Sequence record: OP617745.1 | Direction: 5' to 3' (one strand) | DNA length: 64,000 bases | Shown: positions 1 to 64,000 of the stretch, one piece after another | Layout of the letters: every line of letters starts with the position of its first letter | How positions within the stretch are numbered: the first letter of the stretch is position 1 | The notes under the pieces: generated by a model | What the model was told of the DNA's origin: nothing | Databases searched by the model: none | The model's input: only the letters and a program-made list of their open reading frames with translations | Position numbers and translations under genes: made by a program

Positions 1-1
1 A

Positions 2-1903
2 GATTTTGTCGCTGGTAATGGGATTTTAACTTCGTTGAAGGATAGTACTGTTCTTAACAACAGTATGCTGTTTATGTTAGGTGCAGATGATCTATTACAG
101 TACACTGGTAATGCCTCACCCACCAAATGGCGTCACGTAAGTAACCTGTATCATTATGGCCTTCTTGCTGTGCCTTTTAAATATGGTGTTTCTGCACTTA
201 CTTCAGTATATTCCTTACCTATTGCAGACAGCGTAACTGTTTGTAAGTTGCCAATCATTGACTTGCAGAACAACCCCCACACTATTCTGTTTGCATTTAA
301 CGGTATTACAAGGTATGAGATTCATGAGGGAACCTGCATTAATAAAGCCCAGTCTCAAGTTGGTATTTTCCATATGGCATCCCTTACCAACTACTCTCTT
401 GTAAACATTTATGTTATGAGAGATACTCATCCTACTGTTTCTTATTCAGATGCAGGTATGACACAGCAGGCAGCATCATACACGCTAAACTATGGGCGAG
501 GCACAGATCTTACTGTCTATCACAGTGGGAGTCAGGGATATGGATGGGGGGCAACTGGCGGTGGGGATATTATAGCTAATACAAGATTCTTGTATTCAAA
601 CTTTAACAGGTTTGACTCACACAACCCAATACTTGGATATTTCGATGCAATTGATTGTACTTTTGGTGTTGGTGGTCTTGCTGTAGCAGGCTTTGGTACG
701 ATTAATATTGTTAGACCTCGTTTTTCACGAAACCCTAACAGTAATGACCCTTTTGGTGGGAATTTGCCTATGTATTTCAGGATTCGTGAAACCCACGGTG
801 GCTGGTTTGATGGATCACTAAATATTACAGATATGGTAGTAGACGGTGTGGACACTATTCTACCCAACTTTGTGGAAGCCCCACAAATTAGTGATACACA
901 ATTACCAGCAGGAAGTCCTGTGCAGCCTTGGGCCTTTAAACATATCTATATTGATGGATTGGAATTTACTACACCTAAAGTAGGCAGACGCTTGAATAAG
1001 TTCCATTCCCACTCTGGGCCATACTCTAGTGGGACTTATCACCCAAAAAGTATTATTATTAAGCGTCTTAAATACAATTGCCAAGGAAGTGCAGACCCTG
1101 AACAGGATGCTTTAGTTTTTGATATCACTAATGCTAAACAACAGACATTTAATACAGCAGCAAACCATGTAGCTATTGAACCTGCTACTACTGAGATTGT
1201 ATTGGAGGATTGTGAAGTAGCTTCTCTTGTGTTTAAGAGAAGTGCCATAGCCGCATCCCATTGTGTAGATGTAACCTTAGTAAGGTTGTCCCCATCACAA
1301 CCAGATGGGGATTACCCAGTAATTCATACTAATTTGAAAGGTAGATACAAAGCTATTGATTCTAAAATTGGTGGCTTTGATGATAGTGCCTTTGGTGTAC
1401 CTACTGCACATACATTGATGTTTGATCAAGTAAGCTGTATCAACAAGCATAAGGGTACAGACCTTCCCTATAAACTGGCGGGGGGATATCCTCACGACTT
1501 TACTTCCGTGGGTACTACCTTCATTGGTAACTACTCACGAGCAGAGGTAACTGCTCAGAACACAAACCTTGGACAGTGGTCATCTCTTGATGGGTGTAAG
1601 TATTATACGAAGGAGGGGGGAATCACCACTCACCTGATGATGTGGTCAGGTAATATCGGTTCAACACAGACTGACATTAATATAAGCATCCATGATGGGA
1701 ATACCTTACTATCCTCATTAATCCTTGATAGTAAGATTATATTTGATGAGATGAGGTTATGTAATGTGACTGGTATAGTTGGACGACAACTGTACAACCC
1801 ATCTTCTGGGGGTTACTACTACAATGTGGCAAGGAATGGGCATAGAGTTAATATCAATTCAGGTGCAGGGTCTGCATCAATTAGAGAAATACATGTCAAA
1901 TAA
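2..1903 (+). CDS. C-terminal part of a tailspike/receptor-binding protein (gene starts left of the window)
   Basis: Frame is open back to the window edge, so the TTG at 35 is not a true start. Gly/Asn/Thr-rich, beta-strand-rich sequence directly upstream of two other tail-fibre/tailspike genes. Confidence 0.6.
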   Translation, partial: DFVAGNGILTSLKDSTVLNNSMLFMLGADDLLQYTGNASPTKWRHVSNLYHYGLLAVPFKYGVSALTSVYSLPIADSVTVCKLPIIDLQNNPHTILFAFNGITRYEIHEGTCINKAQSQVGIFHMASLTNYSLVNIYVMRDTHPTVSYSDAGMTQQAASYTLNYGRGTDLTVYHSGSQGYGWGATGGGDIIANTRFLYSNFNRFDSHNPILGYFDAIDCTFGVGGLAVAGFGTINIVRPRFSRNPNSNDPFGGNLPMYFRIRETHGGWFDGSLNITDMVVDGVDTILPNFVEAPQISDTQLPAGSPVQPWAFKHIYIDGLEFTTPKVGRRLNKFHSHSGPYSSGTYHPKSIIIKRLKYNCQGSADPEQDALVFDITNAKQQTFNTAANHVAIEPATTEIVLEDCEVASLVFKRSAIAASHCVDVTLVRLSPSQPDGDYPVIHTNLKGRYKAIDSKIGGFDDSAFGVPTAHTLMFDQVSCINKHKGTDLPYKLAGGYPHDFTSVGTTFIGNYSRAEVTAQNTNLGQWSSLDGCKYYTKEGGITTHLMMWSGNIGSTQTDINISIHDGNTLLSSLILDSKIIFDEMRLCNVTGIVGRQLYNPSSGGYYYNVARNGHRVNINSGAGSASIREIHVK

Positions 1904-1912
1904 GGAATATAA

Positions 1913-2152
1913 ATGTTTAAACAAGTTAAAGATACTGAAGTAACATTGTTATTCAATGGAAATTGTAGTATAGGAAAAATTACAATTCCTTTGACTATCT
2001 ACTATACATGAAAGGATATCATGATACGAGATCAGGAGTTGACAGTGTGTCTCTATATTGGAACAGACAAAGATGAGTTGAACTACTATCATGCTATATC
2101 TTTTACTTTCCCTATTGAAGACTTTAAAGATGTTAGTATGATAGAGAGTTAA
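1913..2152 (+). pseudogene. Small 80-codon ORF interrupted by one in-frame TGA (2009-2011)
   Basis: AAGGA SD and ATG at 1913. Reads MFKQVKDTEV...IYYT*KDIMIRDQ...MIES* in a single frame to TAA at 2150-2152. Confidence 0.45.
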
Positions 2153-2197
2153 AGTGGATGGGATTAGAAGATTTTAGTTCTGTTGTACTTATTTAAC

Positions 2198-2225
2198 AAA
2201 AGCACCTTCGGGTGCTTTTGTTTTT
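2198..2225 (+). terminator. Intrinsic terminator with UUCG loop
   Basis: AAAAGCACC-TTCG-GGTGCTTTT followed by a T-run. Confidence 0.85.
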
Positions 2226-2265
2226 GCTAAATACATAATAAAATCTTTATAAAGAGGTTTATTAA

Positions 2266-4911
2266 ATGTCATTAATTCAACTTTCACCTAGTAATGGTGA
2301 TTCATTATTAATAAATTCTGGTTCTTTTAGTACTGGTAAAATTATCAGAACACGAAATGAACTTGTATTTTATACAGACCAGTACGGTAACAGTACTGGA
2401 TATCGTTGGTTGGGTAATTTACCTCATACAATTAATGGTAATTCACCACAAACCGATGGTGGTATTTCAAGTACATCATGGGAATCTTACATTACTTCAA
2501 ATTTATATGATAAATTAAAATCAGAAAATATCACATTATCAGGTACAGCACATTTACCAACTGTTGAAGTTGCATATGGATTACCAAAAGGTTCATTGAA
2601 AGTTTGGACTCCTGGTTCTACCAGTTCATCTTCCCAGTACTGGTTATATTCAGATGGAACTGTGTGGGGTGGTGTTGGAGTTTTAGGTAATGAACCGGTA
2701 TCACCGTTCACGCAAATACATTTACAGAGAGATATTATAAAGTATACTTATGTGGTTGTAACTAATGGTACTAACACAGTATATATACCTTATACATTTA
2801 GTTCAGTGGAAGTTTATATAAATGGAGTATTACAAAGTATAGAGGCTGGTAATTTTTCAGTAAATTCTAATTATGTAATTTTTTCAGAAAATCTAGTAAA
2901 AAATGATGTTATTCAATTCTTTTTATCTAATGTTCCTATTAGTAGTTTGGATTATGCAACTAAAATTTTATTAGCGTCAGTTTCTGGTGCATCACTCATA
3001 GGAACAAGTGATGGAAAAACCGTACAAGAAACATTGGATAATTCTCCTAAAATTTTAGGTGATTATGAAGATTCTATTCACACATTAACTACCACAAATG
3101 ACATTATTACATTCAGAAGCGTACAATATAGAATTAGTGATGAGTCATTATTACCTTATACAACATCAGGTACTACTATTTCTACATGGACACAGGATGT
3201 TATTAATTTCAAATCACAAAATAGCGATATTTACATTTCAGTACTGAATTACGGGGCGGTTGGTGATTATAATACATCCACCAACACCGGAACTGACTGT
3301 ACTAATATGTTCAAAGCAGCAATTAAAGATGCAATTTCCAAAGGAATTAAAAAAGTTTATGTACCCGGAGGAAAATATTTAATAACAGGTGAAATCAATT
3401 TAGGTGGCGAAAATTTCATTTCTGGAGAGGGTACCCGTGATTATTGGCGTGGAATTGTCGACGGCGTAAGTTTGGTTGGTGATGGTCCTTATAGTACTAT
3501 ACTAGTTTTCGATCCACCATCTAGTGATACACCGTGTATTTCTGCAAGAGGTGGGTGGGGTACGCATTCACCAAGAGCCGTCTCTCAATTAGCGATTGAG
3601 CCAAAAGTATGGGCTGATTATTCCAGTACTGCATCCGGTACAGGTATATTATTACAAGGTTGCTGTTTTGTTCCTGTGACTGATGTACATATTGGTAGAT
3701 TCAAAAGAGGTATTCATCTATGGAATTTATTACAAGGTGCGAATGACACATCTAATACATTTACACAAGGAGATTTCACTGAATTCAACCGTTTTACCAG
3801 AGTTCGTGTATTCAACAGTGATATAAGCGTTGATTATCAAGTGACAAAAGGAAATAATTCATTTCATGGTAATTCATTTGCTGATTGTATGTTCCAAATC
3901 AATTCATATGGTGGTATTGGTCTACGAATGTGGGATGATGGTACAAGAGCTACAATTGTTCCACCCACTAATGCGTATTATCAATATATTGCAAATGTTT
4001 ATAATAACAATTTTGATATAAACTTTTTTGGTAGCGATGCAAGAGTTTGTTATCTTATGTCGTTGATTCGTGCACAGGGACGTGGCTGTGCGGGTACGAT
4101 GACAGTTGAAGCGGCGGTAACTTTAAAAACTGATACATTTGAATGGTTCCAAAGTTTTGGTAGCTTACATTCAATTTCAGCTATCAATACTTCAGTTGGT
4201 GCCACAGATACAAATACCAGACCAGTCGCTTTTATGTGGAATAATTCAGCATATCCACAACCATATTTTGATGGCTCTGATACATCTGGAACGTTATTAG
4301 CCACATCATATCCAAGACAATTTGATGTTAATAATTATGGTAATACTGGAATGGATTTACTAAATGTTCGTGGTGCACAATCTGGGTCAATTTGGTCACA
4401 GTTGACAAGTAACGTATCAGTTGGGTGGTTGTTTTCAACAAGAACAGTGGATAAATCTCGTGCTGGTCAAAATACAGTTTGGCGTTTTTATTATGATGGT
4501 ACACAAATTAAATCATCAAATACACAGGTTGGATTATACAATAGTACAGTTGGTGTGAATCTCACCAGTACTGCATTAGTTCCTTCTATTAATACGACAA
4601 TAAATTTGGGTTCTGCATCATTGAGATATAATGGGTTATATATTAATGGATGGAATATGGGTACAGGTGGTATAGTTCCAGTTACAGATTCATCTGTTAA
4701 TATAGGCAGTAGTTCATATTTTGTAAACAGAACTTATACAAAAACAACCTATTATACAAGTACGGTGTTTGATTCTGCGGGAACTGGTTCTCCCGAAGGA
4801 ATTGTTTCGGCAGGCGTTGGTAGTACATACAGACGAACCGATGGTTCATCTGGTTCAACATTTTATGTTAAAGAATCCGGTACCGGAAATACTGGCTGGG
4901 TGGCAAAATAA
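2266..4911 (+). CDS. Tailspike / putative polysaccharide depolymerase (881 aa)
   Basis: N-terminal phage anchor-like segment (YRWLGNLPHT...PQTDGG). Pectate-lyase-3-like beta-helix start ISVLNYGAVGD...AAIKDAISKGIKKVYVPGGKY. C-terminal GSPEG..SAGVGSTYRRTDG..GWVAK motif typical of tailspike ends. Confidence 0.8.
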   Translation: MSLIQLSPSNGDSLLINSGSFSTGKIIRTRNELVFYTDQYGNSTGYRWLGNLPHTINGNSPQTDGGISSTSWESYITSNLYDKLKSENITLSGTAHLPTVEVAYGLPKGSLKVWTPGSTSSSSQYWLYSDGTVWGGVGVLGNEPVSPFTQIHLQRDIIKYTYVVVTNGTNTVYIPYTFSSVEVYINGVLQSIEAGNFSVNSNYVIFSENLVKNDVIQFFLSNVPISSLDYATKILLASVSGASLIGTSDGKTVQETLDNSPKILGDYEDSIHTLTTTNDIITFRSVQYRISDESLLPYTTSGTTISTWTQDVINFKSQNSDIYISVLNYGAVGDYNTSTNTGTDCTNMFKAAIKDAISKGIKKVYVPGGKYLITGEINLGGENFISGEGTRDYWRGIVDGVSLVGDGPYSTILVFDPPSSDTPCISARGGWGTHSPRAVSQLAIEPKVWADYSSTASGTGILLQGCCFVPVTDVHIGRFKRGIHLWNLLQGANDTSNTFTQGDFTEFNRFTRVRVFNSDISVDYQVTKGNNSFHGNSFADCMFQINSYGGIGLRMWDDGTRATIVPPTNAYYQYIANVYNNNFDINFFGSDARVCYLMSLIRAQGRGCAGTMTVEAAVTLKTDTFEWFQSFGSLHSISAINTSVGATDTNTRPVAFMWNNSAYPQPYFDGSDTSGTLLATSYPRQFDVNNYGNTGMDLLNVRGAQSGSIWSQLTSNVSVGWLFSTRTVDKSRAGQNTVWRFYYDGTQIKSSNTQVGLYNSTVGVNLTSTALVPSINTTINLGSASLRYNGLYINGWNMGTGGIVPVTDSSVNIGSSSYFVNRTYTKTTYYTSTVFDSAGTGSPEGIVSAGVGSTYRRTDGSSGSTFYVKESGTGNTGWVAK

Positions 4912-4920
4912 GGATAAAAA

Positions 4921-7005
4921 ATGTCATTAACTAACTTAAATTCATCAAACTCAAAAAGTATGTTAATTAATTCTGGTACATTTAGAAGTGGGGTGTACAT
5001 CACCTCACAAAACCAAATTTTAACATATACAGATAGTAATGGGATGACTGCTGGATATTATTACACTGGCTCAGTTCCATATACTACCACCAAAAATACA
5101 CCACAGAGTGATAGTGCACTTTGGAAAGTTATGTTCATTGCAGATAAGTACTCTTATCTAAAATCTGACATTGTACCAATTACCAGTGGTGGTACTGGAG
5201 CTAATAATATATCTAATGCAAGAACTAACTTTGGTTTAGGCACTGCTGATACCCCAACGTTCCAGAGTCTTAATATTCAGTACAGTTCCAATGAACCAAA
5301 AATTAATTTAAATAATTCCATCATTAGATCTAACACCAGTAACGCATTAGTTGTTAGTGCATTACAAGGGATTTATTTACGTCCAGCAGGTGACAATGTT
5401 TCGAGTCCACAAATTTCATATTCTACGGCTGGGGCATTGACAATGACAAACACTAATGTTACAGTTAACGGTAATGTTAGTGTTAACGGTAGTTTAACAT
5501 TAAGTACTGCATTAGCACTTTCAAGTGGTGGTACTGGAGCAACTGATGCACCCACGGCGAGAACAAATTTAGGATTAGGTACATCATCAACTGTTGATAC
5601 TGGTACAAGTGGTGCCACAATTCCATTGCTAAGTACTGCAAATACATGGTCATCTACTCAAACTATACAAGGCAACTTAGTTGTTGGTGTATCAGGTACG
5701 AGTACTATTAATTTGGGTGCTTCTGCTTTTATGCGAGATAATGGATCAAAAGCATTAATTATCACGTCCAACTCAGCATCTGATGCATCCCCTGCTGGTC
5801 TGTATCTACGACCAATGGGTGATACTGTAAGTACAGTGCAAATTTATGGTAATAGTACTGGATGGTCAGTCAATGGTAATACTCAAATTTCTGGAACATT
5901 TTCTAATACAGGAAATGCTTCATTTTTGAATAGTGCTTATACAGTTGATAGTACTGGGATGTACGCATCAAGTACTGGAAAAGTGTTAGGTGCCGTTGGC
6001 ACACCGTGGAGTACTACTTATACTAATACATTAACATCTGGTACATCAGCACAGCTTTATTTAAATTCAACATCTGGTACTATAAATTTACAAAATTCTG
6101 GTGTAACCACATATACATACACATCTAGTGCTTTTAGTCCAGCAACAACAGGTAAAAACTCGGCGGCGGCTGGAACTCCGTGGAGTATAACATATAGCAA
6201 TTCTATTACATCAGGAACCAGTACGGCATTAACTTTAAATGGCACTTCAACTAACATAAATTTACAAATAGCTGGAACTACGATAATACAGCTAGGATCG
6301 TCGGGTTTTGTATCTAATAACAACGTGACATATAGATCGAAAAATACATCAGGTACTGCATTAGATCTATGCAAAATTGATACTAGTAATATTACACAAA
6401 TTGGTAATACTACTATACAAACTAATATAAATTCTTCAGTACATCCAACAGTAAACGTGGCTGGAACTTCTTATACACTTTATAGTACTGGTAATAAACC
6501 AACAGTAAGTGCATTTAGAGCAAGCTATTTAACAACTGCTGGTTCAGATTCCAAACAAACATTAACTGCATCTAATACACCACAGACTTTATTAGTTAAT
6601 ACTATAACTGCTGCATCAAGTATTATAACTGCTAATACAAGTACTGGTACATTTTTATCTAATGTTACACAAGGCATGATGATGTCAATTAACGCACAAA
6701 TTATTAGAGAAACTTCTGGTGGTGGTGATGTTTATTGGATAATGTTCTTGGAAACAAGTACGGATGGTACAACATGGACTTCTGTTCCGGGTTCTAATAG
6801 AATTGTTACATTAAGTTCTAACACAACTAATGAAATGAAGCAGGTTGATTTTACCGTTGCTATACAAAGTACACAAGGTTCATATATAAGAATTAGACAT
6901 GCCTGTACTGATAGTACTAAAACCGTTTCTGTAATTTCTAAAGATTCATTATTTGCCGGTGTTCCAATTTCATCTGGTTTGATAGTAAGTTTCTTAACTA
7001 TATAA
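4921..7005 (+). CDS. Tail fibre protein with internal repeats (694 aa)
   Basis: Ser/Thr/Gly-rich. SGGTGA...ARTN(F/L)GLGT tail-fibre repeats. N-terminus homologous to that of 2266..4911. Confidence 0.8.
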   Translation: MSLTNLNSSNSKSMLINSGTFRSGVYITSQNQILTYTDSNGMTAGYYYTGSVPYTTTKNTPQSDSALWKVMFIADKYSYLKSDIVPITSGGTGANNISNARTNFGLGTADTPTFQSLNIQYSSNEPKINLNNSIIRSNTSNALVVSALQGIYLRPAGDNVSSPQISYSTAGALTMTNTNVTVNGNVSVNGSLTLSTALALSSGGTGATDAPTARTNLGLGTSSTVDTGTSGATIPLLSTANTWSSTQTIQGNLVVGVSGTSTINLGASAFMRDNGSKALIITSNSASDASPAGLYLRPMGDTVSTVQIYGNSTGWSVNGNTQISGTFSNTGNASFLNSAYTVDSTGMYASSTGKVLGAVGTPWSTTYTNTLTSGTSAQLYLNSTSGTINLQNSGVTTYTYTSSAFSPATTGKNSAAAGTPWSITYSNSITSGTSTALTLNGTSTNINLQIAGTTIIQLGSSGFVSNNNVTYRSKNTSGTALDLCKIDTSNITQIGNTTIQTNINSSVHPTVNVAGTSYTLYSTGNKPTVSAFRASYLTTAGSDSKQTLTASNTPQTLLVNTITAASSIITANTSTGTFLSNVTQGMMMSINAQIIRETSGGGDVYWIMFLETSTDGTTWTSVPGSNRIVTLSSNTTNEMKQVDFTVAIQSTQGSYIRIRHACTDSTKTVSVISKDSLFAGVPISSGLIVSFLTI

Positions 7006-7007
7006 TA

Positions 7008-7037
7008 AAAAAGCCGCAATTTATGTTGCGGCTTTTT
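7008..7037 (+). terminator. Intrinsic terminator ending the tail-fibre cluster
   Basis: AAAAAGCCGCAA-TTTATG-TTGCGGCTTTTT. Confidence 0.85.
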
Positions 7038-7087
7038 CTACATTATGATATTATTACATCATTCTAAATCCATTTAAAAATCTTTTA

Positions 7088-7116
7088 TTGACAAAGGATC
7101 TATTTTAAGTTAAAAT
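7088..7116 (+). promoter_or_regulatory. sigma70-type promoter
   Basis: TTGACA-N17-TAAAAT, 30 bp upstream of the 7146 ORF. Confidence 0.8.
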
Positions 7117-7145
7117 GCAAAAATAACTATTTAAGAGACTGAAAA

Positions 7146-7649
7146 ATGGCGAAATTTGATCGACTACAAAAAAAGTATACTTTTGTATTGCATTTACTAA
7201 GAAGAAGTTCAGTACTAAAATCGTTAGTACATGATGATAAATCAAGAAAAGAACTTATTGAATGCATGTATGATATGTCCAGACATACATTATATAAATT
7301 ATTAAAGGATTATAGTACTGATCCGTTTAATTCACGTTTTGAACTAAATTCTTCACCGAATTATACATCATTAGCATCCATTGATAAGTTTGAACTAAGA
7401 GATAAAACTAACAATATTCTTTTATGTATCAGCAACTATAATGGTAGTACCGAAAAATACAATCCAAAGTATATCAAATGTAATGCACATATTAATGGAA
7501 AGTACATAAGTGATGTTTTAACTGAAAATGAAAAATTGTACTTTTTACGTTTACATGAAGATGTGCGTGTAATGATCAAAAACTTTGATGAATTGGAAAA
7601 ATATCAGGAAATCAACGAAGTCAAAGATAAACTAAAAAGGTTATATTAA
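7146..7649 (+). CDS. Hypothetical protein
   Basis: 167-aa ORF with SD-like GAGA; first of a run of overlapping genes. Confidence 0.7.
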   Translation: MAKFDRLQKKYTFVLHLLRRSSVLKSLVHDDKSRKELIECMYDMSRHTLYKLLKDYSTDPFNSRFELNSSPNYTSLASIDKFELRDKTNNILLCISNYNGSTEKYNPKYIKCNAHINGKYISDVLTENEKLYFLRLHEDVRVMIKNFDELEKYQEINEVKDKLKRLY

Positions 7650-8137
7650 TGGCTATTGCACCCAAGAAACCAAAACCAAACGATAACTCAGTAAAATGCA
7701 TGTTAGGTGCATTGTTATTATCCAAAAGTTTAATACTAATGGAGTATAATAACAAAAGAGATATTTTAAATGCAAAGTACTACAATTCAAAAGTCTCACA
7801 AGAGGTATATCATTTCTGTAAGTACTGTGTGAACAATCCATCAGATATAAGTTATTTTAATGAAAGTGGTAATTTAAGATATCAAAATCCTGTTTTTGAA
7901 TTTTATATCGAACATTATGATATGGGGTTCAAATATTCATCACAATCTGATGTTGTGTACTTTAAAGTTCAAAATAATTGGATGGAATTCAGTACTAACA
8001 AATATGACAAAATGTTATTGAGTTCAGTATTTTTTTGTTTATCAGAAAGAGAAAGAAATGAAAAAATTCTTTCCAATATACAAAATACAATAGATAGTAA
8101 ATTGCGTTATCTTGCTATGTATAAGGAGACAAAATGA
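7649..8137 (+). CDS. Hypothetical protein
   Basis: 162-aa ORF; TAATG coupling to the previous gene. Confidence 0.7.
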   Translation: MAIAPKKPKPNDNSVKCMLGALLLSKSLILMEYNNKRDILNAKYYNSKVSQEVYHFCKYCVNNPSDISYFNESGNLRYQNPVFEFYIEHYDMGFKYSSQSDVVYFKVQNNWMEFSTNKYDKMLLSSVFFCLSERERNEKILSNIQNTIDSKLRYLAMYKETK

Positions 8138-8532
8138 CAATTGATGATATTTACAGTACAATAAGGAATTTGGATAAGTACAAAAAAGTTTTTGATTCAA
8201 TCAACCGTAATATTTTTTACGGTATTGGTACGTATGATATTATACAACTGGAATACGATCAGGAAGGGAAAAGTGGTATAAATTTCGTGTGTCCACGTGA
8301 CAGCGAAAACAATTTCATGTATGTTGAAGTGAACGAAGATGGTATCAAATTTACAAAAATCTTCAAAGGTGGAATTGATTACGAAGAACTGGATTTGAAT
8401 GAAGAAGATAGTTTCTTTCAACAAGATACTGTTATAAATCTTGGTTTTTCATTACAAGAGTACAGAGAGATGCATAAAGATTTTATGCGTTATTACAATG
8501 GTTTCCTCAAAGAATTAACGGTACATTTATGA
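8134..8532 (+). CDS. Hypothetical protein
   Basis: 132-aa ORF; ATGA overlap, AAGGAG SD. Confidence 0.7.
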   Translation: MTIDDIYSTIRNLDKYKKVFDSINRNIFYGIGTYDIIQLEYDQEGKSGINFVCPRDSENNFMYVEVNEDGIKFTKIFKGGIDYEELDLNEEDSFFQQDTVINLGFSLQEYREMHKDFMRYYNGFLKELTVHL

Positions 8533-8993
8533 ATCTCAATACAAGTGAAATGTTCTTTAACGATGTAAAATCAAAATTTCTAAAAAATGATGGTAGTGGT
8601 TTTGATGAAAAAATCAAAGAGGTGGTATTGCGTTGGAAAAATAGTCCAGTACTGAATAATATATGCCCTCGATGGTCATGTCAAAGTCATGATTATGATG
8701 ATTTTAATACTTATTATTACATTATATTCTGTACCCAAAACGATGGTGCGGAATTTCTGTACAATAAAGTATTGAAAAAGCTAATCGAACTCAGTGCAAA
8801 GTACGGTGTGATGGATAATTGTTGGGAATACAAGGTAATCCAGTTAATGAACACAATTGATAACAATCACACACCCTTTGAACCACACGTAGAAATTGCA
8901 TGTAGAGTATTTGGGGATTATAATAAAATTTGTATTTTAGAAAAAGTATGGTTAGAATTACTAGAAGGTATTGAAAAAGAATATGGGCAATAA
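8529..8993 (+). CDS. Hypothetical protein
   Basis: 154-aa ORF; ATGA overlap. Confidence 0.7.
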   Translation: MNLNTSEMFFNDVKSKFLKNDGSGFDEKIKEVVLRWKNSPVLNNICPRWSCQSHDYDDFNTYYYIIFCTQNDGAEFLYNKVLKKLIELSAKYGVMDNCWEYKVIQLMNTIDNNHTPFEPHVEIACRVFGDYNKICILEKVWLELLEGIEKEYGQ

Positions 8994-10227
8994 TAATTTT
9001 TTAGAACAAAATATAGTTAAACATCTTGCAGGTTCAAATGCATATGGTACTAATACCCCTGAAAGTGATGTTGATTACAGGGGTATTTTTTTAGCATCAA
9101 AAGAATATATCATGACTCCCTTTTATAATGTAAAAGAAGTCACTGATTCTTCAGAAGAAGATACAAAATTTTATGAATTGAATCAGTACATGAAATTGTA
9201 TCTGGACGCTAATCCAAACATTCTCGAAAGTTTATGGGTAGATCCATCAGATATCGTTGATAGTACTGAATTTTATGATTATCTACGCAAACACAATGCT
9301 GATTTACTAAGTTCACGAATTGCATTTACTTATACTGGTTATGCTTATAATCAGGTAACTCGTATGAAAAATCATCACGGTTGGATGGATAAAGAACGTA
9401 CAGCAGAAAATAGATTAAATGAAATTATTTCTTTATATCCATATGTTATCACAAAAGAATGGATGTATGATACGTTTCCAGATTATCTGGTTGAACGCGT
9501 ATTAAAAGATGTAATCTTATCAAACATGAACATTTCAATTGATTTTGAAAAATTAATGCGTGATACTTCATTACAACTGGTTTCTATTGTTCCACTGAAG
9601 CAATACCATTTTGTTAAATTGGTGCACAATTACAGTACTGAAAAAGTTCTTGATCGTGATTTCAATTTACTGAATTACAATAATGGTTATGAATTAATTC
9701 ACTACGGTGAAAATATTTTTGCTCTTGTAAAAAATAAAAATGAGAGTACAATTAATTCTGATGGTACATTGCGTTATTTCAATAAAGAACGTAGTACTGA
9801 AGAATTGAAAACTTATCCTGAACTTATCATCAAATTCAATAATAAAGAATGGACTGAAAATTCTGATAACAGAAAGAACTATCACAAATGGAAGAAAAAT
9901 CGTAACACTAAGCGTTCTATTATGGAAATGCAATCAGGTTATGATCGAAAATTTGCAATGCATACTATCAGATTATTGAACACTGCTGAAGAAGCGTTGG
10001 AAAGTGGCATTATTCATGTCAAACGTCCAGATGCACAATTTTTATTGGATATCAGAAATGGTAAGTACACCTATGAAGAGATCATGGAAATGTATAATAC
10101 CAAACAACACAATATCCGAGAAGTTTTGTACAAAAAATCAGTACTACCAAAGAAACCGAATATCAAATTAGCTACCAAGATTTTACTTGATATTCGTGAA
10201 ATGCAATTTTATGGCAAAAAATCATAA
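8983..10227 (+). CDS. Pol-beta-superfamily (minimal-type, PF10127-like) nucleotidyltransferase with a central insertion
   Basis: Signature LAGSNAYGTNTPESDVDYRGIF (GS..YG...P.SD.D). C-terminal GYDRKFAMHTIRLL...LLDIRNGKY. Start placed at ATG 8983. Confidence 0.8.
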   Translation: MGNNNFLEQNIVKHLAGSNAYGTNTPESDVDYRGIFLASKEYIMTPFYNVKEVTDSSEEDTKFYELNQYMKLYLDANPNILESLWVDPSDIVDSTEFYDYLRKHNADLLSSRIAFTYTGYAYNQVTRMKNHHGWMDKERTAENRLNEIISLYPYVITKEWMYDTFPDYLVERVLKDVILSNMNISIDFEKLMRDTSLQLVSIVPLKQYHFVKLVHNYSTEKVLDRDFNLLNYNNGYELIHYGENIFALVKNKNESTINSDGTLRYFNKERSTEELKTYPELIIKFNNKEWTENSDNRKNYHKWKKNRNTKRSIMEMQSGYDRKFAMHTIRLLNTAEEALESGIIHVKRPDAQFLLDIRNGKYTYEEIMEMYNTKQHNIREVLYKKSVLPKKPNIKLATKILLDIREMQFYGKKS

Positions 10228-10244
10228 TACAAAGAGGTAATTAT

Positions 10245-10709
10245 ATGAGCAACTATTCAGAATATAAGAAAAAAGAAATTGAATTGAAAGAAATGGTGAA
10301 AACCGTTGGCAAAGAACTCATCCAAGAAATGTACGAACAGTTTTTTGAAAAGTACCCAGAAGTTAAATTTGTTAGTACCGTCGGTTATATCCCAGGGTTT
10401 AACGATGGTGATGCTTGTGAATTCACATCTGATACTGAATTTAGTGGAGATTATGTTGAAAATCTTAGCGAAGAAAGTTTAGAAGATATGGTCATTGCAT
10501 TTGGTGGTGAACCAGGTGAAGATGATTTGTTTGATCTTGATACTGCGGAAAATCCAAACTGGAATTATCAACAATACAACGCAGCCGGGAAAGATGTGGA
10601 CGTCGACCTGCTGGAAAAAGTATATGGTTATGATTGGATTGTTGTTGCTTATAAAGGTATTGATGGAACAGTTTCAATTGTTCAAGAGGATTATGATTGT
10701 GGATATTAA
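10245..10709 (+). CDS. Conserved hypothetical acidic protein, paralog A (ends EDYDCGY)
   Basis: 154 aa, GAGG SD; motif PGFNDGDAC. Confidence 0.75.
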   Translation: MSNYSEYKKKEIELKEMVKTVGKELIQEMYEQFFEKYPEVKFVSTVGYIPGFNDGDACEFTSDTEFSGDYVENLSEESLEDMVIAFGGEPGEDDLFDLDTAENPNWNYQQYNAAGKDVDVDLLEKVYGYDWIVVAYKGIDGTVSIVQEDYDCGY

Positions 10710-11163
10710 TGCTATCGTTGAAAACATGAATGCAGAAATTGAAGAAGTACGTCAAAAATATGTAACTATATTTAATGATGATTTCAATATCGTATTACAA
10801 GCTATTAAAGACAAATATCCCGCACTCGAAGTTGTTTACATTCGTGCATGGACACCTCATTGGAATGACGGAGAAGAATGTAAACACAACATGTCTGTAC
10901 ACGTAGATAACAATGGTAAGTATACTGATATCGAAGAGTTTTTTGAATGTACTGAACGTAATTTTGATTGGGATGAAGCACCTGATTGTATTAAGAATGT
11001 CAACAAAGGCATAAGTACTAAAATGTCGAAAGAGATTGTTGGTTTATTCGAAGCTTATCAGGATTCATTTGAAAGTATTCTAGGCACGAACTGGAAAATG
11101 ACAATTGACTTTACACAAGAACGACCCATTATGGTTAAAGAAGATTATGAGTGTGGATATTAA
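10693..11163 (+). CDS. Conserved hypothetical acidic protein, paralog B (ends EDYECGY)
   Basis: Start moved to ATG 10693, behind AAGAGGA; motif PHWNDGEEC homologous to paralog A. Confidence 0.75.
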   Translation: MIVDINAIVENMNAEIEEVRQKYVTIFNDDFNIVLQAIKDKYPALEVVYIRAWTPHWNDGEECKHNMSVHVDNNGKYTDIEEFFECTERNFDWDEAPDCIKNVNKGISTKMSKEIVGLFEAYQDSFESILGTNWKMTIDFTQERPIMVKEDYECGY

Positions 11164-11710
11164 TATCCTTAATCCAGTAGGTAGCATTAGTACTGATCTA
11201 TTTCAGTTTAATGCTCCTACTGGAGTATTACCTGATTTAGTACTTAAATATGAAAATCCAAATAAGGTTCTTGATTTAGCTCATCCAGATTTAGTACCTT
11301 TGATTGAACGTATGCTCAAAGAAATTAAGAAATTTGATTCGAGAGATTGTGTTATTGATTATAAAGTACGTTCATTGAAAACTGGTGATCCTGGTAGTAC
11401 TATTCCAGGATTTCATATTGATTGTTGTAATGATATTCATGATGATTTTGAACCAGAGACTCATTTGATTTATAGTACAGTACAAGGTACAGCATTTGCT
11501 GTTAATCCAATCGATGTATCTCGTTATAATTCAGTTCATGAAGTACTTAAAAATGAATCTATAACCGAAGTCATTGGTAGTACTGAATCAGTTCATAGAT
11601 TTACATCTAAGGTATTACACCGATGCCCAATAATCGAACACGATTGTCAACGAATTTTAATTCGTGTAACATCTGGATTTAAAGATAGATTAAAGAGAAA
11701 CAGAAAATGA
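11147..11710 (+). CDS. Putative 2OG-Fe(II) dioxygenase (DSBH fold)
   Basis: IPGFHID (HxD) ... VLHRCP (distal His) ... RILIRV (Arg for 2OG). Start likely ATG 11147. Confidence 0.6.
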   Translation: MSVDINILNPVGSISTDLFQFNAPTGVLPDLVLKYENPNKVLDLAHPDLVPLIERMLKEIKKFDSRDCVIDYKVRSLKTGDPGSTIPGFHIDCCNDIHDDFEPETHLIYSTVQGTAFAVNPIDVSRYNSVHEVLKNESITEVIGSTESVHRFTSKVLHRCPIIEHDCQRILIRVTSGFKDRLKRNRK

Positions 11711-12114
11711 ATAAATCAATTAAAGATGCTCTCAATATTCTGGAACGAGAGTATTATAAAATCAAAGGTTCAATCAACCAATACAAAGTTCGAGAAGAAA
11801 TTCTCAATAGAGTAGAGGAAATGAAAAACCGTTCCATTGAAAAACAAAATATCCAAAATAATACAACAAAAGAAACAGTATTGAATGCTTTTGTTAAAAT
11901 TATAGAGGATACTGGATATTCAGAAACAGATTATGAAATCACAGAAAACATGACTGTACTGAATATTAAAGAAAAATTCAATCTGGATACATGGGACTGG
12001 TTTGATATTATGGTTGAAGTATCAGAACTTTTCGATGTACACTTAGATGATGAATTGTATCTGGATGATGTAGTACTGAAAGATGTTATTGAAGAAATTT
12101 TGAAAGATATTTAA
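11707..12114 (+). CDS. Protein with a C-terminal acyl-carrier-protein-like domain
   Basis: Acidic helical C-terminus FNLDTWDWFDIMVEVSELFDVHLDDE resembles the ACP consensus LG.DSLD.VE.....E..F.I.I.DE. Confidence 0.55.
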   Translation: MNKSIKDALNILEREYYKIKGSINQYKVREEILNRVEEMKNRSIEKQNIQNNTTKETVLNAFVKIIEDTGYSETDYEITENMTVLNIKEKFNLDTWDWFDIMVEVSELFDVHLDDELYLDDVVLKDVIEEILKDI

Positions 12115-12152
12115 AAATAGACCCTAAATATTCATATATCTTTGAAGGAGAT

Positions 12153-12530
12153 GTGAATATGATGTTAGAGTTTATAATCAAGGTTGTATCCGACAATTAT
12201 AAACCCATCCTGATTGTATTGGCGATGGGTTTTTGTGTTTTCGGAGGATGGAAAGCAAATACTTATTACACCGGTTATCAATTAAGTATTTCCCAAAAAA
12301 TTGAGAAAAAAGTAGATGATGCTATTGATAAGCTACAACAAGAAAGTGCAAAAAATTTAGTTGAAACACAGAAGACAATTAAAGAGAATGCAACTAAAAT
12401 TGTGGAAACCAAAGTACCAGTTATTATAGAGAAAAAAGTATACCAAAATGTCTGTTTAGATGAAGATGGTCTTCAGGTACTAAAAGAATTAAAACTTAAT
12501 TCAACTGAAGGAAGGAGAAAACTACAATGA
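12153..12530 (+). CDS. i-spanin (Rz-like)
   Basis: N-terminal TM segment, coiled-coil periplasmic region, C-terminal CLDEDG; overlaps a lipoprotein gene. Confidence 0.7.
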   Translation: MNMMLEFIIKVVSDNYKPILIVLAMGFCVFGGWKANTYYTGYQLSISQKIEKKVDDAIDKLQQESAKNLVETQKTIKENATKIVETKVPVIIEKKVYQNVCLDEDGLQVLKELKLNSTEGRRKLQ

Positions 12531-12844
12531 AATTTAAATTAAAATATGTTGTACTACTGTTGGTATTATCTTTAATTGGATGCAATAGTACTGCTCCAGT
12601 TGAGATGAAACAACAAGTACAACAGGAAGTACTATTGGAACGCTGTTCAGAAGACACTCCATTACCAACACAAAAAACTGTTGACAAAGACGGAAATGTT
12701 GGATATGATGGTAAAGAAGTCTTTAAGGTATTACGTGAATGGGATGCAATTTATTTTGATTGTGCGAGCCGTTTAGATGCACTCATTACGTATCTACAAA
12801 AAACCCAAGATCCTAATTTTAAGGTAACTATAAAGGATAAGTAA
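12527..12844 (+). CDS. o-spanin (Rz1-like lipoprotein)
   Basis: Signal peptide with lipobox LIGC; ATGA overlap with the i-spanin. Confidence 0.7.
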   Translation: MKFKLKYVVLLLVLSLIGCNSTAPVEMKQQVQQEVLLERCSEDTPLPTQKTVDKDGNVGYDGKEVFKVLREWDAIYFDCASRLDALITYLQKTQDPNFKVTIKDK

Positions 12845-13428
12845 TGAATAAGTACAAAGTACTAAAAGTATTACCTTTATCATTTCTAAATTCGTTAGAT
12901 CATAATGATATCAAATCAAAAATAGGACATTGTGGTGATTCAAATTTTTTATACTATCCACAAAAAGTAAAAACATTTTCCAAGAATAACAAATGTGTAG
13001 CATGTGGAATCGAAGCCACTGAAGTACGAATTGAATACATGCAAGAGTGTTCTCATGCAATCTATAGCAAACCACACATCAATGTATATGCGGTGCTTGG
13101 TAATTATTCAGTACTAATGACAGTTGATCACGATATACTTGCATCCGAAGTCGGAAATGATTTAGACAATAATTTTAGTACCATGTGTTCCAAATGTAAT
13201 AACAAAAGAGGATCAAAGTATAAGACACTCAAATCATTCCTCAAATCAATTGAGGGGCGAGATCTCTTAAAGGAATACATGTCTGTACCTAAAAAGACAA
13301 AAACCAGTCAGAACGCGGCTGAGCAGCGTTTACACGATGAATTTTGGAAATTAGGACATAACTGGCATTACAGAGAATATCTTCGTTATCTGAAGGCCAA
13401 AAATAAAGCTAAAAAGAAAGGGGCATAA
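12844..13428 (+). CDS. HNH endonuclease
   Basis: CVACG ... LMTVDHDI ... NFSTMCSKCNNKRG (zinc-binding HNH). Confidence 0.7.
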   Translation: MNKYKVLKVLPLSFLNSLDHNDIKSKIGHCGDSNFLYYPQKVKTFSKNNKCVACGIEATEVRIEYMQECSHAIYSKPHINVYAVLGNYSVLMTVDHDILASEVGNDLDNNFSTMCSKCNNKRGSKYKTLKSFLKSIEGRDLLKEYMSVPKKTKTSQNAAEQRLHDEFWKLGHNWHYREYLRYLKAKNKAKKKGA

Positions 13429-13439
13429 GTTGCCCCTTT
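13417..13439 (+). terminator. Intrinsic terminator
   Basis: AAAGGGGCA-TAAGT-TGCCCCTTT, overlapping the HNH stop codon. Confidence 0.7.
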
Positions 13440-13502
13440 ACTTTTATCCAAATTTTGTTTATAATATAAAAATCAAAATTTAATAAAAATGAGAAAAGAG
13501 TA

Positions 13503-13898
13503 ATGCTCAAAGAGTTTGATTACAGTACTTTAGAAGTTATTTCAGCAGTTAAAAATATCAACAATTTAGATGATGAAAAAACAGTACTGATCACGATCAC
13601 ATTTGTAAACAAAGAAGATTCATATAAACATTTATCTGGCATAGAAGAAATGTTGCATAAACTTCATTTAGAAGAAAATCGGAAATATATTAAACTACAA
13701 TGTAGTTATACCCAAAATTTGAACAATTTTTTAATTATAAATAAAACAATTAAGATTAGTTTCAATGATCCTAAACAAAAATACCGTACTAAATCGTTCA
13801 ACGAAGATCAGGTTAGTAATGAATTACTAATGGATATTGAATTTATCAATGATTTCTTCGATTCATGTGATAATGAATTAAAAAAGGTATACGTGTAA
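13503..13898 (+). CDS. Hypothetical protein
   Basis: 131-aa ORF with phage-like codon usage. Confidence 0.65.
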   Translation: MLKEFDYSTLEVISAVKNINNLDDEKTVLITITFVNKEDSYKHLSGIEEMLHKLHLEENRKYIKLQCSYTQNLNNFLIINKTIKISFNDPKQKYRTKSFNEDQVSNELLMDIEFINDFFDSCDNELKKVYV

Positions 13899-13906
13899 AA
13901 ATATTT

Positions 13907-13936
13907 TTGAACAATTTTAGTACTATGTAATATAAT
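13907..13936 (+). promoter_or_regulatory. sigma70-type promoter upstream of the non-coding region
   Basis: TTGAAC-N18-TATAAT. Confidence 0.6.
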
Positions 13937-13949
13937 GTAAATAATATCA

Positions 13950-14451
13950 ATTCGAGGACTGAATTCTGCTGAATATCTATATGTATATGGATATACAAAT
14001 AAACTTGAACCTATCGAAAACGTAGAGAGGCATTTGAGTGGTTCAGCAGCACGCCTTGCAGGTAGTACCGGTGATAAAATCCTAAGTGTGAGCTTACAAA
14101 GCACAGCCATAATTCCAAAGAGTGCACAGGAGTCATCGCAACACGGCAAGTAAAAGAGAGCTATAGACATATGCTTTCCATCACTATAATCCTCTGGTGA
14201 TGATAGATTGAACCTACGGAAAGTATTTTCCATAATTGTTAAGGGAGAATACACCAAAATTTTTTCAGGAGAGTTGCGTCTAAATTTTGTTGTATTCAAG
14301 TACCGAGATTGGTCAAATAGTCTCAGTATTAAGTGTGTGATATGATACCTACTAAACCACATGACCTCTGCATAAGACTGAGATAGGGAGAAACCGGGCA
14401 GACCGCTTCCGTTCTTTATAAAAAAGAAATTCTCAATTTGACAGTTTCGAA
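13950..14451 (+). ncRNA. Candidate large structured non-coding RNA (~500 nt), family unknown
   Basis: No credible + strand ORF and higher GC than the flanks. 5' and 3' ends pair (TTCGAGGACTG / CAGTTTCGAA), with many internal helices and a loop-to-distal pairing (see findings). Confidence 0.6.
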
Positions 14452-14459
14452 GACTACCA

Positions 14460-14689
14460 TCTTCAAGAAATAAAAAAAAACGTTTTTAAGAACGCGTTCC
14501 GTTGCGTTATTTTTTTCTTCCCTCCCTGTGGGGGGGGGATATAAAGTTTCTCTTCCAAACCTCTTCAAGAAATAAAAAAGAAAAACAACAATTACCGATT
14601 AAAATCAAACAACACAGAACGAAACGAAGTGAAGTGAATGAGTTGTTTGATTTTATGAGAGATGTGTTGAACGAAGTGAAATACATCTC
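14460..14689. repeat. Direct-repeat and hairpin block (origin-like)
   Basis: 18-bp direct repeat TCTTCAAGAAATAAAAAA at 14460 and 14562; G9 tract at 14530-14538; two hairpins (14600-14655, 14659-14689) whose loops both carry AACGAAGTGA. Confidence 0.7.
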
Positions 14690-14924
14690 GACATGGATAA
14701 ACAATATATACTTAATTAACAAAAACAAATCAAGTACTGAATAAATTACAAAGGAATTACATCCAATGAATGCTAAAAAAGAACCAGATATAATTAAGTA
14801 CTGAAATTAGTTAATTAGTTCTCTTTTTAAACAACCGACTTTAAATTAATCAAATAAATTCATTTAATAAAAAGAAATAAATATTTCTATAAATCCCATA
14901 CCAAAGGGCTTATAGGAGAAATTA

Positions 14925-15374
14925 ATGCAAGAACCACAAGACATAAACCAGTTACGCAATTTAATGGATTTCATAGTACAATCAGAAGAAGACGAGTCCT
15001 ATGATCAATTACTGCTTACATTTATTGAAAATAGTTTATTCCTTGAATCAGCAGCACACAACTGGCATTTACAAAGCAAACACTACACAAAGCACTTACA
15101 ATTAGATGAGTTATACAAAGAACTACCGGAGTTCATTGATGCATTTATTGAAGGAATTATGGAATCAAGAGGACCATTGGTAATTGGTACTGGAAATAGC
15201 TACCAATTCACTGAAATAAGTACTTGTATTCCTACGTTAGAAGAGTATCTAAATCAATGCGAAGCAATTCACCAGATGCTTGAATCTAATGAGGACTATG
15301 GAAGTACTAACACGCTTGAAGACATAATGAGTTTTATTGATGGTGTTCTTTATAAATTAAAACATTTACAATAA
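14925..15374 (+). CDS. Ferritin-like / Dps-like protein
   Basis: AHNWHLQSKHYTKHLQLDELYKELPEFIDAFIE resembles the Dps ferroxidase helices; AGGAG SD. Confidence 0.65.
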   Translation: MQEPQDINQLRNLMDFIVQSEEDESYDQLLLTFIENSLFLESAAHNWHLQSKHYTKHLQLDELYKELPEFIDAFIEGIMESRGPLVIGTGNSYQFTEISTCIPTLEEYLNQCEAIHQMLESNEDYGSTNTLEDIMSFIDGVLYKLKHLQ

Positions 15375-15379
15375 TAAAT

Positions 15380-15408
15380 GGAGAGTCAATTGACTCTCCT
15401 TTCTTTTT
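15380..15408 (+). terminator. Intrinsic terminator
   Basis: GGAGAGTCA-AT-TGACTCTCC plus T-run. Confidence 0.7.
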
Positions 15409-15420
15409 GGATAAAATAAT

Positions 15421-15810
15421 ATGAAAATACGAATTCATGAACACACGACTTATAATTATTGTGAAGATTGCGGTCTAGAATCTTCGTTGATATATTCTGT
15501 ATCTGGTGATGGAATCTCATTTAAACAGGGAGATCATGCATATTGTTATGGAACTGAATCTGGTGATATAGAAAATGTTCTAAAAGAGCTATTTTTACGC
15601 TTGCAATCTAAAGGGATTGATGCTAGACTGCCGGAGATGATAGATGATGACATTGATTCAGTACTAAATTATGAATCTTTTATCCACTCGGGTTATGTTC
15701 ATTATCTAAACACATTAGGTGTGAATGTGAAACTAACATATAGTACTGAAGACTATCCAGATATGGATGGTTGTGATTATATTGATATTGAGGATGATTA
15801 TGAAAGCTAA
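15421..15810 (+). CDS. Hypothetical protein (N-terminal CxxC)
   Basis: 129-aa ORF. Confidence 0.65.
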   Translation: MKIRIHEHTTYNYCEDCGLESSLIYSVSGDGISFKQGDHAYCYGTESGDIENVLKELFLRLQSKGIDARLPEMIDDDIDSVLNYESFIHSGYVHYLNTLGVNVKLTYSTEDYPDMDGCDYIDIEDDYES

Positions 15811-16342
15811 AGAACTTGCAGAATTGCTAATGAAAAATCCAGAACAAGAAGTATATCTGGAAGAAACAAATTTTTATGATTGGGATTGTTCTGTATATTA
15901 CACGCCAGCTGTGGTTGTTGGTGTGGGGGATACACCCAGTGGCTATTTTATCAAACACACACCAGTTAACAGAGACGTACATTTAAAAATTCCAAGCGAA
16001 ACACCAGTCATTGGTTCTCTTCTTATCGAAATGAATATTTTTGGTGAATATTTTCCCGGTGATGAAGCAAACCACGTTCAAACATTTATTGAAGAAATGG
16101 TCAATTACAATCGAGTTCATTCTTATAGTCCAATTTATGATGATTCATTTAGTTTTGTGAACGAATCTGGTAGTTCATATGATAACACGTCTGGGTATAT
16201 TTTAACTCCAGATGATGTTATCTTTAAAGTACTAACAAGTTATGATCCAAACACATGGGAAACTTTTTATACTGAAATGACCTATCAAGAAGTTTTTGAT
16301 TATGCACACAAAAACTTTGAAATTACGAAATATGAGGAATAA
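15800..16342 (+). CDS. Hypothetical protein
   Basis: Start placed at ATG 15800, behind GAGGA. Confidence 0.65.
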   Translation: MKAKELAELLMKNPEQEVYLEETNFYDWDCSVYYTPAVVVGVGDTPSGYFIKHTPVNRDVHLKIPSETPVIGSLLIEMNIFGEYFPGDEANHVQTFIEEMVNYNRVHSYSPIYDDSFSFVNESGSSYDNTSGYILTPDDVIFKVLTSYDPNTWETFYTEMTYQEVFDYAHKNFEITKYEE

Positions 16343-16343
16343 A

Positions 16344-16835
16344 ATGTATACTGTTATTTTTGTATCACAACCGTATAACAATGAAGATGATTATTCAAAA
16401 AGCACTGATGGTTCTATGACAATCAAGAATTCAAATTCTAAATTGGAAACAAATAAGATTATCCATGAATTGATTAATGATTATTATCATAAAGATAATA
16501 AAAACACAGCATTAAATCGTTTAGATTATGGTGATTTCGGGCTGGTCGTATTGCTTGATGGTTGTGTACTACAAGAATTTAACATGAATGATATTGATTA
16601 CAGTGATTTAACATCACCAATTAAAAGTACTGATTATTTTGACATTAAATCAATTGATAATAAAGTTTCCAAGAACATTAGTAATATCAACAAATTTGCT
16701 CATGATTTCAAACTTGAAGAATCTAATACTTTCAGAAAGTTGAAAACTATATATCAGGAGATTGAAATGGAGAAACATGAACGTAGACAACTTAGTATTT
16801 TATTAGAAAAATATCCAGATATGGGTGGTAGATAA
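16344..16835 (+). CDS. Hypothetical protein
   Basis: Start placed at ATG 16344, behind GAGGA. Confidence 0.65.
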   Translation: MYTVIFVSQPYNNEDDYSKSTDGSMTIKNSNSKLETNKIIHELINDYYHKDNKNTALNRLDYGDFGLVVLLDGCVLQEFNMNDIDYSDLTSPIKSTDYFDIKSIDNKVSKNISNINKFAHDFKLEESNTFRKLKTIYQEIEMEKHERRQLSILLEKYPDMGGR

Positions 16836-17161
16836 TGGCATTGCGTTCAATAAAGAAATATAGTGCAACAACAAAAATAATCAAAAAAGATGGTTATGAT
16901 TTAGTACTGAAACCTGAATATCAATATATTAAAAATGCTATCTTTGAAATGCCATATGGTGCTAAAAGAAGAAAAATTATTCTTGATATGTTAAGAGAAG
17001 GTGTTGAATTTAAAGTTAATGGTATGCATGATATCCAAACCAAAAATGATCCAGATATTAAACGATTGTTGAAGTGCAAGAAAATAGAGATGTTTAATGT
17101 GAGAAGTGGTTCATGGTCAGATCGTAGTAAACATACATACTTGAGGATTAAAAATGGATGA
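16835..17161 (+). CDS. Hypothetical basic protein
   Basis: 108 aa; TAATG coupling. Confidence 0.65.
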   Translation: MALRSIKKYSATTKIIKKDGYDLVLKPEYQYIKNAIFEMPYGAKRRKIILDMLREGVEFKVNGMHDIQTKNDPDIKRLLKCKKIEMFNVRSGSWSDRSKHTYLRIKNG

Positions 17162-17324
17162 AAATGATTTAGAAATTTTATTAGCAAATAATCTAAGTAT
17201 AGAAATTGATACAGTAGATGATGATTACTACAACATGGATGGTGATATTGTTCGAAGAAAACATATTACTGTTAGTATTTTATACAAAGGAAAGGTAATA
17301 AGCACAGATATTAGTACTGTATAA
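17154..17324 (+). CDS. Small hypothetical protein (56 aa, below the ORF-track cutoff)
   Basis: GAGGA SD; MDENDLEILL...DISTV*; fills the gap between neighbours exactly. Confidence 0.6.
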   Translation: MDENDLEILLANNLSIEIDTVDDDYYNMDGDIVRRKHITVSILYKGKVISTDISTV

Positions 17325-17335
17325 GGAAATACAAA

Positions 17336-17911
17336 ATGAGTTTGATTTATACTTTCGCGGTGATGGCCGCAGGGAAAAGTACACAATTATTACAAAATGC
17401 ATATAATCATAGTAAAAATGGATTAAAAGTACTGTACTATACAAGTTCATTAGATAATAGATATGGTGTAGGCAAAATAACATCAAGAATTGGTATTAAT
17501 GCAAATGCTGAGGTGATTCCCAAAGATGATCTTTCAGTACTACAAAATATCATTGAATTACTGAAGAAAGACGATTACGTTGCTATTTTTGTTGATGAGT
17601 GTCAATTTTTGAATTCAAAACAGGTTGACTTTTTGAGTGATATCGTTGATAATTACGAAATAGACATTTATTGCTACGGGATTAAAACTGACTTTGAAGG
17701 TAAGTTGTTTGAAGGTAGCAAACGATTAATAGAAATTGCCGATTCAGTTAAAGAACTGGAAAATTTATGTGAAAATCATAAATGTAAAAACTTAGCTATT
17801 ATGAATGCTCGTATAGTCGATAGTACTGAACAAGTGCTGATCGGCGGTTCTGAAGCATACAAAAGTTTATGTAGAAAGTGTTATAAAAATCATATTTCTA
17901 AAAGAGGTTAA
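17336..17911 (+). CDS. tdk: Thymidine kinase
   Basis: AVMAAGKSTQLLQ P-loop, IFVDECQFL, CYGIKTDF, C-terminal zinc site and IGGSEAYKSLCRKC. Confidence 0.93.
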   Translation: MSLIYTFAVMAAGKSTQLLQNAYNHSKNGLKVLYYTSSLDNRYGVGKITSRIGINANAEVIPKDDLSVLQNIIELLKKDDYVAIFVDECQFLNSKQVDFLSDIVDNYEIDIYCYGIKTDFEGKLFEGSKRLIEIADSVKELENLCENHKCKNLAIMNARIVDSTEQVLIGGSEAYKSLCRKCYKNHISKRG

Positions 17912-17915
17912 TGCA

Positions 17916-18143
17916 ATGAAAATCATTAAAAATATTTTCACTCGCGTTGGGGAAGGTATTGTTGAATCTTTTTCTTTTATGTTTGGCACAGCCTGTAATT
18001 TAATTGCAGTACTGTGGTTTTCTTTGGCTTTACATTTTGTTCCAGTGTGGTTTATTGCTACAGTTATAATTGTAATTCTGTTAGTGGTAATTTATTTTAC
18101 ATATAAAGATGAACTCGATTCAATTAAAGAATCCGATGATTAA
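17916..18143 (+). CDS. Small membrane protein
   Basis: Two hydrophobic segments. Confidence 0.6.
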   Translation: MKIIKNIFTRVGEGIVESFSFMFGTACNLIAVLWFSLALHFVPVWFIATVIIVILLVVIYFTYKDELDSIKESDD

Positions 18144-18148
18144 TAACA

Positions 18149-18180
18149 AAAACTTCTCCTTTTGGGGAAGTTTTATTTTT
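18149..18180 (+). terminator. Intrinsic terminator
   Basis: AAAACTTCTCC-TTT-GGGGAAGTTTT plus T-run. Confidence 0.7.
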
Positions 18181-18191
18181 AAGGTACTAAT

Positions 18192-18656
18192 ATGTTAATT
18201 GCTTATTTTGTATTAATGCTCTTTACTTTAGTTATTGTAGTACTTGATGGTTCTTATATTGGTTTATTTGGTAAAACTATTCAGAACTATCGTATCGCAG
18301 GAGCAGTAAATGATTCAGAGTCAAGACGTGTATCATATCTATGTGCGAGAGCATTAAATCATGAAATTGATGTTAAAATAATCGAAGATAAACATGAATC
18401 TTATCTGGTATTCAAAGATGAATTAGTTTGTCTTGATATCACAGACAGATTTAGATGGACGTTCGGTAACAGAATGAAGATGAATAGTGTAACACAGGAA
18501 ACTTTTATTAAAAAATGTGATAACGGAAGCAATAATTTGTCTATTAGTACAAAAAAAGATATTGAAGAAGTTATCCAGTACTGTAAAAATAATAACCTAA
18601 TTGATTCTTATAAGAGTTATGTGTCAATTAGTGATGACCTTTGGTGGATTGAATGA
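18192..18656 (+). CDS. Hypothetical protein with N-terminal TM segment
   Basis: 154-aa ORF. Confidence 0.6.
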   Translation: MLIAYFVLMLFTLVIVVLDGSYIGLFGKTIQNYRIAGAVNDSESRRVSYLCARALNHEIDVKIIEDKHESYLVFKDELVCLDITDRFRWTFGNRMKMNSVTQETFIKKCDNGSNNLSISTKKDIEEVIQYCKNNNLIDSYKSYVSISDDLWWIE

Positions 18657-19069
18657 GAGTACGTAAACACAAATTAAAACACTATAACAAAATTATCAAA
18701 AAATATTATTTAATTGATGATGATTTTATGCGTAAAATGTATCGTTCACTACATACCAGAGTATTCCCTGACTGTGTATTGAATGATAATAAAAAATACT
18801 ACAATCCATGTAAATCCAAGTACAAGAAAAAGGGAAAAAAAGGAAAATTCAAAAGTAAGAATTCTTTTGAAAAATTCATTCCAATGAGTAAAATATATGC
18901 ATGGATACCAATCACTTATTACAATCCAGTCAAAAGAAGTAGAGTAAAAGATATATCCAATGGATATATAATGTGCAGCCGAGTTGATCTGAATGAAATT
19001 CTTGGTACTGAATACAATGAAATGGATTTCCAAAATATGAATTTAATTTCATATTTTTCAGAGTGGTGA
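18653..19069 (+). CDS. Hypothetical basic protein
   Basis: 138 aa; ATGA overlap. Confidence 0.6.
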   Translation: MRVRKHKLKHYNKIIKKYYLIDDDFMRKMYRSLHTRVFPDCVLNDNKKYYNPCKSKYKKKGKKGKFKSKNSFEKFIPMSKIYAWIPITYYNPVKRSRVKDISNGYIMCSRVDLNEILGTEYNEMDFQNMNLISYFSEW

Positions 19070-19107
19070 TTTAATTTTTTTGGATATTTTTTATTAGGTG
19101 TGATATA

Positions 19108-19449
19108 ATGTATACAAATAAAGCACAAGTTGACACAATGTACTGGAATATTCATATTGCTGGGGATTTAGCAGCAGCGGAACGTTTTTGTACTGAATTC
19201 GCGTTTCAGAATGGTTGGTGTACACAAGTTTATTCTTGTAAGTACATTTATACTGGTGGACAGGAATCTGGTATTGTAGCTCGCATTATTTCTTATCCAC
19301 GTTTCAAGAAGAGTTTTGAAATTCAAAACGCAGAAGTTATTGATTTTGCCAAGAAATTAGCAGAACGTCTTTGTCAGAAAAGTTTTACAATTGAAAATAA
19401 AGATACCAGTACTTATTACGAAAGTGATAATCCACTACATGGAAAATAA
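19108..19449 (+). CDS. Conserved phage hypothetical protein
   Basis: 113 aa; YIYTGGQESG...ISYPRF motif typical of a phage hypothetical family. Confidence 0.65.
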   Translation: MYTNKAQVDTMYWNIHIAGDLAAAERFCTEFAFQNGWCTQVYSCKYIYTGGQESGIVARIISYPRFKKSFEIQNAEVIDFAKKLAERLCQKSFTIENKDTSTYYESDNPLHGK

Positions 19450-19929
19450 ATGAAAGCTAAAATTACTTATACGTATGAATTTGATCCATCAGAATCTGAG
19501 TTTTGGTCACATGAAACTGAACAAGATATGCTTAATGTATTAACTAGTAATGCTGAAGCTGGATTTCATAGAGTTCGTTTGAATCATGAATATCAACATA
19601 AAGTTTCTGATTTTAGTTATTCTATAAAACATGCTAAAAATACTTTTGATATAATTATTGAAAGTGAGTATCCGATTCATCGTTGTGAAGAATTTCTTGA
19701 AGATTTCAGTGATGATTGTTTTGAAGATCTTATGTCACAATTTTCTGTGTATTATTCAAAACATAACGTTGAGATTAAAAATTGGATAGAAATACCTACT
19801 AAACCAGGAAAATGTTCTCACATTTATCAACACTTGCAATTTATGGCAGTTGGTGATAAAATACAAGAATTGAAGAAATGTGAAAAGTGTGAAGAAGTCT
19901 TTACATTTGACGTTAAAAAAGGAAAATAG
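19450..19929 (+). CDS. Hypothetical protein (C-terminal Cys/His cluster)
   Basis: 159 aa, abutting the previous gene. Confidence 0.65.
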   Translation: MKAKITYTYEFDPSESEFWSHETEQDMLNVLTSNAEAGFHRVRLNHEYQHKVSDFSYSIKHAKNTFDIIIESEYPIHRCEEFLEDFSDDCFEDLMSQFSVYYSKHNVEIKNWIEIPTKPGKCSHIYQHLQFMAVGDKIQELKKCEKCEEVFTFDVKKGK

Positions 19930-20064
19930 ATGAAAGGATTACGAAATTTTACATATGCTACGTACATTGCAATACGTACTAGTTACGAAATGAACCCAGT
20001 ACTGACTACTGCTCTTGGAACAGTTACGGTACTTTTTGTTTTGAGTATATTTGGAGTTATTTAA
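19930..20064 (+). CDS. Small membrane protein (44 aa, below the ORF-track cutoff)
   Basis: ATG directly after the previous TAG; hydrophobic C-terminus TALGTVTVLFVLSIFGVI. Confidence 0.55.
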   Translation: MKGLRNFTYATYIAIRTSYEMNPVLTTALGTVTVLFVLSIFGVI

Positions 20065-20066
20065 TA

Positions 20067-20273
20067 ATGTCTGTGAAAATCAATGCTGATATTTACTGTA
20101 GTGGTGCACCGAACTATTTTATTTTTGCAGTAAGTACATCTTATGATAGTAAAGGTGATTCTTATACTTTGATTAATAATACACATTGGGTACGTACAAG
20201 TAACCCCATTGATATTTCTGAATTATCAAACTATTATAGCATTGGAAAAGACAGTATTTTTGTAAACAATTGA
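20067..20273 (+). CDS. Hypothetical protein
   Basis: 68-aa ORF in a coupled run. Confidence 0.55.
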   Translation: MSVKINADIYCSGAPNYFIFAVSTSYDSKGDSYTLINNTHWVRTSNPIDISELSNYYSIGKDSIFVNN

Positions 20274-20283
20274 GGAATTGTAT

Positions 20284-20691
20284 ATGATTTCATTGGAAGG
20301 TACATTACAATACGATCCACCAAGGACTATCAAAAACAATAGACCTTATTGGTTAGTACTAAACCTACCAGATGAAATTGTTAAGTACTACCAATGGTTT
20401 GTTCGTAAAGAATTATTCATTGATATTAAAGATCCTCTACACAGTGCTCATGTGAGTATAGTTCGTGGTGAAGTTCCTCCTAATATTGATATGTGGAAAA
20501 AATATGATGGTATGAAATTACAATTCCAATACTATCCATATATTACAATGAAAAAAGATAATAAAAATCCAGGAAACTTTTTCTTTATTGAATTTGATTC
20601 TGATGAAATAATGAGCATTCGAGACGAACTGGGATTATATTCCAAATATTCCGAGTGGCATTTTACGATTGGTAGAACTCACTACGACTAA
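20284..20691 (+). CDS. Putative 2H phosphoesterase
   Basis: Two HxS/T motifs (AHVSIV and WHFTIG) about 70 aa apart; start at ATG 20284 behind GAGGA. Confidence 0.55.
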   Translation: MISLEGTLQYDPPRTIKNNRPYWLVLNLPDEIVKYYQWFVRKELFIDIKDPLHSAHVSIVRGEVPPNIDMWKKYDGMKLQFQYYPYITMKKDNKNPGNFFFIEFDSDEIMSIRDELGLYSKYSEWHFTIGRTHYD

Positions 20692-20698
20692 ATATAAT

Positions 20699-20732
20699 TT
20701 GACATTAAATGAAATCAGTATTAAAATACTGA
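20699..20732 (+). promoter_or_regulatory. sigma70-type promoter with an operator-like inverted repeat over the -10 box
   Basis: TTGACA-N17-TAAAAT; TCAGTATT-AA-AATACTGA at 20715-20732. Confidence 0.7.
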
Positions 20733-20747
20733 GATTGTTAAGTCCAT

Positions 20748-20793
20748 AGTGGCTTGATGCGGAAAAGCCACTTTCTGTATCAAGCCTTTTATT
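20748..20793 (+). promoter_or_regulatory. Candidate attenuator / leader terminator with alternative fold
   Basis: 15-bp hairpin 20751-20786 plus TTTT; mutually exclusive 8-bp stem AGTGGCTT/AAGCCACT. Confidence 0.5.
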
Positions 20794-20819
20794 AAACAAA
20801 AAAAGGAGAAATACAGAAC

Positions 20820-21722
20820 ATGGCGAAACATAACAGAAAAACCATCAAAAAGTTTATTCTTTTAAGTGGTTTAACTGTTCTTGCTGCCGCTACATTTGAA
20901 TTTAACGCTTTTTCTAATAACGATCACTTATCATCGCAAAAGGTAAGTATACAGGAACCGCATATTCAGCAAATTCAAAAGCAAGTACTTAATATTACAG
21001 TACTCAACAGCGAGAATGAAAAATACACGGTACAGGCTGGTGATACATATAAAAGTATTTCCGTTAAATATAAGCCAAAAAACGTGAAACTATCCGAGTA
21101 TATCACATTAATAAAAAATATTAATTTGAATGCTCCTATTAGAACTTCTCAAGTTATCCTCTTACCTAATAAAGAGGATTTGCAGAGCATTATGACTGAT
21201 GAGGTTATAAAATTCGATTATACAAACCCAAATTTTATTTCTCACTTAAAAGAACAAGAGGGATCAAAAAAATATCAAAGTACTACTAAACGTAGATTGT
21301 TAAATGGTACTTATGGTTATTCTTACAAAAACTCTAAGTTCTATCCATACAGAGATAGCTATGGTAATTACACCATAGGCTTCGGTCATTATATTTCTCG
21401 TAATGAATCAGTTGCAATGAAGTACAAAAATGGCATCAGTACTAAGGAAGCACATGATTTATTACTTGAAGATCTTAAAGTTACTGATTTACAATTAACC
21501 AAATTATTACAAGAAAAGAATGTTAAAAATTTGAGTCCATACCAAGAGAGGGTATTATTTGAAATGACATTTATGTTAGGTTCAGATAAATTGTCAAAAT
21601 TCCATACAATGTGGAGTGGTATTAAAACTGGAAATCATAAAAAGGTTAAACAGGCGATTGTCAATTCATTGTGGTATCGTCAGGTACCAAATCGTGCTGA
21701 ATTGCTGGTAAACAATCTTTAA
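20820..21722 (+). CDS. LysM-domain, T4-lysozyme-like (GH24) muramidase with N-terminal hydrophobic/signal segment
   Basis: YTVQAGDTYKSIS (LysM); LKEQEG...YRDSYGNYTIGFGH (GH24 catalytic E..D..T); SLWYRQVPNRA. Confidence 0.85.
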   Translation: MAKHNRKTIKKFILLSGLTVLAAATFEFNAFSNNDHLSSQKVSIQEPHIQQIQKQVLNITVLNSENEKYTVQAGDTYKSISVKYKPKNVKLSEYITLIKNINLNAPIRTSQVILLPNKEDLQSIMTDEVIKFDYTNPNFISHLKEQEGSKKYQSTTKRRLLNGTYGYSYKNSKFYPYRDSYGNYTIGFGHYISRNESVAMKYKNGISTKEAHDLLLEDLKVTDLQLTKLLQEKNVKNLSPYQERVLFEMTFMLGSDKLSKFHTMWSGIKTGNHKKVKQAIVNSLWYRQVPNRAELLVNNL

Positions 21723-21737
21723 AACATTTTTTTGGCA

Positions 21738-21767
21738 TTGACAACATTACAGATTGTGTGTTATAAT
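21738..21767 (+). promoter_or_regulatory. sigma70-type promoter
   Basis: TTGACA-N18-TATAAT with extended TG. Confidence 0.7.
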
Positions 21768-21793
21768 AAAGGGACTTTAAGAGTCCCTTTTTC
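21768..21793 (+). terminator. Intrinsic terminator after the lysozyme gene
   Basis: AAAGGGACT-TTAAG-AGTCCCTTTTT. Confidence 0.75.
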
Positions 21794-21807
21794 TATTTGG
21801 AAAATGT

Positions 21808-22260
21808 ATGCAAGAAACAATCAAATCTATTTCATTGAAAAATGAATTACAATCTGTACTTGATATTAAAGATATTCATTACTATAAAAATACATATAAA
21901 AATAATAAATTTAGTGCAGGATGGTTTAAAATAACAAAAAATACAAGTATTTGTCAGGTGCGTTGTGGTGTGAATTATGCTTCGTATCTTTGTATTGAAG
22001 TACGTTATCCAAACAGAGATGAATTAAAATTTAAGTTATACAATGATGCAATTGTATTGGAAGTGAGAAACGGGTTTATTAATATTTTTACGTTTAAACA
22101 TGTACAGCATTGTAGATTTACACCTGATTTATCTTATGATATGTACCATCAATATATGTTCATTGAAGACCATTGGAATTTATCATATGATGAGTATTCA
22201 GTACTGAACAAGATTTATAATAAATGTAAAGATAATTTATTGAAAGAAGAAAAAAGATGA
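21808..22260 (+). CDS. Hypothetical protein
   Basis: 150-aa ORF. Confidence 0.65.
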   Translation: MQETIKSISLKNELQSVLDIKDIHYYKNTYKNNKFSAGWFKITKNTSICQVRCGVNYASYLCIEVRYPNRDELKFKLYNDAIVLEVRNGFINIFTFKHVQHCRFTPDLSYDMYHQYMFIEDHWNLSYDEYSVLNKIYNKCKDNLLKEEKR

Positions 22261-22271
22261 AGGGTTAAAAT

Positions 22272-23378
22272 ATGAAAAAATATCTGGTAGGCGGTTATTG
22301 TCGTGATCGTCTTATGGGATTAAAACCAAAAGACAAAGATTATGTTATTGTTGGTGCTAATGAATCAGATATAAAATATCTGGAAAATGCTGGGTATAAA
22401 CAAGTTGGTGTTGATTTCCCTGTGTATCTTAGTCCAAAAGGTAATGAATTTGCATTAGCTCGTGTAGAAAGAAAAACAGGGAATGGTTATGGTGGTTTTA
22501 CCGTTGAAACAAAAGGTGTCACTCTTGAAGAAGACTTATCTCGTCGAGATTTGACAATTAATAGTATTGCATATGAACCACTAATGGGAATCCACATTGA
22601 CCCATTTAAAGGAAGAGATGATATTAAAAATAAAATCTTGCGTCATACAAGTTCAGCTTTTAGTGAAGATCCACTCCGTGTTCTAAGGCTTGCTCGTTTT
22701 GCTACACGTTTTCAGGATTTTACTATTCATTCTGATACTGAACAAATGGTAATTGATATGGTACAAAGTGGTGAAACTGATTACTTGGTACCTGACCGAG
22801 TTTATGTTGAATTTAAAAAAGCATTTTCAGAAGAAAAACCAGGTCGATTTATTAAAGTATTAAATGATATTGGATATATTCCCAAAGTACTACCTAAGTT
22901 TAAATGTACTAAAAAGAACATCGAATTGATTGATTATATTTCGATGAATTGTACTGAACAATGGAAAGATTATTTCATTTGGAGTGTATTACTACAGGAT
23001 GAAATTACTAATATTGAATCTAAAATCCGTGTACCACAAAAATACATTAAATTTAGTTCTTTTGTAGACCGTATGAAGGAAAATATTAAAACGTTTCGTA
23101 AAAAATCAGTAGAGGAAATGTGTGATATTCTCTTTGATATGAATATCAAAAATAACGGTGGTGAAGAGTTTTTATATAAAGTACTGGAGTATTTTATTCT
23201 ACGAAAAGAAATTGATGTAGACTTAGAAGACTTGATTATTAAAGTATATGACAGATATGATAGTACTGTCATTCCTGATATTCAGGAAATGGTAAAAACT
23301 GGGGAACTTGATCCAAAAGACATTCGTGATTTTGTTCAAAATACACGCTATCATGAAATTAAAAAAATGTTTATCTGA
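22272..23378 (+). CDS. cca: tRNA nucleotidyltransferase (CCA-adding enzyme, class II)
   Basis: YLVGGYCRDRLMG...KDKDYVIVG; EEDLSRRDLTINSIA; FSEDPLRVLRLARF. No recognisable HD motif in the C-terminal part. Confidence 0.92.
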   Translation: MKKYLVGGYCRDRLMGLKPKDKDYVIVGANESDIKYLENAGYKQVGVDFPVYLSPKGNEFALARVERKTGNGYGGFTVETKGVTLEEDLSRRDLTINSIAYEPLMGIHIDPFKGRDDIKNKILRHTSSAFSEDPLRVLRLARFATRFQDFTIHSDTEQMVIDMVQSGETDYLVPDRVYVEFKKAFSEEKPGRFIKVLNDIGYIPKVLPKFKCTKKNIELIDYISMNCTEQWKDYFIWSVLLQDEITNIESKIRVPQKYIKFSSFVDRMKENIKTFRKKSVEEMCDILFDMNIKNNGGEEFLYKVLEYFILRKEIDVDLEDLIIKVYDRYDSTVIPDIQEMVKTGELDPKDIRDFVQNTRYHEIKKMFI

Positions 23379-23439
23379 ACGTAAGACCAAAAAAAACGAT
23401 ATAATAAATACCACAACAGCAAGCAAAAAGGAACGTCTT

Positions 23440-23874
23440 ATGCTTTATAGTTGTGGTATTATATTTTACCAAAATGGACAAATATTATTGGGTCATTGTA
23501 CTGGTCAAAAACATTGGGATTTACCAAAAGGTAAAGCTGAAAACAATGAATCATTTGTTGAAGCAGCCATAAGAGAATGCAAAGAAGAAACTGGATTTAT
23601 TGTAAAAGAAAATGAATTAATTCTATTAGGAGAAGTATCCTACCGTAAAGGAAAAAGATTAGTATTATTTTTTTGTACGTCAAAAATTAAACCAAATCCA
23701 GATGAGCTTCGATGTAGTACTACATATGTTAACAAACATGGTAAGAGAAGACCAGATATAGATTCGTACAAATATGTAGATCTAAAAGATTGTCCAAAAT
23801 ATTTAACACAAAGAATGTCTAAAAGTATTTTAAAATGTACAGAGATTTATAAGAAGAAAAGGGAATCGAAATGA
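23440..23874 (+). CDS. Nudix hydrolase
   Basis: Nudix box GKAENNESFVEAAIRECKEETG; start placed at ATG 23440 behind AAGGA. Confidence 0.88.
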   Translation: MLYSCGIIFYQNGQILLGHCTGQKHWDLPKGKAENNESFVEAAIRECKEETGFIVKENELILLGEVSYRKGKRLVLFFCTSKIKPNPDELRCSTTYVNKHGKRRPDIDSYKYVDLKDCPKYLTQRMSKSILKCTEIYKKKRESK

Positions 23875-24119
23875 AAGTAACTATCTATGGTCGTAGTAGT
23901 GGTTGTAAGTGGTGTGATACAGCCAAAGCAGTATGTGAAACCAATGGTTTTGATATGACATTTATTGATATCGATAGTGAAGGTATTGATGCCAATAAAC
24001 TTGCTGAAATCTGTGGTGAACCAGTACGCTCCGTTCCACAAATTTTTGTGAATGGTGAATTCGTGAAAGGTGGTTGTACTGGTTTTGTTGAAGGTCTGAA
24101 AGAAGGTAAATTCATTTGA
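23871..24119 (+). CDS. Glutaredoxin
   Basis: CKWC redox motif; RSVPQIFVNG. Confidence 0.9.
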   Translation: MKVTIYGRSSGCKWCDTAKAVCETNGFDMTFIDIDSEGIDANKLAEICGEPVRSVPQIFVNGEFVKGGCTGFVEGLKEGKFI

Positions 24120-24346
24120 ATATTGAAGAAATCTCTAAACGTGCAAAAGAAGTTGCAGAACAATTAGGAACTGATTTCGTTATTCCAGATTATAATGCAT
24201 CTAAAGAAAAAGCAGAACGCAATATTAAAATGCGTATGGAATACTTGTCACGTAAAGAAGAATACGATAATGTAATTGAAATGATTTTTGAAAAATATAG
24301 TCCAGAAGTCATTAATTGTTTTATTAACGATATCAAGAAATCCTAA
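24116..24346 (+). CDS. Hypothetical protein
   Basis: 76 aa; TTG start overlapping the glutaredoxin stop. Confidence 0.55.
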   Translation: MNIEEISKRAKEVAEQLGTDFVIPDYNASKEKAERNIKMRMEYLSRKEEYDNVIEMIFEKYSPEVINCFINDIKKS

Positions 24347-24394
24347 ATAATATTGAAGGAACATGATTCCTTTGTACAATAAGAGGATATTACT

Positions 24395-24634
24395 ATGCTT
24401 AGTTTCCGTGAAAAATTAGCTAAAGGTATTTTTGAACACTCTACTCCTGCTACTTTTATTCCTAAAAAATCAAAATTCTTAGGAACAATTACAGAAGATG
24501 GTTATTGTGATTTTGAAGCACCAGAGAGTGATTGGTATCTTACTAAGGATTCAACACGAAGTAATAGACTTTATAAAAGTACACTAGCACGACAACATCG
24601 TAAAGAAGTGAAACGTATACGTTTCAAAGAATAA
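24395..24634 (+). CDS. Hypothetical protein
   Basis: 79 aa, GAGGA SD, preceded by CTAAATA. Confidence 0.6.
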   Translation: MLSFREKLAKGIFEHSTPATFIPKKSKFLGTITEDGYCDFEAPESDWYLTKDSTRSNRLYKSTLARQHRKEVKRIRFKE

Positions 24635-24639
24635 ATCAA

Positions 24640-24675
24640 AAAAGGACTTCAAATATTTGAAGTCCTTTTCTTTTC
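24640..24675 (+). terminator. Intrinsic terminator
   Basis: AAAAGGACTTCAAA-TA-TTTGAAGTCCTTTT. Confidence 0.8.
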
Positions 24676-24685
24676 AGGAAAATAT

Positions 24686-25165
24686 ATGATTCAGATACAC
24701 AATGGTAATCTGTTTGAAAAATACATCACACTAAACACACCACCAGACGCTCTACACATCATTGTACACGGCTGTAACGCACAGGGTAAGATGGGATCAG
24801 GGTTTGCTAAAGAACTCCGCACACGCTTTCCAGTGGCTTATACGGAGTATTCAGAACACATATCAATGATTGGTACGGATAATGTATTAGGTACTGTATC
24901 ATATGTTGCCATTGATGAAAAGTTGATTATTGCAAATGCCATTACACAGCAGTACTATGGATATGATTCCAAAAAATATGTAAGTTATGATGCAGTTGAC
25001 ACAGCGTTTAAAAATTTGAATGCATTTTGTGATTGTGATAAAATAATACATGTGCATTTCCCTAAGATTGGAGCCGATTTAGGCGGAGGTAACTGGAACG
25101 TTATCAAGGAAATCATTGATGGTTCACTCATCAATGCACACAAACATTTATATATTCTAAACTAA
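24686..25165 (+). CDS. Macro-domain (ADP-ribose processing) protein
   Basis: IVHGCNAQGKMGSGFAKELRTRFP; FPKIGADLGGGNWNVI. Confidence 0.88.
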   Translation: MIQIHNGNLFEKYITLNTPPDALHIIVHGCNAQGKMGSGFAKELRTRFPVAYTEYSEHISMIGTDNVLGTVSYVAIDEKLIIANAITQQYYGYDSKKYVSYDAVDTAFKNLNAFCDCDKIIHVHFPKIGADLGGGNWNVIKEIIDGSLINAHKHLYILN

Positions 25166-25181
25166 AAAAGGACTTGACACT

Positions 25182-25496
25182 ATGACTAAAAATGTTAAAC
25201 TATTCCATGTAAATTCAGTTGGTCCAGTACTGGCAATCATCCAACAAGAAACCGCCGAGGCTATTGTTGTGAATGACCCACTACAATTGGGTACAGATGA
25301 AAAAGGTGAACTAATGATGATGGATTATCTTGATATGATTACTGAACACAAAGCAGTTGTGTTTTACAAAAACAACATCATTAGTGTGAGTACTCCAGTA
25401 CCACAACTGGCTAAACTTTATGTTGAAGCAGTCAAGGGTGAAGAAGATTCTGCTCCTAAGCTAATCGTCCCTGACAATAAAATTATCACACGTTAA
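25182..25496 (+). CDS. Hypothetical protein (possible Sm-like small beta fold)
   Basis: 104 aa, AAGGA SD. Confidence 0.6.
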   Translation: MTKNVKLFHVNSVGPVLAIIQQETAEAIVVNDPLQLGTDEKGELMMMDYLDMITEHKAVVFYKNNIISVSTPVPQLAKLYVEAVKGEEDSAPKLIVPDNKIITR

Positions 25497-25516
25497 TATA
25501 CTAAAAAGGTACAGTT

Positions 25517-25897
25517 ATGTCCAATAAAGAAGCAGTAAACACTATTCAAGCTATTCTGATTATGGCAAATGATCAACCAAACCCAAAAGAACTTGTTATG
25601 GCTGGCATGACTGTACTACACCAGTACAACCCAGCTTCACCTAATTTTGTAGGTCAAGCAGAAGCAGAAGAATTTAAAAAGCATTGGGACTCGTGGATTA
25701 AAAATAATATGGAACAAGTAGTATACGTATGTAACTCAGAAGAAGACATGGAACAAATCGAGTACCAGGCTAATATGGAATCTATTCCTCTTAGTATTTT
25801 TGGTAATGGTGAAAAATGTCTTGTACTTGGACCGTTCAGTGCTGAAGATATTGAACGAGTGACACATGAACTCGTTGAAGGAAGTATTCAGTACTAA
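25517..25897 (+). CDS. Possible degenerate peptidyl-tRNA hydrolase II-like protein
   Basis: W...QVVYVCNSEEDMEQI..QA......CLVLGPFSAEDIERVT resembles the PTH2 fold pattern but lacks the DAGxT loop. Confidence 0.4.
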   Translation: MSNKEAVNTIQAILIMANDQPNPKELVMAGMTVLHQYNPASPNFVGQAEAEEFKKHWDSWIKNNMEQVVYVCNSEEDMEQIEYQANMESIPLSIFGNGEKCLVLGPFSAEDIERVTHELVEGSIQY

Positions 25898-25954
25898 TAC
25901 AATTATAATATAGCACCTCTAAATAATGTATATAACATTAAAATGAGGTGCTAT

Positions 25955-26743
25955 ATGTACGATTATATGGCTGGCAATTCAGATGCTCCAAATTTTGATC
26001 ACAGAGAGAAAATTAAAGATACTATTACACAAATGCTTGGTGCAGGTGCTGTAAATGTAGAACTCACTGATGGTCAACTTGAAATTGCAATAGATAATGC
26101 AGTGAGTAATTACAGAGCATGGAGTTCTGCATCAAAAGAAGAAGCATTTTTACATTTAAAAATGTTCGATTCACAGAGTGTTTATGTACTTCCTACTGAA
26201 GTTGAAATAGTACATAAAATTTATCGCTACGGAAATGGATATTTAAGTTCTGGACAAGGTTCAGCAACTGACCCTTTTAGTTTAGCATTCACCAATAGTT
26301 ATGTCCTCCAATCTGCACGAAATGCAGGTGGTTATGATTTAGCTACTTATGATTTTTCATTCCAATATCAAGAACTTGTCGCCAGAATGTTCGGAAGAGA
26401 TATTATTTTTCAATTCAATCCAGTAACAAAGAAATTAGTACTTGATCGTGATATTCGAGGAAATGAAGAAGTATTAATCCATGTTTTTCAAAACTTACCA
26501 GAACCGATGTTATTCCAGAAACAACAATCTTATCCGTGGTTGCGTGATTGGGCTTTATCGGAAGCTATGATCATGTTAGGTAGGAACCGTAACAAATTTG
26601 CTACTCTCCCAGGCCCACAAGGTACATTTTCAATGGATGGTCAGCAAATGCTGGCTGATGGTCAACAATTGCAACAAGAATTGAAAGAAAGACTAAGAAA
26701 ATACGAAGATGGTTCTCAACCACTTGGTATGATTATTGGATAA
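25955..26743 (+). CDS. Neck / head-tail adaptor protein (T4 gp13-like)
   Basis: LGAGAVNVELTDGQLEIAIDNA; WLRDWALSEAMIMLGRNRNKF..LPGPQG.FSMDG typical of myovirus neck proteins. Confidence 0.75.
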   Translation: MYDYMAGNSDAPNFDHREKIKDTITQMLGAGAVNVELTDGQLEIAIDNAVSNYRAWSSASKEEAFLHLKMFDSQSVYVLPTEVEIVHKIYRYGNGYLSSGQGSATDPFSLAFTNSYVLQSARNAGGYDLATYDFSFQYQELVARMFGRDIIFQFNPVTKKLVLDRDIRGNEEVLIHVFQNLPEPMLFQKQQSYPWLRDWALSEAMIMLGRNRNKFATLPGPQGTFSMDGQQMLADGQQLQQELKERLRKYEDGSQPLGMIIG

Positions 26744-26762
26744 TTAAAAAAATAAAAAATAA

Positions 26763-26798
26763 AAAAGTACTAATATGGGTTTCTGTATTAGTACTTTT
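26763..26798 (+). terminator. Terminator-like hairpin with AGTACT in both arms
   Basis: AAAAGTACTAATA-N10-TATTAGTACTTTT. Confidence 0.6.
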
Positions 26799-26816
26799 AT
26801 TTTATGGTACTAACAA

Positions 26817-28820
26817 ATGACAAATGCAGAATTAAAAGAATTATTAAATTCTAAGAACATAAATTCATGGCCTTACTTGTATAAACAGAATATTGAAATA
26901 CGTGATATTCTTTCAATATATAATATAATACCTAAAACCGATAAAGATATTTTTAAATTATTTTACTTATTCATGAATTCATATACTGAAGAACCAAAAG
27001 CTTATTGTGGAAAACCAGCAGTGTATTCTAATTATAAGAATGGGTTTTATAAAGTATGTTCTGATTTTAATGCAAAAGATAAAAATTCTTGTAAAATTTG
27101 TACTGAAATGCGTTACAAATCAAGGACTGAAAATACAAAGAAAAGTAATTTGGAAAAATATGGAGTTGAAAATATTTCACAGGTTCAATCCATAAAAGAT
27201 AAAAAAGAAAAAACATGTATTGAAAAATTTGGTGCAAGTACTAATTTAAAGACTAAAGAAACCAAAGACAAAATAAAAAATACCAACAGAAAGAAATTCG
27301 GTACTGATCATCCTTTGCAAAATACTGATATTTTACTAAAACAACAAAATACAAATATAAAACGTTATGGAGTAAAATATCAAGGACAACGAGAAGAAGT
27401 AAAGAATAAGATTAAAGAAACGAATTTGAAAATCCGTGGGGTTCCTTATGTATTACAAGATGAAAACGTTAGATCAAAGATCAAAGATACTAATATGAAA
27501 AAATACGGTGCTTCTTGTATTTTTTCAACACAATATTATAAAGAAATGATAATTAATACTAACATAAAAAAATATAATGTATTATATCCAATGCAAAATC
27601 CTGATATTCTTAATAAAAGATGTATGACAAATAATAAATTATATGGTGGTAATTCACCAAGTTGTGATTCTTCAGTACTGAATAAAATGAAGAACACTAC
27701 ACTAGAAAGATATGGGGTTGAATATTATTCCCAAAGCGATGAATATAAAATTCACATCCAAGATTCATTGTATATGGAAAGATATGATATAATTTCAACA
27801 CATATTGATTGTAATTACATTCCTCTTTTTGATGAAGATGATTTAGTATTCAGAACCAATATGGATTTATTACCATTTTGGTGTAATTATTGTGATAACT
27901 TATTCTATTCTAAACACAAACAAAATAATATCAAATGTAATTGTCAAATAAAACATGGAGTATCTATTAAAGAATTAGAGTTAAGAAATTATATAGTATC
28001 GTTAATTCCAGATGAAGATATTATTTTTAATGATCGCACCATACTTAAAGGAAAGGAACTTGACATTTATATACCTAATTTGAATTTAGCATTTGAATTC
28101 AATGGTATGTATTGGCACAGTGATAACATTATAGACAAAAATAAACATCAAAACAAAGTACTACAATGTAAAGAACAAGGTATTAATTTAATTCATGTTT
28201 TTGAAGATGAGTGGGATTCCAAAAATGAATTAATTAAAAATCGCATTAAAAGTAAATTAAATAAATCTCCAAAAATTTATGCAAGAAAATGCACAGTTGG
28301 TAATGTCGATAATACTACATACAAAGATTTTTGTAATTTATTTCATATTCAGGGTTACACTGAAGCAAAAATCAAAATTGGATTGTATTATGATTATGAA
28401 CTGGTTGCTGTAATGTCATTTGGAGCACCGAGAAACAAAAGTGATAAAATTAAATATGAATATGAATTAATTCGTTACTGTTCAGATGGTTCAGTTATTG
28501 GTGGTGCTTCAAAAATACTCAAATATTTTGAAAAGAAATATAAACCAAAATCACTAATGTCATATGCAGATATGAACTGGAGTAATGGGAACTTATATTC
28601 AGTACTGGGATTCACTGAAGAGTCATATACCAAACCTGGGTATTTTTATTATAACAAAGAAACCAACGAACGAATTTCCAGACAACGTTGTCAAAAACAT
28701 AAACTGGTTAAATTGGGATATGATAGTAATTTAACTGAAACTACAATCTGTTGTGATATTATTGGATATCTAAAAATTTACGATAGTGGTAATTTAAAAT
28801 ACGTTAAAAAATATCAATAA
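26817..28820 (+). mobile_element. Free-standing putative homing endonuclease (Hef-like): repeat array, Vsr/PD-(D/E)XK domain and GNAT-like C-terminus
   Basis: About 8 repeats of ~23 aa (T N x K K Y G); ELDIYIPNLNLAFEFNGMYWH; C-terminal FHIQG...LVAVMSFG...ELIRYC...GGASK...SYAD...Y..LGF. Confidence 0.7.
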
Positions 28821-28844
28821 CTCTTTTCTTAAAAGGATAATTAT

Positions 28845-29471
28845 GTGAAAAGAAATATAGTTGCAATCAATGGAACAATAGGGAGTGGGAAAGATACTTT
28901 TGCACAAGCATTTATTGACAATGGATACACGAGATTATCTTTTGCCAAAAATCTAAAAGATACTGTATCAGCAATATTTGGATGGGATCGTGAAATGCTC
29001 GAAGGTACAACACCAGAAAGTAGAAAAATTCGTGAAATGGTTGATCCCTACTGGTGTGAAAAATTAGGACGAAATGATGTTTCTCCGAGATGGGTGCTGC
29101 AAAATTTTGGTACAAATGTACTTCGTAAGCATTTCCATGATAACATTTGGGTTTTTAGTTTAGAAAAAACAATGAACCAAATAGAAGGTAACATTATTAT
29201 TACTGATTGTAGATTTCCTAATGAACTTGAAATGATTCGTAAAAATAATGGAATAGTTATTGAAGTACAAAGAACAATTCCATATTGGTATGGTTTGGCA
29301 TCAGAATACAATAAAGGATTTATTAATATGCTACCAGTTGAACTGGAAGATATTCATGAATCAGAATGGAAATGGATTGGTGTAAACGAACCAGATTATG
29401 TTGTAAAAAATACTGAAACCCTTCAATCTCTTCAGGATAAAGCATTAAAAATTATTTCATTAATGAAATAA
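28845..29471 (+). CDS. Deoxynucleoside monophosphate kinase (T4 gp1-like)
   Basis: INGTIGSGKDTFA P-loop; SFAKNLKD; SPRWVLQNFGT; IITDCRFPNE. GTG start. Confidence 0.88.
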   Translation: MKRNIVAINGTIGSGKDTFAQAFIDNGYTRLSFAKNLKDTVSAIFGWDREMLEGTTPESRKIREMVDPYWCEKLGRNDVSPRWVLQNFGTNVLRKHFHDNIWVFSLEKTMNQIEGNIIITDCRFPNELEMIRKNNGIVIEVQRTIPYWYGLASEYNKGFINMLPVELEDIHESEWKWIGVNEPDYVVKNTETLQSLQDKALKIISLMK

Positions 29472-29566
29472 TTTTCTCATTTCTAACATCCCTCATTAAT
29501 CCTCCAATAAATAATACTATACGAGAATAATCGAATAGAACCAAATTATTTTTGGAGGATTTTTTT

Positions 29567-32233
29567 ATGGCAGATTTAATCAGCCCAGGAGTTGACGTAC
29601 AGATTACTGATGAAAGTATTAGTACTGCATCCACTCCAGGAACTGTACCCCTATTTGTTTTAGCAACTGCTCAAGATAAATTAGTACCTGGATCAACTTC
29701 AATTGCATCCGCTACAACTAAAGCGAATGCTAATACACTACAACTAGTAACATCACAGAAAAATGTACTTGATCTGTTTGGTACTCCAGTTTTTCAGGTT
29801 GACAGCACCGGAAGCGTAGTTCAGGGTGATGAACTAAATGAATATGGTTTACACTCAGTATATTCCTATATGGGAATTTCTAACCGTGCATATGTTGTAC
29901 GTGCAGATCTAGATCTAGCACAACTATCACCAAGATCAACTGCTCCAACTGGCCCAGTTTCTAATGGTACCCTTTGGTTAGATATGACTTCTTCTCAAGT
30001 GGAAGCCTATATTGCTAAAGTGGCAAACCCATCAAGTTTCCATGACTGGGAATTAAAAACAGTACATATGGTAACTGCTGAGGATGTTGATGATGTTGAT
30101 ACTACAGAATATAATATTGACGATTTGGTATTGCGTTTTAAACCAAGTAATGGTCAATTTTTAATGTATAAACTTGAAGTACAAGGTCTGACACAAACAA
30201 GCACCATTCTTTCACCAATCAATAAAGTACCAACTGGTACTGATATTGCCGAAGGTGATGTGTGGATCCGTGATGGTTATACTCAAAATGGTTCCAATTA
30301 TTTTGGTACTCGTTTTGTAATTAAACGTTATATGTCACTTACTAGTGTGTGGACTGTAGTACCTACCTATACTGGTAACAACTTCGCTGAAATCGAAGCT
30401 AAGAGTGGCGTTTTCAATGCAAGTTATATTGCATCTCGATTTGATTTCGATAGTAAGAGTTTTTCTTTCTATCTACAGAGTGAAAAAACAGTAACACAAA
30501 ACAGCCCTGCTGTTCCAGTTGGTGAACTAACTCCAACAACTGCTACTCAAAATTCATATTTAACTTTCTCTTATCTGAATAAAGTTATAAAACTGGTAGC
30601 AGTTAAACAAGGTGAAACAATTAATACAGCAACCATAATTAGTAATATTTCTTCAAGTAAAGATATGGCTAACGCTGGTTTTGGTTTTGTACGTAATTCA
30701 GATGGTGCTCTGGTTGTTAGTAACAAAAATGGTTATAGTTTCAAGACTACCCAAACTGGTGATGTATTATTCAGTACTATTGAATTTGCTAAACTATCAG
30801 TTGTTGAAAGTTCAAACTATTCCATTCTGAACCCTAATAATTTTAAAGGAAACACTGATACACCAACCAGTATTGCTAAAGATGGTACTTATTGGTATGA
30901 TTTTTCCAACAGTGATAACTTGACTGTTACAATGTATACTGCTGACTATGCAACAGATTCATGGAAACTTGTAGACAGTTCTAATCAATACGTACAAGTA
31001 GATGAACCTGCTGCTGATCGTGATTTCTGGGTACTACCACTTTCACAAGGTGTTGATGGTTATGTTTTCTATCGTAATATTAACGGTTCATGGGTTAAAC
31101 TTGATACTACTGATCAAAGCACTCTTAACGGTATAATTTTCGAAGATTTTAACTTCCCTGATTCAGTACCTGCACCGGAATTATATCAAAACTCTATGCT
31201 CGCTATCGACATGGGTAATACTGAAGGTGTTGTGAAGAAAATGGAAGACGGTGAATGGCATGTAGTTAGTGGTACCAGCCTTAATGGTAGTGGTCTTTTT
31301 GGTCGTGCCGCTCAACGTCAAATTGTTGTACAAGCACTACAAGCAGTACTGGTGGGTAATGAAGATATTCGCTCTGAATGGATTAGCTATAATCTAATCT
31401 GTGTTCCTGGTTATGTCGAAACACTGGATGAATGTGTTACTCTTAATGTAGATCGCAAAGAAACAGCATTCATTATTACTGACGTTCCAGCACGATTAGA
31501 CCCAACTGGTAATGGTAATGAAGTACAAGCATGGGCCAGCAATGCAAATAATGCGGCTAGTAATGGTGACGTTGGTCGTACAACCACTTATGACTATGCT
31601 GCTGAATACATGGGATGGTGCCTGAGTACTAACGTTGACGGTACTGAAATTGCAGTTCCAGGTAGTACTGTAGCAATGCGTACTATTGCTTATAGTGATA
31701 GTATCAGTCATGTTTGGAACCCACCAGCAGGTACTTCAAACGGTGTTGTTACCAATGCAAGTTCTGTAGGTTTTATTAACTCAGAAGGTGAATATCAATC
31801 TGTTCAGTACTCTGAAGGACAACGTGATGTGATGTACTCAAACAATATTAACCCTATTGCTATGCGTCCAACTCGTGGTCTTCTAATTTGGGGTCAAAAA
31901 ACACTAAGTGCTGACAGTACTTCTGCACTAAGTCGTGTTAATGTCGCTCGTCTGATGTGTTATATTCGTAAACAAGTTGCTATAATTGCTGAACCATTCC
32001 TCTTCCGACTGAATACACCAAGTACTCGTCAGGAATTCACTGGTGTAATGAATGCATTCTTCAGCGAATTAGTACAAAATAATGCACTATATGATTTTAC
32101 CGTAGTGTGTGATGAGAGTAATAACACTTCTGCCCGTATCGACCGTAACGAACTGTGGTGTGATATTGCAGTACAACCAGTACGAGCAATTGAATTCATC
32201 TATATTCCAATTCGTATTGAAAATACTCAATAA
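29567..32233 (+). CDS. Tail sheath protein
   Basis: Starts MADLISPGVDVQITDES; C-terminal INPI.....GLLIWGQKTL....SALSRVNVARL...DFTVVCDESNNT..RIDRNEL.CDIAVQP.RAIEFIYI. Confidence 0.95.
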   Translation: MADLISPGVDVQITDESISTASTPGTVPLFVLATAQDKLVPGSTSIASATTKANANTLQLVTSQKNVLDLFGTPVFQVDSTGSVVQGDELNEYGLHSVYSYMGISNRAYVVRADLDLAQLSPRSTAPTGPVSNGTLWLDMTSSQVEAYIAKVANPSSFHDWELKTVHMVTAEDVDDVDTTEYNIDDLVLRFKPSNGQFLMYKLEVQGLTQTSTILSPINKVPTGTDIAEGDVWIRDGYTQNGSNYFGTRFVIKRYMSLTSVWTVVPTYTGNNFAEIEAKSGVFNASYIASRFDFDSKSFSFYLQSEKTVTQNSPAVPVGELTPTTATQNSYLTFSYLNKVIKLVAVKQGETINTATIISNISSSKDMANAGFGFVRNSDGALVVSNKNGYSFKTTQTGDVLFSTIEFAKLSVVESSNYSILNPNNFKGNTDTPTSIAKDGTYWYDFSNSDNLTVTMYTADYATDSWKLVDSSNQYVQVDEPAADRDFWVLPLSQGVDGYVFYRNINGSWVKLDTTDQSTLNGIIFEDFNFPDSVPAPELYQNSMLAIDMGNTEGVVKKMEDGEWHVVSGTSLNGSGLFGRAAQRQIVVQALQAVLVGNEDIRSEWISYNLICVPGYVETLDECVTLNVDRKETAFIITDVPARLDPTGNGNEVQAWASNANNAASNGDVGRTTTYDYAAEYMGWCLSTNVDGTEIAVPGSTVAMRTIAYSDSISHVWNPPAGTSNGVVTNASSVGFINSEGEYQSVQYSEGQRDVMYSNNINPIAMRPTRGLLIWGQKTLSADSTSALSRVNVARLMCYIRKQVAIIAEPFLFRLNTPSTRQEFTGVMNAFFSELVQNNALYDFTVVCDESNNTSARIDRNELWCDIAVQPVRAIEFIYIPIRIENTQ

Positions 32234-32237
32234 TATC

Positions 32238-32267
32238 AAAAAGGGAACTTTCGAGTTCCCTTTTTTT
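32238..32267 (+). terminator. Intrinsic terminator with UUCG loop
   Basis: AAAAAGGGAACT-TTCG-AGTTCCCTTTTTTT. Confidence 0.88.
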
Positions 32268-32354
32268 ATTTTATAAGTTAGTACAGGTTGTGGTTATTTC
32301 TCCAATAAATAAATATAAAGAGAATTATATATTCCTTAGTGGAGAAATTATAAT

Positions 32355-33038
32355 ATGGCGACAATGCTTGATAAGTATGGCGTCCCCATTAGTGGCGGCG
32401 GCAATATGATGAAAAGCCCTAAACCAAAATATCGATACAGAGTTATCTTTTTTGGTTTTGGTGCAAATGACGATGGTAACATGATTACCCTTGATACCAA
32501 TACCGTAGGTGCAGTTAGTGTATCACATGAAAATGTAACTGTTCATAGTTATAACTCAAGTGCACATTACAAAGGGAAATATTCATGGAACACAATTGAA
32601 GTTGCATTCCGTGATTCTGTTGGTAATGACAGTGCTAAAGCAGTTTATAACCAAATGCGTAAAGAGTTTAACTATTATACTCAGGAATCACGCACTTCTG
32701 ATTCACAATTTAAATTCGAAATGTGGATTCAGGAACTGGATGGTAGTAACTCATCTGAACGTACCAATTTATTTCAGGGTACTCTGAGTACTTGGGTTTG
32801 TCAGGGTTGTTTTATTACTGAAACCAACTTTGGTGAATGGGATTATTCCAGTTCTGATCCACAAGTTATTACCATGACAGTTCAACCAGATGGTTGTGCT
32901 AAACTTGGGCCTACTGGTCTTCCATTCGGTGATGAAGTTTCCGGTAATGGTACTCCAGAAGGTGCTTCTTCTATTAGTGGTGCACAAACAGTCATTAATG
33001 AAACATCTATAACTGATAGTAACTTCTATACTTCATAA
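32355..33038 (+). CDS. Tail tube protein
   Basis: Directly after the sheath gene; PKPKYRYRV...GKYSWNTIEVAFRD...WVCQGCFITETNFGEWDYSSSDP. Confidence 0.8.
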   Translation: MATMLDKYGVPISGGGNMMKSPKPKYRYRVIFFGFGANDDGNMITLDTNTVGAVSVSHENVTVHSYNSSAHYKGKYSWNTIEVAFRDSVGNDSAKAVYNQMRKEFNYYTQESRTSDSQFKFEMWIQELDGSNSSERTNLFQGTLSTWVCQGCFITETNFGEWDYSSSDPQVITMTVQPDGCAKLGPTGLPFGDEVSGNGTPEGASSISGAQTVINETSITDSNFYTS

Positions 33039-33086
33039 TTTATTTGATAAATAATAAAGTATGTTTCATATAACTTCCTTGTAAAC

Positions 33087-33123
33087 AAAAGCTCCGATGC
33101 TAAAAACGTCGGAGCTTTTTTTT
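33087..33123 (+). terminator. Intrinsic terminator
   Basis: AAAAGCTCCGATG-CTAAAAA-CGTCGGAGCTTTTTTTT. Confidence 0.85.
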
Positions 33124-33179
33124 GTTTATTATATTCGCTAAATAATAGATAAAACCTAATATAATACAGAGGTTAAAGT

Positions 33180-33953
33180 ATGGCTGATATGCTATCCAAA
33201 TACGGTGTACCTATGCCGAGTGGTAAAAATAAAACTATGCTACAACCTAAAGCACAATATAAATTCAGAGTTATTGTATACAATTTCGGTACCGAAATTG
33301 ATGAACGAGATCATATTGCTTTAGATGTTGACAAAGTTGACAGACCAAGTATTTCATTTTCGACACATAAATTATATCAGTTCACAACTAACACATCATA
33401 TATCGGTAGTTATGACTGGAAAGAAATTAAATTAACAATCAGGGATTCGATTGGTAATGACAGTGCAAAAGCAGTATCAAGACAATTACAAAAACAAAAA
33501 GATTTTCAACGAAGAATTACTTCTAAATCCGAACAGGATTATGCTGGATATAAATTCGGTATGATCATTCAGATGCTAAATGGGAGAAACTATGATGATA
33601 GTCTCGAATCATTGGGTAGGAACACGTCCACCAGTGTAGCTAGTGCAGTTACAAATAATACCGGACTGGTTAATGCAATTGATAAATTCATTGGTGGTTC
33701 AACTTATAACACATCAGGTGTAATGGAATATTTTGTATGCACTGGGTGCATTATCACTGATATCAGTTATGATTCACTTGATTATGGGTCAAGTTCACCA
33801 GTTACTATGCAACTTACTATTAAACCAGATAGCTGTCTACAATTTGATGATATAGAAGAAATGTATAAAGTTAGAGTTAGTTCACTTCTCCCAGATAGTG
33901 TTAATCAGGGTCTTGATATTTTAGATCGTGTACTAGGTAGTACTGGAATTTAA
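33180..33953 (+). CDS. Second tail-tube-like protein (paralog of 32355..33038)
   Basis: Shared motifs MA.ML.KYGVP, PK..Y.FRV, RDS.GNDSAKAV, C.GC.IT....DY.SS.P. Confidence 0.75.
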   Translation: MADMLSKYGVPMPSGKNKTMLQPKAQYKFRVIVYNFGTEIDERDHIALDVDKVDRPSISFSTHKLYQFTTNTSYIGSYDWKEIKLTIRDSIGNDSAKAVSRQLQKQKDFQRRITSKSEQDYAGYKFGMIIQMLNGRNYDDSLESLGRNTSTSVASAVTNNTGLVNAIDKFIGGSTYNTSGVMEYFVCTGCIITDISYDSLDYGSSSPVTMQLTIKPDSCLQFDDIEEMYKVRVSSLLPDSVNQGLDILDRVLGSTGI

Positions 33954-33962
33954 GGAGAATAT

Positions 33963-35056
33963 ATGAGTGATTTTTTTGATTCATTTATAAGTACGGGTAC
34001 AAATGTTATCGATACTGTACTTGATAATGTAAGTATAGTGAAAGATCCACCATTTGAATATTTTAACGCTGCACAACGTGTTTTCGGAACAGCAGGGGAA
34101 CAGGGATTTACTTTTTATAATCTACCCAAATTCAAAAACTGTTTTATCATAGAATTTGTACTCACACCATTTGCAAAGGATTTTATTAAATCACAATTAC
34201 AAGATACACATAATGATTTTGATGTTAATAATGTATCTTGTTATGTAAAAGATGTAGTACTTCCAAGTTTTTCTTTTGAAATCGAAAGAATAAATCAGTA
34301 CAATAAGAAAAGAATTTCACCTGGTAAAATTACATATAAACCGAGTACTGTGACATTTTACGATACAGTTGATAGTGCTGCATATCTTTTAATGGATGCG
34401 TACAGAAAATTCTATTATGGTGATTTTTTTGCAAAAACACAAAACTCTTACAGAAATGATGTTTTAAGTAATTCAAATAATTTTAATGGACTAGGTGCCA
34501 ACTGGGGTCGTTCTGTACTAAACGTTGGTAATTACGATAGTTATTATTTCTTTAAACAAATTAATATCTATGAAATTGACAACGAAAGATACACGGTTCA
34601 TAACATGATTAATGTTTTTATTGAAGATGTTCAGTTAGAAACCAAATCAATGGAGAGTACGGGGGATCCATCATTGATTAGTCTAACTATGCAGTACGAA
34701 TCATGCAATAACTTTAACCCACAAGGTTATTTGAGTATAGGTGTACCTACTGTTGAAATTGCACAATTGGTCACTAATACAGATGGTCTTGGTGTTAGTG
34801 GGTTCTTTAAATATTTTGGTGAGCTTGATGATAAAACTAAGGGATTAACGACAATAGGGAAAATAATTCGTGCCGGTACTGCTGGTTATGATATTGTTAC
34901 TTCCATTGAGGATATTTTAAATGGGAACATCACGACTGATACAGTAAGAAATATAGGTTCTGCTATTTCAAAAGGTGCTGATGCTATTGGCTTGGGTAGT
35001 ATTATATCAGATGCAAGTACCAGCTTTGGCTTGGGTAATTTATTGGGAGATTTTTA

Positions 35057-35057
<1 letters not shown>
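33963..35057 (+). CDS. Tail-tube-fold baseplate/tube-initiator-like protein
   Basis: VKDVVLPSFSFEIERINQYNKKR..PGKITYKPSTVTFYD (gp19/gp48/gp54-like pattern). Confidence 0.6.
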
Positions 35058-37162
<2,105 letters not shown>

Positions 37163-37199
37163 ATTAAACGACAACTTTATATTAATTTTGGAGTTATTA

Positions 37200-37748
37200 A
37201 TGATTAATTTACAAAAAATTCTCACTGATAATAAACCTGTATATGAATACAGGATTAAATTTGCAACTGAACCGAGTACTGAAGACTTGAGTAAAATTAC
37301 ACAACGTCTTACAGATCGTTATGATGCATTTGAAATTGGTGCAGTTAAGAAAACTATTTTTATGGATAAACCACTTGATTTTTATGATATGGATTGTGGT
37401 GAAATCTGGATGTTTGATTTTAAATGTAATCGTGGAGTACAAACCAACGTTCTTACCTATGAAATCGGTAATCTTCTGAGTATTAGTGAAGCATTAATTC
37501 GTGTGCGTAGTAAAGATTCACCAACTCAAATTGAAATGTCAATTGGTGAAGATGACATTGATTTTGATACAGTAGAAGTAATTGGCGTTGATGTAGGTGC
37601 GGCTGTGGATAGTACTGGAATCGCTGGTCAGGAACGTGCAGATCAAGCAGTAAAAGATTCACTTAAAGCATCTGAAGAAGTAAGGGTAGCACATAAAAAA
37701 GATAAGTACACTCACTATATGAGTGCGGCTTTTGGTAATAAGGAATAA
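37200..37748 (+). CDS. Hypothetical (probable virion) protein
   Basis: Start placed at ATG 37200 behind GGAG; preceded by TAAATA. Confidence 0.65.
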   Translation: MINLQKILTDNKPVYEYRIKFATEPSTEDLSKITQRLTDRYDAFEIGAVKKTIFMDKPLDFYDMDCGEIWMFDFKCNRGVQTNVLTYEIGNLLSISEALIRVRSKDSPTQIEMSIGEDDIDFDTVEVIGVDVGAAVDSTGIAGQERADQAVKDSLKASEEVRVAHKKDKYTHYMSAAFGNKE

Positions 37749-37752
37749 TAAT

Positions 37753-38283
37753 ATGAGTTTATTTGATGAAGTGATTACACATAATACTGAACTTCAAGAA
37801 GACCGTCCATATAGCCGCACACAGGGTGCTATTGATGCTGCTAAAGGTAAAGTCAAAGGTATGTTTGGTTCAGGTCAGGTAGAACAAGGTGCACAAGAAG
37901 TTGGTGCAGAAGCTAACAAGTACTGGAATGAATTTAAACGCTATATTGGTAGAAAATATGGTAAATCTCAAAGTACGGTTCCATATAGTGATGTTGAAGA
38001 GTTCTTTAAAGGGAATAATCTTGATACTAAGTTTCTTGGTAACAACAATCGTCGATCATTTACTCCCAAAGATGTAGGTAATGCACTATTACAAGCAGTT
38101 CGTCAGGAAATGAATGATTATAAAAAACAGGAAGAACCAAAACAACAGGATGACACCACTACACAAGAACGTCCTTCCACCGGTTCAGGTCAAGGTCAGC
38201 CGGGTTCTACTGATTCTCTAAATAATGAAATACAGAGACTTACACCAGCAGAACGCAGTCAATTACTTTCACTGCTGGCATAA
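37753..38283 (+). CDS. Hypothetical protein
   Basis: Start placed at ATG 37753 behind AAGGA. Confidence 0.65.
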   Translation: MSLFDEVITHNTELQEDRPYSRTQGAIDAAKGKVKGMFGSGQVEQGAQEVGAEANKYWNEFKRYIGRKYGKSQSTVPYSDVEEFFKGNNLDTKFLGNNNRRSFTPKDVGNALLQAVRQEMNDYKKQEEPKQQDDTTTQERPSTGSGQGQPGSTDSLNNEIQRLTPAERSQLLSLLA

Positions 38284-38294
38284 GAGGTGACTGA

Positions 38295-39248
38295 ATGTTA
38301 AATGAATTTAAAAGTGGTATTACCGTACCAAATGGGTATGTTTACACCAGTAAAACAGGGGCACGTTACGTTTTTCTAGAATGTATGTGGTTTAATGAAA
38401 GTAATATGATGCTTGTTGATCCTCAAAAATATGGTAATATGTATTTGAGTGCAGTTGCACAGATCAATGAATACAATTCATCCTCAAATGAATACAAAAT
38501 TGGTGATACATACAACAAAGATAACAAAACTTGTGTTTTTCTTGGTGAATCACGATTTATTACTGAAAATGGTATTATCATCAACGAAGACGATGAAAAT
38601 ACCATTCAGGTACCAAATGGTATCAGAATCACATCAAAGAATGGTAATGTTTACCAGAAAAAAGATGGTACATGGTTTGACATTAAAACCAAAAAAACAC
38701 TGAATAGTTCAGCAGCACAAAGTGTAGAACGTAGTGCACAAAAAATGATTCAAACCCATAATTCAAATGAAGATAACATAAAAATTGGTAGTACTGTTAC
38801 TTCTAAATCAAACAAAACCTATACTTATCTTGGTGGTGATCGTTTTATGGATGCTGATGGTAGATTATTACCAAAAAGTACTGCACAATCTTTAATTCAA
38901 AAACACAAAGATGAAAAAAGTTCTGGGAAAGCAGAAGATGAACAGGAATCTGGCTCATCCGATGATACCAGTACTGATACAACTACAACCACTGACACAA
39001 ATACCACTGATAATACAAATAGTTCAGGTGATACTTCTGGTGGTACTGGTGAGACAGATAATCAAAGTTCTGATAATCCAATGCAAGAACTTGCTGATAA
39101 AATTAATGCATCTCCATATGCACGTAAAATTAAAGTTCTATTAACTCGTGCTGATAAAGTATCTTTGTTAGCCGCTGATATTTTTCTTAGTGGGAAACGA
39201 GAAGAAGTTACACAATTTATCAAATCATTAAATAATAATAATGAATAA
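38295..39248 (+). CDS. Hypothetical protein with ABAB internal repeats and a low-complexity linker
   Basis: VPNG...TSK.G..Y.....WF twice; KIG.T....NKT...LG..RF twice; Thr/Asp/Ser linker. Confidence 0.65.
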   Translation: MLNEFKSGITVPNGYVYTSKTGARYVFLECMWFNESNMMLVDPQKYGNMYLSAVAQINEYNSSSNEYKIGDTYNKDNKTCVFLGESRFITENGIIINEDDENTIQVPNGIRITSKNGNVYQKKDGTWFDIKTKKTLNSSAAQSVERSAQKMIQTHNSNEDNIKIGSTVTSKSNKTYTYLGGDRFMDADGRLLPKSTAQSLIQKHKDEKSSGKAEDEQESGSSDDTSTDTTTTTDTNTTDNTNSSGDTSGGTGETDNQSSDNPMQELADKINASPYARKIKVLLTRADKVSLLAADIFLSGKREEVTQFIKSLNNNNE

Positions 39249-39266
39249 TTAAAAGGATTTATTGAA

Positions 39267-40181
39267 ATGTCTAAAAAAATTAACGAAGCACAAGTTAAGA
39301 TTGATATCATGAACTTAAATAGTTCAGATCTATCAACACTTGCTCGAATGATGGAACTTGCTGGACAAGCCGAACAAGGTGCAGTGCCAAGTACATCTAG
39401 TTCTATTGGTGTACCAGGTAGTATTGCAGGTGCAGTCGATTCTATGGGTAATACTGAACCATCTGAAGTTGAAGTAGGTTATGATGTTGATTCTGAACCA
39501 GATGTAAGTTCTTCACTGGAAGTGGGTTCTGAGCCTGATGTTGATCCACTACAAAGTTCAATTGAAGAACTTGGCGGTATGACTGATTTTGGTGCACAAG
39601 ATGATGAACTAACTGATATCGACGTGGTAGAATCTGAAGAAATTGAAGACGAAGATGATATGATTGAAGAAGAGTTAAAACGTATGACTCAGTTATCTGG
39701 TATTGTCACTGAAGATGAAGATGTTGAAGTCGATTCCGATGATGATGATGACAAAGATGAATCAGATGATGATGTAGATCTCGATGAATCTCGCATTATT
39801 CCAGATCTAAGTCTAGAAGAAGATACCAGTGATGTTACTGAGTATGGTCCTTTTGATTCTGAACAAGATGCTATCCGTGATGCAAAATGGAAGACTAATG
39901 GAGAACTGGGTGATAACTTCAACGTAGATCAAAAAGAAGATGGTCATTTCTACTGGAGTCGTGTGATGCAAGAACAAGCGTTTAGTACTGAAGCAGATCC
40001 TGAATTAGTAGATACAGATGGTATTCAGTATTCACGTCACCGTATGAAACCAAAATTTAATGGTGCTGCTCTCGGTGATAACCCACTTCGTGAAGAAGAG
40101 CAAGAAGACGAAGAAACCGTTGATGATATCTTTGAAAGTCTACAAAAACGCTACACTGCTTTTGTTGGAGGTAAAAAATAA
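39267..40181 (+). CDS. Highly acidic protein (possible head core/scaffold)
   Basis: D/E-rich, low complexity, within the late gene block. Confidence 0.55.
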   Translation: MSKKINEAQVKIDIMNLNSSDLSTLARMMELAGQAEQGAVPSTSSSIGVPGSIAGAVDSMGNTEPSEVEVGYDVDSEPDVSSSLEVGSEPDVDPLQSSIEELGGMTDFGAQDDELTDIDVVESEEIEDEDDMIEEELKRMTQLSGIVTEDEDVEVDSDDDDDKDESDDDVDLDESRIIPDLSLEEDTSDVTEYGPFDSEQDAIRDAKWKTNGELGDNFNVDQKEDGHFYWSRVMQEQAFSTEADPELVDTDGIQYSRHRMKPKFNGAALGDNPLREEEQEDEETVDDIFESLQKRYTAFVGGKK

Positions 40182-40585
40182 TGTTTGATTATCGTAAACT
40201 AATGGAAGCACTTGATGCTATTGAAAATGGTGAAGACGTGCAACAGGACAGTGCTCCAGCAGCAAAAGAGGATGTGGTGGGGCATCTCAAGGATATCACC
40301 AATTCAATTATCGACATTCTTGATAAACTACAAAGTGGTGATGCCGATATGAATGAGGTTTGTAAAGATTTGCAAAAAGCTAGTGACATTCTGTCAGCAT
40401 TGGCATATAATGATTCTACTGATTCAGATGAAGAATCTGATACAACTGATGATACCAGTACTGATGAAGTAACAGAAGATGTTGGTGTCGATGGTTATGA
40501 ACCAACAGTGGATAATCAAGAACACCGTTCTTATAAAGAGAAAAGTGCACCATCATATAGTTCTCGCCAAGGCTTTACTGGTTAA
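40181..40585 (+). CDS. Acidic hypothetical protein
   Basis: 134 aa; TAATG coupling. Confidence 0.6.
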   Translation: MFDYRKLMEALDAIENGEDVQQDSAPAAKEDVVGHLKDITNSIIDILDKLQSGDADMNEVCKDLQKASDILSALAYNDSTDSDEESDTTDDTSTDEVTEDVGVDGYEPTVDNQEHRSYKEKSAPSYSSRQGFTG

Positions 40586-40597
40586 GTGATATGATGT

Positions 40598-40975
40598 ATG
40601 ATGCCACGAGTTACCGACAGTACAAATTATCAGCTTGATGTACTTAATAAAGTTAAAGATGTTCATGAGTTAGAAGCTGATATCACTGATAGAATGCTAC
40701 TAAGAAGCATATTTAACAATTACAGAAGTGGTGCTGGGTTAAGATTAAGCAAGTTTGGATATGAAATTTGTACAGAAAATAATCTTTACGAATTTACAAA
40801 AATCCCCTTGCAACGAGAAATAAAAAGCTCTATAATCTTTACTGCGTTGGACAGAATATGTGTTAGTCCTTATTACTCTGATGGATGTTACATTTATTTG
40901 TCTGATGGTATGGTAGTTACTGAATTGACTTTTTGCTGTGATGATTTTAAAATACTTTTTGAAATGCACATGTAA
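40598..40975 (+). CDS. Hypothetical protein
   Basis: 125-aa ORF. Confidence 0.6.
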   Translation: MMPRVTDSTNYQLDVLNKVKDVHELEADITDRMLLRSIFNNYRSGAGLRLSKFGYEICTENNLYEFTKIPLQREIKSSIIFTALDRICVSPYYSDGCYIYLSDGMVVTELTFCCDDFKILFEMHM

Positions 40976-41006
40976 AAAACACTTCGAAAAAAATTAAAAA
41001 AAATGT

Positions 41007-41034
41007 TTGACAAAGCTGATTAATGTGATATAAT
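41007..41034 (+). promoter_or_regulatory. Strong sigma70-type promoter
   Basis: A-rich UP tract, TTGACA-N16-TATAAT with extended TG. Confidence 0.8.
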
Positions 41035-41246
41035 GCTCAGCATAAAGACAAACAACATCAACGAATTTAATGATTGAATAGTTGATGAAATGTCATCATA
41101 ATTAATGATGTACCTTTTAAGTACCAAGGATGAATTACTAAGTTAGGACTGCTAAGTTAAAAATAAAAACTTTCAGTCCTTTACTTTTGCTTACGGAAAA
41201 GCTATCATATAAACGTAACGATTTCTTAAACCAAAAGGAAAATACA

Positions 41247-42581
41247 ATGTCTAAAGCTGATCAAAACGATATCCTGAACGTAACTCTGACCCCAAAGAAA
41301 GCAAAAATGGCAATTGCTATTGCTGATAAAATCCAAGATTCTCTGATGATTTGGGGTTCCCCTGGTATCGGTAAATCTGCTATCGCACGTCAGTACGCTG
41401 ATGAACAGTACCCGCTGCGTAAGGATAATGTTGGTAAACTCGAATTCATGCGTCAACAAGTTGAAGTTGCCGATGATTCCGAAAAAGCACAACTGCAACG
41501 CGAACTGGAAGCATTTGAAGCCAAACTGATTGACCAGGATTCAAACTTCATCGACTTCCGCCTGTCGCAAATTGAACCATCTGATCTCCGTGGTATTCCA
41601 GTACCAGAGAAAGTATATAAAGATGATAAAGGTAATATTCTGGCTGAATCTGACCTGGATCAAGTTAATAACTACATCGCAGAAACTGCTGTTGTGTGGG
41701 CTGCACCAAAAGTACTGAAACTTCCAGAAGACTGGAAAGGTGTTATCCTGTTTGATGAGATTAACTCTGCTATGCCAATTGTACAGGCTGCGTCTTATCA
41801 GCTAATTCTCGACCGCTGTGTTGGCGAAATGAAACTGCCGAAGACCGCTATGGTACTTGCAGCAGGGAACCGCGAAACTGATGGTGGTGTAACATTCGCA
41901 CTGGCGACCCCACTGCGTGACCGTATGACCCATATTGAGATGGTACCATATCATCAGGATTGGATTGACGATTACGCAATTAGTAAACGTGTTAACCCAG
42001 CAACCGTTGCGTTTATCAATAACACTGGTGCTAAGTACTTTAACACACTGTCACCAAATGATCCGTCTCATAGCGGTGGTACCTCTCCACGTTCATGGGA
42101 AACCGTAGCTCGCTACGAAGATCTGAAAAAACAGGGTGCGATTGATAAAGAAGTTTTCCGTGCACTGATTGCTGGTCGTGTTGGTGATGGTATTGCAACC
42201 GAGTACATCGAATATGTCGAAAACGTATCTAAACTACCAGATACCATGGCTATTCTGAATGGTGAGATTACCGAAATGGACTCTTCACTGGATATTTCAG
42301 CGAACTACTTTGTTTCACTGAACCTGGTGTATAAGATCATCGATCTGTACTCAGAAAAACAGGCTAAACGCCTATCTGACAAAGAGTGGGGTCGTCTGGT
42401 GAACAATTTCATCCTGTTCCTGGATCACAACTTCAGTAACTGTCAAGATGAACTGTCTGTAATGGCGATTCGTACAATCACCAAAGCAAACGTCACTGTG
42501 AAATTTGCTGATGCTCCAGCGTTCCGTGACTTTGTTAAGAAGTATGAACAACTGGTTCGTGCAGCACGCTCTCTTGGTTAA
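41247..42581 (+). CDS. MoxR-type AAA+ ATPase
   Basis: Walker A WGSPGIGKS; Walker B ILFDEIN; AAGNRETD; PLRDRMTH; SPRSWE. Start placed at ATG 41247 behind AAGGA. Confidence 0.88.
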   Translation: MSKADQNDILNVTLTPKKAKMAIAIADKIQDSLMIWGSPGIGKSAIARQYADEQYPLRKDNVGKLEFMRQQVEVADDSEKAQLQRELEAFEAKLIDQDSNFIDFRLSQIEPSDLRGIPVPEKVYKDDKGNILAESDLDQVNNYIAETAVVWAAPKVLKLPEDWKGVILFDEINSAMPIVQAASYQLILDRCVGEMKLPKTAMVLAAGNRETDGGVTFALATPLRDRMTHIEMVPYHQDWIDDYAISKRVNPATVAFINNTGAKYFNTLSPNDPSHSGGTSPRSWETVARYEDLKKQGAIDKEVFRALIAGRVGDGIATEYIEYVENVSKLPDTMAILNGEITEMDSSLDISANYFVSLNLVYKIIDLYSEKQAKRLSDKEWGRLVNNFILFLDHNFSNCQDELSVMAIRTITKANVTVKFADAPAFRDFVKKYEQLVRAARSLG

Positions 42582-42605
42582 TAAAAAGTTGAAATAGTAC
42601 TTTAC

Positions 42606-42636
42606 AATAAGGATACCAAATGGTATCCTTATTTTT
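42606..42636 (+). terminator. Hairpin between the AAA+ and vWA genes
   Basis: AATAAGGATACCA-AA-TGGTATCCTTATT plus T-run. Confidence 0.6.
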
Positions 42637-42674
42637 ATCAAGAGGAAAGTGTTTTAATATACAAAGGGGTAATT

Positions 42675-44060
42675 ATGTCTGATTTTAAATTTGAAGAACC
42701 GAGTGTAGAATTGCAACGAGAGTGTCAGAACCGTATGATCATTGCTCGTACTGCACTGATGTTGACTCATCCGTTTTTCGGTGTTCTTGCATCCCGCCTT
42801 CGTCCGGTAGCCAATAATACATGGTGCCGCACTATGGCTGTTGATGGTAAACATCTTTTCTATAACGTTGAATTCGTTATGGGTGTTCAAGATCCAGCAA
42901 AAAAAGATATGTACAAAGAAGCAATTCGTGAAAAACTACCAGATGTTACAGAAGAGCAACTGGAAGCAATGACGAATGGACTAACGAATGAAAACATCAT
43001 TGCAGTTATTTGTCATGAAATTCTGCACTGTGCATATGATCATTTCCTGCGTCGAGGTATGCGTGATCCAAGACGTTTTAACCGTGCTGCTGACTATGCA
43101 ATCAACCAAATCATTGATCGTGATGGTATTGGTAAACTACCTGATGGTTGTCTGCTGGATAAGAAGTTTGAAAACATGACCGCTGAAGAAATCTATCTTC
43201 TACTGGAAGAAGAAGAGCAGCAGGGGCAAGGTCAACAACAAAAACAGCAGGGTGGTTCAGGGGATGGTCAGGGTCAATCCAGGGGTACTATGGGTGATTT
43301 GGCTAATGGTAGTCCAAAGGGTTCTACTATTGACCAGCACGACGTACCACAAGATGGTGAGAATGGTTCTGATGAAGAAACTCGTAAAGGTTATATGGAT
43401 GATTTCAAACAAGCAATGATGAATGCTGCTCGTGCTGGTGGTACACCCGCTGAAATCGCTCGTATGATTAAGAACTTCAAAGAACCAAAAATTGACTGGC
43501 GTTCTAAACTACAGCGTACTCTGCGTAGCTGGCTGAAATCCGATGCTACTTATCAGACTCCTTCTCGTCGTTCGTGGAGTACTGGTTTTGGTGCCAAGGG
43601 TTCATTCTATGGTTCTCCTATCTATCCGGGTATGAAACCAGATGAAGATATTGATATCGCAATTGCACTAGATGCATCCGGTTCAATTTCTGAAGATATG
43701 CTACGTGATTTCATCGGGGAAGTACTTGGTATTACCAAACAGTTTAAACAATTCAAAATTCGTATCATGACTTTTGATACCCAAGTTTATACGGTTAAAG
43801 ACTATAAAACTGGAGAAGAGAAAAAAATTCTTGAATATCCAATTTATGGTGGTGGTGGTACTGATTTCGATGCAGTTTGGGAACATATGAAACAAGACAA
43901 TTATGTTCCTAAACAACTGATCATGTTTACCGATGGTGAACCATGGCAATCATGGGGTGATCCAAACTATTGCAAAACTCTGTTTGTGATTCATAGTAAT
44001 CCTAACAAAGAAGCACCATTTGGTGAAACAGTACATTACGAATACGAGAAAAAACGTTAA
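42675..44060 (+). CDS. DUF2201-type HExxH metallopeptidase with C-terminal vWA domain
   Basis: PFFGVLA...TMAVDGKHLFYN; ICHEILHC; NRAADYAIN; Gln/Gly linker; MIDAS LDASGSIS; GGGGTDF; MFTDG. Confidence 0.88.
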   Translation: MSDFKFEEPSVELQRECQNRMIIARTALMLTHPFFGVLASRLRPVANNTWCRTMAVDGKHLFYNVEFVMGVQDPAKKDMYKEAIREKLPDVTEEQLEAMTNGLTNENIIAVICHEILHCAYDHFLRRGMRDPRRFNRAADYAINQIIDRDGIGKLPDGCLLDKKFENMTAEEIYLLLEEEEQQGQGQQQKQQGGSGDGQGQSRGTMGDLANGSPKGSTIDQHDVPQDGENGSDEETRKGYMDDFKQAMMNAARAGGTPAEIARMIKNFKEPKIDWRSKLQRTLRSWLKSDATYQTPSRRSWSTGFGAKGSFYGSPIYPGMKPDEDIDIAIALDASGSISEDMLRDFIGEVLGITKQFKQFKIRIMTFDTQVYTVKDYKTGEEKKILEYPIYGGGGTDFDAVWEHMKQDNYVPKQLIMFTDGEPWQSWGDPNYCKTLFVIHSNPNKEAPFGETVHYEYEKKR

Positions 44061-44067
44061 TAAGCAA

Positions 44068-44104
44068 AAAGACGGACTTTTTAATGTCCGTCTTTGTTTT
44101 TTTT
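44068..44104 (+). terminator. Intrinsic terminator
   Basis: AAAGACGGAC-N8-GTCCGTCTTT plus T-run. Confidence 0.8.
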
Positions 44105-44167
44105 GAACAAAATAAATATTCCTGATATAATTATTATGGAAAATCACATTTACAAGGAAAGTGTATT

Positions 44168-44389
44168 ATGGAAAATGAAAATGTCCAACTTGAACTAGTT
44201 GATCTAATCAATGCAGCAAAAATTATGGAACACGCAATTAAACTAAACGTCTTCACCGTAGAAGAACTAGTTTCTGTTGCTCCAGTAGTATCTAAATTTA
44301 TCAAATTCGCTAATAATGCACTACAAGACTCTCAGAACCAGGATTCTGAAAATTCAGAAACCACAGAAAGTGGTGACGTAAATGAGTAA
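44168..44389 (+). CDS. Small hypothetical protein
   Basis: 73 aa, AAGGA SD. Confidence 0.65.
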   Translation: MENENVQLELVDLINAAKIMEHAIKLNVFTVEELVSVAPVVSKFIKFANNALQDSQNQDSENSETTESGDVNE

Positions 44390-45032
44390 TGTAGTACGTC
44401 ATAAAGGCGTGATGCGAAATACTGGTTCACGTGTGTTCGTTGTTTTTCGTGAACTACCTGGTGAACCAGAATATTGTCTGGTTGTATTTCAAGATTCTCT
44501 ACCAGAAGTATATACTTGGGCCGTTCGTGATCTAGTTTCAGGCCCAGGGCAAAATAGTACTGAATTACATGAAATCATGAATGCAGTTGGTGTTCTTGAT
44601 GGTCGTAAAATGCTGAATGTATTACATGAAGGTAAGTACTTACGTAAAGTTCGTACTGCTGATGTGGATATGCATACTGGAGGAAATAACATTATTCCTC
44701 TTAATGTTCTTAATGAACGATTCAGTGCTAATCTTACCGAAGAATCAAAAATCAAAGATTACAACCCCTTTAATCCTGAAATGCAGGATACCAAAATCGA
44801 GGAAATGACTATTGTTTCTGAACTGATTAAAGAAGCTCAGAAATATGAAAAACTTTCTAAAGATTACTACGAGCGTCTTTATAACCTTGAACCTTCTATG
44901 CGTCCACAGGGTGAAGTTAAAGAAAGTGAAGGTTTCTTTAGTATCGAATTTCCTAACGATATTTCACAAACTAAAGCAATTGAAAAACTGAAAAAAGTAT
45001 TCTTGGAGCGTAAAAATAATGCCAACGATTAG
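44382..45032 (+). CDS. Conserved hypothetical protein
   Basis: 216 aa, overlapping both neighbours. Confidence 0.7.
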   Translation: MSNVVRHKGVMRNTGSRVFVVFRELPGEPEYCLVVFQDSLPEVYTWAVRDLVSGPGQNSTELHEIMNAVGVLDGRKMLNVLHEGKYLRKVRTADVDMHTGGNNIIPLNVLNERFSANLTEESKIKDYNPFNPEMQDTKIEEMTIVSELIKEAQKYEKLSKDYYERLYNLEPSMRPQGEVKESEGFFSIEFPNDISQTKAIEKLKKVFLERKNNAND

Positions 45033-45324
45033 TATAGAAGAAATTATTCTTATGCTAAAAGAAGAAAGGCAAAAACAAATTCATAGTCCAAATACTTTAG
45101 GTGATACAAATAAAACAAAAAATGACTGGACTGCATTATGTGCTTACTATTTGTTTGAAGGAGCAAGTAGACCAGATAAACATGTATCATTTGATGAATT
45201 CAGAACATCATTGATTAAAGCAGGTGCTGTTATTATTGCAGCACTTGAAACGAGTTTCGCTTTAGAAGATGAAAAACTAAAAGACTTGATGAATAAGCTT
45301 GAGAATAATCATGACGAAGAATGA
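45019..45324 (+). CDS. Small all-alpha protein (possibly MazG-like)
   Basis: EERQKQ...W...LIKAGAVIIAALE pattern; weak. Confidence 0.4.
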   Translation: MPTISIEEIILMLKEERQKQIHSPNTLGDTNKTKNDWTALCAYYLFEGASRPDKHVSFDEFRTSLIKAGAVIIAALETSFALEDEKLKDLMNKLENNHDEE

Positions 45325-45901
45325 ACTTGATTCTTGGATCAGGTGTCAGACTAATACATTTTATAGTGGCGGAGCAGCAGGTGCTGACCGCCTTTTTACT
45401 TTATATGCAATTGAAAACGGTTTTGAATGTATCAATTTCTCTTTCAGTAAACATGTACATTATGTATCAGAAGAAACTGTACTGAGAATACCAGCAGATA
45501 TATTAGGTGACAATGAAATATATAATGAATTAGTTAGAGCATCCAGAAATTTATCGAAGAAAGTCCCACAAAAAAATACATACGTATATAACTTATTAGC
45601 TCGCAATAGCTATCAAATATTCAATACTGAACGTATATATTGTATTTCTACTTTAGTTTCTCCTAATACAGTTAGTGGTGGTACATCATGGGCTGTACAA
45701 ATGTTGATTAATAAAGAAGAACACCCAGAAATATATTTGTACGACTATTATGATAAATGCGTATATTCATACGATTCAGTACTGAAACAATTCACTGAAG
45801 TATTTTTTGTTCCTACCCCTCATGGAAACTGGACTGGAATAGGATCAAGAAATGCAGAACCAAAACATTTAGAACATTTTAAAACATTTTTCAAGGATTA
45901 A
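45311..45901 (+). CDS. SLOG-superfamily (YpsA/DprA-like) nucleotide-binding protein
   Basis: SGGAAGAD; LLARNSYQI; GGTSWAV; WTGIGSR. Confidence 0.6.
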   Translation: MTKNELDSWIRCQTNTFYSGGAAGADRLFTLYAIENGFECINFSFSKHVHYVSEETVLRIPADILGDNEIYNELVRASRNLSKKVPQKNTYVYNLLARNSYQIFNTERIYCISTLVSPNTVSGGTSWAVQMLINKEEHPEIYLYDYYDKCVYSYDSVLKQFTEVFFVPTPHGNWTGIGSRNAEPKHLEHFKTFFKD

Positions 45902-45903
45902 AA

Positions 45904-47457
45904 ATGAAACAACTATTAGACTTATATGATAAAATCTTGAAAGAAGGAGTACAAAGTACAGACCGAACAGGTGTAGGTACTATTAAACTCATAGGTCAAC
46001 AAATGCGTTTTGATTTGAGTAAAGGGTTTCCAGCAGTAACTACCAAAAGGTTAGCATGGAAAGCAATGGTATCTGAATTACTATGGTTTATTGAAGGTTC
46101 CCATGACGAGCGTCGTTTGTGTGAAATTCTTCATGGTACTCGTGATTCGGAAAAGAAAACTATTTGGAGCGATAACTGTTTAGATCGTGCGAAAAATGAT
46201 CCGAACAGATTTAATGGTGAAATTGTTGGTAATATGTATGGTATGAATTGGCGTTATCAACCATCTGAACCACATAGTTATCAATTCATTAAGAGAAAAT
46301 CTTATATTGATGATTATGTTGAAAAACATGTTTGTCCAGAAATTACTAGTGAATTTAATGGCATTAAAATACACCAGTCGGCTACATGTGGTGAATATGA
46401 AGTTGTTGGAAAGCAAAACAATAATATAGTTATACGTTTTTTAGATACCGGATCTTATAAAATAGTAAAAAGAACTTCAAGAAGTATTAAAGATTTTTTT
46501 AAACCATCAATAGAAGGGGTCGGATATTTAGGTGGTGTAATTCCTGATACATTAACTGCGAGAAAATTATATCAAATTTGGAAAGATATGATTATAAGAG
46601 TATATAATCCTAGAAAAAATCATGTATCATATAAAGACGTAACTGTTTGTAAACGTTGGCATAATTTTATGAATTTTTATAATGATTCCTTTTCATTATG
46701 GGGATTCCAAGAATTTGTTGATAGTGGTTATTCGCATCAACTTGATAAAGATTATTATGGTTCAAACATTTATTCACCTGATACTTGTATTTTCATATCA
46801 TCATCATTGAATAAAACATTAAATGGTGGTGGTTATGGATTTAAAATCTATATTTACAAAGATAATATATTTTATTCAATAACCGATTTACAAAAATATC
46901 GTGGATTATCAAGAAAAGCACAACTTCCAAAAGAGTTAACTATATTAGAAGATAATGAAACTCATGTAGTAAGGCCAAAAATATATATTGATCAACTTCA
47001 ACGTTGTATTGATTTAATAAAAAATGACCCAGATTCTAGAAGAATTGTTATTACATCATGGAATTCTAGAGATATTGAAAATGCAGCATTGGGTATGTGT
47101 CACCCATTAGTTCAATGGTTTGTTATTAATGGTAAATTATCATGCATATTCTATATGCGTAGCACAGATAGCTTTCTTGGTTTGCCTTTTAATATTGCAT
47201 CATATGCACTACTTACCCATATGATAGCACAAATTACTGGATTAGAAGTAGGTGAATTAATTTATAATGGTGGTGATTGTCACATTTATTTGAATCATAT
47301 TGAGCAAGTGAAAGAACAATTACAACGAGAACCAATGGAATTACCAAAATTATGGTTAGATCCCACTATAACCGATATTGAATCGTTCACAATGGGTTCA
47401 TTTAAACTATTGGATTATAATCCAATGCCAACTATTAAAGCACCAATGGCAGTATAA
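45904..47457 (+). CDS. thyA: Thymidylate synthase carrying an in-frame ~240-aa HNH-like insertion
   Basis: DRTGVGT, GFPAVTTK, SELLWF, YGMNWR ... IDQLQ...DPDSRRIV..WN, catalytic MCH, RSTDSFLGLPFNIASY, GGDCHIYLNH. Confidence 0.92.
   Translation: MKQLLDLYDKILKEGVQSTDRTGVGTIKLIGQQMRFDLSKGFPAVTTKRLAWKAMVSELLWFIEGSHDERRLCEILHGTRDSEKKTIWSDNCLDRAKNDPNRFNGEIVGNMYGMNWRYQPSEPHSYQFIKRKSYIDDYVEKHVCPEITSEFNGIKIHQSATCGEYEVVGKQNNNIVIRFLDTGSYKIVKRTSRSIKDFFKPSIEGVGYLGGVIPDTLTARKLYQIWKDMIIRVYNPRKNHVSYKDVTVCKRWHNFMNFYNDSFSLWGFQEFVDSGYSHQLDKDYYGSNIYSPDTCIFISSSLNKTLNGGGYGFKIYIYKDNIFYSITDLQKYRGLSRKAQLPKELTILEDNETHVVRPKIYIDQLQRCIDLIKNDPDSRRIVITSWNSRDIENAALGMCHPLVQWFVINGKLSCIFYMRSTDSFLGLPFNIASYALLTHMIAQITGLEVGELIYNGGDCHIYLNHIEQVKEQLQREPMELPKLWLDPTITDIESFTMGSFKLLDYNPMPTIKAPMAV
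46255..46980 (+). mobile_element. HNH/beta-beta-alpha-Me endonuclease-like domain inserted in frame in thyA
   Basis: KLYQIWKDMIIRVY..SYKDVTVCKRWHNFMNF...QLDKDYYGSNIYSPDTCIFISSSLN. Confidence 0.7.
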
Positions 47458-47460
47458 TAA

Positions 47461-47488
47461 AAAAGGGAGACATTAAGTCTCCTTTTTT
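47461..47488. terminator. Bidirectional terminator between convergent genes
   Basis: AAAAGGGAGAC-ATTAA-GTCTCCTTTTTTT. Confidence 0.8.
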
Positions 47489-49020
47489 TATACACCGACA
47501 ACACAACGACCGAGGAATCTCATATCAGGTTCCATCGGAACTTGTAGTTTTACTTTATCCAGTTCAATTGACATATTCTCTACTGCAACATTTTCATAAA
47601 ACCCATTTGACATAAGTTCTTGTACCTGTACTGACTTTGGTTCATCTACGGTAATGACCAATTCATAGTTGATACCATCACTTGAAGGTACCCACGAAGA
47701 CATGTCAGAAATGTTTATTGTTTCGGAACCACTAATACGTTTCCATTTACCACTGATTTTTTGAATTAATGTATTAAAGCTAGGAGAAAAAGCTAACATG
47801 CCATTTTCACCTAAAGTATTATTGGATGCATCAATAAATGGTGGTCTAAACCCAATCTCTGTTAATTTAGTTTCCCCATTATAGCCATCAACCGTCGGAT
47901 TTTGTGGGAAAAATAAAATTTCAGTATTTTTCCAACGCTGAACTTCTTTCGATGAGGCAGTTGCAGAAAACTCACCAGTTACCGAACCCCTGTGATATAA
48001 ACCAGTACTACTATCAGACCATTTACTTGGGTCAATTCCGGGGTTTTCAGTTGGATCATAGGTCTTGTTGTTAAATGTAATCGCTGGTTTATCAACAGTA
48101 CCATATATTGCTGCAAAACGTCCCTCAGCTTCTGAAATACCATCATCATACATTGCATCACCGGTTCTACGTAAACCATCTAAACCATATAAATCAAGTA
48201 CGGATTGTACATCGGAAACTGATGTTGGGAATTGTCGTCCATATGAATTTACTAGTTTATTATCAAATGTAACACTTGTGGCTGCAATACGGGTAGCATA
48301 CTGACGAAGACTTTGCCATTTAGTACCAGTACTGATGATCCAGTCACTATCACGTAAGCCTGGGTCATAACTAGCATTACCAACCTCGAATTGTTCTGTT
48401 AGATCTGGGTCTGATGTTAATGATATAAGACCTTCATGACCAGTAGTTGGGATTTGATCTACATTAAATCTTGCATAAGCAGAGGTAACTGATTTAGAAC
48501 CATTACCATCTGTGGTAAAATAATATTTAATTTCCAACCAGTCACCCTCACCTGATGGGTTAGTTGGTGTGAATATAACTGGTGATGTTGAAGGATTTGT
48601 AGTACTCATGTGAGTAGTAGCTATATCAACAATACCACGAGTTACGTAATAATCACCTGAATTGGTTGAGTCCGTTGGCGGTAGATTATCGTAAACCGAA
48701 ATTTCTGATGGTGGATCTACATCATCGGTATTTGGATTAAAAGTACCTTTATATGTCATACCATTCAATAATGTATCTGGTAAATTTGCAATTGAAATTT
48801 TACCATTAGCATCTAATTGAACAAAACGTCGATATTCCACTGTATCATCTAATAATTGTAATGTACCTTCAAAAGCTTCCCATTCACTATTATAACGAAT
48901 CATTCCCGGACGTTTAATGTCATTTGGTGGATTTTTCAATAGTGCTTTTGGTAATTCCAAGAAACCATTAGTACTATCGATAATAACACCAGAATCACCA
49001 CGTATTCTATATATACTCAT
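47488..49020 (-). CDS. Probable virion structural (tail/baseplate appendage) protein
   Basis: 510 aa; GMIRYNSEWEAFEG and YKGTFNP motifs typical of phage structural proteins. Confidence 0.6.
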   Translation of the reverse strand: MSIYRIRGDSGVIIDSTNGFLELPKALLKNPPNDIKRPGMIRYNSEWEAFEGTLQLLDDTVEYRRFVQLDANGKISIANLPDTLLNGMTYKGTFNPNTDDVDPPSEISVYDNLPPTDSTNSGDYYVTRGIVDIATTHMSTTNPSTSPVIFTPTNPSGEGDWLEIKYYFTTDGNGSKSVTSAYARFNVDQIPTTGHEGLISLTSDPDLTEQFEVGNASYDPGLRDSDWIISTGTKWQSLRQYATRIAATSVTFDNKLVNSYGRQFPTSVSDVQSVLDLYGLDGLRRTGDAMYDDGISEAEGRFAAIYGTVDKPAITFNNKTYDPTENPGIDPSKWSDSSTGLYHRGSVTGEFSATASSKEVQRWKNTEILFFPQNPTVDGYNGETKLTEIGFRPPFIDASNNTLGENGMLAFSPSFNTLIQKISGKWKRISGSETINISDMSSWVPSSDGINYELVITVDEPKSVQVQELMSNGFYENVAVENMSIELDKVKLQVPMEPDMRFLGRCVVGV

Positions 49021-49184
49021 TTATATATTTCCTCAATAAGTAATATTGTATATGGTATTTATTTTTCGATAATAAAAAAAGTTATTCTTGGAATTATATG
49101 TTTACACACAAACTACGGTACTTTTTCCATGAAAAATATATTCTTTATTTTTAATAAATTATTATATCAAAATCTTGAACCGTA

Positions 49185-49532
49185 TTATACAGATGGTATA
49201 CTAATAAGGGGTTTCCATATACCGCCGTCTTTGATAAAAATATTAACGATGTTGGTTGTATCAATTTGGTAATATACATTACCATCTTCACCTGTACTGG
49301 AATCTGGAATATCTGTTCCTCGTAATATAGTACTGTTTAATTTAGTATTAAGATGGTTTAATGTAACCAGATGTTGATCTTTGGTAGGTTCACCAGCTTC
49401 CACTGGCATTAATAGTGTGCCTTCGTAATTATAAATTTTTACATCGGTACCATCTGTACTTAATTTTGCACCATTTTTACCAAGAACAAAATCCTTCTTC
49501 ATAGTCCCTTCTAAGTTAGAAAAAATTGCCAT
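49185..49532 (-). CDS. Small probable structural protein
   Basis: EPTKDQHLVT..; LRGTDIPDSSTGEDGNVYYQ (head/tail-fibre-like motif). Confidence 0.55.
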   Translation of the reverse strand: MAIFSNLEGTMKKDFVLGKNGAKLSTDGTDVKIYNYEGTLLMPVEAGEPTKDQHLVTLNHLNTKLNSTILRGTDIPDSSTGEDGNVYYQIDTTNIVNIFIKDGGIWKPLISIPSV

Positions 49533-49544
49533 TATAAAATCTCC

Positions 49545-50660
49545 TTAGATATTGTCGCTAATAGGCAGAGTTGGTGCTTGCCATGATAGTGTACAAATAA
49601 TTGTCATATTACCATATGAACTTAAATTAACTGATTCATTAAAAATACAAGAAATTATTTCGTCTTTATCAGAAACAGTGTGATTTGTTTCATTGATTAC
49701 ATATCTACTTTGCATTGATATATCAAAATAATCATAACCAGCAATAACAGTACCACCAATATCCTCATTTGCTTCCCCACTGAAACGAATTTTCATATCA
49801 GTTACTGGTGGTTCATACCCCTGTGTTACATTTACTTCGATATTAGTGACAAGATATCCAGCAGGACAAGTACCAATAACCAGTACTGTATTAGTGTATG
49901 AATGATCGATAGTGTTCACTATAACAACTATATCCTTACCGGCATCTCCTTTATCACCCTTCTCACCTTGCAAGCCTTCTTTACCACGAAATTCAATGCC
50001 AGTGCTCCATTCTTTTTGTACTGGATCTGTATTTTCCACAATATCTACATAATATAATTTACCATCACTTGTGTTATAGAAACAATAATCTTCTGGAAGA
50101 TTAGTAATATCAGGGAAAGTGCTTCCAGTACTATCAATGTGGAATCTACCGCGTGGACCTACTTCACCCCTGAAGCTAATACCGCTCGACCACGTTTGAG
50201 TACTGGAATCATAAAAATAAAGTTTTCCATCATTGGTATTATAGAAAGTATAACCATCAAATAAACCAGAAGTAGGGAATACCGTACCAGAACTATCTAT
50301 ATGGAATGGTTTACCCTGTTCACCTTGCTCACCTTTTCCAAATTCAACCGAATTCCATGTGCTTGACTCGCCTGGATTTGAAGTTTTAAAATACAAAACA
50401 CTTGTGGAATTTGCTAAGCTCAGATAGCTCCACCCAATAGTTTTATCTGTATTAAAATCACTGTCAGGTATTTCAAAACCAATTTCGTTTGGATAAAAAT
50501 TACTTCCATCAGAACCGTCATGACCAACAACCAGACCTAAATCTTCAATGGTATTATCTGCATAAGTTACAATCAAATGACCATCTGTGCTGATTTTCAT
50601 ACTTTTAATACCAGAATTATTACATGAGCAATTGGACCCATTATTAAATGAAATTGTCAT
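49545..50660 (-). CDS. Collagen-like repeat structural protein
   Basis: G-X-Y runs (GEQGEQGK, GEVGPRG, GKEGLQGEKGDKGDAG) separated by tandem ~50-aa repeats. Confidence 0.65.
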   Translation of the reverse strand: MTISFNNGSNCSCNNSGIKSMKISTDGHLIVTYADNTIEDLGLVVGHDGSDGSNFYPNEIGFEIPDSDFNTDKTIGWSYLSLANSTSVLYFKTSNPGESSTWNSVEFGKGEQGEQGKPFHIDSSGTVFPTSGLFDGYTFYNTNDGKLYFYDSSTQTWSSGISFRGEVGPRGRFHIDSTGSTFPDITNLPEDYCFYNTSDGKLYYVDIVENTDPVQKEWSTGIEFRGKEGLQGEKGDKGDAGKDIVVIVNTIDHSYTNTVLVIGTCPAGYLVTNIEVNVTQGYEPPVTDMKIRFSGEANEDIGGTVIAGYDYFDISMQSRYVINETNHTVSDKDEIISCIFNESVNLSSYGNMTIICTLSWQAPTLPISDNI

Positions 50661-50776
50661 ATTTATATCCTTTAATGAATATCATCTAGAAATATTTATC
50701 CAGTACTATACTCTTTTGGTTAGTATATAAAGCACAATAAATAAGTTAAAGTTCATAATAAAAGGGCTTAACGATT

Positions 50777-51274
50777 ATGGCATTACGTTCAAAAAATTTT
50801 CTATTCAACAGAAAAGACAGAGATGGAGAATATAAAGATTTTCCAAATAGTGATGTGTGGTATCCAAACAATGTAGATTATTACTGGGATGAGCAATCAA
50901 CTCCAATGGCAAGTGGTGGATATTATGGAAGTACTACAGGTTTGCACACAATTTCTTTTACACTACGAGAATTCACTGGAAGAATTTATGTACTTGCTAC
51001 ACTAGCAAGCAACCCCACAGATCAAGACTGGTTTCCAATTAAATTTAAAGAAAGTTGTAAATATTATCTTGAATTTACGGATATGTCGGTTTATAACCCA
51101 ATTACCGCAGAAATAAACCGCGAACGTGGTACAACTGGTACTTTTGCTGAAACATTAACTGGTAATTTTACATACATTAAAATTGGTATTGATAGAGATT
51201 ATATCAGTGAAAATCCAAGTGATATACAAAAAGGTGCAGTAGGGTACTTAGAATCTATATTAATTAATTTTTAA
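50777..51274 (+). CDS. Probable virion structural protein
   Basis: 165 aa, preceded by TAAATA. Confidence 0.6.
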   Translation: MALRSKNFLFNRKDRDGEYKDFPNSDVWYPNNVDYYWDEQSTPMASGGYYGSTTGLHTISFTLREFTGRIYVLATLASNPTDQDWFPIKFKESCKYYLEFTDMSVYNPITAEINRERGTTGTFAETLTGNFTYIKIGIDRDYISENPSDIQKGAVGYLESILINF

Positions 51275-51284
51275 GGAATAAGAA

Positions 51285-51890
51285 ATGCTACACAAAGAAC
51301 AACCAAAATTATTTGTAAAAGGACATGTATTAATAACTGATATCACGGATCCAAATAATGTTATTACAGTTTTAGATCGTAGTAATGCGATTCACAGTGA
51401 AAATATGTCATATGCAATAGCGAATTCATTATCATATGTTCAAGATAGTACTGGGGTTCCTATTGGATCTATTAGTTCTATGCATTTTGGTAACGGTGGT
51501 AGTACTATCATCGGTACTGGACGTATTTTATATAAGCAGCCAAGAGTAACATCTTTTGGTGGATTATATTCAGAAACTTATAAAAAAAATATTAATGCCA
51601 GAATTAATCCTGGAATTGATGAACAGTACAACTATATTAGTACTGTTCATATCCCAGGACAATCATACTCAGATGTTGTATGTATTTGTACTCTAGGTTT
51701 AGGTGAACCAGTTGATCAAAACGCAAGTAGTAGTAATGATTTAGATGGTACCTATGTGTTTGATGAATTAGGTCTGTATACTGATGGTGATAGTGGTTCA
51801 CCACTGTCTCATATTATTTTCCACCCAGTGGAAAAATCAGCCAACCGTGTTTTGCAAATTAAATACACTGTACGCATTCAATTACAATAA
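51285..51890 (+). CDS. Probable baseplate/tail structural protein
   Basis: YVFDELGLY...LSHIIFHPVEKSANRVLQIKYTVRI motif of tail-collar/baseplate proteins. Confidence 0.65.
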   Translation: MLHKEQPKLFVKGHVLITDITDPNNVITVLDRSNAIHSENMSYAIANSLSYVQDSTGVPIGSISSMHFGNGGSTIIGTGRILYKQPRVTSFGGLYSETYKKNINARINPGIDEQYNYISTVHIPGQSYSDVVCICTLGLGEPVDQNASSSNDLDGTYVFDELGLYTDGDSGSPLSHIIFHPVEKSANRVLQIKYTVRIQLQ

Positions 51891-51903
51891 TAAGAGGTAT
51901 ATA

Positions 51904-53016
51904 ATGGCAACGGTTAATTATGTAATCAAAAGAAGTGATGGTACTACATATGCTACCATCCCCAACGATGTTATACTAGGTCCAAATCAACCTGGTAGCA
52001 ACCCAGTACCTCTTAATTTTGTAGGAAGGAATAAGGTTGGATATGGTCAGGCATCAAACGAAAACTTTCTACACTTAGTTGAAAACTTCACAAGTTCAAA
52101 TGCACCTTATGGTAACGTTAAAGGGCAATTATGGTATAAAGCCACTGGGAGTACACCTGGTGAATTTCTTTTAGCATTGCAGGATAATGCTCAACAACCC
52201 GTAGATACTGCAACAGAAGGACAATGGGCTTCTATACCAATGATTACATTGTTTAATACCATACCAGATGGTACTAACAGTGTAATGGGTAGAATGATCC
52301 TCACCAATAATGGTGATACTCTTCGTGTTCTTATGAAAAATAAAGAATGGAGGGAAGTTTTAACTCGTAAACCACAAGCAAAAGAATATGAAGCACTGCT
52401 TGATATTAATTATGATAGTTCAGTAAATTATATTGAATTCACACAAACTAACAGTACTAAACCTATTGCTTATTTTAATACTGGTGGTGATATGAGCATT
52501 GACTCAAATGGTTGGGCTAGTTTTGAAACAGGCAATGGTGTGTTCCAATTTGGAACTAACTATTTTTATGAAATGAAAATAATGTTCAGGGAAGTTTCGA
52601 TGGATAGTGGCTCATTATTATCTGTCCCTTCTAACTACAAAACGTGGAAAATTAATGGTAGCTTTTATGTTGATAATAAAGGAACCATTACACCGGGTTC
52701 TGTTCCGTGCAGTGATTTACCAGATCCACGTCGTATTGCAAGTTTGGAAACTATTAAAGATGTAATCACCAGTGCTACACTACAAAATGACTGGGACGTT
52801 AGTATGGTAATTAATGATATAGATTCATCCATTCCTAACCCTACTGGGGTTACTAAAGCAGCATATGAACAATGGGTTATTAATTCACTTAATAGTAGCA
52901 AAACACTAGGTTTTAGAGTAGATGGTACTGTATCAGGATTAAGTACTGGACAAACTGTAAAAATTCAACCTAACATTTCAATTAAAATTCTTGGGATCCC
53001 GGCACTCGGTGTATAA
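51904..53016 (+). CDS. Probable baseplate/tail structural protein
   Basis: Start placed at ATG 51904 behind GAGG; L.FVGRNKVGYGQ..NENFLHLVENF...P....GQLWY motif. Confidence 0.65.
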   Translation: MATVNYVIKRSDGTTYATIPNDVILGPNQPGSNPVPLNFVGRNKVGYGQASNENFLHLVENFTSSNAPYGNVKGQLWYKATGSTPGEFLLALQDNAQQPVDTATEGQWASIPMITLFNTIPDGTNSVMGRMILTNNGDTLRVLMKNKEWREVLTRKPQAKEYEALLDINYDSSVNYIEFTQTNSTKPIAYFNTGGDMSIDSNGWASFETGNGVFQFGTNYFYEMKIMFREVSMDSGSLLSVPSNYKTWKINGSFYVDNKGTITPGSVPCSDLPDPRRIASLETIKDVITSATLQNDWDVSMVINDIDSSIPNPTGVTKAAYEQWVINSLNSSKTLGFRVDGTVSGLSTGQTVKIQPNISIKILGIPALGV

Positions 53017-53023
53017 CAAAAAC

Positions 53024-53052
53024 AAAAAAAGGAGCCAATCGGCTCCTTTTTT
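53024..53052. terminator. Bidirectional terminator
   Basis: AAAAAAAGGAGCC-AATC-GGCTCCTTTTTT. Confidence 0.85.
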
Positions 53053-53053
53053 G

Positions 53054-53527
53054 TTAAAAATATGGTTCACTATTTAAACTGTTGACAAACACAGTCCCTT
53101 TCTTTATACTTTCATACAGAGATTTAAAATCCTTCATTAAATTTTCATTAAGTAGTGTGCTTTTAGCACCAGGATGTAATCTTAGACTTTTATACGAACC
53201 AATTTCTACCCAAGAATATCCAGAGCTTTCGTGATTCAGTACAGGAATAAATTCATTTTCAACTACTATAACAAATGAATAATATTTGAATTTACCATTT
53301 TTAGTACTGAATACATCAAAAGGTATAATATCTTCAATATCGGGAACAGAATTACCTAATTCTTCTTGTATTTCTCTGTACAATGCTTGTAATGGTGTTT
53401 CATTATTTTGAAGTTTTCCTCCTACAAATCCCCAGTTATTACTATAGGTAGCACTTTCCGAACGTAAATTGAGCATCATTCTTCCTGTATTCTTGGATAG
53501 GAATATAGCACCAACTGCTTCATTCAT
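53054..53527 (-). CDS. Nudix hydrolase
   Basis: WGFVGGKLQNNETPLQALYREIQEELG; LNHESSGYSW; LHPG. Confidence 0.88.
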   Translation of the reverse strand: MNEAVGAIFLSKNTGRMMLNLRSESATYSNNWGFVGGKLQNNETPLQALYREIQEELGNSVPDIEDIIPFDVFSTKNGKFKYYSFVIVVENEFIPVLNHESSGYSWVEIGSYKSLRLHPGAKSTLLNENLMKDFKSLYESIKKGTVFVNSLNSEPYF

Positions 53528-53539
53528 AGAAACTCCTTG

Positions 53540-54865
53540 TTAGTTTTTATCACGAAATGTAATACGCCAATAACCAGCAGTGTATTTTGGTTTAACCGAT
53601 CTAGACCAACCCAAACGCTTATTATATTTGTAATAATGAGTATCATCTCTGTTATAGATATAATTTGATACAGTTTCTGGATCAATCAAATCTGCACCTG
53701 TGTTGGTTATTTTAAATAGCATATTAGGTTCAATTGATGTATCTTTGTATTGAATAGAACATTTTGAATTATTAACATAATATTGTTCTGGTATAGCATT
53801 ATTTAGTTCAGAAATTTTAGATACTAATTTGATAATATTAAAATTCGTACTATACTGTAAAGGATCAATTTCAACTGTTAACTTATTTGCATCATCACCA
53901 CTACCAATAGATGTTACTATCCCCTTTAATGGGTTAGTTTCTTCGATTGCAGTTTGGAATCTTATGGTAATTTCCTTATCTTCATAATCTGGATCTAAAT
54001 ACTGGAAATATTTTTTCCATGAATAAATCCCACCAGTATCTGCTTTTGGACTTCCTGATTGAGAGATTAAAGTAATTTCAAAAATATTATCAGTTTGTTC
54101 TTCAGTACCTATACCCAAATTCTTTGGTGTAAAAACATCAACGATTGGATCTTCAAAATCAAAGTTCATATCTTTTTCAGGAATATATGTTGTCATATTA
54201 GTGTTGATTTGGTTAATTAGTTTTGGTTTTTCAACCCTAGCAGGTAAAGAAAACCATATAGTAGTTTCGAATTTAAATACTGCAATATCCAAATCAGTAT
54301 CATTACCCTGTGGTACACCCCTTGTACTAAATGTTGTATCTACCAATTCCACATTTTCAATACTGGTCCAATCAAGTGGGTTATTGGACATTTGCATTTG
54401 TACACTTGGTGCAAAGAGTGTACAAATTTGTTCCCACAATTCCATTTTAGCTTGCAATTGTGTAGTCCATATGTTAAGATTGAATACAAATTTATATGGT
54501 ACTGGATTGTGTCGTGTAACTTTGTACATTTTATCGATTTCGTGTATATAATTACCATTATCATCAGTTTTATTAGTTGCGAATACTGAAATATCATCTG
54601 CATTAGAACGCGTTGATTTTCTATCCACATTTAAGCTTTCTACACTGATAGTCATAATAGGTGCTGAATTTATGATATTTTCACTACCACTATTAATAAT
54701 ATAGGCAGCCATTTTTGAAATATCTGCATAACGAACCGGAACTTCTCGGTATCGTGGTTTGCCTTCATCATCAACACCATTTTGTACAGTAAAACCACTG
54801 AATAAACGAATAAGATGAGTTAATTCTCTATGAAATTGTCCATCATAATAATAATCTAGTTTCAT
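53540..54865 (-). CDS. Tail sheath stabiliser / tail completion protein (T4 gp15-like)
   Basis: YYYDGQF.R.L...IRLFS.F; VPVRYAD; PVPY.F.FNLNIWT...K.ELWEQI..LF.P. Confidence 0.65.
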   Translation of the reverse strand: MKLDYYYDGQFHRELTHLIRLFSGFTVQNGVDDEGKPRYREVPVRYADISKMAAYIINSGSENIINSAPIMTISVESLNVDRKSTRSNADDISVFATNKTDDNGNYIHEIDKMYKVTRHNPVPYKFVFNLNIWTTQLQAKMELWEQICTLFAPSVQMQMSNNPLDWTSIENVELVDTTFSTRGVPQGNDTDLDIAVFKFETTIWFSLPARVEKPKLINQINTNMTTYIPEKDMNFDFEDPIVDVFTPKNLGIGTEEQTDNIFEITLISQSGSPKADTGGIYSWKKYFQYLDPDYEDKEITIRFQTAIEETNPLKGIVTSIGSGDDANKLTVEIDPLQYSTNFNIIKLVSKISELNNAIPEQYYVNNSKCSIQYKDTSIEPNMLFKITNTGADLIDPETVSNYIYNRDDTHYYKYNKRLGWSRSVKPKYTAGYWRITFRDKN

Positions 54866-54867
54866 TG

Positions 54868-56331
54868 TTATTCTTTCCTATATTTTGGTGTACTTGCAAT
54901 ATCATGCAATGGCATTCTATCTGAACTGTTGACGAAATTTACAAGTTCTGGGTCTGAACCTAACCATGGAATTCTGTTACCATAATCGAATACTACCCAT
55001 GATTGACTGTCGGCATTGTATTTCCAACATGTGACCGGATTATAGTCAGTTCTGAAAAAATATTCTCCATCAGTTGGTGTAGATGGAAACTCGGTACCTT
55101 CTGGTACTGAACCCCTTTGTGGTGGAATTTCCGGTCTGTAGTTATTAGGAACATCAATAATATCATTAATATTAGAAGTATTGAAATTAAATTTTCCTGG
55201 GAAATTAGATGGAATAATCCACAAATCATCTTTGTATTGATATACTTGTGAATCACTATATTTTACATAAAACTCTATGTTATTCTTAGGTTGTTTATCT
55301 TCCTTACTATATTCAACATCACATAGCAACCAACTATTACTTGAGTTATCGTACTGGTACAATGAAAAACCACTTACATTAGTACTATCTTCTTTAAAGA
55401 AGAAATCACCATCAGTTGGATTGGATGGGAAGTTAATATCATACCCAGTACTGACAACATTCCACATATCATCAACATTCTCTTTAAGTACAGGTTTAGT
55501 CTTTTTAAGATATAGCATATTATTAGCTGGTTCTTCTGGGAAGTCATATCCATTTAGCATACTTTTAGATAGGTCTACATAGTCAATTCGTGGATCATAA
55601 AACTGTTCATTATCAAAATTGAGATAAGGTACATCATTTTCAGCTATTGTGATTATTTTATTCATTATATCCATTTCATTTTGATAATTACTGTTGTTAT
55701 TACCATTACCGTTGCCATTATTTGGATCATCTGGGTTATCTGGATAACTATTGTTTTGTAGTAAATCTGAGTATTCAGGTGAATCAGTAATGGGTTTGAC
55801 TCGAATTTTCCATATATGAGCTTGCCACGTGGCAGAATATCCTTCATATGTTTTAAAAGCATCCTGTACTACATAAAAACGGTTTATACCACTATCTTTA
55901 CCAATAACATCGAAATCACGTAAATTTGGTAGTTCAATAACATCACCCGGAAGAATCTTTCTTCCTAAACGTTTCATCATATCGTTATAATGAACAGTTA
56001 TATCCATTGTATTAAAATCAAAAAACAGGCCAGGGAGTTTCATGTCGGGAGTTGCTTCTTGCACTTGATAGACACATGAAAATGTGATAGCCTCTAGATT
56101 ATATTTTCTATTCGAGGTGTCACCAAAAACCCAATCGCTAACACTGTTGATATCAAAGCTTGACTCTGAACTGGAAGTTGTTGTATAATCACCAGTACTG
56201 GACGTTGGTTTTTCACCACAGTACGCGTAAAGCCACATGTCAACGCCACCTATGTTGTATTGTTCGGCAATGGCAGAATCAATAAAAGAGTAATCATTCG
56301 TTCTGCCTTTTTTCCACATCTTATAAGCCAT
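54868..56331 (-). CDS. Neck / head-closure protein (T4 gp14-like)
   Basis: DY.FID..I.EQY.IGG; FGD...RKY; ITVHYNDM...LGRK..PGDVIELP. Confidence 0.6.
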   Translation of the reverse strand: MAYKMWKKGRTNDYSFIDSAIAEQYNIGGVDMWLYAYCGEKPTSSTGDYTTTSSSESSFDINSVSDWVFGDTSNRKYNLEAITFSCVYQVQEATPDMKLPGLFFDFNTMDITVHYNDMMKRLGRKILPGDVIELPNLRDFDVIGKDSGINRFYVVQDAFKTYEGYSATWQAHIWKIRVKPITDSPEYSDLLQNNSYPDNPDDPNNGNGNGNNNSNYQNEMDIMNKIITIAENDVPYLNFDNEQFYDPRIDYVDLSKSMLNGYDFPEEPANNMLYLKKTKPVLKENVDDMWNVVSTGYDINFPSNPTDGDFFFKEDSTNVSGFSLYQYDNSSNSWLLCDVEYSKEDKQPKNNIEFYVKYSDSQVYQYKDDLWIIPSNFPGKFNFNTSNINDIIDVPNNYRPEIPPQRGSVPEGTEFPSTPTDGEYFFRTDYNPVTCWKYNADSQSWVVFDYGNRIPWLGSDPELVNFVNSSDRMPLHDIASTPKYRKE

Positions 56332-56385
56332 TTGAATTCTCCAAATGCATTTTTTATATAGTATTTAGAGAAGATAAAAAAAGAG

Positions 56386-56415
56386 TTGACATTGCAATTT
56401 AATTTCTGATATAAT
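56386..56415 (+). promoter_or_regulatory. sigma70-type promoter for clpA
   Basis: TTGACA-N18-TATAAT with extended TG. Confidence 0.75.
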
Positions 56416-56463
56416 GTAATCATAGTTCAATACAAAAAGAGACATTTTACAAAAGGAAAATCA

Positions 56464-58773
56464 ATGAATCTACAAAAACTATTTAAAGTAAGCGATGATC
56501 TGGCAACTTCTCTTGGTCATACATATCTTACTATTGACCATATTAGTGCTACACTTCTTGAAGTTGATAGTATTGTAGAACTATTCAATACCATGAATAT
56601 TGATACAAATAAACTTCACAGTCGTGTGATGAATTTTCTGAAAAGTACTGAATATCCAAATCAACCGGCTAGTATGTCAGCTAATGGGACTAACAGTAGT
56701 TCTTTGTTGGTAAATCGCGTATTCAATGAACTGTCAAAAAAATCAGTTATTGAACAACTTAAACGTGATGATTTTACAATTGATTCATACTTTGTACTAT
56801 TTGAATGCTTGTCTTTCCCTAATACAGCACTAGAAGCTGCGTTAAAAGAAGAAGGCGTGTCTCGCACTGAAGCAGCACGTGCATTACAAAAACATGTGGC
56901 GAAAATCGATAGTTCCATCAATCTACAAAGTATTGCTGAAGATCCTAATTCATCAGATAAGAAAGCGACGGCGGGACAAATGAATGCAATTAAACAAAAA
57001 ACTCTAGAAGATTTTACTGTAAACCTGACTAAACTTGCACAGGAAGGTAAACTTGACCCAATGATCGGTCGCCAAAAAGAACTTCAATCACTAATTGAAG
57101 TAATGGCACGTAAAAACAAAAAGAATGCTATTCTTACTGGTGATGCAGGAGTCGGTAAAACTCAGATCGTCGATGGTTTTGCACAAGCCATTGCTGATGG
57201 TGACGTACCTGACTATCTGAAAGGTGTTGAGGTATTATCTCTTAACGTTTCTGCTGTAACTGCTGGTACAAAATACCGTGGTGAATTCGAAGAACGTATG
57301 GAAGGTATTATTAAAGAACTTAAAAAACGAGAAAATGTAATTTTGTTCATTGATGAAGTACATATTATGATGGGTGCTGGTGGTAGCAGTACTGGATCTA
57401 TGGATATGAGCAATATCATGAAACCAGCACTTTCACGTGGTGATATTCGTGTTATCGGTGCAACAACTTATGAGGAATATCGCCAGAACATTGAAAAAGA
57501 TGCTGCATTTTCCCGCCGATTCACCAAAATTGATGTAGTTGAACCTAGTATTAACGAAACACGTGAAATTATTAATGGACTGAAAGGTACTTATGAAAAA
57601 TATCACAACGTAACATTCAGTACTGAAACAATTAACTCAATTATTAATCTGAGTTCTAAATTTTTACAAAATAAAAAGTTTCCAGATAAAGCAATTGATC
57701 TGATGGATAGTGCTGCTGCTAAAATTCGTTCAGAAAAACGTTCAGATCTAAAAGTGACGGTACGTGATATTGAAGAAGTTGTGTCCAGAATCACAAACCT
57801 TGATATTAGTGTTATTTCTTGTACTGAAAGTGAACGCATGAATAATCTACCAGATGTTCTACGTTCGCGTGTATTTGGTCAAGATGAAGCAATTGAAAAA
57901 TTGGTCGATAACGTTATGGTTGCACGTGCTGGGCTACGTGATAAATCAAGTGTTCAGGGTGCTTTCATGTTTGTTGGACCATCTGGTACAGGTAAAACTG
58001 AAATCACAAAAGCACTTGCTGAAGCAATGGGTTCTGAGCTAATTCGTTTTGATATGTCAGAGTTTTCACAAGATCACACTGTATCTAAACTTATTGGTTC
58101 ACCTCCTGGATATGTAGGTCATGAAACAGGTAATGGTCAGCTTCTTGATAAAGTTGAACAATTCCCTAATGCAGTACTTCTACTGGATGAAATTGAAAAA
58201 GCACATCCAAAGGTACTACTGACATTCCTACAAGTATTGGATGAAGGGCGTTTGACTGGTTCACAAGGTAAAACAGTTTACTTTAATAATATTACGGTTA
58301 TTATGACTACAAACCTTGGAGCAGCAGATTCCAATAAACGTAGTATCGGTGTAAGTACAGTGGATTCTGCACAAGAAAAAGCTATTAAAGCATTTTTACC
58401 ACCAGAATTCATCAATCGCATTGATAGTATTGTTAAATTCAATGAACTATCATCAGAAGCAATTGATAGTGTAATTGACAAGTTTATGGGGGCATTGCGT
58501 GAACATGTTAAAGAACGTGGAATTGAAGTGGTACTGACCAAGCGTGCACGTGAATACCTAGCAGAGAATGGTGTTCAGAACGGCATGGGTGCTCGTCCAA
58601 TGAAGCGTTTGATTGAGCAATGCATTCGTGTACCTTTGGCAAAAGAAATGCTTCTAGGCTCTCTGGTGAACGGTGGTAAGGTAACGTTTGATGTGATTGA
58701 TGGTAAGATTGCAATTAAACAAAAAGTTAAAAAAGCCACAAAGGAAATTGATTCAGCAGAATTAGAGGCATAA
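56464..58773 (+). CDS. clpA: ClpA-like Hsp100 ATPase (two AAA+ modules)
   Basis: LDPMIGRQ; GDAGVGKT; LFIDEVH; GPSGTGKTE; RFDMSEF...SKLIGSPPGYVG; LLLDEIEKAHP; PPEFINRID; GMGARPM. Confidence 0.92.
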   Translation: MNLQKLFKVSDDLATSLGHTYLTIDHISATLLEVDSIVELFNTMNIDTNKLHSRVMNFLKSTEYPNQPASMSANGTNSSSLLVNRVFNELSKKSVIEQLKRDDFTIDSYFVLFECLSFPNTALEAALKEEGVSRTEAARALQKHVAKIDSSINLQSIAEDPNSSDKKATAGQMNAIKQKTLEDFTVNLTKLAQEGKLDPMIGRQKELQSLIEVMARKNKKNAILTGDAGVGKTQIVDGFAQAIADGDVPDYLKGVEVLSLNVSAVTAGTKYRGEFEERMEGIIKELKKRENVILFIDEVHIMMGAGGSSTGSMDMSNIMKPALSRGDIRVIGATTYEEYRQNIEKDAAFSRRFTKIDVVEPSINETREIINGLKGTYEKYHNVTFSTETINSIINLSSKFLQNKKFPDKAIDLMDSAAAKIRSEKRSDLKVTVRDIEEVVSRITNLDISVISCTESERMNNLPDVLRSRVFGQDEAIEKLVDNVMVARAGLRDKSSVQGAFMFVGPSGTGKTEITKALAEAMGSELIRFDMSEFSQDHTVSKLIGSPPGYVGHETGNGQLLDKVEQFPNAVLLLDEIEKAHPKVLLTFLQVLDEGRLTGSQGKTVYFNNITVIMTTNLGAADSNKRSIGVSTVDSAQEKAIKAFLPPEFINRIDSIVKFNELSSEAIDSVIDKFMGALREHVKERGIEVVLTKRAREYLAENGVQNGMGARPMKRLIEQCIRVPLAKEMLLGSLVNGGKVTFDVIDGKIAIKQKVKKATKEIDSAELEA

Positions 58774-58777
58774 AAAC

Positions 58778-58806
58778 AAAAGGAGAGCTTTTATGCTCTC
58801 CTTTTT
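58778..58806. terminator. Bidirectional terminator
   Basis: AAAAGGAGAGC-TTTTAT-GCTCTCCTTTTT. Confidence 0.85.
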
Positions 58807-58808
58807 TA

Positions 58809-61800
58809 TTATATAACATTTAACAAGTTATTGAGTACCAAACCGTCAATTTTCAATGAATTAGCATACACACTTACATCAATTGGTTTGTAATAATTTT
58901 TATAAACACTAAAATTAAGTTCAACACCAAGATTGATACCAGTGAATGTATATGTTTCACCTTTAGCAAAATAGTGTTCAGCACTATACATATCTGAACG
59001 AAGGATATTGTTATTATTTCGCACATGAACTTTTTCATATCCAAGTACGATAATATCATCATAACTAGTACTACCAGTAATGATATTATCCTTAACACTA
59101 TATGTACCAACTGAAACTGGCTCCACCACATAAGTGGTATTTTCATTCTCAACTTTAGTAACACTGGTTACTGTACAAGTTGTATCACCGATATACACTT
59201 TATCTGTTAAATCATATGAGTAAGTCCATCTTACACCATCGAACACAGGTTTAATATCATCGACGTCATATTCATATACAGTAAACTCTAAACTTTCTGG
59301 AGTTCCAATACGAACCAGTTCATCTAATGTACCAACACCGGTATTTGGCATGAAATATCCACTATCAACCACACCATCAGAAGTTTCAACTAACTCATTA
59401 GAGATTAGCCAAACATCCAAATCTAATGGATCTATTTCATCCGTGTAATCACCATTATTCAAAGAAATATCATAGAATACATCATAGTCCATAACATCAA
59501 CTCTGTAATTTCTTATACTTTCATACAACAAATCACCATTGTTATTGAACTCATGGTCTGCAAAACTTCTAATACGAATAACATTTATACTTGTTTTTGT
59601 ATAAGGTTCACCAGTATTATTAGTGGTTAAATTATTAAACTCAAGTTTATTTCCATTTGAATCAACCAAAGAATAAACTCCGTTATTAAGCTCAACTTCA
59701 AACATAATAGGTCGATCATTCTCTTTGATTTTATCAGTACTGAGAATAAGTTCATGAGTAAAGTTCTGGTATCTGTAATAATCATCACCATCTGGGGTAA
59801 ACACCATAACTTTATCACCACTATTGAGATTACTATTTTTCATCAAGAATTCAGTACTGCTTATAATACTATCAATAGTACTGATATAATTATAAGAGTC
59901 TTTCTTAATTACTGTGCGGTTTACATAGTTTTGTACCAGACTATATGGAGGAATGCTCACAATAGCTTCTGTACGCTTGTATGGATTGAGAACAACAAAA
60001 CCCTCTATCTGGAATCGACTAAAGTCTTTAATCTGCTGTAGAGATGTAGAATCGTTACTATAACCATCTACTGTAAAACGCATTTGTGAAATAGAATTAG
60101 CACTTGGGTTCAACTCGGAAATATCAATGAAAACTGATTCAGTCAAATCACCTTCGTAGCTCAGTGCGACAGTTTTATATTGAGATTCCAAACCTAAATT
60201 ATCATAAGCATTCATATCATTATAATACTTCTGCCCCTTGATTCCCTCAAGTACAACCATGTAGTCACTGTACATTGGATTATTATCATCCATTTCCAGA
60301 TCATCCATATCAATCTCAACTGCTGTAACTACTGAACCATCAGTAATGAAAAGATCTTCCATATATTCATCAATGCTACGATCATCAGGAATACTAACAT
60401 AACTACCGTTAATATTGAATCTAATATATTTTCTCGGGATCATTACAAATGCCTGAATATCCATTGATTTACGATTACTATTCAGAATATCCTCTGCATA
60501 TGCATAAGGATCATCACTGTCTTTATCAAACGTGTTACGAATAGCAGTTAGTACATGAATAGCATCTTTGTAATAACGACCCTGAGAATCAATATCATAT
60601 TTGAAACAATAGATACCGTATTCAATTTCCATTACGCTTCTGATGGTTTCTTCATCAGCATCTGGTGTTTCTTCCAAAATAAGTTCTCTATAATGGGCGA
60701 ATAAATCCTCACTAATTTCAAAATATCCCATGTTAAAGTCAGAACTTGAACTAAAACCAAAAGGCAATCTCGTATTCGGATTATCATTGTAAATTTCACC
60801 ACTCAGACCACAACCAATGGTATCATGGATTACATCTGAACTCATTGAACTATAAAGTTTTAATCTATTACTCAATGTATTATATTGTGAATACATTCTA
60901 ACATCTTGTGTTAAGTTAGAAGTACTATACAATTCAGAAGTGATTCTGTCTAAATCAGAAGTGAAACTTTCAGTTCTTTCAGCATCATCAACGTTCAATT
61001 TATACCATGCATTGATAGCATCAACTAAATCCAGACTTGTATCAAAATCAGAATATAGTTCAAACATATCAACAGAAATCTGAGTATAAATTTCATCTAC
61101 CTCAACAACTGGTAGTGTATACTTGAAACGCTGGATTTCATAGTACTGTACATTATCATCAGAATTACTTACATACTTAGCATTGTTCTCTTCCAGACTT
61201 GTAACATCATATAAATCACTATCAGGCTGGCATTGAACATTATCAAATTGCATTGAGATATCAATTTCCTGGAATTTTCTATCTGGGTAAACGAAGTCGT
61301 TTGGTATTGAACCAACTACCACCCATTGTCCAGTACTTTCATTATATTCAGCATATTCATGATCCCAAATATCAGATTGTGTTTTAACCCAAATTGTACC
61401 GTTATATTCATAACCATTTGGATCTAAATCATTACAAACACCATAAACATAATCAGTGTCGGATGTTTTCTGTTCAATTTGAGAACGAATTTTAGTCCTG
61501 TACGGTTTAACTTCATTGAAATATTCAATAATCTGATTAATCAATTCGTCATTAGTGTAATTTTGTTTAAGTGATTGTTCTAACCCAACAATATAAATGT
61601 ATGAAGTTTTGAATACCCAATCAACCACACCCTGTTCAACGTGTACGTATTTAACCATGTCAAATACAATATTACTTTGAGCTAAATCGAATGTATTTTT
61701 GATTAAATCTAATGCACTTCTTACATTAATTTCCTTGTTGCTTAAAGAACCATCACTGTTATAAACTTCATACCCATCATATAAAGATGAATTAAGAGCG

Positions 61801-64000
61801 ATTGTGCTGTTTTGACGCCCAATAGCATTCCAGAATACAGTATTACGTGATGATGTTTTCACATACATTGTCCATCCATCTGAATCAGTGATTCGAATAA
61901 CATCACCAACTTGATAGTTTTTGGTATTAGCTATATCCAGGCTGGCTTCCTGAGTATAATCAGTATTTTCATCATACCCATCACTATACCAGTCAGCATA
62001 TTCCCAGTACTGGGTCATGTCAAGAGAAGTACCAAGTGATTCAACATAATCACTCTGTTTAATCATACTATGTTGTCCTTCACCTAGACCTTCCAGTGTG
62101 ATTGTTGATGGATTAGCATCAGTACTCTTTGTAGTCATGAATCTTATATAACCATTACTATCGTAGTGGACGAAATATACTGAAGTTGTATCTAGCGGGG
62201 ATGGTAATACACCAGTACTACTCAAAATTACTGCATCGTTTTCATCGAATTTATCAAAATCAGTTGAGACAACAAATTCGTTATTGTATGCCAGAACCCT
62301 GAATGTAACTGAATTTTCATTCACCTCAGTAGTTTTAACCTTGAAAACTTCACTCATTAATACCGTATCAGTTATGATATTTTGTGTTTTGTAATAATTA
62401 TTTGCACTATCTACAAACGTTCTGCGAGCTTCAATCAAATCCATAAACCAGGTTTTAGATGAACCCAACCCTAATTCTACACCAGGATAAACAATTTCAT
62501 TTACTACACCACTCTTCGTGGTTTCGTGTCCTTTCAGAGAATTCCACAGAGAATTCCATATATCTGAATTGAAATTGTAGCTATCTCCTTCTTTACATAG
62601 CTGATATTGTTCATGTTTAATAATATCAACACTATCTTCATGATAAGAAACTGTCAAAATGCTGGTATCATCAGTAATTTCATATTGCATATTACTAAGA
62701 ATGAATGAATTCTCGTTAATTGGTGCAAACCAAGGAACGTCCAGTAAATGTGGATCTTTAATAATACGTGCAATATCAGTACATGATTTACTTCTGGTGT
62801 TAATTGGTGGTACATAAATTGTATCTCTTACCCAGAAATAATAATACGTAACATATGAATCAGTTGTTTCATCATACTCAATGAATGAAGTATAATTATC
62901 CATGATTGCAGTACCAGAAGGTATATACATAGTGTTATTTTTATTATTTTTAGTTTGTTCCTGACAGTATTTGTCCCAATTATATGGCTGTACTGGAGAT
63001 TTAACCCACTCAAGAACATTAATATCACTATGTGGTAGCAATCTACCCCAGTTATAACGACGATATTCATTTGTAGCATCTTCATCAATGTCACCATTCT
63101 CATCCAGTACTGGGCGAGTGTAATCCAAATAAAATGCAGTACTGGTGTCCCACCATACTTGACCAACTTTCTCAGAACCCCATGCTTGAAGAGTTTCTCC
63201 ATTGCTATTGTACTGAGCAGGGTCTACTGGAGAGATATAAGATACATCTTTCATTGCAGTCCCAGGTAAAACACCATTAATTGGGTCAAATATATTAAGA
63301 TATAATTCAGTAATGTTTGTTTTTGAATTATAAGTAGATGGTCTATCAAATAAAGTACTATCTGGAACATCAAAACTGTATTTTTTATCAATATATGCCT
63401 GGCGTTCGGTTGTATCACTGAATCTGGATGTATATTTGTACAGTTTTGGTCTTGTATCTGGATCAGTGAAATTAATTGTGATACTTGTATCAAACGGAAC
63501 AACAATTTTAGTTTTATCATCACCTGCCGTGAAATATTGACTTTCTACTGTTAATGCATCTGGCATAAAATATGTATCATCAACAAAATAATAATAATCA
63601 CCATCATCTAATGGAGCTTCGGCATCTAATTGAACAGTACAGTACTGTTCAGCATAAGTATCAGTATTTTCAATTGGAGTAATTGATAACATAGATACAC
63701 CAGTATCAACTAAATCAAAAATGTTCCATTCCTGATTCATATCAACGAACATCCACACTGAATCTGGATTTTCACCATTATTTTTAATATAATTCATGCG
63801 GTCTTCATATGAATCCTGATAAGTCCATGTAGTATAAGATACTTCATTTAAATTAACTGGGCCAATATCAGGTAAATGGATATTACCACTCTTCCCTGAA
63901 CGCATCGGGAAGCGGAATTTACCTTTAGGACGAGTAATCCATCTGGAATCTTCACCTTGTGAACCATAATAAACTATTTCAGTACTACTTGTACTTGTAT
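58809..64000 (-). CDS. 3' part of a very large virion structural protein (baseplate-wedge-like); gene starts right of the window
   Basis: Frame is open from 63905 to the window edge (>1730 aa); Y..EVKPYRTKIR and W....GSE.VGQVWWD motifs seen in large myovirus baseplate proteins. Confidence 0.7.
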   Translation of the reverse strand, partial: TSTSSTEIVYYGSQGEDSRWITRPKGKFRFPMRSGKSGNIHLPDIGPVNLNEVSYTTWTYQDSYEDRMNYIKNNGENPDSVWMFVDMNQEWNIFDLVDTGVSMLSITPIENTDTYAEQYCTVQLDAEAPLDDGDYYYFVDDTYFMPDALTVESQYFTAGDDKTKIVVPFDTSITINFTDPDTRPKLYKYTSRFSDTTERQAYIDKKYSFDVPDSTLFDRPSTYNSKTNITELYLNIFDPINGVLPGTAMKDVSYISPVDPAQYNSNGETLQAWGSEKVGQVWWDTSTAFYLDYTRPVLDENGDIDEDATNEYRRYNWGRLLPHSDINVLEWVKSPVQPYNWDKYCQEQTKNNKNNTMYIPSGTAIMDNYTSFIEYDETTDSYVTYYYFWVRDTIYVPPINTRSKSCTDIARIIKDPHLLDVPWFAPINENSFILSNMQYEITDDTSILTVSYHEDSVDIIKHEQYQLCKEGDSYNFNSDIWNSLWNSLKGHETTKSGVVNEIVYPGVELGLGSSKTWFMDLIEARRTFVDSANNYYKTQNIITDTVLMSEVFKVKTTEVNENSVTFRVLAYNNEFVVSTDFDKFDENDAVILSSTGVLPSPLDTTSVYFVHYDSNGYIRFMTTKSTDANPSTITLEGLGEGQHSMIKQSDYVESLGTSLDMTQYWEYADWYSDGYDENTDYTQEASLDIANTKNYQVGDVIRITDSDGWTMYVKTSSRNTVFWNAIGRQNSTIALNSSLYDGYEVYNSDGSLSNKEINVRSALDLIKNTFDLAQSNIVFDMVKYVHVEQGVVDWVFKTSYIYIVGLEQSLKQNYTNDELINQIIEYFNEVKPYRTKIRSQIEQKTSDTDYVYGVCNDLDPNGYEYNGTIWVKTQSDIWDHEYAEYNESTGQWVVVGSIPNDFVYPDRKFQEIDISMQFDNVQCQPDSDLYDVTSLEENNAKYVSNSDDNVQYYEIQRFKYTLPVVEVDEIYTQISVDMFELYSDFDTSLDLVDAINAWYKLNVDDAERTESFTSDLDRITSELYSTSNLTQDVRMYSQYNTLSNRLKLYSSMSSDVIHDTIGCGLSGEIYNDNPNTRLPFGFSSSSDFNMGYFEISEDLFAHYRELILEETPDADEETIRSVMEIEYGIYCFKYDIDSQGRYYKDAIHVLTAIRNTFDKDSDDPYAYAEDILNSNRKSMDIQAFVMIPRKYIRFNINGSYVSIPDDRSIDEYMEDLFITDGSVVTAVEIDMDDLEMDDNNPMYSDYMVVLEGIKGQKYYNDMNAYDNLGLESQYKTVALSYEGDLTESVFIDISELNPSANSISQMRFTVDGYSNDSTSLQQIKDFSRFQIEGFVVLNPYKRTEAIVSIPPYSLVQNYVNRTVIKKDSYNYISTIDSIISSTEFLMKNSNLNSGDKVMVFTPDGDDYYRYQNFTHELILSTDKIKENDRPIMFEVELNNGVYSLVDSNGNKLEFNNLTTNNTGEPYTKTSINVIRIRSFADHEFNNNGDLLYESIRNYRVDVMDYDVFYDISLNNGDYTDEIDPLDLDVWLISNELVETSDGVVDSGYFMPNTGVGTLDELVRIGTPESLEFTVYEYDVDDIKPVFDGVRWTYSYDLTDKVYIGDTTCTVTSVTKVENENTTYVVEPVSVGTYSVKDNIITGSTSYDDIIVLGYEKVHVRNNNNILRSDMYSAEHYFAKGETYTFTGINLGVELNFSVYKNYYKPIDVSVYANSLKIDGLVLNNLLNVI

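What the first reader, a model, noticed from the sequence alone, without database searches (positions are those of the whole stretch)
1..64000. The palindrome AGTACT is about 10-fold over-represented across the whole window, independent of reading frame
By eye I counted about 60 AGTACT sites in the first 20 kb and about 17 more in 20-27 kb, roughly one per 330-400 bp; the count is approximate. They stay common in the minus-strand genes out to 64 kb. At ~32% GC, a random 6-mer of this composition is expected about once per 2.9 kb. The site occurs in all three codon phases: AGT-ACT Ser-Thr at 5701, AAG-TAC-TAC at 7776, TCA-GTA-CTA at 7211. It also occurs in intergenic DNA (13919, 14733, 14797) and in both arms of a terminator (26766, 26790). 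Amino-acid or codon bias alone therefore seems unlikely. Phages normally avoid palindromes because of restriction, so strong enrichment suggests a dedicated system. Inferred candidates: (a) a genome-wide binding site for a phage nucleoid/packaging/segregation protein; (b) a modification site used for strand or self/non-self discrimination, as GATC is for Dam/MutH/SeqA; (c) the footprint of biased, Vsr-like sequence-specific repair. The window encodes two Vsr-like nuclease domains, but that link is speculative. I do not know of a description of this.
Basis: partly seen in the sequence, partly recalled or inferred. Interest (0 to 1): 0.85.

Follow-up and report, generated by a model that had tools for sequence, protein, structure and literature searches.

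The report
Highly iterated AGTACT palindrome in jumbo phage
A giant Klebsiella phage and its whole family keep the palindrome AGTACT (best form CAGTACTG) about once every 400 bases, re-creating it even at the cost of amino-acid changes and building it into their early promoters, so some unidentified factor must read this word.

Summary
The window is Klebsiella phage KP13-7 (RaK2-like jumbo phage), record positions 248001-312000. It holds 151 AGTACT sites against 16-22 expected. This is the top hexamer by far.

- **Not a codon effect.** Protein-preserving synonymous shuffles give 46±6 against 144 observed in CDS. All three reading frames and intergenic DNA are enriched.
- **The real unit is an 8-bp two-fold symmetric word, CAGTACTG.** The window has 31 copies against 0.6 expected. 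The GTAC core is indispensable and the outer positions count in a graded way.
- **The trait is family-wide.** It appears in RaK2, 121Q, GAP32, CBB, Serratia BF, fHe-Yen9-04 and XbC2. It is absent from more distant relatives and from a T4-like phage of the same host strain.
- **Sites turn over.** Only 2-9 of about 35 are shared at 58-66% protein identity. They are lost at the tips and retained 2-3 times longer than neutral at deeper divergence. They are re-created independently.
- **The word also has fixed roles outside the window.** Two phased copies sit in the sigma70-type early promoters of the terminal repeat.
- **An unrelated Leclercia prophage carries it too**, at about 14 times expectation, with sharp boundaries against host DNA.

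The Vsr link is not supported. The best reading is the recognition word of an unidentified two-fold symmetric DNA reader, kept dense by weak selection. The closest analogue is cyanobacterial HIP1. I found no description of it.

The parts
1..64000 (.). Field of 151 dispersed AGTACT sites, one per 424 bp. 144 lie inside CDS of all functional classes on both strands and 7 lie between genes.
   Evidence: Expected 16-22. Spacing is Poisson-like. Only 5 of the 151 have a promoter-like AGTACTG-N1-2-ATAAT context.
2391..63647 (.). 31 copies of the full 8-bp optimum CAGTACTG. Starts: 2391, 2635, 3239, 3624, 4566, 8647, 9633, 13582, 18007, 18576, 19997, 22199, 25225, 27673, 28600, 31344, 38969, 40456, 45777, 48327, 49881, 55446, 56193, 57387, 57618, 59735, 59852, 62005, 63105, 63137, 63640.
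   Evidence: 31 observed against 0.59±0.75 in dinucleotide shuffles. Five copies extend to TTCAGTACTGAA, starting at 3237, 22197, 27671, 45775 and 57616.
5701..5706 (+). Example of a phase-0 site, AGT|ACT = Ser-Thr. 90 of the 175 Ser-Thr dipeptides in the window are encoded this way.
   Evidence: Independent codon choice would give 15%.
7211..7216 (+). Example of a site with its first base at codon position 3 (xxA|GTA|CTx). There are 39 such sites.
   Evidence: 13 expected under synonymous shuffling.
7776..7781 (+). Example of a site with its first base at codon position 2 (xAG|TAC|Txx). There are 15 such sites.
   Evidence: 3.2 expected under synonymous shuffling.
13919..13924 (.). Intergenic site in a promoter-like context (TTGAACA...AGTACTATGTAATATAAT), downstream of the gene ending at 13898.
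   Evidence: The promoter reading is by eye only.
14733..14802 (.). Two intergenic sites (14733 and 14797) in the 1-kb stretch that carries no annotated gene in KP13-7.
   Evidence: Small ORFs are annotated in this stretch in Muenster and RaK2.
26756..26803 (+). Intrinsic terminator after the neck-protein gene. Both stem arms contain AGTACT (26766 and 26790).
   Evidence: -17.2 kcal/mol, z=-5.4, followed by a run of U. Close pairs of sites are not over-represented overall (14 gaps below 60 nt against about 20 expected).

Best explanation
AGTACT is the core of a highly iterated, two-fold symmetric 8-bp word with optimum CAGTACTG. The GTAC core is indispensable and the outer positions contribute in a graded way. 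It is most likely the recognition site of an unidentified sequence-specific, dimer-type DNA reader.

The RaK2/121Q/GAP32/CBB family keeps the word at about one copy per 0.35-0.45 kb throughout the genome. This happens through weak selection on density, not on position. Single sites are expendable and turn over. Losses are purged over time, and new sites arise independently in each lineage, often by changing amino acids to Ser-Thr.

The same word sits at two fixed places in the family's sigma70-type early promoters. One copy abuts the -35 hexamer and one abuts the extended -10, two helical turns apart. A bound reader there would control early transcription. The dispersed copies make the whole phage chromosome a target at least 10 times denser than host DNA, which amounts to a self-mark.

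**Shown:** the enrichment, its DNA-level and symmetric nature, family-wide maintenance with turnover, constraint on existing sites, the promoter placement, and the occurrence in a second, unrelated phage lineage.

**Inferred:** that a protein reads the word, which protein it is (host or phage), and what occupancy achieves.
For: **It acts on DNA.**
- The enrichment survives protein-preserving shuffles: 144 against 45.9±5.9.
- All three frames and intergenic DNA are enriched.
- C at -1 and G at +1 are enriched 2-4 fold in every reading frame.

**The recognition looks like a graded weight matrix.** With a GTAC core, O/E rises with 0 to 4 outer matches as 1.14, 1.95, 4.2, 14.3 and 57. Core mismatches abolish the enrichment.

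**It is genome-wide and family-wide.**
- Four other RaK2 regions show O/E 10-13.5.
- AGTACT is the top or second hexamer in every relative with 62-71% sheath identity, at O/E 5-8.
- The 8-mer reaches 16.6 fold in the pooled distant relatives, and XbC2 has 107 sites against 14 expected.

**Positions are not remembered.**
- Only 2-9 of about 35 sites are shared with relatives at 58-66% protein identity.
- Where Ser-Thr is conserved, the relative uses AGTACT 77% of the time if KP13-7 has the site and 76% if not. Ser-Thr itself is conserved in only 19% of cases.

**The pattern fits selection rather than mutation bias.**
- Among five 97-98% identical genomes, 17 sites are missing from one genome and 5 are present in only one. 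Single-step gains number 3 against 2.2 expected, so they occur at the neutral rate.
- In a trio with about 5% divergence per branch, sites take 24 hits against 44.4 expected (P=6e-4), or 8 against 23.7 with an outgroup filter.
- In that trio, gains (21) balance losses (14). The shift from the shallow comparison has Fisher P=0.007.
- Sixteen lineage-specific sites differ from the sister sequences at 2-4 of 6 positions, against 0.8 expected.

**It has a fixed functional placement.**
- Muenster bases 1-16000, inside the terminal repeat, carry 82 sites in 5,970 intergenic bases.
- 19 pairs there are exactly 20 nt apart, and 19 stretches match the dual-site promoter pattern. The consensus is AAAAGTAC|TTGACA ... 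CAGTAC|TG-n-TATAAT.
- The same design recurs in distant family members L117 and L052.

**A second lineage has it.** A roughly 33-kb Leclercia prophage has AGTACT at 73 against 5.1 and CAGTACTG at 31 against 0.36. It shows the same preference for C at -1. Counts drop to background in the host flanks on both sides.

**Controls are flat.** E. coli K-12 has 11 sites in 50 kb. A T4-like phage isolated on the same host strain has 5 against 4.4.
Against: - No reader has been identified. The promoter copies and the dispersed copies might serve different ends.
- Single-step gains from one-off neighbours are not elevated (4 against 8.8; 3 against 2.2). Evidence for positive selection on gains therefore rests on multi-step gains. 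Many of these lie in locally fast-evolving or possibly recombinant stretches.
- A fixation bias such as biased gene conversion would leave the same tip-versus-deep pattern as selection.
- The constraint estimate compares sites with the average column, not with matched codon positions.
- An 8-bp word with no spacer is more typical of restriction or modification enzymes than of helix-turn-helix regulators.
- The argument that the trait does not depend on the host rests on the recorded Xanthomonas host of XbC2. That phage is about 90% identical to metagenomic members of a genus otherwise known from Cronobacter.
Confidence: 0.5

Rival explanations
1. Methylation mark. AGTACT, or its GTAC core in context, is the target of an orphan DNA methyltransferase, as GATC is for Dam or HIP1 for DmtA/DmtC. 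The early promoters would be methylation-sensitive, giving a replication-coupled early shut-off. The dispersed copies would mark phage DNA for a methyl-directed process. This is a special case of the main explanation in which the reader is an enzyme.
For: - A PF05869 Dam-family adenine methyltransferase (RaK2 gp447; KP13-7 record positions 189027-189536) is conserved next to a cytidylyltransferase gene. It is found in Alcyoneusvirus, 121Q-like phages, Munch, XbC2, GAP32, fHe-Yen9 and Erwinia phages.
- RaK2 also has a C5 methyltransferase. Its DNA was reported to resist many restriction enzymes (PMC3622015).
- A contiguous 8-bp palindrome is typical of Type II enzymes.
- In cyanobacteria, iterated palindromes co-occur with cognate methyltransferases, and one-off variants are biased to the outer positions, as seen here (PMC4390886).
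Against: - No methyltransferase was found in the Leclercia prophage by precomputed Pfam or by PHROGs.
- To my knowledge, characterised PF05869 enzymes are GATC-specific or non-specific.
- GGTACC (0 against 31) and CGTACG (3 against 24) are strictly avoided in the family. GTAC is therefore not generically protected.
- The graded, super-multiplicative enrichment fits affinity better than a strict enzyme site.
- C-to-T and G-to-A changes at the sites are not raised (4 against 4.3 expected), so there is no sign of m5C.
Confidence: 0.2
2. Neutral drive. A biased mismatch repair or gene-conversion process, Vsr-like or a methyl-directed ratchet as proposed for HIP1, converts near-matches into the word. 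No function is needed.
For: - A drive acting on heteroduplexes would give the same excess of losses at the tips and balance at depth.
- One-off variants are enriched at the outer positions, as in Elhai's ratchet model (PMC4390886).
- Alcyoneusvirus carries one gene that the Muenster annotators call Vsr-like.
Against: - That gene is absent next to the sheath gene in all other AGTACT-rich genera, and the second candidate occurs only in KP13-7. Neither resembles E. coli Vsr by BLASTP or Pfam.
- No neighbour is depleted. AGTATT/AATACT has O/E 0.9-1.4.
- Single-step gains occur at or below the neutral rate.
- A drive does not explain the fixed positions in early promoters.
- It also does not explain the identical word in an integrated prophage that spends most of its time replicated by the host.
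Confidence: 0.12
3. Processing site. The word is cut, nicked or used as an attenuation signal by a nuclease, helicase-nuclease or topoisomerase. It would act like Chi, a nick site or a start point for recombination-dependent replication. High density would protect or activate phage DNA, most of all at the end that enters first.
For: - CA|GTAC|TG has the geometry of a 4-bp staggered cut.
- The highest density (O/E 30) lies in the terminal repeat.
- Phage DNA carries at least 10 times more sites than host DNA.
Against: - The excess in the terminal repeat is largely explained by the promoter copies.
- The RaK2 paper mentions no topoisomerase.
- There is no direct evidence of cleavage.
- E. coli Chi itself is not informative here (3 against 0.5).
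Confidence: 0.1
4. RNA-level signal. AGUACU would act in the transcripts, for example as a nuclease, chaperone or pairing site.
For: Almost all phage DNA is transcribed. A palindrome is present in both sense and antisense RNA. Two copies form a terminator stem at 26766/26790.
Against: - The flank preferences are symmetric (C at -1, G at +1, weak T/A further out) in all frames. This is expected for duplex DNA and not for a single-stranded RNA signal.
- Close pairs of sites are not in excess.
- The promoter copies lie upstream of the transcription start.
Confidence: 0.04
5. By-product of codon, dipeptide or tRNA usage. AGT and ACT are preferred codons and the phage has its own tRNA-Ser(GCU).
For: - AGT makes up 34% of Ser codons and ACT 45% of Thr codons. 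62% of the CDS sites are AGT|ACT.
- RaK2 encodes tRNA-Ser(GCU).
Against: - Synonymous shuffles give 46 against 144 observed.
- The other two phases are 3-4.7 fold enriched, and intergenic DNA about 5.6 fold.
- Ser-Thr dipeptides are themselves in excess (175 against 112) and poorly conserved. The DNA word is driving the protein sequence, not the reverse.
Confidence: 0.02

Closest known systems
HIP1 (GCGATCGC) and alternate highly iterated palindromes of cyanobacteria
   Same: - A nested 8-bp palindrome at roughly one copy per 0.3-1 kb.
- Present in coding DNA in all frames and between genes.
- Maintained across a whole clade.
- One-off variants are biased to the outer positions.
- Function still debated (PMC4390886; bioRxiv 10.64898/2026.06.24.733823).
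   Different: - Here the carriers are phages, not cells, and the hosts' own DNA lacks the enrichment.
- The word is AT-rich.
- No cognate methyltransferase has been shown.
- Spacing is Poisson-like, not quasi-periodic.
- The word is also a fixed element of early promoters.
GATC with Dam, SeqA and MutH in Enterobacteria, including Dam-sensitive promoters
   Same: A short palindrome read genome-wide. It also sits in some promoters, where its state controls transcription. A Dam-family methyltransferase is conserved in the phage family.
   Different: To my knowledge, GATC is not notably over-represented genome-wide. Methylation of AGTACT is untested.
Chi sites and DNA uptake sequences (DUS/USS)
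   Same: Over-represented short words that mark 'self' DNA for a DNA-processing machine. They are kept by selection or drive on density, with positional turnover.
   Different: Those words are asymmetric and orientation-dependent, and they belong to cellular genomes. This word is a palindrome, so orientation cannot be tested. No machine is known.
Footprint of very-short-patch (Vsr/Dcm) repair on E. coli k-mers
   Same: It is a known way in which sequence-specific repair skews oligonucleotide frequencies.
   Different: To my knowledge, that footprint is modest over-representation of CCWGG with strong depletion of the T-containing neighbour CTAG. Here the enrichment is 7-57 fold, no neighbour is depleted, and no family-wide Vsr gene was seen.
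SlmA-binding sites (GTGAGTACTCAC) of E. coli nucleoid occlusion
   Same: The central hexamer is AGTACT, read by a dimeric TetR-type protein (PMC3020112).
   Different: - SlmA needs G1, T2 and a purine at position 3.
- The phage sites prefer C at position 3 and disfavour G at positions 1 and 3.
- Their flanks match the SlmA box less well than chance, and the window has only one exact box, at 44632.

Membership tests
Highly iterated palindrome (HIP-type genome feature) | A palindromic oligomer far more frequent than composition predicts, and alone among palindromes in being so | tested here: met
   AGTACT occurs 151 times against 16-22 expected, and CAGTACTG 31 times against 0.6. Other 6-bp palindromes are at or below expectation.
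Highly iterated palindrome (HIP-type genome feature) | Dispersed through coding DNA in all frames and through non-coding DNA, and not part of a longer repeat | tested here: met
Highly iterated palindrome (HIP-type genome feature) | Maintained across a clade beyond what shared ancestry of individual sites would give | tested here: met
Highly iterated palindrome (HIP-type genome feature) | A cognate DNA methyltransferase that recognises the word or its core | not testable with these tools
   Methyltransferases are present in the jumbo family, but their specificity is unknown. None was detected in the Leclercia prophage.
Vsr / very-short-patch repair footprint | A Vsr-family endonuclease present wherever the skew is present | tested here: not met
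   The gene at 26817-28820 has no counterpart next to the sheath gene outside Alcyoneusvirus. The gene at 35057-36172 is found only in KP13-7. BLASTP against E. coli Vsr gives E=19 and 0.48. Pfam shows DUF7487 for the first and no significant hit for the second. Other parts of the relatives' genomes were not searched.
Vsr / very-short-patch repair footprint | Depletion of the T:G-derived neighbour of the favoured word | tested here: not met
   AGTATT/AATACT has O/E 0.9-1.4. No neighbour falls below 0.6.
Vsr / very-short-patch repair footprint | Mutational input biased towards the word | tested here: not met
   Single-step gains number 3 against 2.2 and 4 against 8.8 expected. At the tips, 17 sites are missing from one genome and 5 are present in only one.
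SlmA-binding site (SBS) | GT-R flanks, giving GTRAGYRCTYAC | tested here: not met
   The flanks are further from the SBS than chance, and there is one exact match in 64 kb. G at -1 is 0.45 times background.
Restriction-site avoidance | Palindrome under-represented relative to composition | tested here: not met
   AGTACT shows the opposite sign. Avoidance does hold for many other palindromes in the same genomes, for example CTTAAG at 0 against 15, and GGTACC at 0 against 31 in relatives.
Sigma70-type early promoter element | Fixed position relative to the -35 and -10 hexamers, upstream of early genes | tested here: met
   This holds outside the window. There are 19+12 pairs at exactly 20 nt in Muenster and RaK2, with consensus AAAAGTACTTGACA..CAGTACTGTATAAT, and the design recurs in L117 and L052. 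In the window only 5 of 151 sites have a -10-like neighbour. Promoter activity itself was not tested.

The most novel reading that the evidence does not exclude
CAGTACTG is a phage 'self' word read by a so far unknown DNA-recognition system. That system is shared by unrelated phages of enterobacteria: the RaK2-like jumbo phages and a small temperate Leclercia phage. It would gate the immediate-early promoters and also coat, mark or protect the whole phage chromosome, which carries 10 to more than 50 times more sites per kb than host DNA. This would be a phage counterpart of Chi, DUS or HIP1.
Probability: 0.25. Interest if true: 0.9.

Novelty: new variant of a known kind. Interest (0 to 1): 0.8.

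Why it matters
Phage genomes are the textbook case of palindrome avoidance, and these genomes do avoid most palindromes. One palindrome kept at 7-57 times expectation is therefore striking. It holds across a whole family of 350-kb phages, is strong enough to reshape protein sequences, and is hard-wired into early promoters. This implies an unrecognised sequence-reading step in jumbo-phage biology, such as early-gene control, marking of phage DNA, or protection.

It is directly testable with cheap assays:
- ScaI/RsaI digests
- a methylome
- oligo pull-downs
- promoter reporters

It also gives a simple sequence signature for recognising these phages and their early regions in metagenomes. Its presence in an unrelated prophage with sharp boundaries offers a small, tractable model. 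It may also shed light on the long-unsolved HIP1 problem.

Tried and rejected
- **Codon, dipeptide or tRNA explanation.** Rejected by synonymous and codon-order shuffles and by phase analysis.
- **Longer repeat or mobile element.** Rejected, since nothing is conserved beyond ±3.
- **Hairpin role.** Close pairs of sites are not in excess in the window.
- **Site 'deserts' in recently acquired genes.** Zero or low counts in thyA, the gp15 homologue and the first tail-fibre gene are within Poisson expectation.
- **SlmA titration.** The flanks do not fit.
- **Vsr-type repair.** See the membership test.
- **Host factor acting on every phage of the host.** A T4-like phage isolated on the same strain is not enriched.
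- **Search for a nuclease or DNA-binding gene in the window.** Pfam on nearly all 76 proteins found nothing family-wide and sequence-specific. A TnsA-like hit was never pinned down and may be the one unscanned candidate, the gp4-type head-completion gene at 36162-36608.
- **Shared gene between the Leclercia prophage and the jumbo phages.** The 445-aa and 221-aa proteins of the prophage's left arm hit T4-like phages and a promiscuous HNH homing-endonuclease family. PHROGs gave no methyltransferase or regulator.
- **wHTH candidate.** The early-region wHTH protein Muenster_011 is confined to Alcyoneusvirus and 121Q-like phages, so it is at best a partial candidate.
- **Literature.** No paper combines AGTACT, bacteriophage and palindrome. 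The RaK2, CBB, Sharanji and jumbo-phage review papers do not mention the word.


Full report
**Identity of the window.** The window is identical to Klebsiella phage KP13-7 (OP617745.1), positions 248001-312000. KP13-7 is a RaK2-like jumbo myovirus of the genus Alcyoneusvirus, 357.7 kb long, with 33% G+C in the window. The window holds tail-fibre, lysis, nucleotide-metabolism, neck, sheath, baseplate and other mostly late genes, 94% coding.

There are 151 AGTACT sites. Expectation is 21.7 from composition, 16.1 from dinucleotides, and 16.4±4.5 (maximum 28) in shuffles. AGTACT is the top hexamer (z=33.6). The runners-up are overlapping words such as GTACTG and CAGTAC. The best unrelated words are ordinary codon pairs with z≤12. 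Most other 6-bp palindromes are at or below expectation, and about two dozen are absent. The terminator with the word in both arms is real.

**The order-4 Markov result.** An order-4 Markov model gives O/E of 1.15. That model conditions on AGTAC and GTACT, which carry the signal themselves. What the result does show is that the flanks of GTAC contribute almost independently.

**It is not a coding artefact.**
- In CDS the sites fall in all three phases, 90/15/39. Seven more lie in 3.7 kb of intergenic DNA.
- Shuffling synonymous codons within each gene, with proteins and codon usage kept, gives 45.9±5.9 (maximum 65) against 144. Each phase is 3-4.7 fold over.
- Of 175 Ser-Thr dipeptides, 90 are AGT-ACT, where 15% would be expected. 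Ser-Thr itself is in excess at 175 against 112.

**Anatomy of the word.**
- Pooling 139 kb of Alcyoneusvirus DNA, the unit is an 8-bp palindrome. CAGTACTG occurs 73 times against 1.3 expected. In the window it occurs 31 times against 0.6.
- With a GTAC core, enrichment rises with the number of outer matches as 1.14, 1.95, 4.2, 14.3 and 57 fold.
- Single mismatches in the core abolish enrichment (about 1-2 fold). Mismatches at the outer positions leave 5-28 fold.
- C at -1 and G at +1 are enriched 2-4 fold in each reading frame, measured against codon-position-specific backgrounds. G at -1 and C at +1 are depleted. There is a weak T/A preference at ±2 and ±3, and nothing beyond.
- The symmetry in every frame argues for recognition of duplex DNA by a two-fold symmetric reader.
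- The steeper-than-multiplicative rise looks like selection on occupancy rather than independent mutational biases. That last step is inference.
- Sites are Poisson-spaced and occur in nearly all genes.

**Distribution among phages.**
- Four other RaK2 regions are even richer, at O/E 10-13.5.
- Every roughly 350-kb relative with 62-71% sheath identity has AGTACT as its top or second hexamer, at O/E 5-8. These include 121Q, GAP32, CBB, Serratia BF, fHe-Yen9-04 and XbC2.
- More distant relatives mostly do not. Vibrio phage 2.275.O has 7 against 11.3. One 20-kb contig, L022, is an exception.
- A T4-like phage isolated on the same K. pneumoniae strain has 5 against 4.4.
- E. coli K-12 has 11 sites in 50 kb and no CAGTACTG.
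- The trait therefore belongs to particular phage lineages. It is not a property of the host genome or of every phage of the host.
- XbC2 is recorded on Xanthomonas. Since it is about 90% identical to metagenomic members of a genus otherwise known from Cronobacter, I do not lean on it as proof that the trait is independent of the host.

**How it is maintained.**
- Against eleven relatives at 58-66% protein identity, each genome has 30-43 sites in the same 16 kb, but only 2-9 are at the same place.
- Where Ser-Thr is conserved, the relative uses AGTACT 77% of the time if KP13-7 does and 76% if it does not (odds ratio 1.06). Ser-Thr is conserved in only 19% of cases.
- So there is no positional memory. 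The pressure acts independently and continuously in each lineage, and it creates Ser-Thr.
- Among five 97-98% identical Alcyoneusvirus genomes (40 kb, 897 singleton substitutions), 99 ancestral sites took 21 hits against 12.5 expected. Single-step gains were 3 against 2.2. By presence or absence, 17 sites are missing from one genome and 5 are present in only one. Raw mutation is therefore not biased towards the word.
- In a trio with about 5% divergence per branch (L008, L029, XbC2) and two outgroups, 47 ancestral sites took 24 hits against 44.4 expected (P=6e-4). With an outgroup filter the figures are 8 against 23.7 (P=2e-4).
- Twenty sites are shared by all five genomes in that comparison. 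Lineage-specific sites (21) balance losses (14). The shift from the shallow comparison has Fisher P=0.007.
- Sixteen of the lineage-specific sites differ from the sister sequences at 2-4 of 6 positions, against 0.8 expected. Many involve amino-acid changes, such as GAC ACT to AGT ACT.
- This is the pattern of weak purifying selection on each site plus directional retention of new ones. A fixation bias would behave in the same way.
- Caveats: many multi-step gains lie in locally fast-evolving or possibly recombinant stretches, and single-step gains are not elevated.

**The Vsr idea.**
- The 667-aa protein at 26817-28820 is called Vsr-like by the Muenster annotators (HHpred against 1CW0). Here it shows only four DUF7487 repeats, no PDB hit by sequence, and BLASTP E=19 against E. 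coli Vsr.
- It is found next to the sheath gene only in Alcyoneusvirus. All other AGTACT-rich genera lack it there.
- The gene at 35057-36172 occurs only in KP13-7 and has at most a faint Vsr/DUF559-like motif (E=0.48).
- No one-off neighbour is depleted.
- The link is not supported. Both genes look like mobile endonuclease insertions.

**The word in early promoters (outside the window).**
- A scan of IMG/VR for two CAGTACTG copies within 5-35 nt pointed to RaK2 positions 226990-238059. That stretch has 72 sites in 11 kb, O/E 30.
- It lies inside the 20-kb terminal repeat of Muenster, a run of tiny early genes.
- In Muenster 1-16000, 82 of the 124 sites lie in the 5,970 intergenic bases (13.7 per kb). 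The coding DNA there has 3.7 per kb.
- The intergenic sites sit in sigma70-type promoters as two phased copies. The design is AAAAGTAC|TTGACA, a spacer, then tCAGTAC|TG-n-TATAAT.
- The last T of the upstream copy is the first base of the -35 hexamer. The last T of the downstream copy plus the following G form the TG of an extended -10.
- The two copies are exactly 20 nt apart in 19 Muenster and 12 RaK2 cases. Contigs of distant family members have the same design at 20-21 nt.
- The window has none of these dual promoters, and only 5 of its 151 sites have a -10-like neighbour. Its copies are of the dispersed kind.
- Two sites on one face of the helix overlapping both RNA-polymerase contact elements are what an operator pair, or a modification-sensitive promoter, would look like. 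That reading is inference.

**A second, unrelated carrier.**
- The same scan found a family of roughly 33-kb contigs with 42% G+C. They encode a lambda-type terminase, portal, capsid, tape measure, a J-like tail tip and a large serine integrase.
- The element is an integrated prophage in Leclercia tamurae and a Leclercia MAG.
- It has AGTACT at 73 against 5.1 and 78 against 5.4 in two overlapping stretches. CAGTACTG is at 31 against 0.36 and 25 against 0.30. C is the base at -1 in 55% of sites.
- Counts fall to 3 in 7.2 kb and 0 in 3.6 kb in the host DNA on either side, where G+C jumps.
- No methyltransferase or recognisable regulator was found in its accessory arms.
- The identical extended word in two unrelated phage lineages of enterobacteria points to a common reader.

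- A Dam-family methyltransferase is conserved next to a cytidylyltransferase gene across the jumbo family. Its specificity is unknown, and the prophage appears to lack one.
- A wHTH protein encoded among the early promoters (Muenster_011) is confined to Alcyoneusvirus and 121Q-like phages.
- SlmA, whose box has AGTACT at its centre, does not fit the flanks (PMC3020112).
- None of these is established.

**Comparison with known systems.**
- The closest known phenomenon is HIP1 of cyanobacteria. It too is a nested 8-bp palindrome, present in all frames, maintained across a clade, with outer-position variants and a disputed function (PMC4390886).
- Chi, uptake sequences and GATC/Dam are looser analogues.
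- I found no paper describing AGTACT enrichment in these or other phages. The RaK2, CBB and Sharanji papers do not mention it.

**Verdict.** The finding is real, strong and apparently undescribed. The mechanism is open. My best account is the recognition word of an unidentified two-fold symmetric DNA reader, kept dense by weak selection and used at the early promoters (confidence 0.5). Methylation marking (0.2), a neutral repair or conversion drive (0.12) and a processing site (0.1) are the main rivals.

Noticed in passing
window 3430, 4879, 21683, 22787, 29966, 31271, 33288, 38609, 41942, 42078, 47687, 49446, 51747, 55093; relatives L005-L031, L041: GGTACC (the KpnI/Acc65I site) occurs 14 times in this Klebsiella phage window, and 23 times against 10.6 expected in 139 kb of Alcyoneusvirus. 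It is completely absent (0 against 31) from 328 kb of the other AGTACT-rich genera. CGTACG occurs 3 times against 24. The non-palindromic GGTACG and CGTACC are normal. This looks like lineage-specific restriction avoidance, relieved in Alcyoneusvirus.
   Followed up: partly
window, whole: There is strong avoidance of many 6-bp palindromes. CTTAAG is at 0 against 15 expected. AGCGCT, AGGCCT, CTGCAG, GAGCTC, CTCGAG, GCATGC, TGGCCA, TGCGCA, CCTAGG and TCCGGA are all at 0. CpG-containing 4-mers (ACGT, CGCG, CCGG, TCGA) are not avoided. This fits the CpG methylation reported for RaK2.
   Followed up: no
window 45904-47457: The thymidylate synthase gene is annotated as one 517-aa ORF. It carries an in-frame insert of roughly 215 aa between the two halves of the enzyme. 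RaK2 and Muenster have an uninterrupted 309-aa gene. RCIP0023 has the gene split around an 'intron-associated endonuclease'. This looks like a mobile insertion (intron, intein or endonuclease) that differs between near-identical phages.
   Followed up: partly
window 35057-36172: This 371-aa gene is present only in KP13-7, inserted between the baseplate-wedge and head-completion genes. It has weak zinc-ribbon hits and a faint Vsr/DUF559-like motif. It is probably a free-standing homing endonuclease.
   Followed up: partly
window 26817-28820: This 667-aa protein has four DUF7487 repeats. It sits between the neck and dNMP-kinase genes in Alcyoneusvirus only. RaK2 has a similar 'Hef-like' gene elsewhere (ORF134).
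   Followed up: partly
window 44632-44643: GTAAGTACTTAC is an exact match to the E. coli SlmA-box consensus GTRAGYRCTYAC. It is the only one in the window.
   Followed up: no
KP13-7 record positions 189027-189536 (outside the window); L040 5981-6499: The Dam-family methyltransferase of KP13-7, Muenster and phiKp_21 is only 69% identical to that of RaK2, K64-1 and RCIP0023. The genomes are otherwise 97-98% identical. This looks like an allele replacement.
   Followed up: no
L021 (IMG/VR contig, 46% sheath identity) and L042 (Vibrio phage 2.275.O): These relatives are not AGTACT-rich but show a modest excess of GGTACC: 15 against 3.9, and 10 against 3.3. This could be an alternate word with the same GTAC core, or only a Gly-Thr codon-pair effect.
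   Followed up: no
window 13899-14924: This 1-kb stretch has no annotated gene in KP13-7. It contains a G-run and A-rich repeats. Small ORFs are annotated on both strands in Muenster and RaK2.
   Followed up: no
L164 15315-17105 and flanks: The Leclercia prophage uses a large serine recombinase and lies next to a short PHP-domain ORF, which may be its disrupted target. It has no recognisable repressor or replication module.
   Followed up: no
window 14925-15374: This is a DUF5856 protein. It is annotated as a Dps-like 'starvation-inducible DNA-binding protein' in XbC2 and by HHpred in Muenster. It is conserved upstream of the thymidine kinase gene in the family.
   Followed up: no

Follow-up and report, generated by a model that had tools for sequence, protein, structure and literature searches.

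The 64,000-nt stretch of record OP617745.1 (referred to here as the window) comes from the Klebsiella jumbo phage KP13-7 (Alcyoneusvirus) and contains one copy of what is almost certainly a functional structured RNA gene. To judge from its promoter, its invariant motifs and the presence of a counterpart of each family helix, the KP13-7 copy is a member of a new family of jumbo-phage RNAs; the RNA class is real, apparently undescribed and, on the sequences compared, specific to RaK2/121Q-like giant phages. The best overall explanation, to which we would give a probability of about 0.6, is a family of stand-alone structured-RNA genes taken jointly with the role that is proposed for it below. A sequence-only reading of the same DNA had suggested a heavily structured non-coding RNA of roughly 500 nt that has its own promoter and may form an undescribed class, an interpretation that is supported here, with changes to its ends and to several of its helices. 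The KP13-7 locus is the paralogue that is sited between the DUF7325 and DUF5856 genes, and is laid out as follows.

12844-13428: HNH nuclease gene (194 aa), ending some 0.5 kb before the promoter that starts at 13907
13503-13898: DUF7325 gene, complete, the upstream flank of the RNA locus
13907-13936, plus strand: sigma-70-type promoter, with -35 TTGAAC at 13907-12, an 18-nt spacer and -10 TATAAT at 13931-36
13944-14517, plus strand: predicted primary transcript of about 574 nt, its ends placed from the promoter and the terminator
14491-14517, plus strand: intrinsic terminator, an AACGCG-N6-CGCGUU-like stem and then U7
14517-14583, plus strand: conserved downstream element, a C-run/G-run hairpin at 14520-38 and then a second copy of the UCUUCAAGAAAUAAAAAA motif at 14562-82
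14925-15374: DUF5856 gene, complete, the downstream flank of the RNA locus

As the sequence-only reading had it, this is a gene-free and GC-richer stretch; there are no plus-strand ORFs of at least 60 aa within 13899-14924 (1026 nt), and the GC content of 13900-14500 is 0.33-0.44, compared with 0.24-0.28 in the sequence immediately upstream and 0.20 on the downstream side (14700-14899). A second candidate gene-free stretch at 23875-24685, found with a 100-aa ORF threshold, was rejected as tandem ORFs of 76-82 aa fill the interval. The TTGAACCTA repeat that had been noticed at 14005 and 14208 is indeed present at both positions, with a third copy at 57539.

The TTGAAC-N18-TATAAT promoter that had been read from the letters agrees with 10 of 12 consensus positions in a consensus scan, and would place the start of transcription at about 13943-13945. 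A promoter of the form TG(A/G)(A/G)AC-N17-TGnTATAAT is found at the equivalent relative position in all 34 homologues that were aligned; the promoters of the family are of the host sigma-70 type, mostly with an extended -10, and there is one per copy. Family profiles in nhmmer, which themselves contained the KP13-7 window sequence, match 13940-14465 with E = 1e-33 to 3e-32. The 3' end had been put at 14451, which is too short by about 65 nt, with the terminator, and before it a conserved hairpin at 14449-14464, lying further on. The terminator scan found one terminator-like site where 0.5 were expected; an intrinsic terminator ends many copies of the family, that of KP13-7 among them.

The decisive evidence for an RNA is covariation. 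Across the 34 homologues 85 base pairs in 17 helices, three of them pseudoknots, are 93-94% paired compared with 32-46% when the partners are slid against each other, a control that is clean, and there are compensatory changes at 62 of the 85 pairs. The 48 pairs of the 3' domain are 93.8% paired (35-46% slid) with double changes at 35, and the 37 pairs of the 5'/central domain are 93.4% paired (32-43% slid) with double changes at 27. None of 500 shuffles of the 3' domain reached the observed pairing, a count that overstates independence because the structure was derived from and then counted on the same MAFFT alignments, and because the aligned sequences are kin by descent and probably also by exchange between paralogues. 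The alignment is poor for P16 and the variable arms. Within Alcyoneusvirus, stem substitutions preserve pairing. G-U pairs are frequent, UG:23 alongside CG:10 and GU:24 alongside AU:9 being two instances, and their abundance fits an RNA that is read from the plus strand only.

Folding energy goes only modestly beyond shuffles. The MFE of the span that had first been proposed is -127.8 kcal/mol (z = -2.67), and none of 100 dinucleotide shuffles was as stable, the outcome that the sequence-only reading would have wanted of this check; the minus strand of the same span gives z = -1.76 and the full transcript, 13944-14517, only z = -1.84.

The fold is in two parts. The 5'/central half consists of hairpins P3-P9 together with a loop-to-strand pseudoknot, P2, and the 3' half of a three-way junction locked by two more pseudoknots, PK1 and PK2. 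MAFFT misaligns the window sequence at P4, P8 and P9, and the register of these helices in KP13-7 was corrected by eye.

13966-14049, plus strand: P2, pseudoknot helix, CUGCUGAA at 13966-73 with UUCAGCAG at 14042-49 in the loop of hairpin P5; both-sided changes at 7 of 8 pairs
13973-13994, plus strand: P3, variable hairpin of the MFE fold
14010-14030, plus strand: P4, hairpin with a near-invariant 9-nt loop, GAAAACGUA, at 14016-24; 5 of 5 pairs compensatory, loop columns invariant or nearly so
14038-14052, plus strand: P5, GUG 14038-40 with CAC 14050-52, its loop forming P2; 100% paired, 2 of 3 pairs compensatory
14055-14150, plus strand: P6, CUUGC 14055-59 with GCAAG 14146-50, enclosing P7; 100% paired
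14069-72 with 14135-38, plus strand: P7, bearing a long lineage-variable insert arm at 14076-14130; 100% paired, with a compensating change from C-G to G-C in the KP13-7 copy itself
14156-14178, plus strand: P8, hairpin, GAGAGC with GCUUUC; 6 of 6 pairs compensatory
14179-14202, plus strand: lineage-specific expansion hairpin, CAUCAC with GUGAUG, in the sequence and the MFE fold; EJP2-type copies have another insertion at this site
14218-14247, plus strand: P9, hairpin GGAAA-GUAU-UUUCC, and then the invariant single-stranded block UAAGGGAG at 14240-47
14247-14297, plus strand: P10, module arm whose loop holds the conserved CAGGAGAGUUGCGUC block; closing pairs covary (A3:379-381 with A2:26-28, 4 pair types)
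14299-14330, plus strand: P11, 12-bp hairpin with an 8-nt loop, G-GUCAAAU; 11 of 12 pairs compensatory
14312-14442, plus strand: PK1, pseudoknot, loop GUCAAAU 14312-18 with AUUUGAC 14436-42; 99.6% paired, with compensatory changes at all 7 pairs
14334-14363, plus strand: P12, hairpin, UGUGU with ACAUG; 4 of 5 pairs compensatory
14367-14435, plus strand: three-way-junction core of P13, P14, P15 and PK2; these four helices 90-100% paired, with 3, 3, 2 and 3 compensatory pairs
14379-83 with 14431-35, plus strand: P13, UGAGA with UCUCA
14386-90 with 14406-10, plus strand: P14, GGGAG with CUUCC
14412-16 with 14425-28, plus strand: P15
14367-71 with 14398-402, plus strand: PK2, pseudoknot, UCUGC with GCAGA inside the P14 loop
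14449-14464, plus strand: P16, 3' hairpin, GAAGA with UCUUC (GACGA with UCGUC in other genera)

P9 is found elsewhere in the family as UAAGG/CCUUA, UAGG/CCUA and UGAG/CUCA, and in K64-1 a G-C pair has become G-U with the pair kept; the TAAGGGA columns that come after it are invariant in the family alignment. P16 reaches only 67.7% pairing in the MAFFT alignment, whose precision is poor at this hairpin, and KP13-7 has A-U in place of C-G. The CAGGAGAGUUGCGUC block of P10 sits instead in hairpin P15 in some paralogues, and the conserved block ACAAUAUAG..CGUCYAAAAUU occupies either of two arms, depending on the paralogue. A loop contact between GGAUC and GAUCC was rejected since the motifs do not co-occur across copies; by eye, the alternation of GAUCC and GUUGC is compensated inside the local arm.

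Four of the helices that had been picked out by the sequence-only reading coincide with family helices that bear compensatory changes, namely those at 13966-73/14042-49 (P2), 14156-61/14173-78 (P8), 14218-22/14227-31 (P9) and 14247-62/14281-97 (P10). Its hairpin at P3 recurs at the equivalent place in other copies, with a sequence that is unrelated from lineage to lineage, and its CATCAC/GTGATG hairpin (14179-84/14197-202) holds as a feature of the KP13-7 lineage only. Three further pairings fall away: the 5'/3' closing stem is confined to the Klebsiella-phage copy (duplex z = -2.0, family mean z = +0.28), overlaps two covarying helices and would have to be built, in several homologues, from leaders of merely 4-7 nt; TCTCAGT/ACTGAGA, with 53.5% pairing across the family, does not exceed shuffles, and its ACTGAGA pairs with 14431-14435 instead; the proposed kissing contact between GTTGCG and CGCAAC is 64.2% paired with zero compensatory changes. 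The more general idea of a pseudoknotted architecture survives, carried by three other pseudoknots that covariation supports.

It could be argued that the region is truly protein-coding, as there is an antisense ATG ORF of 184 aa at 13808-14362 on the minus strand that is annotated as ORF014w in RaK2. This is extremely improbable: the ORF has no Pfam match, is only 84 aa long in the phages Muenster and RCIP0023, whose DNA is about 96% identical, and is absent from other genera, the longest antisense ORF having a median of 40 aa across the 34 homologues (30 aa on the plus strand). Moreover most annotators have left the region empty, and its substitutions are patterned as base-paired stems. Conservation of this ORF at the protein level had been named beforehand as something that would tell against an RNA, and the ORF is not conserved; abundant compensatory changes, which had been looked to in its favour, were found. 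One consequence is a correction of annotation, as the "hypothetical protein" ORFs that overlap the RNA in the records of RaK2, K64-1, Muenster, Hallingskeid and others are spurious.

Homologous elements are found at 236 places in 73 phage records, every one of which belongs to the RaK2/121Q/GAP32/BF/CBB/XbC2 group, and each genome has 3-5 of them; further matches come from metagenomes (72) and viral contigs (about 40), and 67 full-length members are left after the removal of redundancy at 97% identity. The family is defined by the promoter, the P2/P4/P6-P9 domain, the invariant UAAGGGA(G), the motif AGAAACNGNNCANNCCGCUU and a three-way junction in the 3' half that includes PK1 and PK2. The conserved body is about 390-530 nt long from the -10 box to the 3' hairpin. 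Copies occupy five conserved genomic positions, or syntenic locus types, as diverged paralogues at fixed sites, and KP13-7 itself has a second diverged paralogue elsewhere in its genome. When bacterial genomes were scanned with a 14-base family motif, among the matches listed (at least 120) all were due to chance.

The surroundings of these copies bear on whether the RNA acts in cis, like an oversized riboswitch in the 5' UTR that controls the genes downstream through a regulated terminator. Four of the five locus types have a co-oriented gene next, which begins 150-550 nt past the RNA with a terminator in between, as would be expected of a leader or attenuator. However, the downstream genes are unrelated across locus types (DUF5856; an unknown 175-aa protein and then Dam; ADP-ribosylglycohydrolase; unknown proteins), and in type B the next gene, for a baseplate protein, is convergent and therefore the RNA cannot be its leader. 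Furthermore types A and D have no separate strong terminator; types B, C and E have a terminator at the equivalent site. A cis-acting leader is thus very improbable and the RNA probably acts in trans. The neighbours of all five locus types, which include DUF7325, DUF5856, HNH nuclease, endonuclease VII-like, baseplate protein, ADP-ribosylglycohydrolase and Dam genes, share no common gene and offer no common protein partner.

Few classes of large and intricate non-coding RNA are known: ribosomal RNA, RNase P, group I/II introns, tmRNA, OLE, ROOL, GOLLD and raiA, all of which have brought new insights into the biology of RNA. No Rfam family was matched at the gathering threshold by cmscan of the whole window, and searches of 13700-15000 (E up to 10) and of 12 homologue loci (E up to 1) gave chance matches only (mir-7445, LLnc147 and similar), which lie outside the RNA core, downstream of 14450. 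The sequence-only reading had recognised no tmRNA, RNase P RNA or group I intron, and nor did we. There is no Rfam match to tmRNA and ARAGORN calls neither a tRNA nor a tmRNA in the 64-kb window; RF00028 is unmatched and no gene is interrupted, both flanking genes being complete; RF00010 and RF00011 are unmatched, and the CR-I/CR-V-like blocks AGAAACAGGGC and GAAACCCGU stand in the opposite order. That AAC(A)GGG and CCCGUU might form the P4 helix of RNase P in circularly permuted form was also considered and rejected, as CCCGU covaries with a local ACGG partner.

The remaining comparisons are likenesses of kind. As with the HEARO/IscB omega RNA (RF02033), there is a large structured RNA near an HNH nuclease gene; however that model is unmatched, the 194-aa KP13-7 protein is no RuvC-HNH IscB and no adjacent gene of that type is present, the HNH gene adjoins the RNA only in locus type E (one of the five) and at L082, and there is no guide-like variable 5' segment beside the nuclease gene. 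OLE (RF01071) and the raiA motif (RF03072) are likewise large, highly conserved and abundant-looking bacterial-type RNAs that are probably protein-assisted, but they are chromosomal in Firmicutes and Actinobacteria and usually single-copy, the partners of OLE are known, and Rfam gives no match here.

ROOL and GOLLD, with which the RNA had been compared from the outset, are closer in character, being stand-alone genes of about 0.5-0.8 kb borne by phages or prophages and having many covarying helices and pseudoknots. The analogy of a large, ornate, phage-borne RNA holds; family membership does not, with no match to the covariance models RF03087 and RF01998 in the whole window (gathering threshold), at 13700-15000 (E up to 10) or at 12 homologue loci (E up to 1). 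ROOL and GOLLD often adjoin tRNA genes and have Firmicutes/rumen phages as their hosts, whereas the new family belongs to jumbo myoviruses of Enterobacterales and Xanthomonas, has no tRNA in the window and is present as 3-5 paralogues at fixed sites. ROOL and GOLLD have recently been shown to self-assemble into particles made of RNA alone, and their cages are the subject of 10.1101/2024.12.08.627333.

By analogy, the jumbo-phage RNA might itself build a self-assembling RNA-only particle, with PK1 or P2 as intermolecular contacts and one homo-oligomer per paralogue. A large, ornate, phage-encoded RNA would suit this, as would a PK1 that differs among the paralogue types in most genomes (UUCAUGU, AUUGUAU, GUCGAAU, GUCAAAU). 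It would nevertheless seem unlikely, as the 1-nt loop 1 and 7-bp stem 2 read from the sequence give PK1 the geometry of a classical intramolecular H-type pseudoknot, the CBB paralogues L018 and L049 have identical PK1 sequences, and both tRNA neighbours and any relation to ROOL or GOLLD, in sequence or in Rfam, are missing. The core, compact and pseudoknotted with near-invariant unpaired nucleotides, could also be modelled as the active site of a self-cleaving or other catalytic RNA that is processed at C(G/U)UCA(G/A) repeats, a motif that occurs twice and has changed in parallel from CGUCAG to CUUCAAG in both Alcyoneusvirus paralogues. Exchange between paralogues explains that change equally well, processing is unevidenced and the Rfam ribozyme models are all unmatched in the window and the 12 homologue loci; catalysis is accordingly quite improbable.

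The sequence beyond the terminator is kept in all copies, covariation in its hairpin is weak, and the UCUUCAAGAAAUAAAAAA motif at 14562-82 is a direct repeat of 14460-80. The structured-RNA model does not account for this element. ColE1 RNA II and the T4 oriF and oriG transcripts form RNA-DNA hybrids that prime leading-strand synthesis, and a role would be found for the element if each copy were an origin module with a transcript that forms such a persistent hybrid. There are likenesses: several dispersed copies per 350-kb genome (T4 too has several origin sites), a structured RNA of about 550 nt driven by a strong promoter, G- and C-rich elements near the 3' end in the form of the conserved C-run/G-run hairpin, an AT-rich stretch downstream (GC 0.20, 14700-14899) and repeated GAACGAAGTGAA-like motifs. 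Against this, a canonical terminator precedes the C/G hairpin, three covarying pseudoknots and a transplanted module exceed what the known primer RNAs need or have, cumulative GC skew has no inflection at the locus and no initiator or iteron system is evident; an origin or primer RNA is thus a distinctly unlikely alternative.

Under the preferred reading, a stand-alone RNA gene, host RNA polymerase would transcribe the RNA early in infection, and the product, compactly folded in tertiary structure and about as large as a protein, would work in trans. It would most likely be a scaffold or decoy for a host or phage macromolecule, with the near-invariant single-stranded blocks (the GAAAAYGUA loop, UAAGGGAG, GAUAG and AGAAAC) as contact surfaces. 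This mechanism is put forward tentatively, at somewhat less than even odds; it is a guess by analogy because no binding partner, ligand or catalytic site was found. A bolder and rather doubtful version is a new class of large RNA machine confined to these phages, which could be a ribozyme or else a nano-assembly, made of RNA only or of RNP. Its several paralogues, each with a 7-nt "address" pairing of its own, would be made early in infection, fold or assemble only with their own kind and serve the takeover of a host process. If true, an ornate RNA class would for the first time be known as a conserved set of several paralogues in a virus that can be grown on laboratory E. coli K-12.

No paper that describes the family was found in the literature searched. 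The catalogue of PMC10690425, as far as its list of 10,006 viral candidate RNAs is concerned, has motifs of 30-151 nt only; unnamed fragments of the family may figure there. In the distantly related jumbo phage PA5oct, ncRNA002 and ncRNA004 are lncRNAs of 450-620 nt defined by RNA-seq, the former being highly transcribed throughout infection (PMC7318152), which shows that jumbo phages of such a kind make large non-coding RNAs. They were rejected as homologues, since nhmmer with --max and E up to 100 gave no match and the family motifs are absent.

With its length of about 0.5 kb, some 85 pairs supported by covariation, three pseudoknots and a module that hops between arms, the family shares the marks of the large non-coding RNAs. 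What is unusual is that all genomes of a whole phage clade keep 3-5 anciently diverged paralogues, each at a fixed position, and that a host-type promoter is conserved on every copy. Several members infect laboratory E. coli, indeed the carrier phage Sharanji grows on E. coli K-12 MG1655, and therefore function, structure and partners are directly testable.

Comparative analysis shows the RNA to be one of a conserved family of predicted RNA genes, promoter-equipped and multi-pseudoknotted; each genome has several paralogues, and no protein-coding gene is their constant neighbour. At 100% identity the window matches Klebsiella phage KP13-7 (OP617745.1; genome 358 kb, Alcyoneusvirus, RaK2 group), and the locus is laid out as follows.

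13503-13898: DUF7325 gene, flanking the RNA locus upstream
13907-13936, plus strand: promoter TTGAAC-N18-TATAAT, from a sequence scan
14491-14508, plus strand: terminator-like site followed by seven T residues, the sole such site in the region
14925-15374: DUF5856 gene, flanking the RNA locus downstream

Farther upstream are spanin genes and an HNH endonuclease gene coding for 194 aa (12844-13428). The gene-free, GC-richer stretch that the sequence-only reading placed behind TTGAAC-N18-TATAAT was borne out by the ORF scan, GC profile and promoter scan, with no plus-strand ORF of ≥60 aa in 13899-14924 and a GC content of 0.33-0.44 against ~0.24-0.28 before and 0.20 after. Another stretch, 23875-24685, seems gene-free at a 100-aa ORF threshold and in fact holds three ORFs of 76-82 aa, arranged in tandem on the plus strand, which are usual small phage genes. 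The span originally proposed for the RNA, 13943-14451, has a minimum free energy of -127.8 kcal/mol (z = -2.67; 0/100 shuffles equally stable), its minus strand gives z = -1.76 and the promoter-to-terminator transcript, 13944-14517, z = -1.84, so that folding energy by itself is suggestive of a structured RNA, not decisive.

Klebsiella-phage relatives of the window are 94-100% identical and too similar to inform. Escherichia phage EJP2 has a gene-free gap with an 81-nt core common to the window, and this gap used as a query gave ~500-nt matches of ~70% identity in 70 jumbo-phage records, at 4-5 places per record and mostly unannotated. A 3'-domain query extended this to 236 places in 73 records (3-5 per genome), all within the RaK2/121Q/PBECO4/GAP32/CBB/BF/Yen9-04/XbC2 group of phages infecting Enterobacterales and Xanthomonas. 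The invariant motif AGAAACNGNNCANNCCGCTT pulled ~40 full-length copies out of viral contigs and a stricter form of it found 72 metagenome copies, again several per jumbo contig, bringing the total to 119 sequences, or 67 full-length members once those ≥97% identical were dropped. The window holds one copy; KP13-7 has at least one further copy, a diverged paralogue at ~187.1-187.5 kb of OP617745.1 (L312:1183-1612), outside the window. The L312 paralogue retains PK1 (CUUGAAU/AUUCAAG), PK2 and the promoter while altering several "invariant" motifs (GGGGAAAC..CCGCCUCU, AAAAGGGAG and the loop GAAACAAGUA), and since the search motif misses it, motif-based copy counts are lower bounds.

Clustering by gene neighbourhood resolved five syntenic locus types.

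Type A: upstream of an unknown gene, Dam methylase and cytidylyltransferase
Type B: endonuclease VII-like gene on one side, convergent baseplate gene on the other
Type C: near ADP-ribosylglycohydrolase
Type D: found in GAP32 and CBB
Type E (the window's): behind spanin, HNH and DUF7325 genes

Neighbours are unrelated between types, which argues that the paralogues are ancient and stably placed; the window's copy is only ~55% identical to the others. That each RNA is a cis-acting leader of an adjoining gene would seem quite improbable among such neighbours. Nuclease genes do recur near some copies, the 194-aa HNH gene being located two genes before the RNA in type E and after it in one further locus (L082), and an endonuclease VII-like gene being divergently adjacent in type B (e.g. 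L024); this may be coincidence, with free-standing homing endonucleases settling by conserved DNA.

TG(A/G)(A/G)AC-N17-TGnTATAAT is found ahead of the first conserved helix in 34/34 copies examined. The predicted promoter is of the host sigma-70 type, with an extended -10 element in most copies, from which we infer early transcription by the host polymerase. A role for such transcripts as origin or primer RNAs is unlikely. At type A loci of several genera (L006:1430-1475, L005:1436-1470, L007) a perfect intrinsic-terminator hairpin and T-run separate the conserved -10 box from the first RNA helix, and the predicted transcript from that promoter would start with a terminator; KP13-7 L312 has the usual order, terminator before promoter.

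The region is predicted not to be protein-coding. The 184-aa antisense ORF, conservation of which would have favoured a protein, matched nothing in Pfam, is shortened to 84 aa in phages ~96% identical and is missing elsewhere; the longest ORF has a median length, over the 34 homologues, of 30 aa for the plus strand and 40 aa for the minus strand. An antisense protein is thus scarcely credible. Public annotations cover the RNA with small "hypothetical protein" ORFs, on one strand or the other, that disagree with each other and are probably spurious gene calls:

RaK2 ORF014w (L001:3009-3662)
K64-1 gp015-017 (L310)
Muenster 248-250 (L003)
Hallingskeid CDS0625-0629 (L004)

For covariation, 34 sequences, mostly <96% identical pairwise, were aligned with MAFFT in two pieces (A3, 5'/central; A2, 3'), and helices were taken from RNAalifold, an all-against-all covariation scan and inspection. 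On these alignments, from which the structure was also derived and whose sequences have a common descent and bear marks of inter-paralogue exchange, the 48 pairs (eight helices) of the 3' domain are 93.8% paired, against 35-46% with the 3' partners slid 1-3 columns, with both-side changes at 35 pairs and the observed values reached by 0/500 shuffles; the 37 pairs (nine helices) of the 5'/central domain are 93.4% paired, against 32-43% slid, with both-side changes at 27.

13966-73 with 14042-49, plus strand: third pseudoknot, P2, its second strand being the loop of a covarying 3-bp hairpin (5'/central domain)
14247-14297, plus strand: helix closing the variable "module arm", four pair types at closing positions in the covariation scan
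14299-14330, plus strand: 12-bp hairpin, P11 (3' domain, covariation)
14334-14363, plus strand: small hairpin, P12 (3' domain, covariation)
14367-14371 with the GGGAG/CUUCC hairpin loop, plus strand: PK2, 100% paired, three compensatory pairs
14379-14435, plus strand: three-way junction (3' domain, covariation)
14436-14442 with the 7-nt loop of the 12-bp hairpin, plus strand: PK1, 7/7 pairs compensatory, 99.6% paired

The 5'/central domain also has a hairpin whose loop, GAAAAYGUA, is near-invariant, nested P6 and P7 bearing a swappable insert, and hairpins P8 and P9. G-U alternates with G-C or A-U at many positions, which would be A-C mismatches on the opposite strand and argues that the constraint acts on the plus-strand RNA; the few stem substitutions within Alcyoneusvirus preserve pairing (G-U to G-C at 14329, U-A to U-G at 14294, G-C to G-U at 14230). 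Of the eight helices numbered in the sequence-only reading, 2, 4, 6 and 7 match covarying family helices; helix 3 is present as P3 and varies across the family, and helix 5, present in the window, is a lineage-specific expansion. The proposed 5'/3' closure (helix 1) is confined to the Klebsiella copy (duplex z = -2.0, family mean +0.28), overlaps PK1 and P16 and loses its terminal pair, uncompensated, in Muenster and RCIP0023. Neither helix 8 (53.5% paired), which joins strands belonging to P11 and P13, nor the proposed GUUGCG/CGCAAC kissing contact (64.2% paired, zero double changes) is supported.

In most copies the module arm holds the conserved block ACAAUAUAG..CGUCYAAAAUU; type C paralogues have it moved to hairpin P15, their arm being cut down to a short capped hairpin. 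Such module transplants occur in RNAs with a selected three-dimensional shape. Near-identical orthologues (L012 and L063, L095 and L100, L002 and L004) show whole-module differences (A3 columns 178-248, 425-433), with a short or long P7 insert (as between L012 and L063) and a module arm of GAUCCGUC or GUUGCGUC, which suggests that paralogues recombine or undergo gene conversion.

We tentatively favour, at about 0.35-0.4, a scaffold or decoy: the RNAs would be transcribed early by the host's polymerase and work in trans as compactly folded particles, and their near-invariant unpaired blocks may be the surface that a macromolecule of host or phage contacts. Self-assembly like that of ROOL or GOLLD is doubtful for these folded RNAs, and catalysis by the pseudoknotted fold, as a ribozyme, rather improbable. 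Rfam 15 at gathering thresholds gave no match in the whole window, and at relaxed thresholds none inside the RNA in the window or 12 homologue loci; no tRNA or tmRNA was found. An intron was ruled out because the flanking genes are intact, and a HEARO/omega RNA because the HNH gene, a small one, adjoins the RNA just in type E and L082. The related jumbo phage PA5oct has RNA-seq-defined lncRNAs (PMC7318152), which have no detectable homology to this family. Our literature search found no description of the family; fragments might be among the 10,006 short candidate motifs (30-151 nt) of a viral catalogue (PMC10690425), whose authors note four unnamed candidates preceding Dam methylase genes.

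Past the terminator, an element conserved in all copies (14517-14583) comprises a C-run/G-run hairpin and then a second copy of the motif forming the P16 3' strand. A 21-nt direct repeat, TCTTCAAGAAATAAAAAAA (14460-14480 and 14562-14582), brackets the terminator and that hairpin; its motif is CGUCAG (CGTCAG) at both places in most genera and CUUCAAG in both Alcyoneusvirus paralogues, both copies having changed in parallel. The repeat could be an alternative P16 pairing partner, a processing or binding site, or a product of inter-paralogue exchange. Beyond it, an AT-rich stretch (14600-14700), where Rfam gave a chance miRNA-like match only, contains a small hairpin and several repeats of the motifs GAACGAAACGAAGTGAAGTGAA and TTGAACGAAGTGAAAT, and other genera have related AGAACGAACGNTAGTGAG motifs and a hairpin downstream of the RNA.

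Follow-up and report, generated by a model that had tools for sequence, protein, structure and literature searches.

Homing endonuclease genes are thought to survive in essential genes only through the removal of an intron or an intein or through splitting of the host gene, and thyA/td is a classic group I intron host. Eukaryotic thymidylate synthase (TS) also carries a short insertion, of ~12 aa in the human enzyme, in the same loop that holds the much larger insert described here. An example of gene splitting is nrdA of Aeromonas phage Aeh1, which is split by mobE according to the account of Friedrich et al. 2007 as cited in PMC10448857. In the same paper, a family of putative homing endonucleases from ICP1-like and other phages, with gp59, gp115-116 and gp209 among its members, was named IPA-HNH (Barth, Dunham and Seed 2023, PMC10448857); the HNH domain in gp59/115/209 was detected by HHsearch, the nuclease role is predicted only, and thymidylate synthase goes unmentioned.

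In the present study, a window of 64,000 nucleotides from record OP617745.1 was analyzed, and its thyA gene was traced to the jumbo Klebsiella phage KP13-7, where the annotated thyA is identical to the open reading frame found. A TS with an embedded endonuclease-like module is widespread among phages and seems to be undescribed, with dozens of 50%-identity clusters carrying the arrangement, including every Krischvirus Td, and all of them annotated as plain thymidylate synthase. The arrangement may allow a selfish nuclease gene to reside in an essential gene with neither an intron nor an intein around it; if true, this would add a fourth solution, beside introns, inteins and gene splitting, by which a homing endonuclease can occupy such a gene.

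A thymidylate synthase with a large in-frame insert

The thyA open reading frame extends from 45904 to 47457 (plus strand, as for all features given below) and encodes a continuous protein of 517 aa, as the preliminary description had stated. The Pfam TS profile PF00303 matched the protein with an E value of 1.6e-87 in two pieces, and the Pfam and PDB matches to TS, at aa 1 to ~122 and ~359–517, covered the TS profile and fold in full length. The TS N-terminal segment (aa 1–117, 45904–46254) contains R21, E58, W88, Y112 and W116, while the C-terminal segment (aa ~361–517, 46984–47454), which aligned to TS structures with an E value of 1.5e-51, contains R379, R380, C399, H400, R419, S420, D422, N430, H460 and Y462. 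All of these residues are invariant across the TS alignment, and for R21, E58, Y112 and the ten C-terminal ones the E. coli TS counterparts are R21, E58 and Y94 upstream of the insert and R126′, R127′, C146, H147, R166, S167, D169, N177, H207 and Y209 downstream. Judged by these residues, the TS part of the KP13-7 protein is predicted to be catalytically complete. An assembly artefact was ruled out, as the same allele was found in phiKp_21 (99.8%), UE-S1 and several independent metagenome runs.

The two segments are separated by an IPA-HNH-like insert of ~243 aa (aa 118 to ~360, 46255–46983, boundaries ±3 aa), which agrees with the extent of 46255–46980 proposed earlier. It is preceded by Y112-G-M-N-W116-R117 and followed by I362-D363-Q364-L365, with junctions reading WR/YQP and KIY/IDQ. 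The insert has neither a start nor a stop of its own, its first ATG being M229. Its open frame exceeds chance expectation, as none of 2000 shuffles was stop-free and the other two frames contain 19 and 34 stops. An omega of 0.156 between KP13-7 and UE-S1 indicates purifying selection, and the two boundary segments of the insert show values of 0.17–0.22 with plentiful synonymous change. In every relative the frame runs from one TS part through the insert into the other, over insert identities from 27% to 87%. Internal promoter-like sites, from which the module could be expressed by itself, were no more frequent than expected from shuffled sequence, and such a promoter was rejected.

Three parts were distinguished within the insert. 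An SH3/Tudor/KOW-like beta module lies at aa ~151–195 (46354–46488), followed by a conserved core at aa 196–312 (46489–46839) that comprises, in order, a GxGxxG loop, a long helix (W226, R232, Y234), C249-x2-W252-H253 and a beta-beta-alpha unit. Within this core lies the putative active-site motif, D281-K282-D283...Y290...T294-C295...N303 (46744–46812). The C-terminal tail (aa ~313–360, 46840–46983) consists of a small beta/alpha unit, possibly DNA-binding, and of strands going back to TS, the small fold being placed at aa 313–349 in the AF2 model. With a 141-sequence alignment, AF2 returned a pLDDT of 95.9 and a pTM of 0.92, in which the insert is folded and takes a defined place on TS; a single-sequence AlphaFold model (pLDDT 35) was discarded. 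These results, together with the presence of all the motifs quoted in the preliminary description (GEYEVVG, IRFLDTG, GVGYLG, YQIWKDM, VCKRWHNFMNF, LDKD and YSPDTCIF), bear out its view of a complete endonuclease-like module in frame; we describe this module as a beta domain, then a conserved core, then a small tail of DNA-binding-like character. The same loop holds an own segment of ~37 aa in the K64-1-type TS. The 50-aa TS insertion of L. casei/E. faecalis was considered as a further case and rejected, the E. faecalis segment aligning upstream of YG.QWR.

The insert might also be a spliced element, either an unusual group I intron with its ORF in frame with both exons or a non-canonical intein, and a precedent exists in the sister phage RCIP0023, whose thyA is interrupted by a 1029-nt insertion that contains an I-TevI-like ORF. 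The insert is not an intein, in agreement with the preliminary description: its junctions show neither a Cys/Ser/Thr start nor a His-Asn end, a +1 nucleophile is also missing, no Hint domain was detected by Pfam, and no intein appeared among the fold matches. An intron is unlikely, given that selection acts on the insert as coding sequence throughout, all 729 nt forming a frame continuous with TS in every relative. The abundant synonymous change at the boundaries leaves no visible RNA-structure constraint, the protein-homologous core leaves too little non-coding space for a ribozyme, and AF2 presents the insert as an integral domain. Rfam Intron_gpI gave no match in the window at E≤10, a result that weighs neither for nor against an intron, since the control, the I-TevI-bearing insertion of RCIP0023, was also missed at both thresholds. 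Contigs from wastewater RNA libraries, which may include DNA, cross both insert junctions, and no insert-skipping joint was seen in the contigs of four such libraries, where coverage was thin and DNA carry-over possible. FLGLPFN is intact at aa 424–430. The preliminary description had noted that the insertion site is not the one of the T4 td intron, and it is likewise distinct from the site of the td-type intron in RCIP0023. We regard splicing of either kind as highly improbable.

Family of the insert and its putative active site

An exhaustive HMMER scan at E≤1e-3 recovered 5996 cluster representatives related to the insert; it was used in place of a word-indexed protein search with the insert alone, which had returned two matches owing to its word filter. 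Free-standing members are 170–260 aa long and adjoin genes for DNA polymerase, primase, RNR and terminase, with some members carrying NUMOD or I-HmuI-like DNA-binding modules. ICP1 gp59 shares 34–36% identity with the insert (tblastn, E 1e-10 to 5e-11; 36% over 134 aa), the core aligns throughout, and both fall in one tree. By sequence, the insert is a member of this very large phage family of putative IPA-HNH (ICP1 gp59-like) proteins. Partial matches were also obtained to the PHROG 'HNH endonuclease' families 2081, 953 and 374.

Pfam contained no domain match for the insert, and curated HNH profiles (PF01844, PF13392, PF14279 and others from Pfam/NCBIfam) at E≤1 matched neither the insert nor five free-standing relatives nor 81 family members, with ICP1 gp28 and gp80 matching HNH/HNH_3 as positive controls. 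The family profile had no match among PDB sequences, and hhalign of the family alignment against ICP1 gp28/gp80 gave a probability of ≤1.3%, with single-sequence templates of low power. None of these comparisons lends support to a His-Me finger, for whose metal-finger topology the beta-beta-alpha unit is a candidate. Foldseek searches of PDB and BFVD with the whole model were filled by TS and uninformative on the insert, while the ESM Atlas structure search recovered only a cluster of long viral TS. AP2 was not matched in the insert by Pfam, which at E≤0.1 also misses the AP2 of gp59 and of Hoody T gp200.

The D-K-D motif was present in all 110 free-standing sequences examined and in 28–29 of the 30 TS-embedded ones (D281 29/30, K282 29/30, D283 28/30), and N303 in 106/110 and 26/30, respectively. 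The position of the catalytic His of HNH enzymes, at the end of strand 1, is occupied by Lys in all 110 free-standing sequences and in 29 of the 30 TS-embedded ones. The KP13-7 copy retains every near-invariant residue of the family. We know of no member of the IPA-HNH-like family for which nuclease activity is established. As a label for the insert, 'HNH nuclease' is therefore unproven, because no curated HNH profile matches and Lys replaces the catalytic His.

Distribution, decay and exchange of the insert

Fusions with the order TS-N, insert, TS-C accounted for 32 of the 150 best cluster representatives, and the closest relatives of the adjacent TS core were all long (17/17), with no empty allele of the same TS lineage found above 66% identity. 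In the tree, the inserts embedded in TS are confined to one or two old clades. Divergence of the insert correlates more closely with that of the TS flanks (r 0.68) than with that of the distal TS (r 0.39). The fusion is neither a one-off nor recent, and the insert and the adjacent TS core are an old, diversified TS lineage inherited together. The lack of an empty allele in the same lineage above 66% identity agrees with a stable domain no less than with a mobile one.

Shorter TS forms of 406–429 aa have lost both the D-K-D...N motif and the beta module, and all Krischvirus (RB49-like) Td proteins are of this shorter, motif-less form. The TS itself has no need of the D-K-D...N motif, because the motif is lost in these forms, and its repeated loss together with a whole subdomain resembles the erosion of a selfish element more than the fate of a domain that TS requires. 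The forms provide a natural decay series (intact, truncated, motif-less) for the in-frame erosion of selfish elements. The existence of decayed short forms, fixed in Krischvirus, raises the question of whether the KP13-7 insert is itself an inert remnant, a dead passenger that is not cleanly deletable and has no present function; an omega of 0.16 and the full set of near-invariant residues speak against this, and we regard it as improbable.

The TS of most RaK2/121Q jumbo isolates, as in K64-1, RaK2, Muenster, 121Q and most Asteriusvirus, has 309 aa. Long alleles, of two different types, were found in KP13-7/phiKp_21, UE-S1 and ph0011, with two different long cassettes occurring within one genus, and both long and short alleles occur in phages that are 95% identical around thyA. 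The insert is thus not fixed among sister phages, a point on which the distribution in relatives sides with the preliminary description. Nucleotide homology between KP13-7 and K64-1 stops at 46175 and restarts at 47165 by blastn, in agreement with sliding identity, so that a cassette of ~1 kb (46176–47164) has no nucleotide homology to the K64-1 short allele. Homology in the UE-S1/121Q pair breaks at equivalent places, and in both genera the breakpoints fall at nt ~272 of thyA with resumption at ~1262–1304. The cassette includes the insert with ~80 nt of TS flank upstream and ~180 nt downstream in KP13-7, the downstream flank measuring 180–220 nt over the two genera. Sporadic occurrence in close relatives, combined with co-conversion of flanking sequence, is one of the traits by which homing endonucleases are functionally defined, and the long allele shows it. 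The breakpoints lie in conserved patches of TS, at which crossing-over by ordinary homologous recombination would take place as well. The sequence comparison is best read as the replacement of the centre of a resident 309-aa TS allele by the ~1-kb cassette in KP13-7, UE-S1 and ph0011.

The age of the exchange was approached in two ways. Synonymous divergence (pS) was 0.44 in the cassette and 0.61–0.69 in the distal ends, against 0.52–0.58 in the central region of a short-allele control pair, a difference of ~1.7 standard errors for the cassette; a cassette younger than the backbone is suggested. AGTACT is absent from the whole gene, as noticed beforehand, and the site-free span extends over 45784–48003; at the genome-wide rate of 151 sites per 64 kb, ~9 times chance, ~3.7 sites (4–5 by the earlier estimate) would be expected in 1554 nt (P ~0.026). 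Short alleles contain two sites in K64-1, two in Muenster and one in 121Q, while the long alleles of KP13-7, UE-S1 and ph0011 contain none. The earlier proposal of a recent acquisition thus draws weak support from the AGTACT deficit (P ~0.03) and from a cassette divergence marginally below that of the control pair. The proposed mobile element holds with respect to insert-free alleles in close relatives and to cassette-like exchange, but not as a fresh insertion into an ordinary thyA.

These observations also bring in a second reading, in which a former homing endonuclease has become fixed as an accessory domain in one TS lineage, without nuclease-driven mobility, and the mosaic alleles of jumbo phages result from ordinary homologous recombination between co-infecting phages. 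Binding of DNA or RNA, or docking of a partner, would be conceivable roles of such a domain, for example in tethering TS to replicating DNA or in regulating its own expression. The old and diversified association with TS (the 32 fusions, in one or two clades), the uniformly long nearest relatives of the TS core, the co-divergence of insert and TS, purifying selection on the insert, a high pTM suggestive of a co-adapted interface, the Lys at the catalytic His position with no HNH model match, and a cassette youth that is not significant against the control are all in its favour. It accounts less well for a motif that is kept in full-length copies yet repeatedly lost, with its subdomain, in apparently functional TS lineages, for the sporadic presence of the insert among 95%-identical sister phages with two long cassettes in one genus, and for the genomic habits of homing endonuclease genes seen in the free-standing relatives. 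We regard domestication as a serious but secondary possibility.

Proposed mechanism and comparison with known systems

The explanation that we favour, by a modest degree, is that of an intact, unspliced homing-endonuclease-like module residing in TS and moving as a cassette. Its observed basis consists of the continuous frame under selection, membership of the IPA-HNH-like family, the kept family motif, the sporadic distribution, the mosaic alleles and the series of decayed forms; that the module cleaves DNA, does so at specific targets, drives its own transfer as a nuclease and stays in the mature protein is what we infer. The gene would produce one continuous polypeptide, a TS with the module in the surface loop after the YG.xWR motif, the module comprising an SH3-like beta domain, a core that bears the invariant Asp-Lys-Asp...Asn motif in its beta-beta-alpha unit, and a small tail of DNA-binding-like character, and it would stay in the mature protein with no RNA or protein splicing. 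Module and adjacent TS core would have been co-inherited for long as one TS lineage, and in RaK2/121Q-like jumbo phages, recombination between phages would swap the cassette into the 309-aa thyA allele. The embedded module would bind and cut module-free thyA alleles of co-infecting phages, and repair templated on the long allele would copy the module together with short co-adapted TS flanks. Homing would thereby proceed without intron or intein, tolerable since the loop accepts large insertions, and after fixation the module would decay in frame, as may have happened in Krischvirus Td. The fullest form of this proposal, in which an active and permanently retained nuclease domain with a His-less Asp-Lys-Asp His-Me finger cuts insert-free thyA and spreads with its own flanks, is put forward tentatively, as somewhat less probable than its opposite.

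With a single gene, an enzyme that can be assayed, and long and short alleles occurring naturally in sister phages, the locus is experimentally simple, and DNA cutting by IPA-HNH proteins, the Lys-for-His active site and module-driven allele mosaicism in jumbo phages could be addressed in it.

Among the described systems, the KP13-7 module resembles the IPA-HNH proteins, as in ICP1 gp59, in its beta module, W/R/Y helix, C..W.NF.NF segment and LDKD...YSP.TC...N motif, and in being phage-restricted and associated with essential genes, which IPA-HNH genes adjoin; unlike those free-standing proteins with a C-terminal AP2 or NUMOD, it is enclosed in an enzyme, and no AP2 is detectable in its short tail. 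As in Aeh1 nrdA/mobE, at least as recounted in PMC10448857, an endonuclease gene would occupy an essential gene with no self-splicing element while the host protein still works, whereas the host gene there makes two polypeptides and KP13-7 makes one fusion. Homing-endonuclease inteins, such as the LAGLIDADG intein of ICP1 NrdA, likewise place an in-frame module in one precursor of an essential nucleotide-metabolism enzyme, but the KP13-7 insert is without a Hint domain or splicing residues and is presumably kept in the mature protein. The td/thyA group I introns with GIY-YIG endonucleases (T4 td/I-TevI, RCIP0023) share the host gene and the sporadic occurrence among sister phages, RCIP0023 belonging to the same phage group as KP13-7; unlike the KP13-7 insert, the RCIP0023 element sits at codon ~211 of the short allele, corresponding to R419 in KP13-7, and consists of non-coding RNA and a separate stop-bounded ORF of a different nuclease family. 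Finally, the loop insertions of human and K64-1-type TS occupy the same permissive loop after YG.QWR, and, in contrast to those short segments, which have no fold or relatives of their own, the KP13-7 loop holds a multi-domain module of 243 aa with thousands of free-standing relatives.

Continuity of the thyA frame

The window matched Klebsiella jumbo phage KP13-7 (Alcyoneusvirus) with 100% identity, and its thyA ORF, located at 45904-47457 (+), encodes a product of 517 aa. Profiles and solved structures of thymidylate synthase (TS) aligned with two separate parts of this product (aa 1-~122 and ~359-517), and the residues of TS chemistry (R21, E58, Y112, R379/R380, C399-H400, R419-S420-x-D422, N430, H460 and Y462) were present and invariant among relatives. 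An insert of about 243 residues (nt 46255-46983) lies between W116-R117 and I362-D363-Q364, with the junctions WR/YQP and KIY/IDQ; it had no Pfam or NCBIfam match. The coordinates, junction residues and insert motifs quoted in the preliminary description were all correct.

Splicing of the insert is improbable, and it is most likely translated as part of the enzyme. None of 2000 shuffles of this stretch (27% G+C) gave an open frame, its other two frames carry 19 and 34 stops, and the thyA frame was unbroken in every relative examined, with insert identity as low as 27%. Comparison with Escherichia phage UE-S1, whose allele is 87% identical, gave a dN/dS of 0.156 for the insert and values of 0.17 and 0.22 for its two boundary segments (dS 0.6-0.8), so the constraint acts on codons and not on RNA structure. 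The insert contains no ATG ahead of M229, so the module lacks an evident separate start codon. As had been described before, intein hallmarks are lacking: neither end carries a nucleophile, no His-Asn was observed, and neither Pfam nor a fold search detected a Hint domain. Contigs from four wastewater RNA libraries, with thin coverage and possible DNA carry-over, span both junctions (45982-46276 and 46928-47152) and contained no joint that skips the insert. The lack of an Rfam group I intron match was given no weight because Rfam likewise missed the positive control, a thyA insertion of sister phage RCIP0023 that bears an I-TevI-like ORF. AlphaFold with a 141-sequence alignment (pLDDT 95.9, pTM 0.92) predicted a folded module in a defined position on TS.

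The gene 5′ of thyA (45299-45901, +) is annotated as DprA-like/DUF2493 in relatives (also L008:907-1498), though its product gave only a weak YspA-related SLOG match; it is kept beside thyA in both genera and is split into two CDS in the Muenster annotation. A 510-aa structural-protein gene (47488-49020, -) is convergent with thyA, and the 30 nt separating the stop codons of both genes contain a terminator-like hairpin (47466-47482, -), which probably accounts for the weak Rfam sraA/STnc430 matches at 47395-47496.

Family of the insert

An exhaustive HMMER scan recovered 5996 cluster representatives of the insert family at E<=1e-3. Most of these are phage proteins of 170-260 aa from free-standing genes, and they share the insert's layout, in which a beta module is followed by a G.G..G loop, a long helix carrying W226/R232/Y234, a C..W.NF.NF segment and finally LDKD...YSP.TC...N. 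Fold searches revealed SH3/Tudor-like residues at 144-194 and a weak match to the I-TevI DNA-binding domain at 305-349; some family members bear NUMOD or I-HmuI-like DNA-binding modules. In annotated phages, the free-standing relatives adjoin DNA polymerase, primase, RNR or terminase genes. Eight larger free-standing relatives of 350-720 aa (P0013, P0014, P0015, P0021, P0024, P0042, P0076 and P0112) each carry two tandem module copies.

The family includes ICP1 gp59, which, together with gp115-116 and gp209, was named an 'IPA-HNH' putative homing endonuclease by Barth, Dunham and Seed, with an HNH domain detectable by HHsearch only (PMC10448857); that paper does not mention thymidylate synthase. 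The thyA product is a single uninterrupted TS under selection that carries an intact IPA-HNH-type module in a permissive loop, and no description of such an in-frame embedded module was found in the searchable literature. The insert had earlier been read as an HNH-family endonuclease, of which the complete homing-endonuclease-like architecture stands, whereas HNH membership was not confirmed: curated HNH models matched neither the insert, nor five free-standing relatives, nor 81 family members, and the catalytic-His position is Lys in 110/110 free-standing members. A PDB search with the family profile found nothing, and hhalign of the family against two canonical ICP1 HNH endonucleases, a comparison of low power because each template was a single sequence, was negative. 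An 'HNH nuclease' identity is still a hypothesis for the whole family.

Distribution and exchange of long thyA alleles

The TS-embedded module has a wide and old distribution. Among the 150 best representatives, each standing for one 50%-identity cluster, 32 are TS-N/insert/TS-C fusions at the identical site, and a viral cluster of 54 members in the ESM Atlas has this shape as well. In the module tree, the TS-embedded copies form one main clade and one small group that includes ph0011, an arrangement that requires 7 label changes, whereas shuffled labels require 31. Long TS (406-613 aa) make up all 17 nearest relatives of the insert-adjacent TS core (100%-63% identity), insert-free TS was found only at <=66% identity, and insert divergence correlates better with that of the adjacent TS flanks (Mantel r 0.68) than with that of the distal ends (r 0.39). 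These observations mark the module, together with the TS core next to it, as an old, co-inherited unit.

K64-1, RaK2 and Muenster (Alcyoneusvirus), 121Q and most Asteriusvirus encode a TS of 309 aa in which another segment, of ~37 aa, occupies the insert loop, while KP13-7/phiKp_21 and UE-S1 share one long thyA type. A second, divergent long thyA (546 aa, L004:1501-3141) was obtained from Escherichia phage ph0011, its insert being 27% identical to that of KP13-7; it is annotated 'hypothetical protein', its distal TS ends are 69-85% identical despite the insert divergence, and its insert falls in the separate small clade.

Cassette exchange between phage thyA alleles was evident. KP13-7 and K64-1 are 95% identical around thyA, but homology ends at 46175 and restarts at 47165, and UE-S1 and 121Q break at equivalent positions, which defines an exchanged unit of ~1 kb comprising the insert and TS sequence on either side (~80 nt upstream, ~180-220 nt downstream). 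The TS flanks of this unit are ~55% identical to the short allele. The pS of the KP13-7/UE-S1 cassette (0.44) is below that of the two genes' distal ends (0.61-0.69) but only marginally below that of the K64-1/121Q control central region (0.52-0.58). This mosaic pattern is the one expected of homing with co-conversion, and it could equally arise by ordinary recombination at conserved TS patches.

In RCIP0023 (L002:2037-3065; also vB_KpnM_W12-3 by span), thyA is broken downstream of nt 632, at codon ~211 (R419 in KP13-7 numbering), by a 1029-nt insertion encoding an I-TevI-like endonuclease (GIY-YIG, I-TevI zinc finger, NUMOD3 and I-TevI DNA-binding domain); therefore, two unrelated element types occupy two thyA sites in one phage genus. 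The short thyA of Escherichia phage CMSTMSU (L007:1501-2428) has been entered as a pair of overlapping CDS (1501-1962 and 1940-2428), a frameshift or sequencing error in an 'UNVERIFIED_ORG' record.

The window contains 151 AGTACT sites against 16 expected (GTAC, 489 against ~196), most commonly as (C)AGTACT(G). The excess extends to every codon phase (84/15/33) and is equally dense in non-coding DNA; it is therefore a property of this phage's DNA and not only one of Ser-Thr codon pairs, and it may represent a modification, recognition or packaging motif. AGTACT-free spans were observed at 45784-48003, 50-2328 and 53309-55380, and thyA is one of two genes >1.2 kb without a site; short alleles carry 1-2 sites and the three long alleles none. 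The reported absence from thyA was thus borne out, but as a sign of recent acquisition it is weak, fitting a foreign origin of the long allele with P about 0.03 for KP13-7 alone.

Decay of the module and possible homing

Almost all full-length TS fusions (505-613 aa) retain D-K-D, Y290, T294-C295 and N303, the putative active site. In one form of 468 aa the motif persists although the beta module is gone, and forms of 406-429 aa, including all Krischvirus Td such as that of JSE, have lost both; an intact module is therefore not needed by TS. Every Krischvirus (RB49-like) Td (406-410 aa; cluster P0167, 271 members; L005:1501-2724 in Escherichia phage JSE) contains a truncated, motif-less remnant of the module and is annotated simply as thymidylate synthase.

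The main rival explanation holds that the insert is a domesticated, non-mobile accessory domain; the old co-inheritance of module and TS core speaks for it, and these motif-less forms speak against it. Judged from the sequences, the strictness with which full-length copies keep the motif suggests that selection acts on the module's own activity, and the KP13-7 module represents the intact state of this decay series. Our preferred reading is that the module would cut insert-free thyA alleles and so drive its own spread, that is, homing without an intron or intein.
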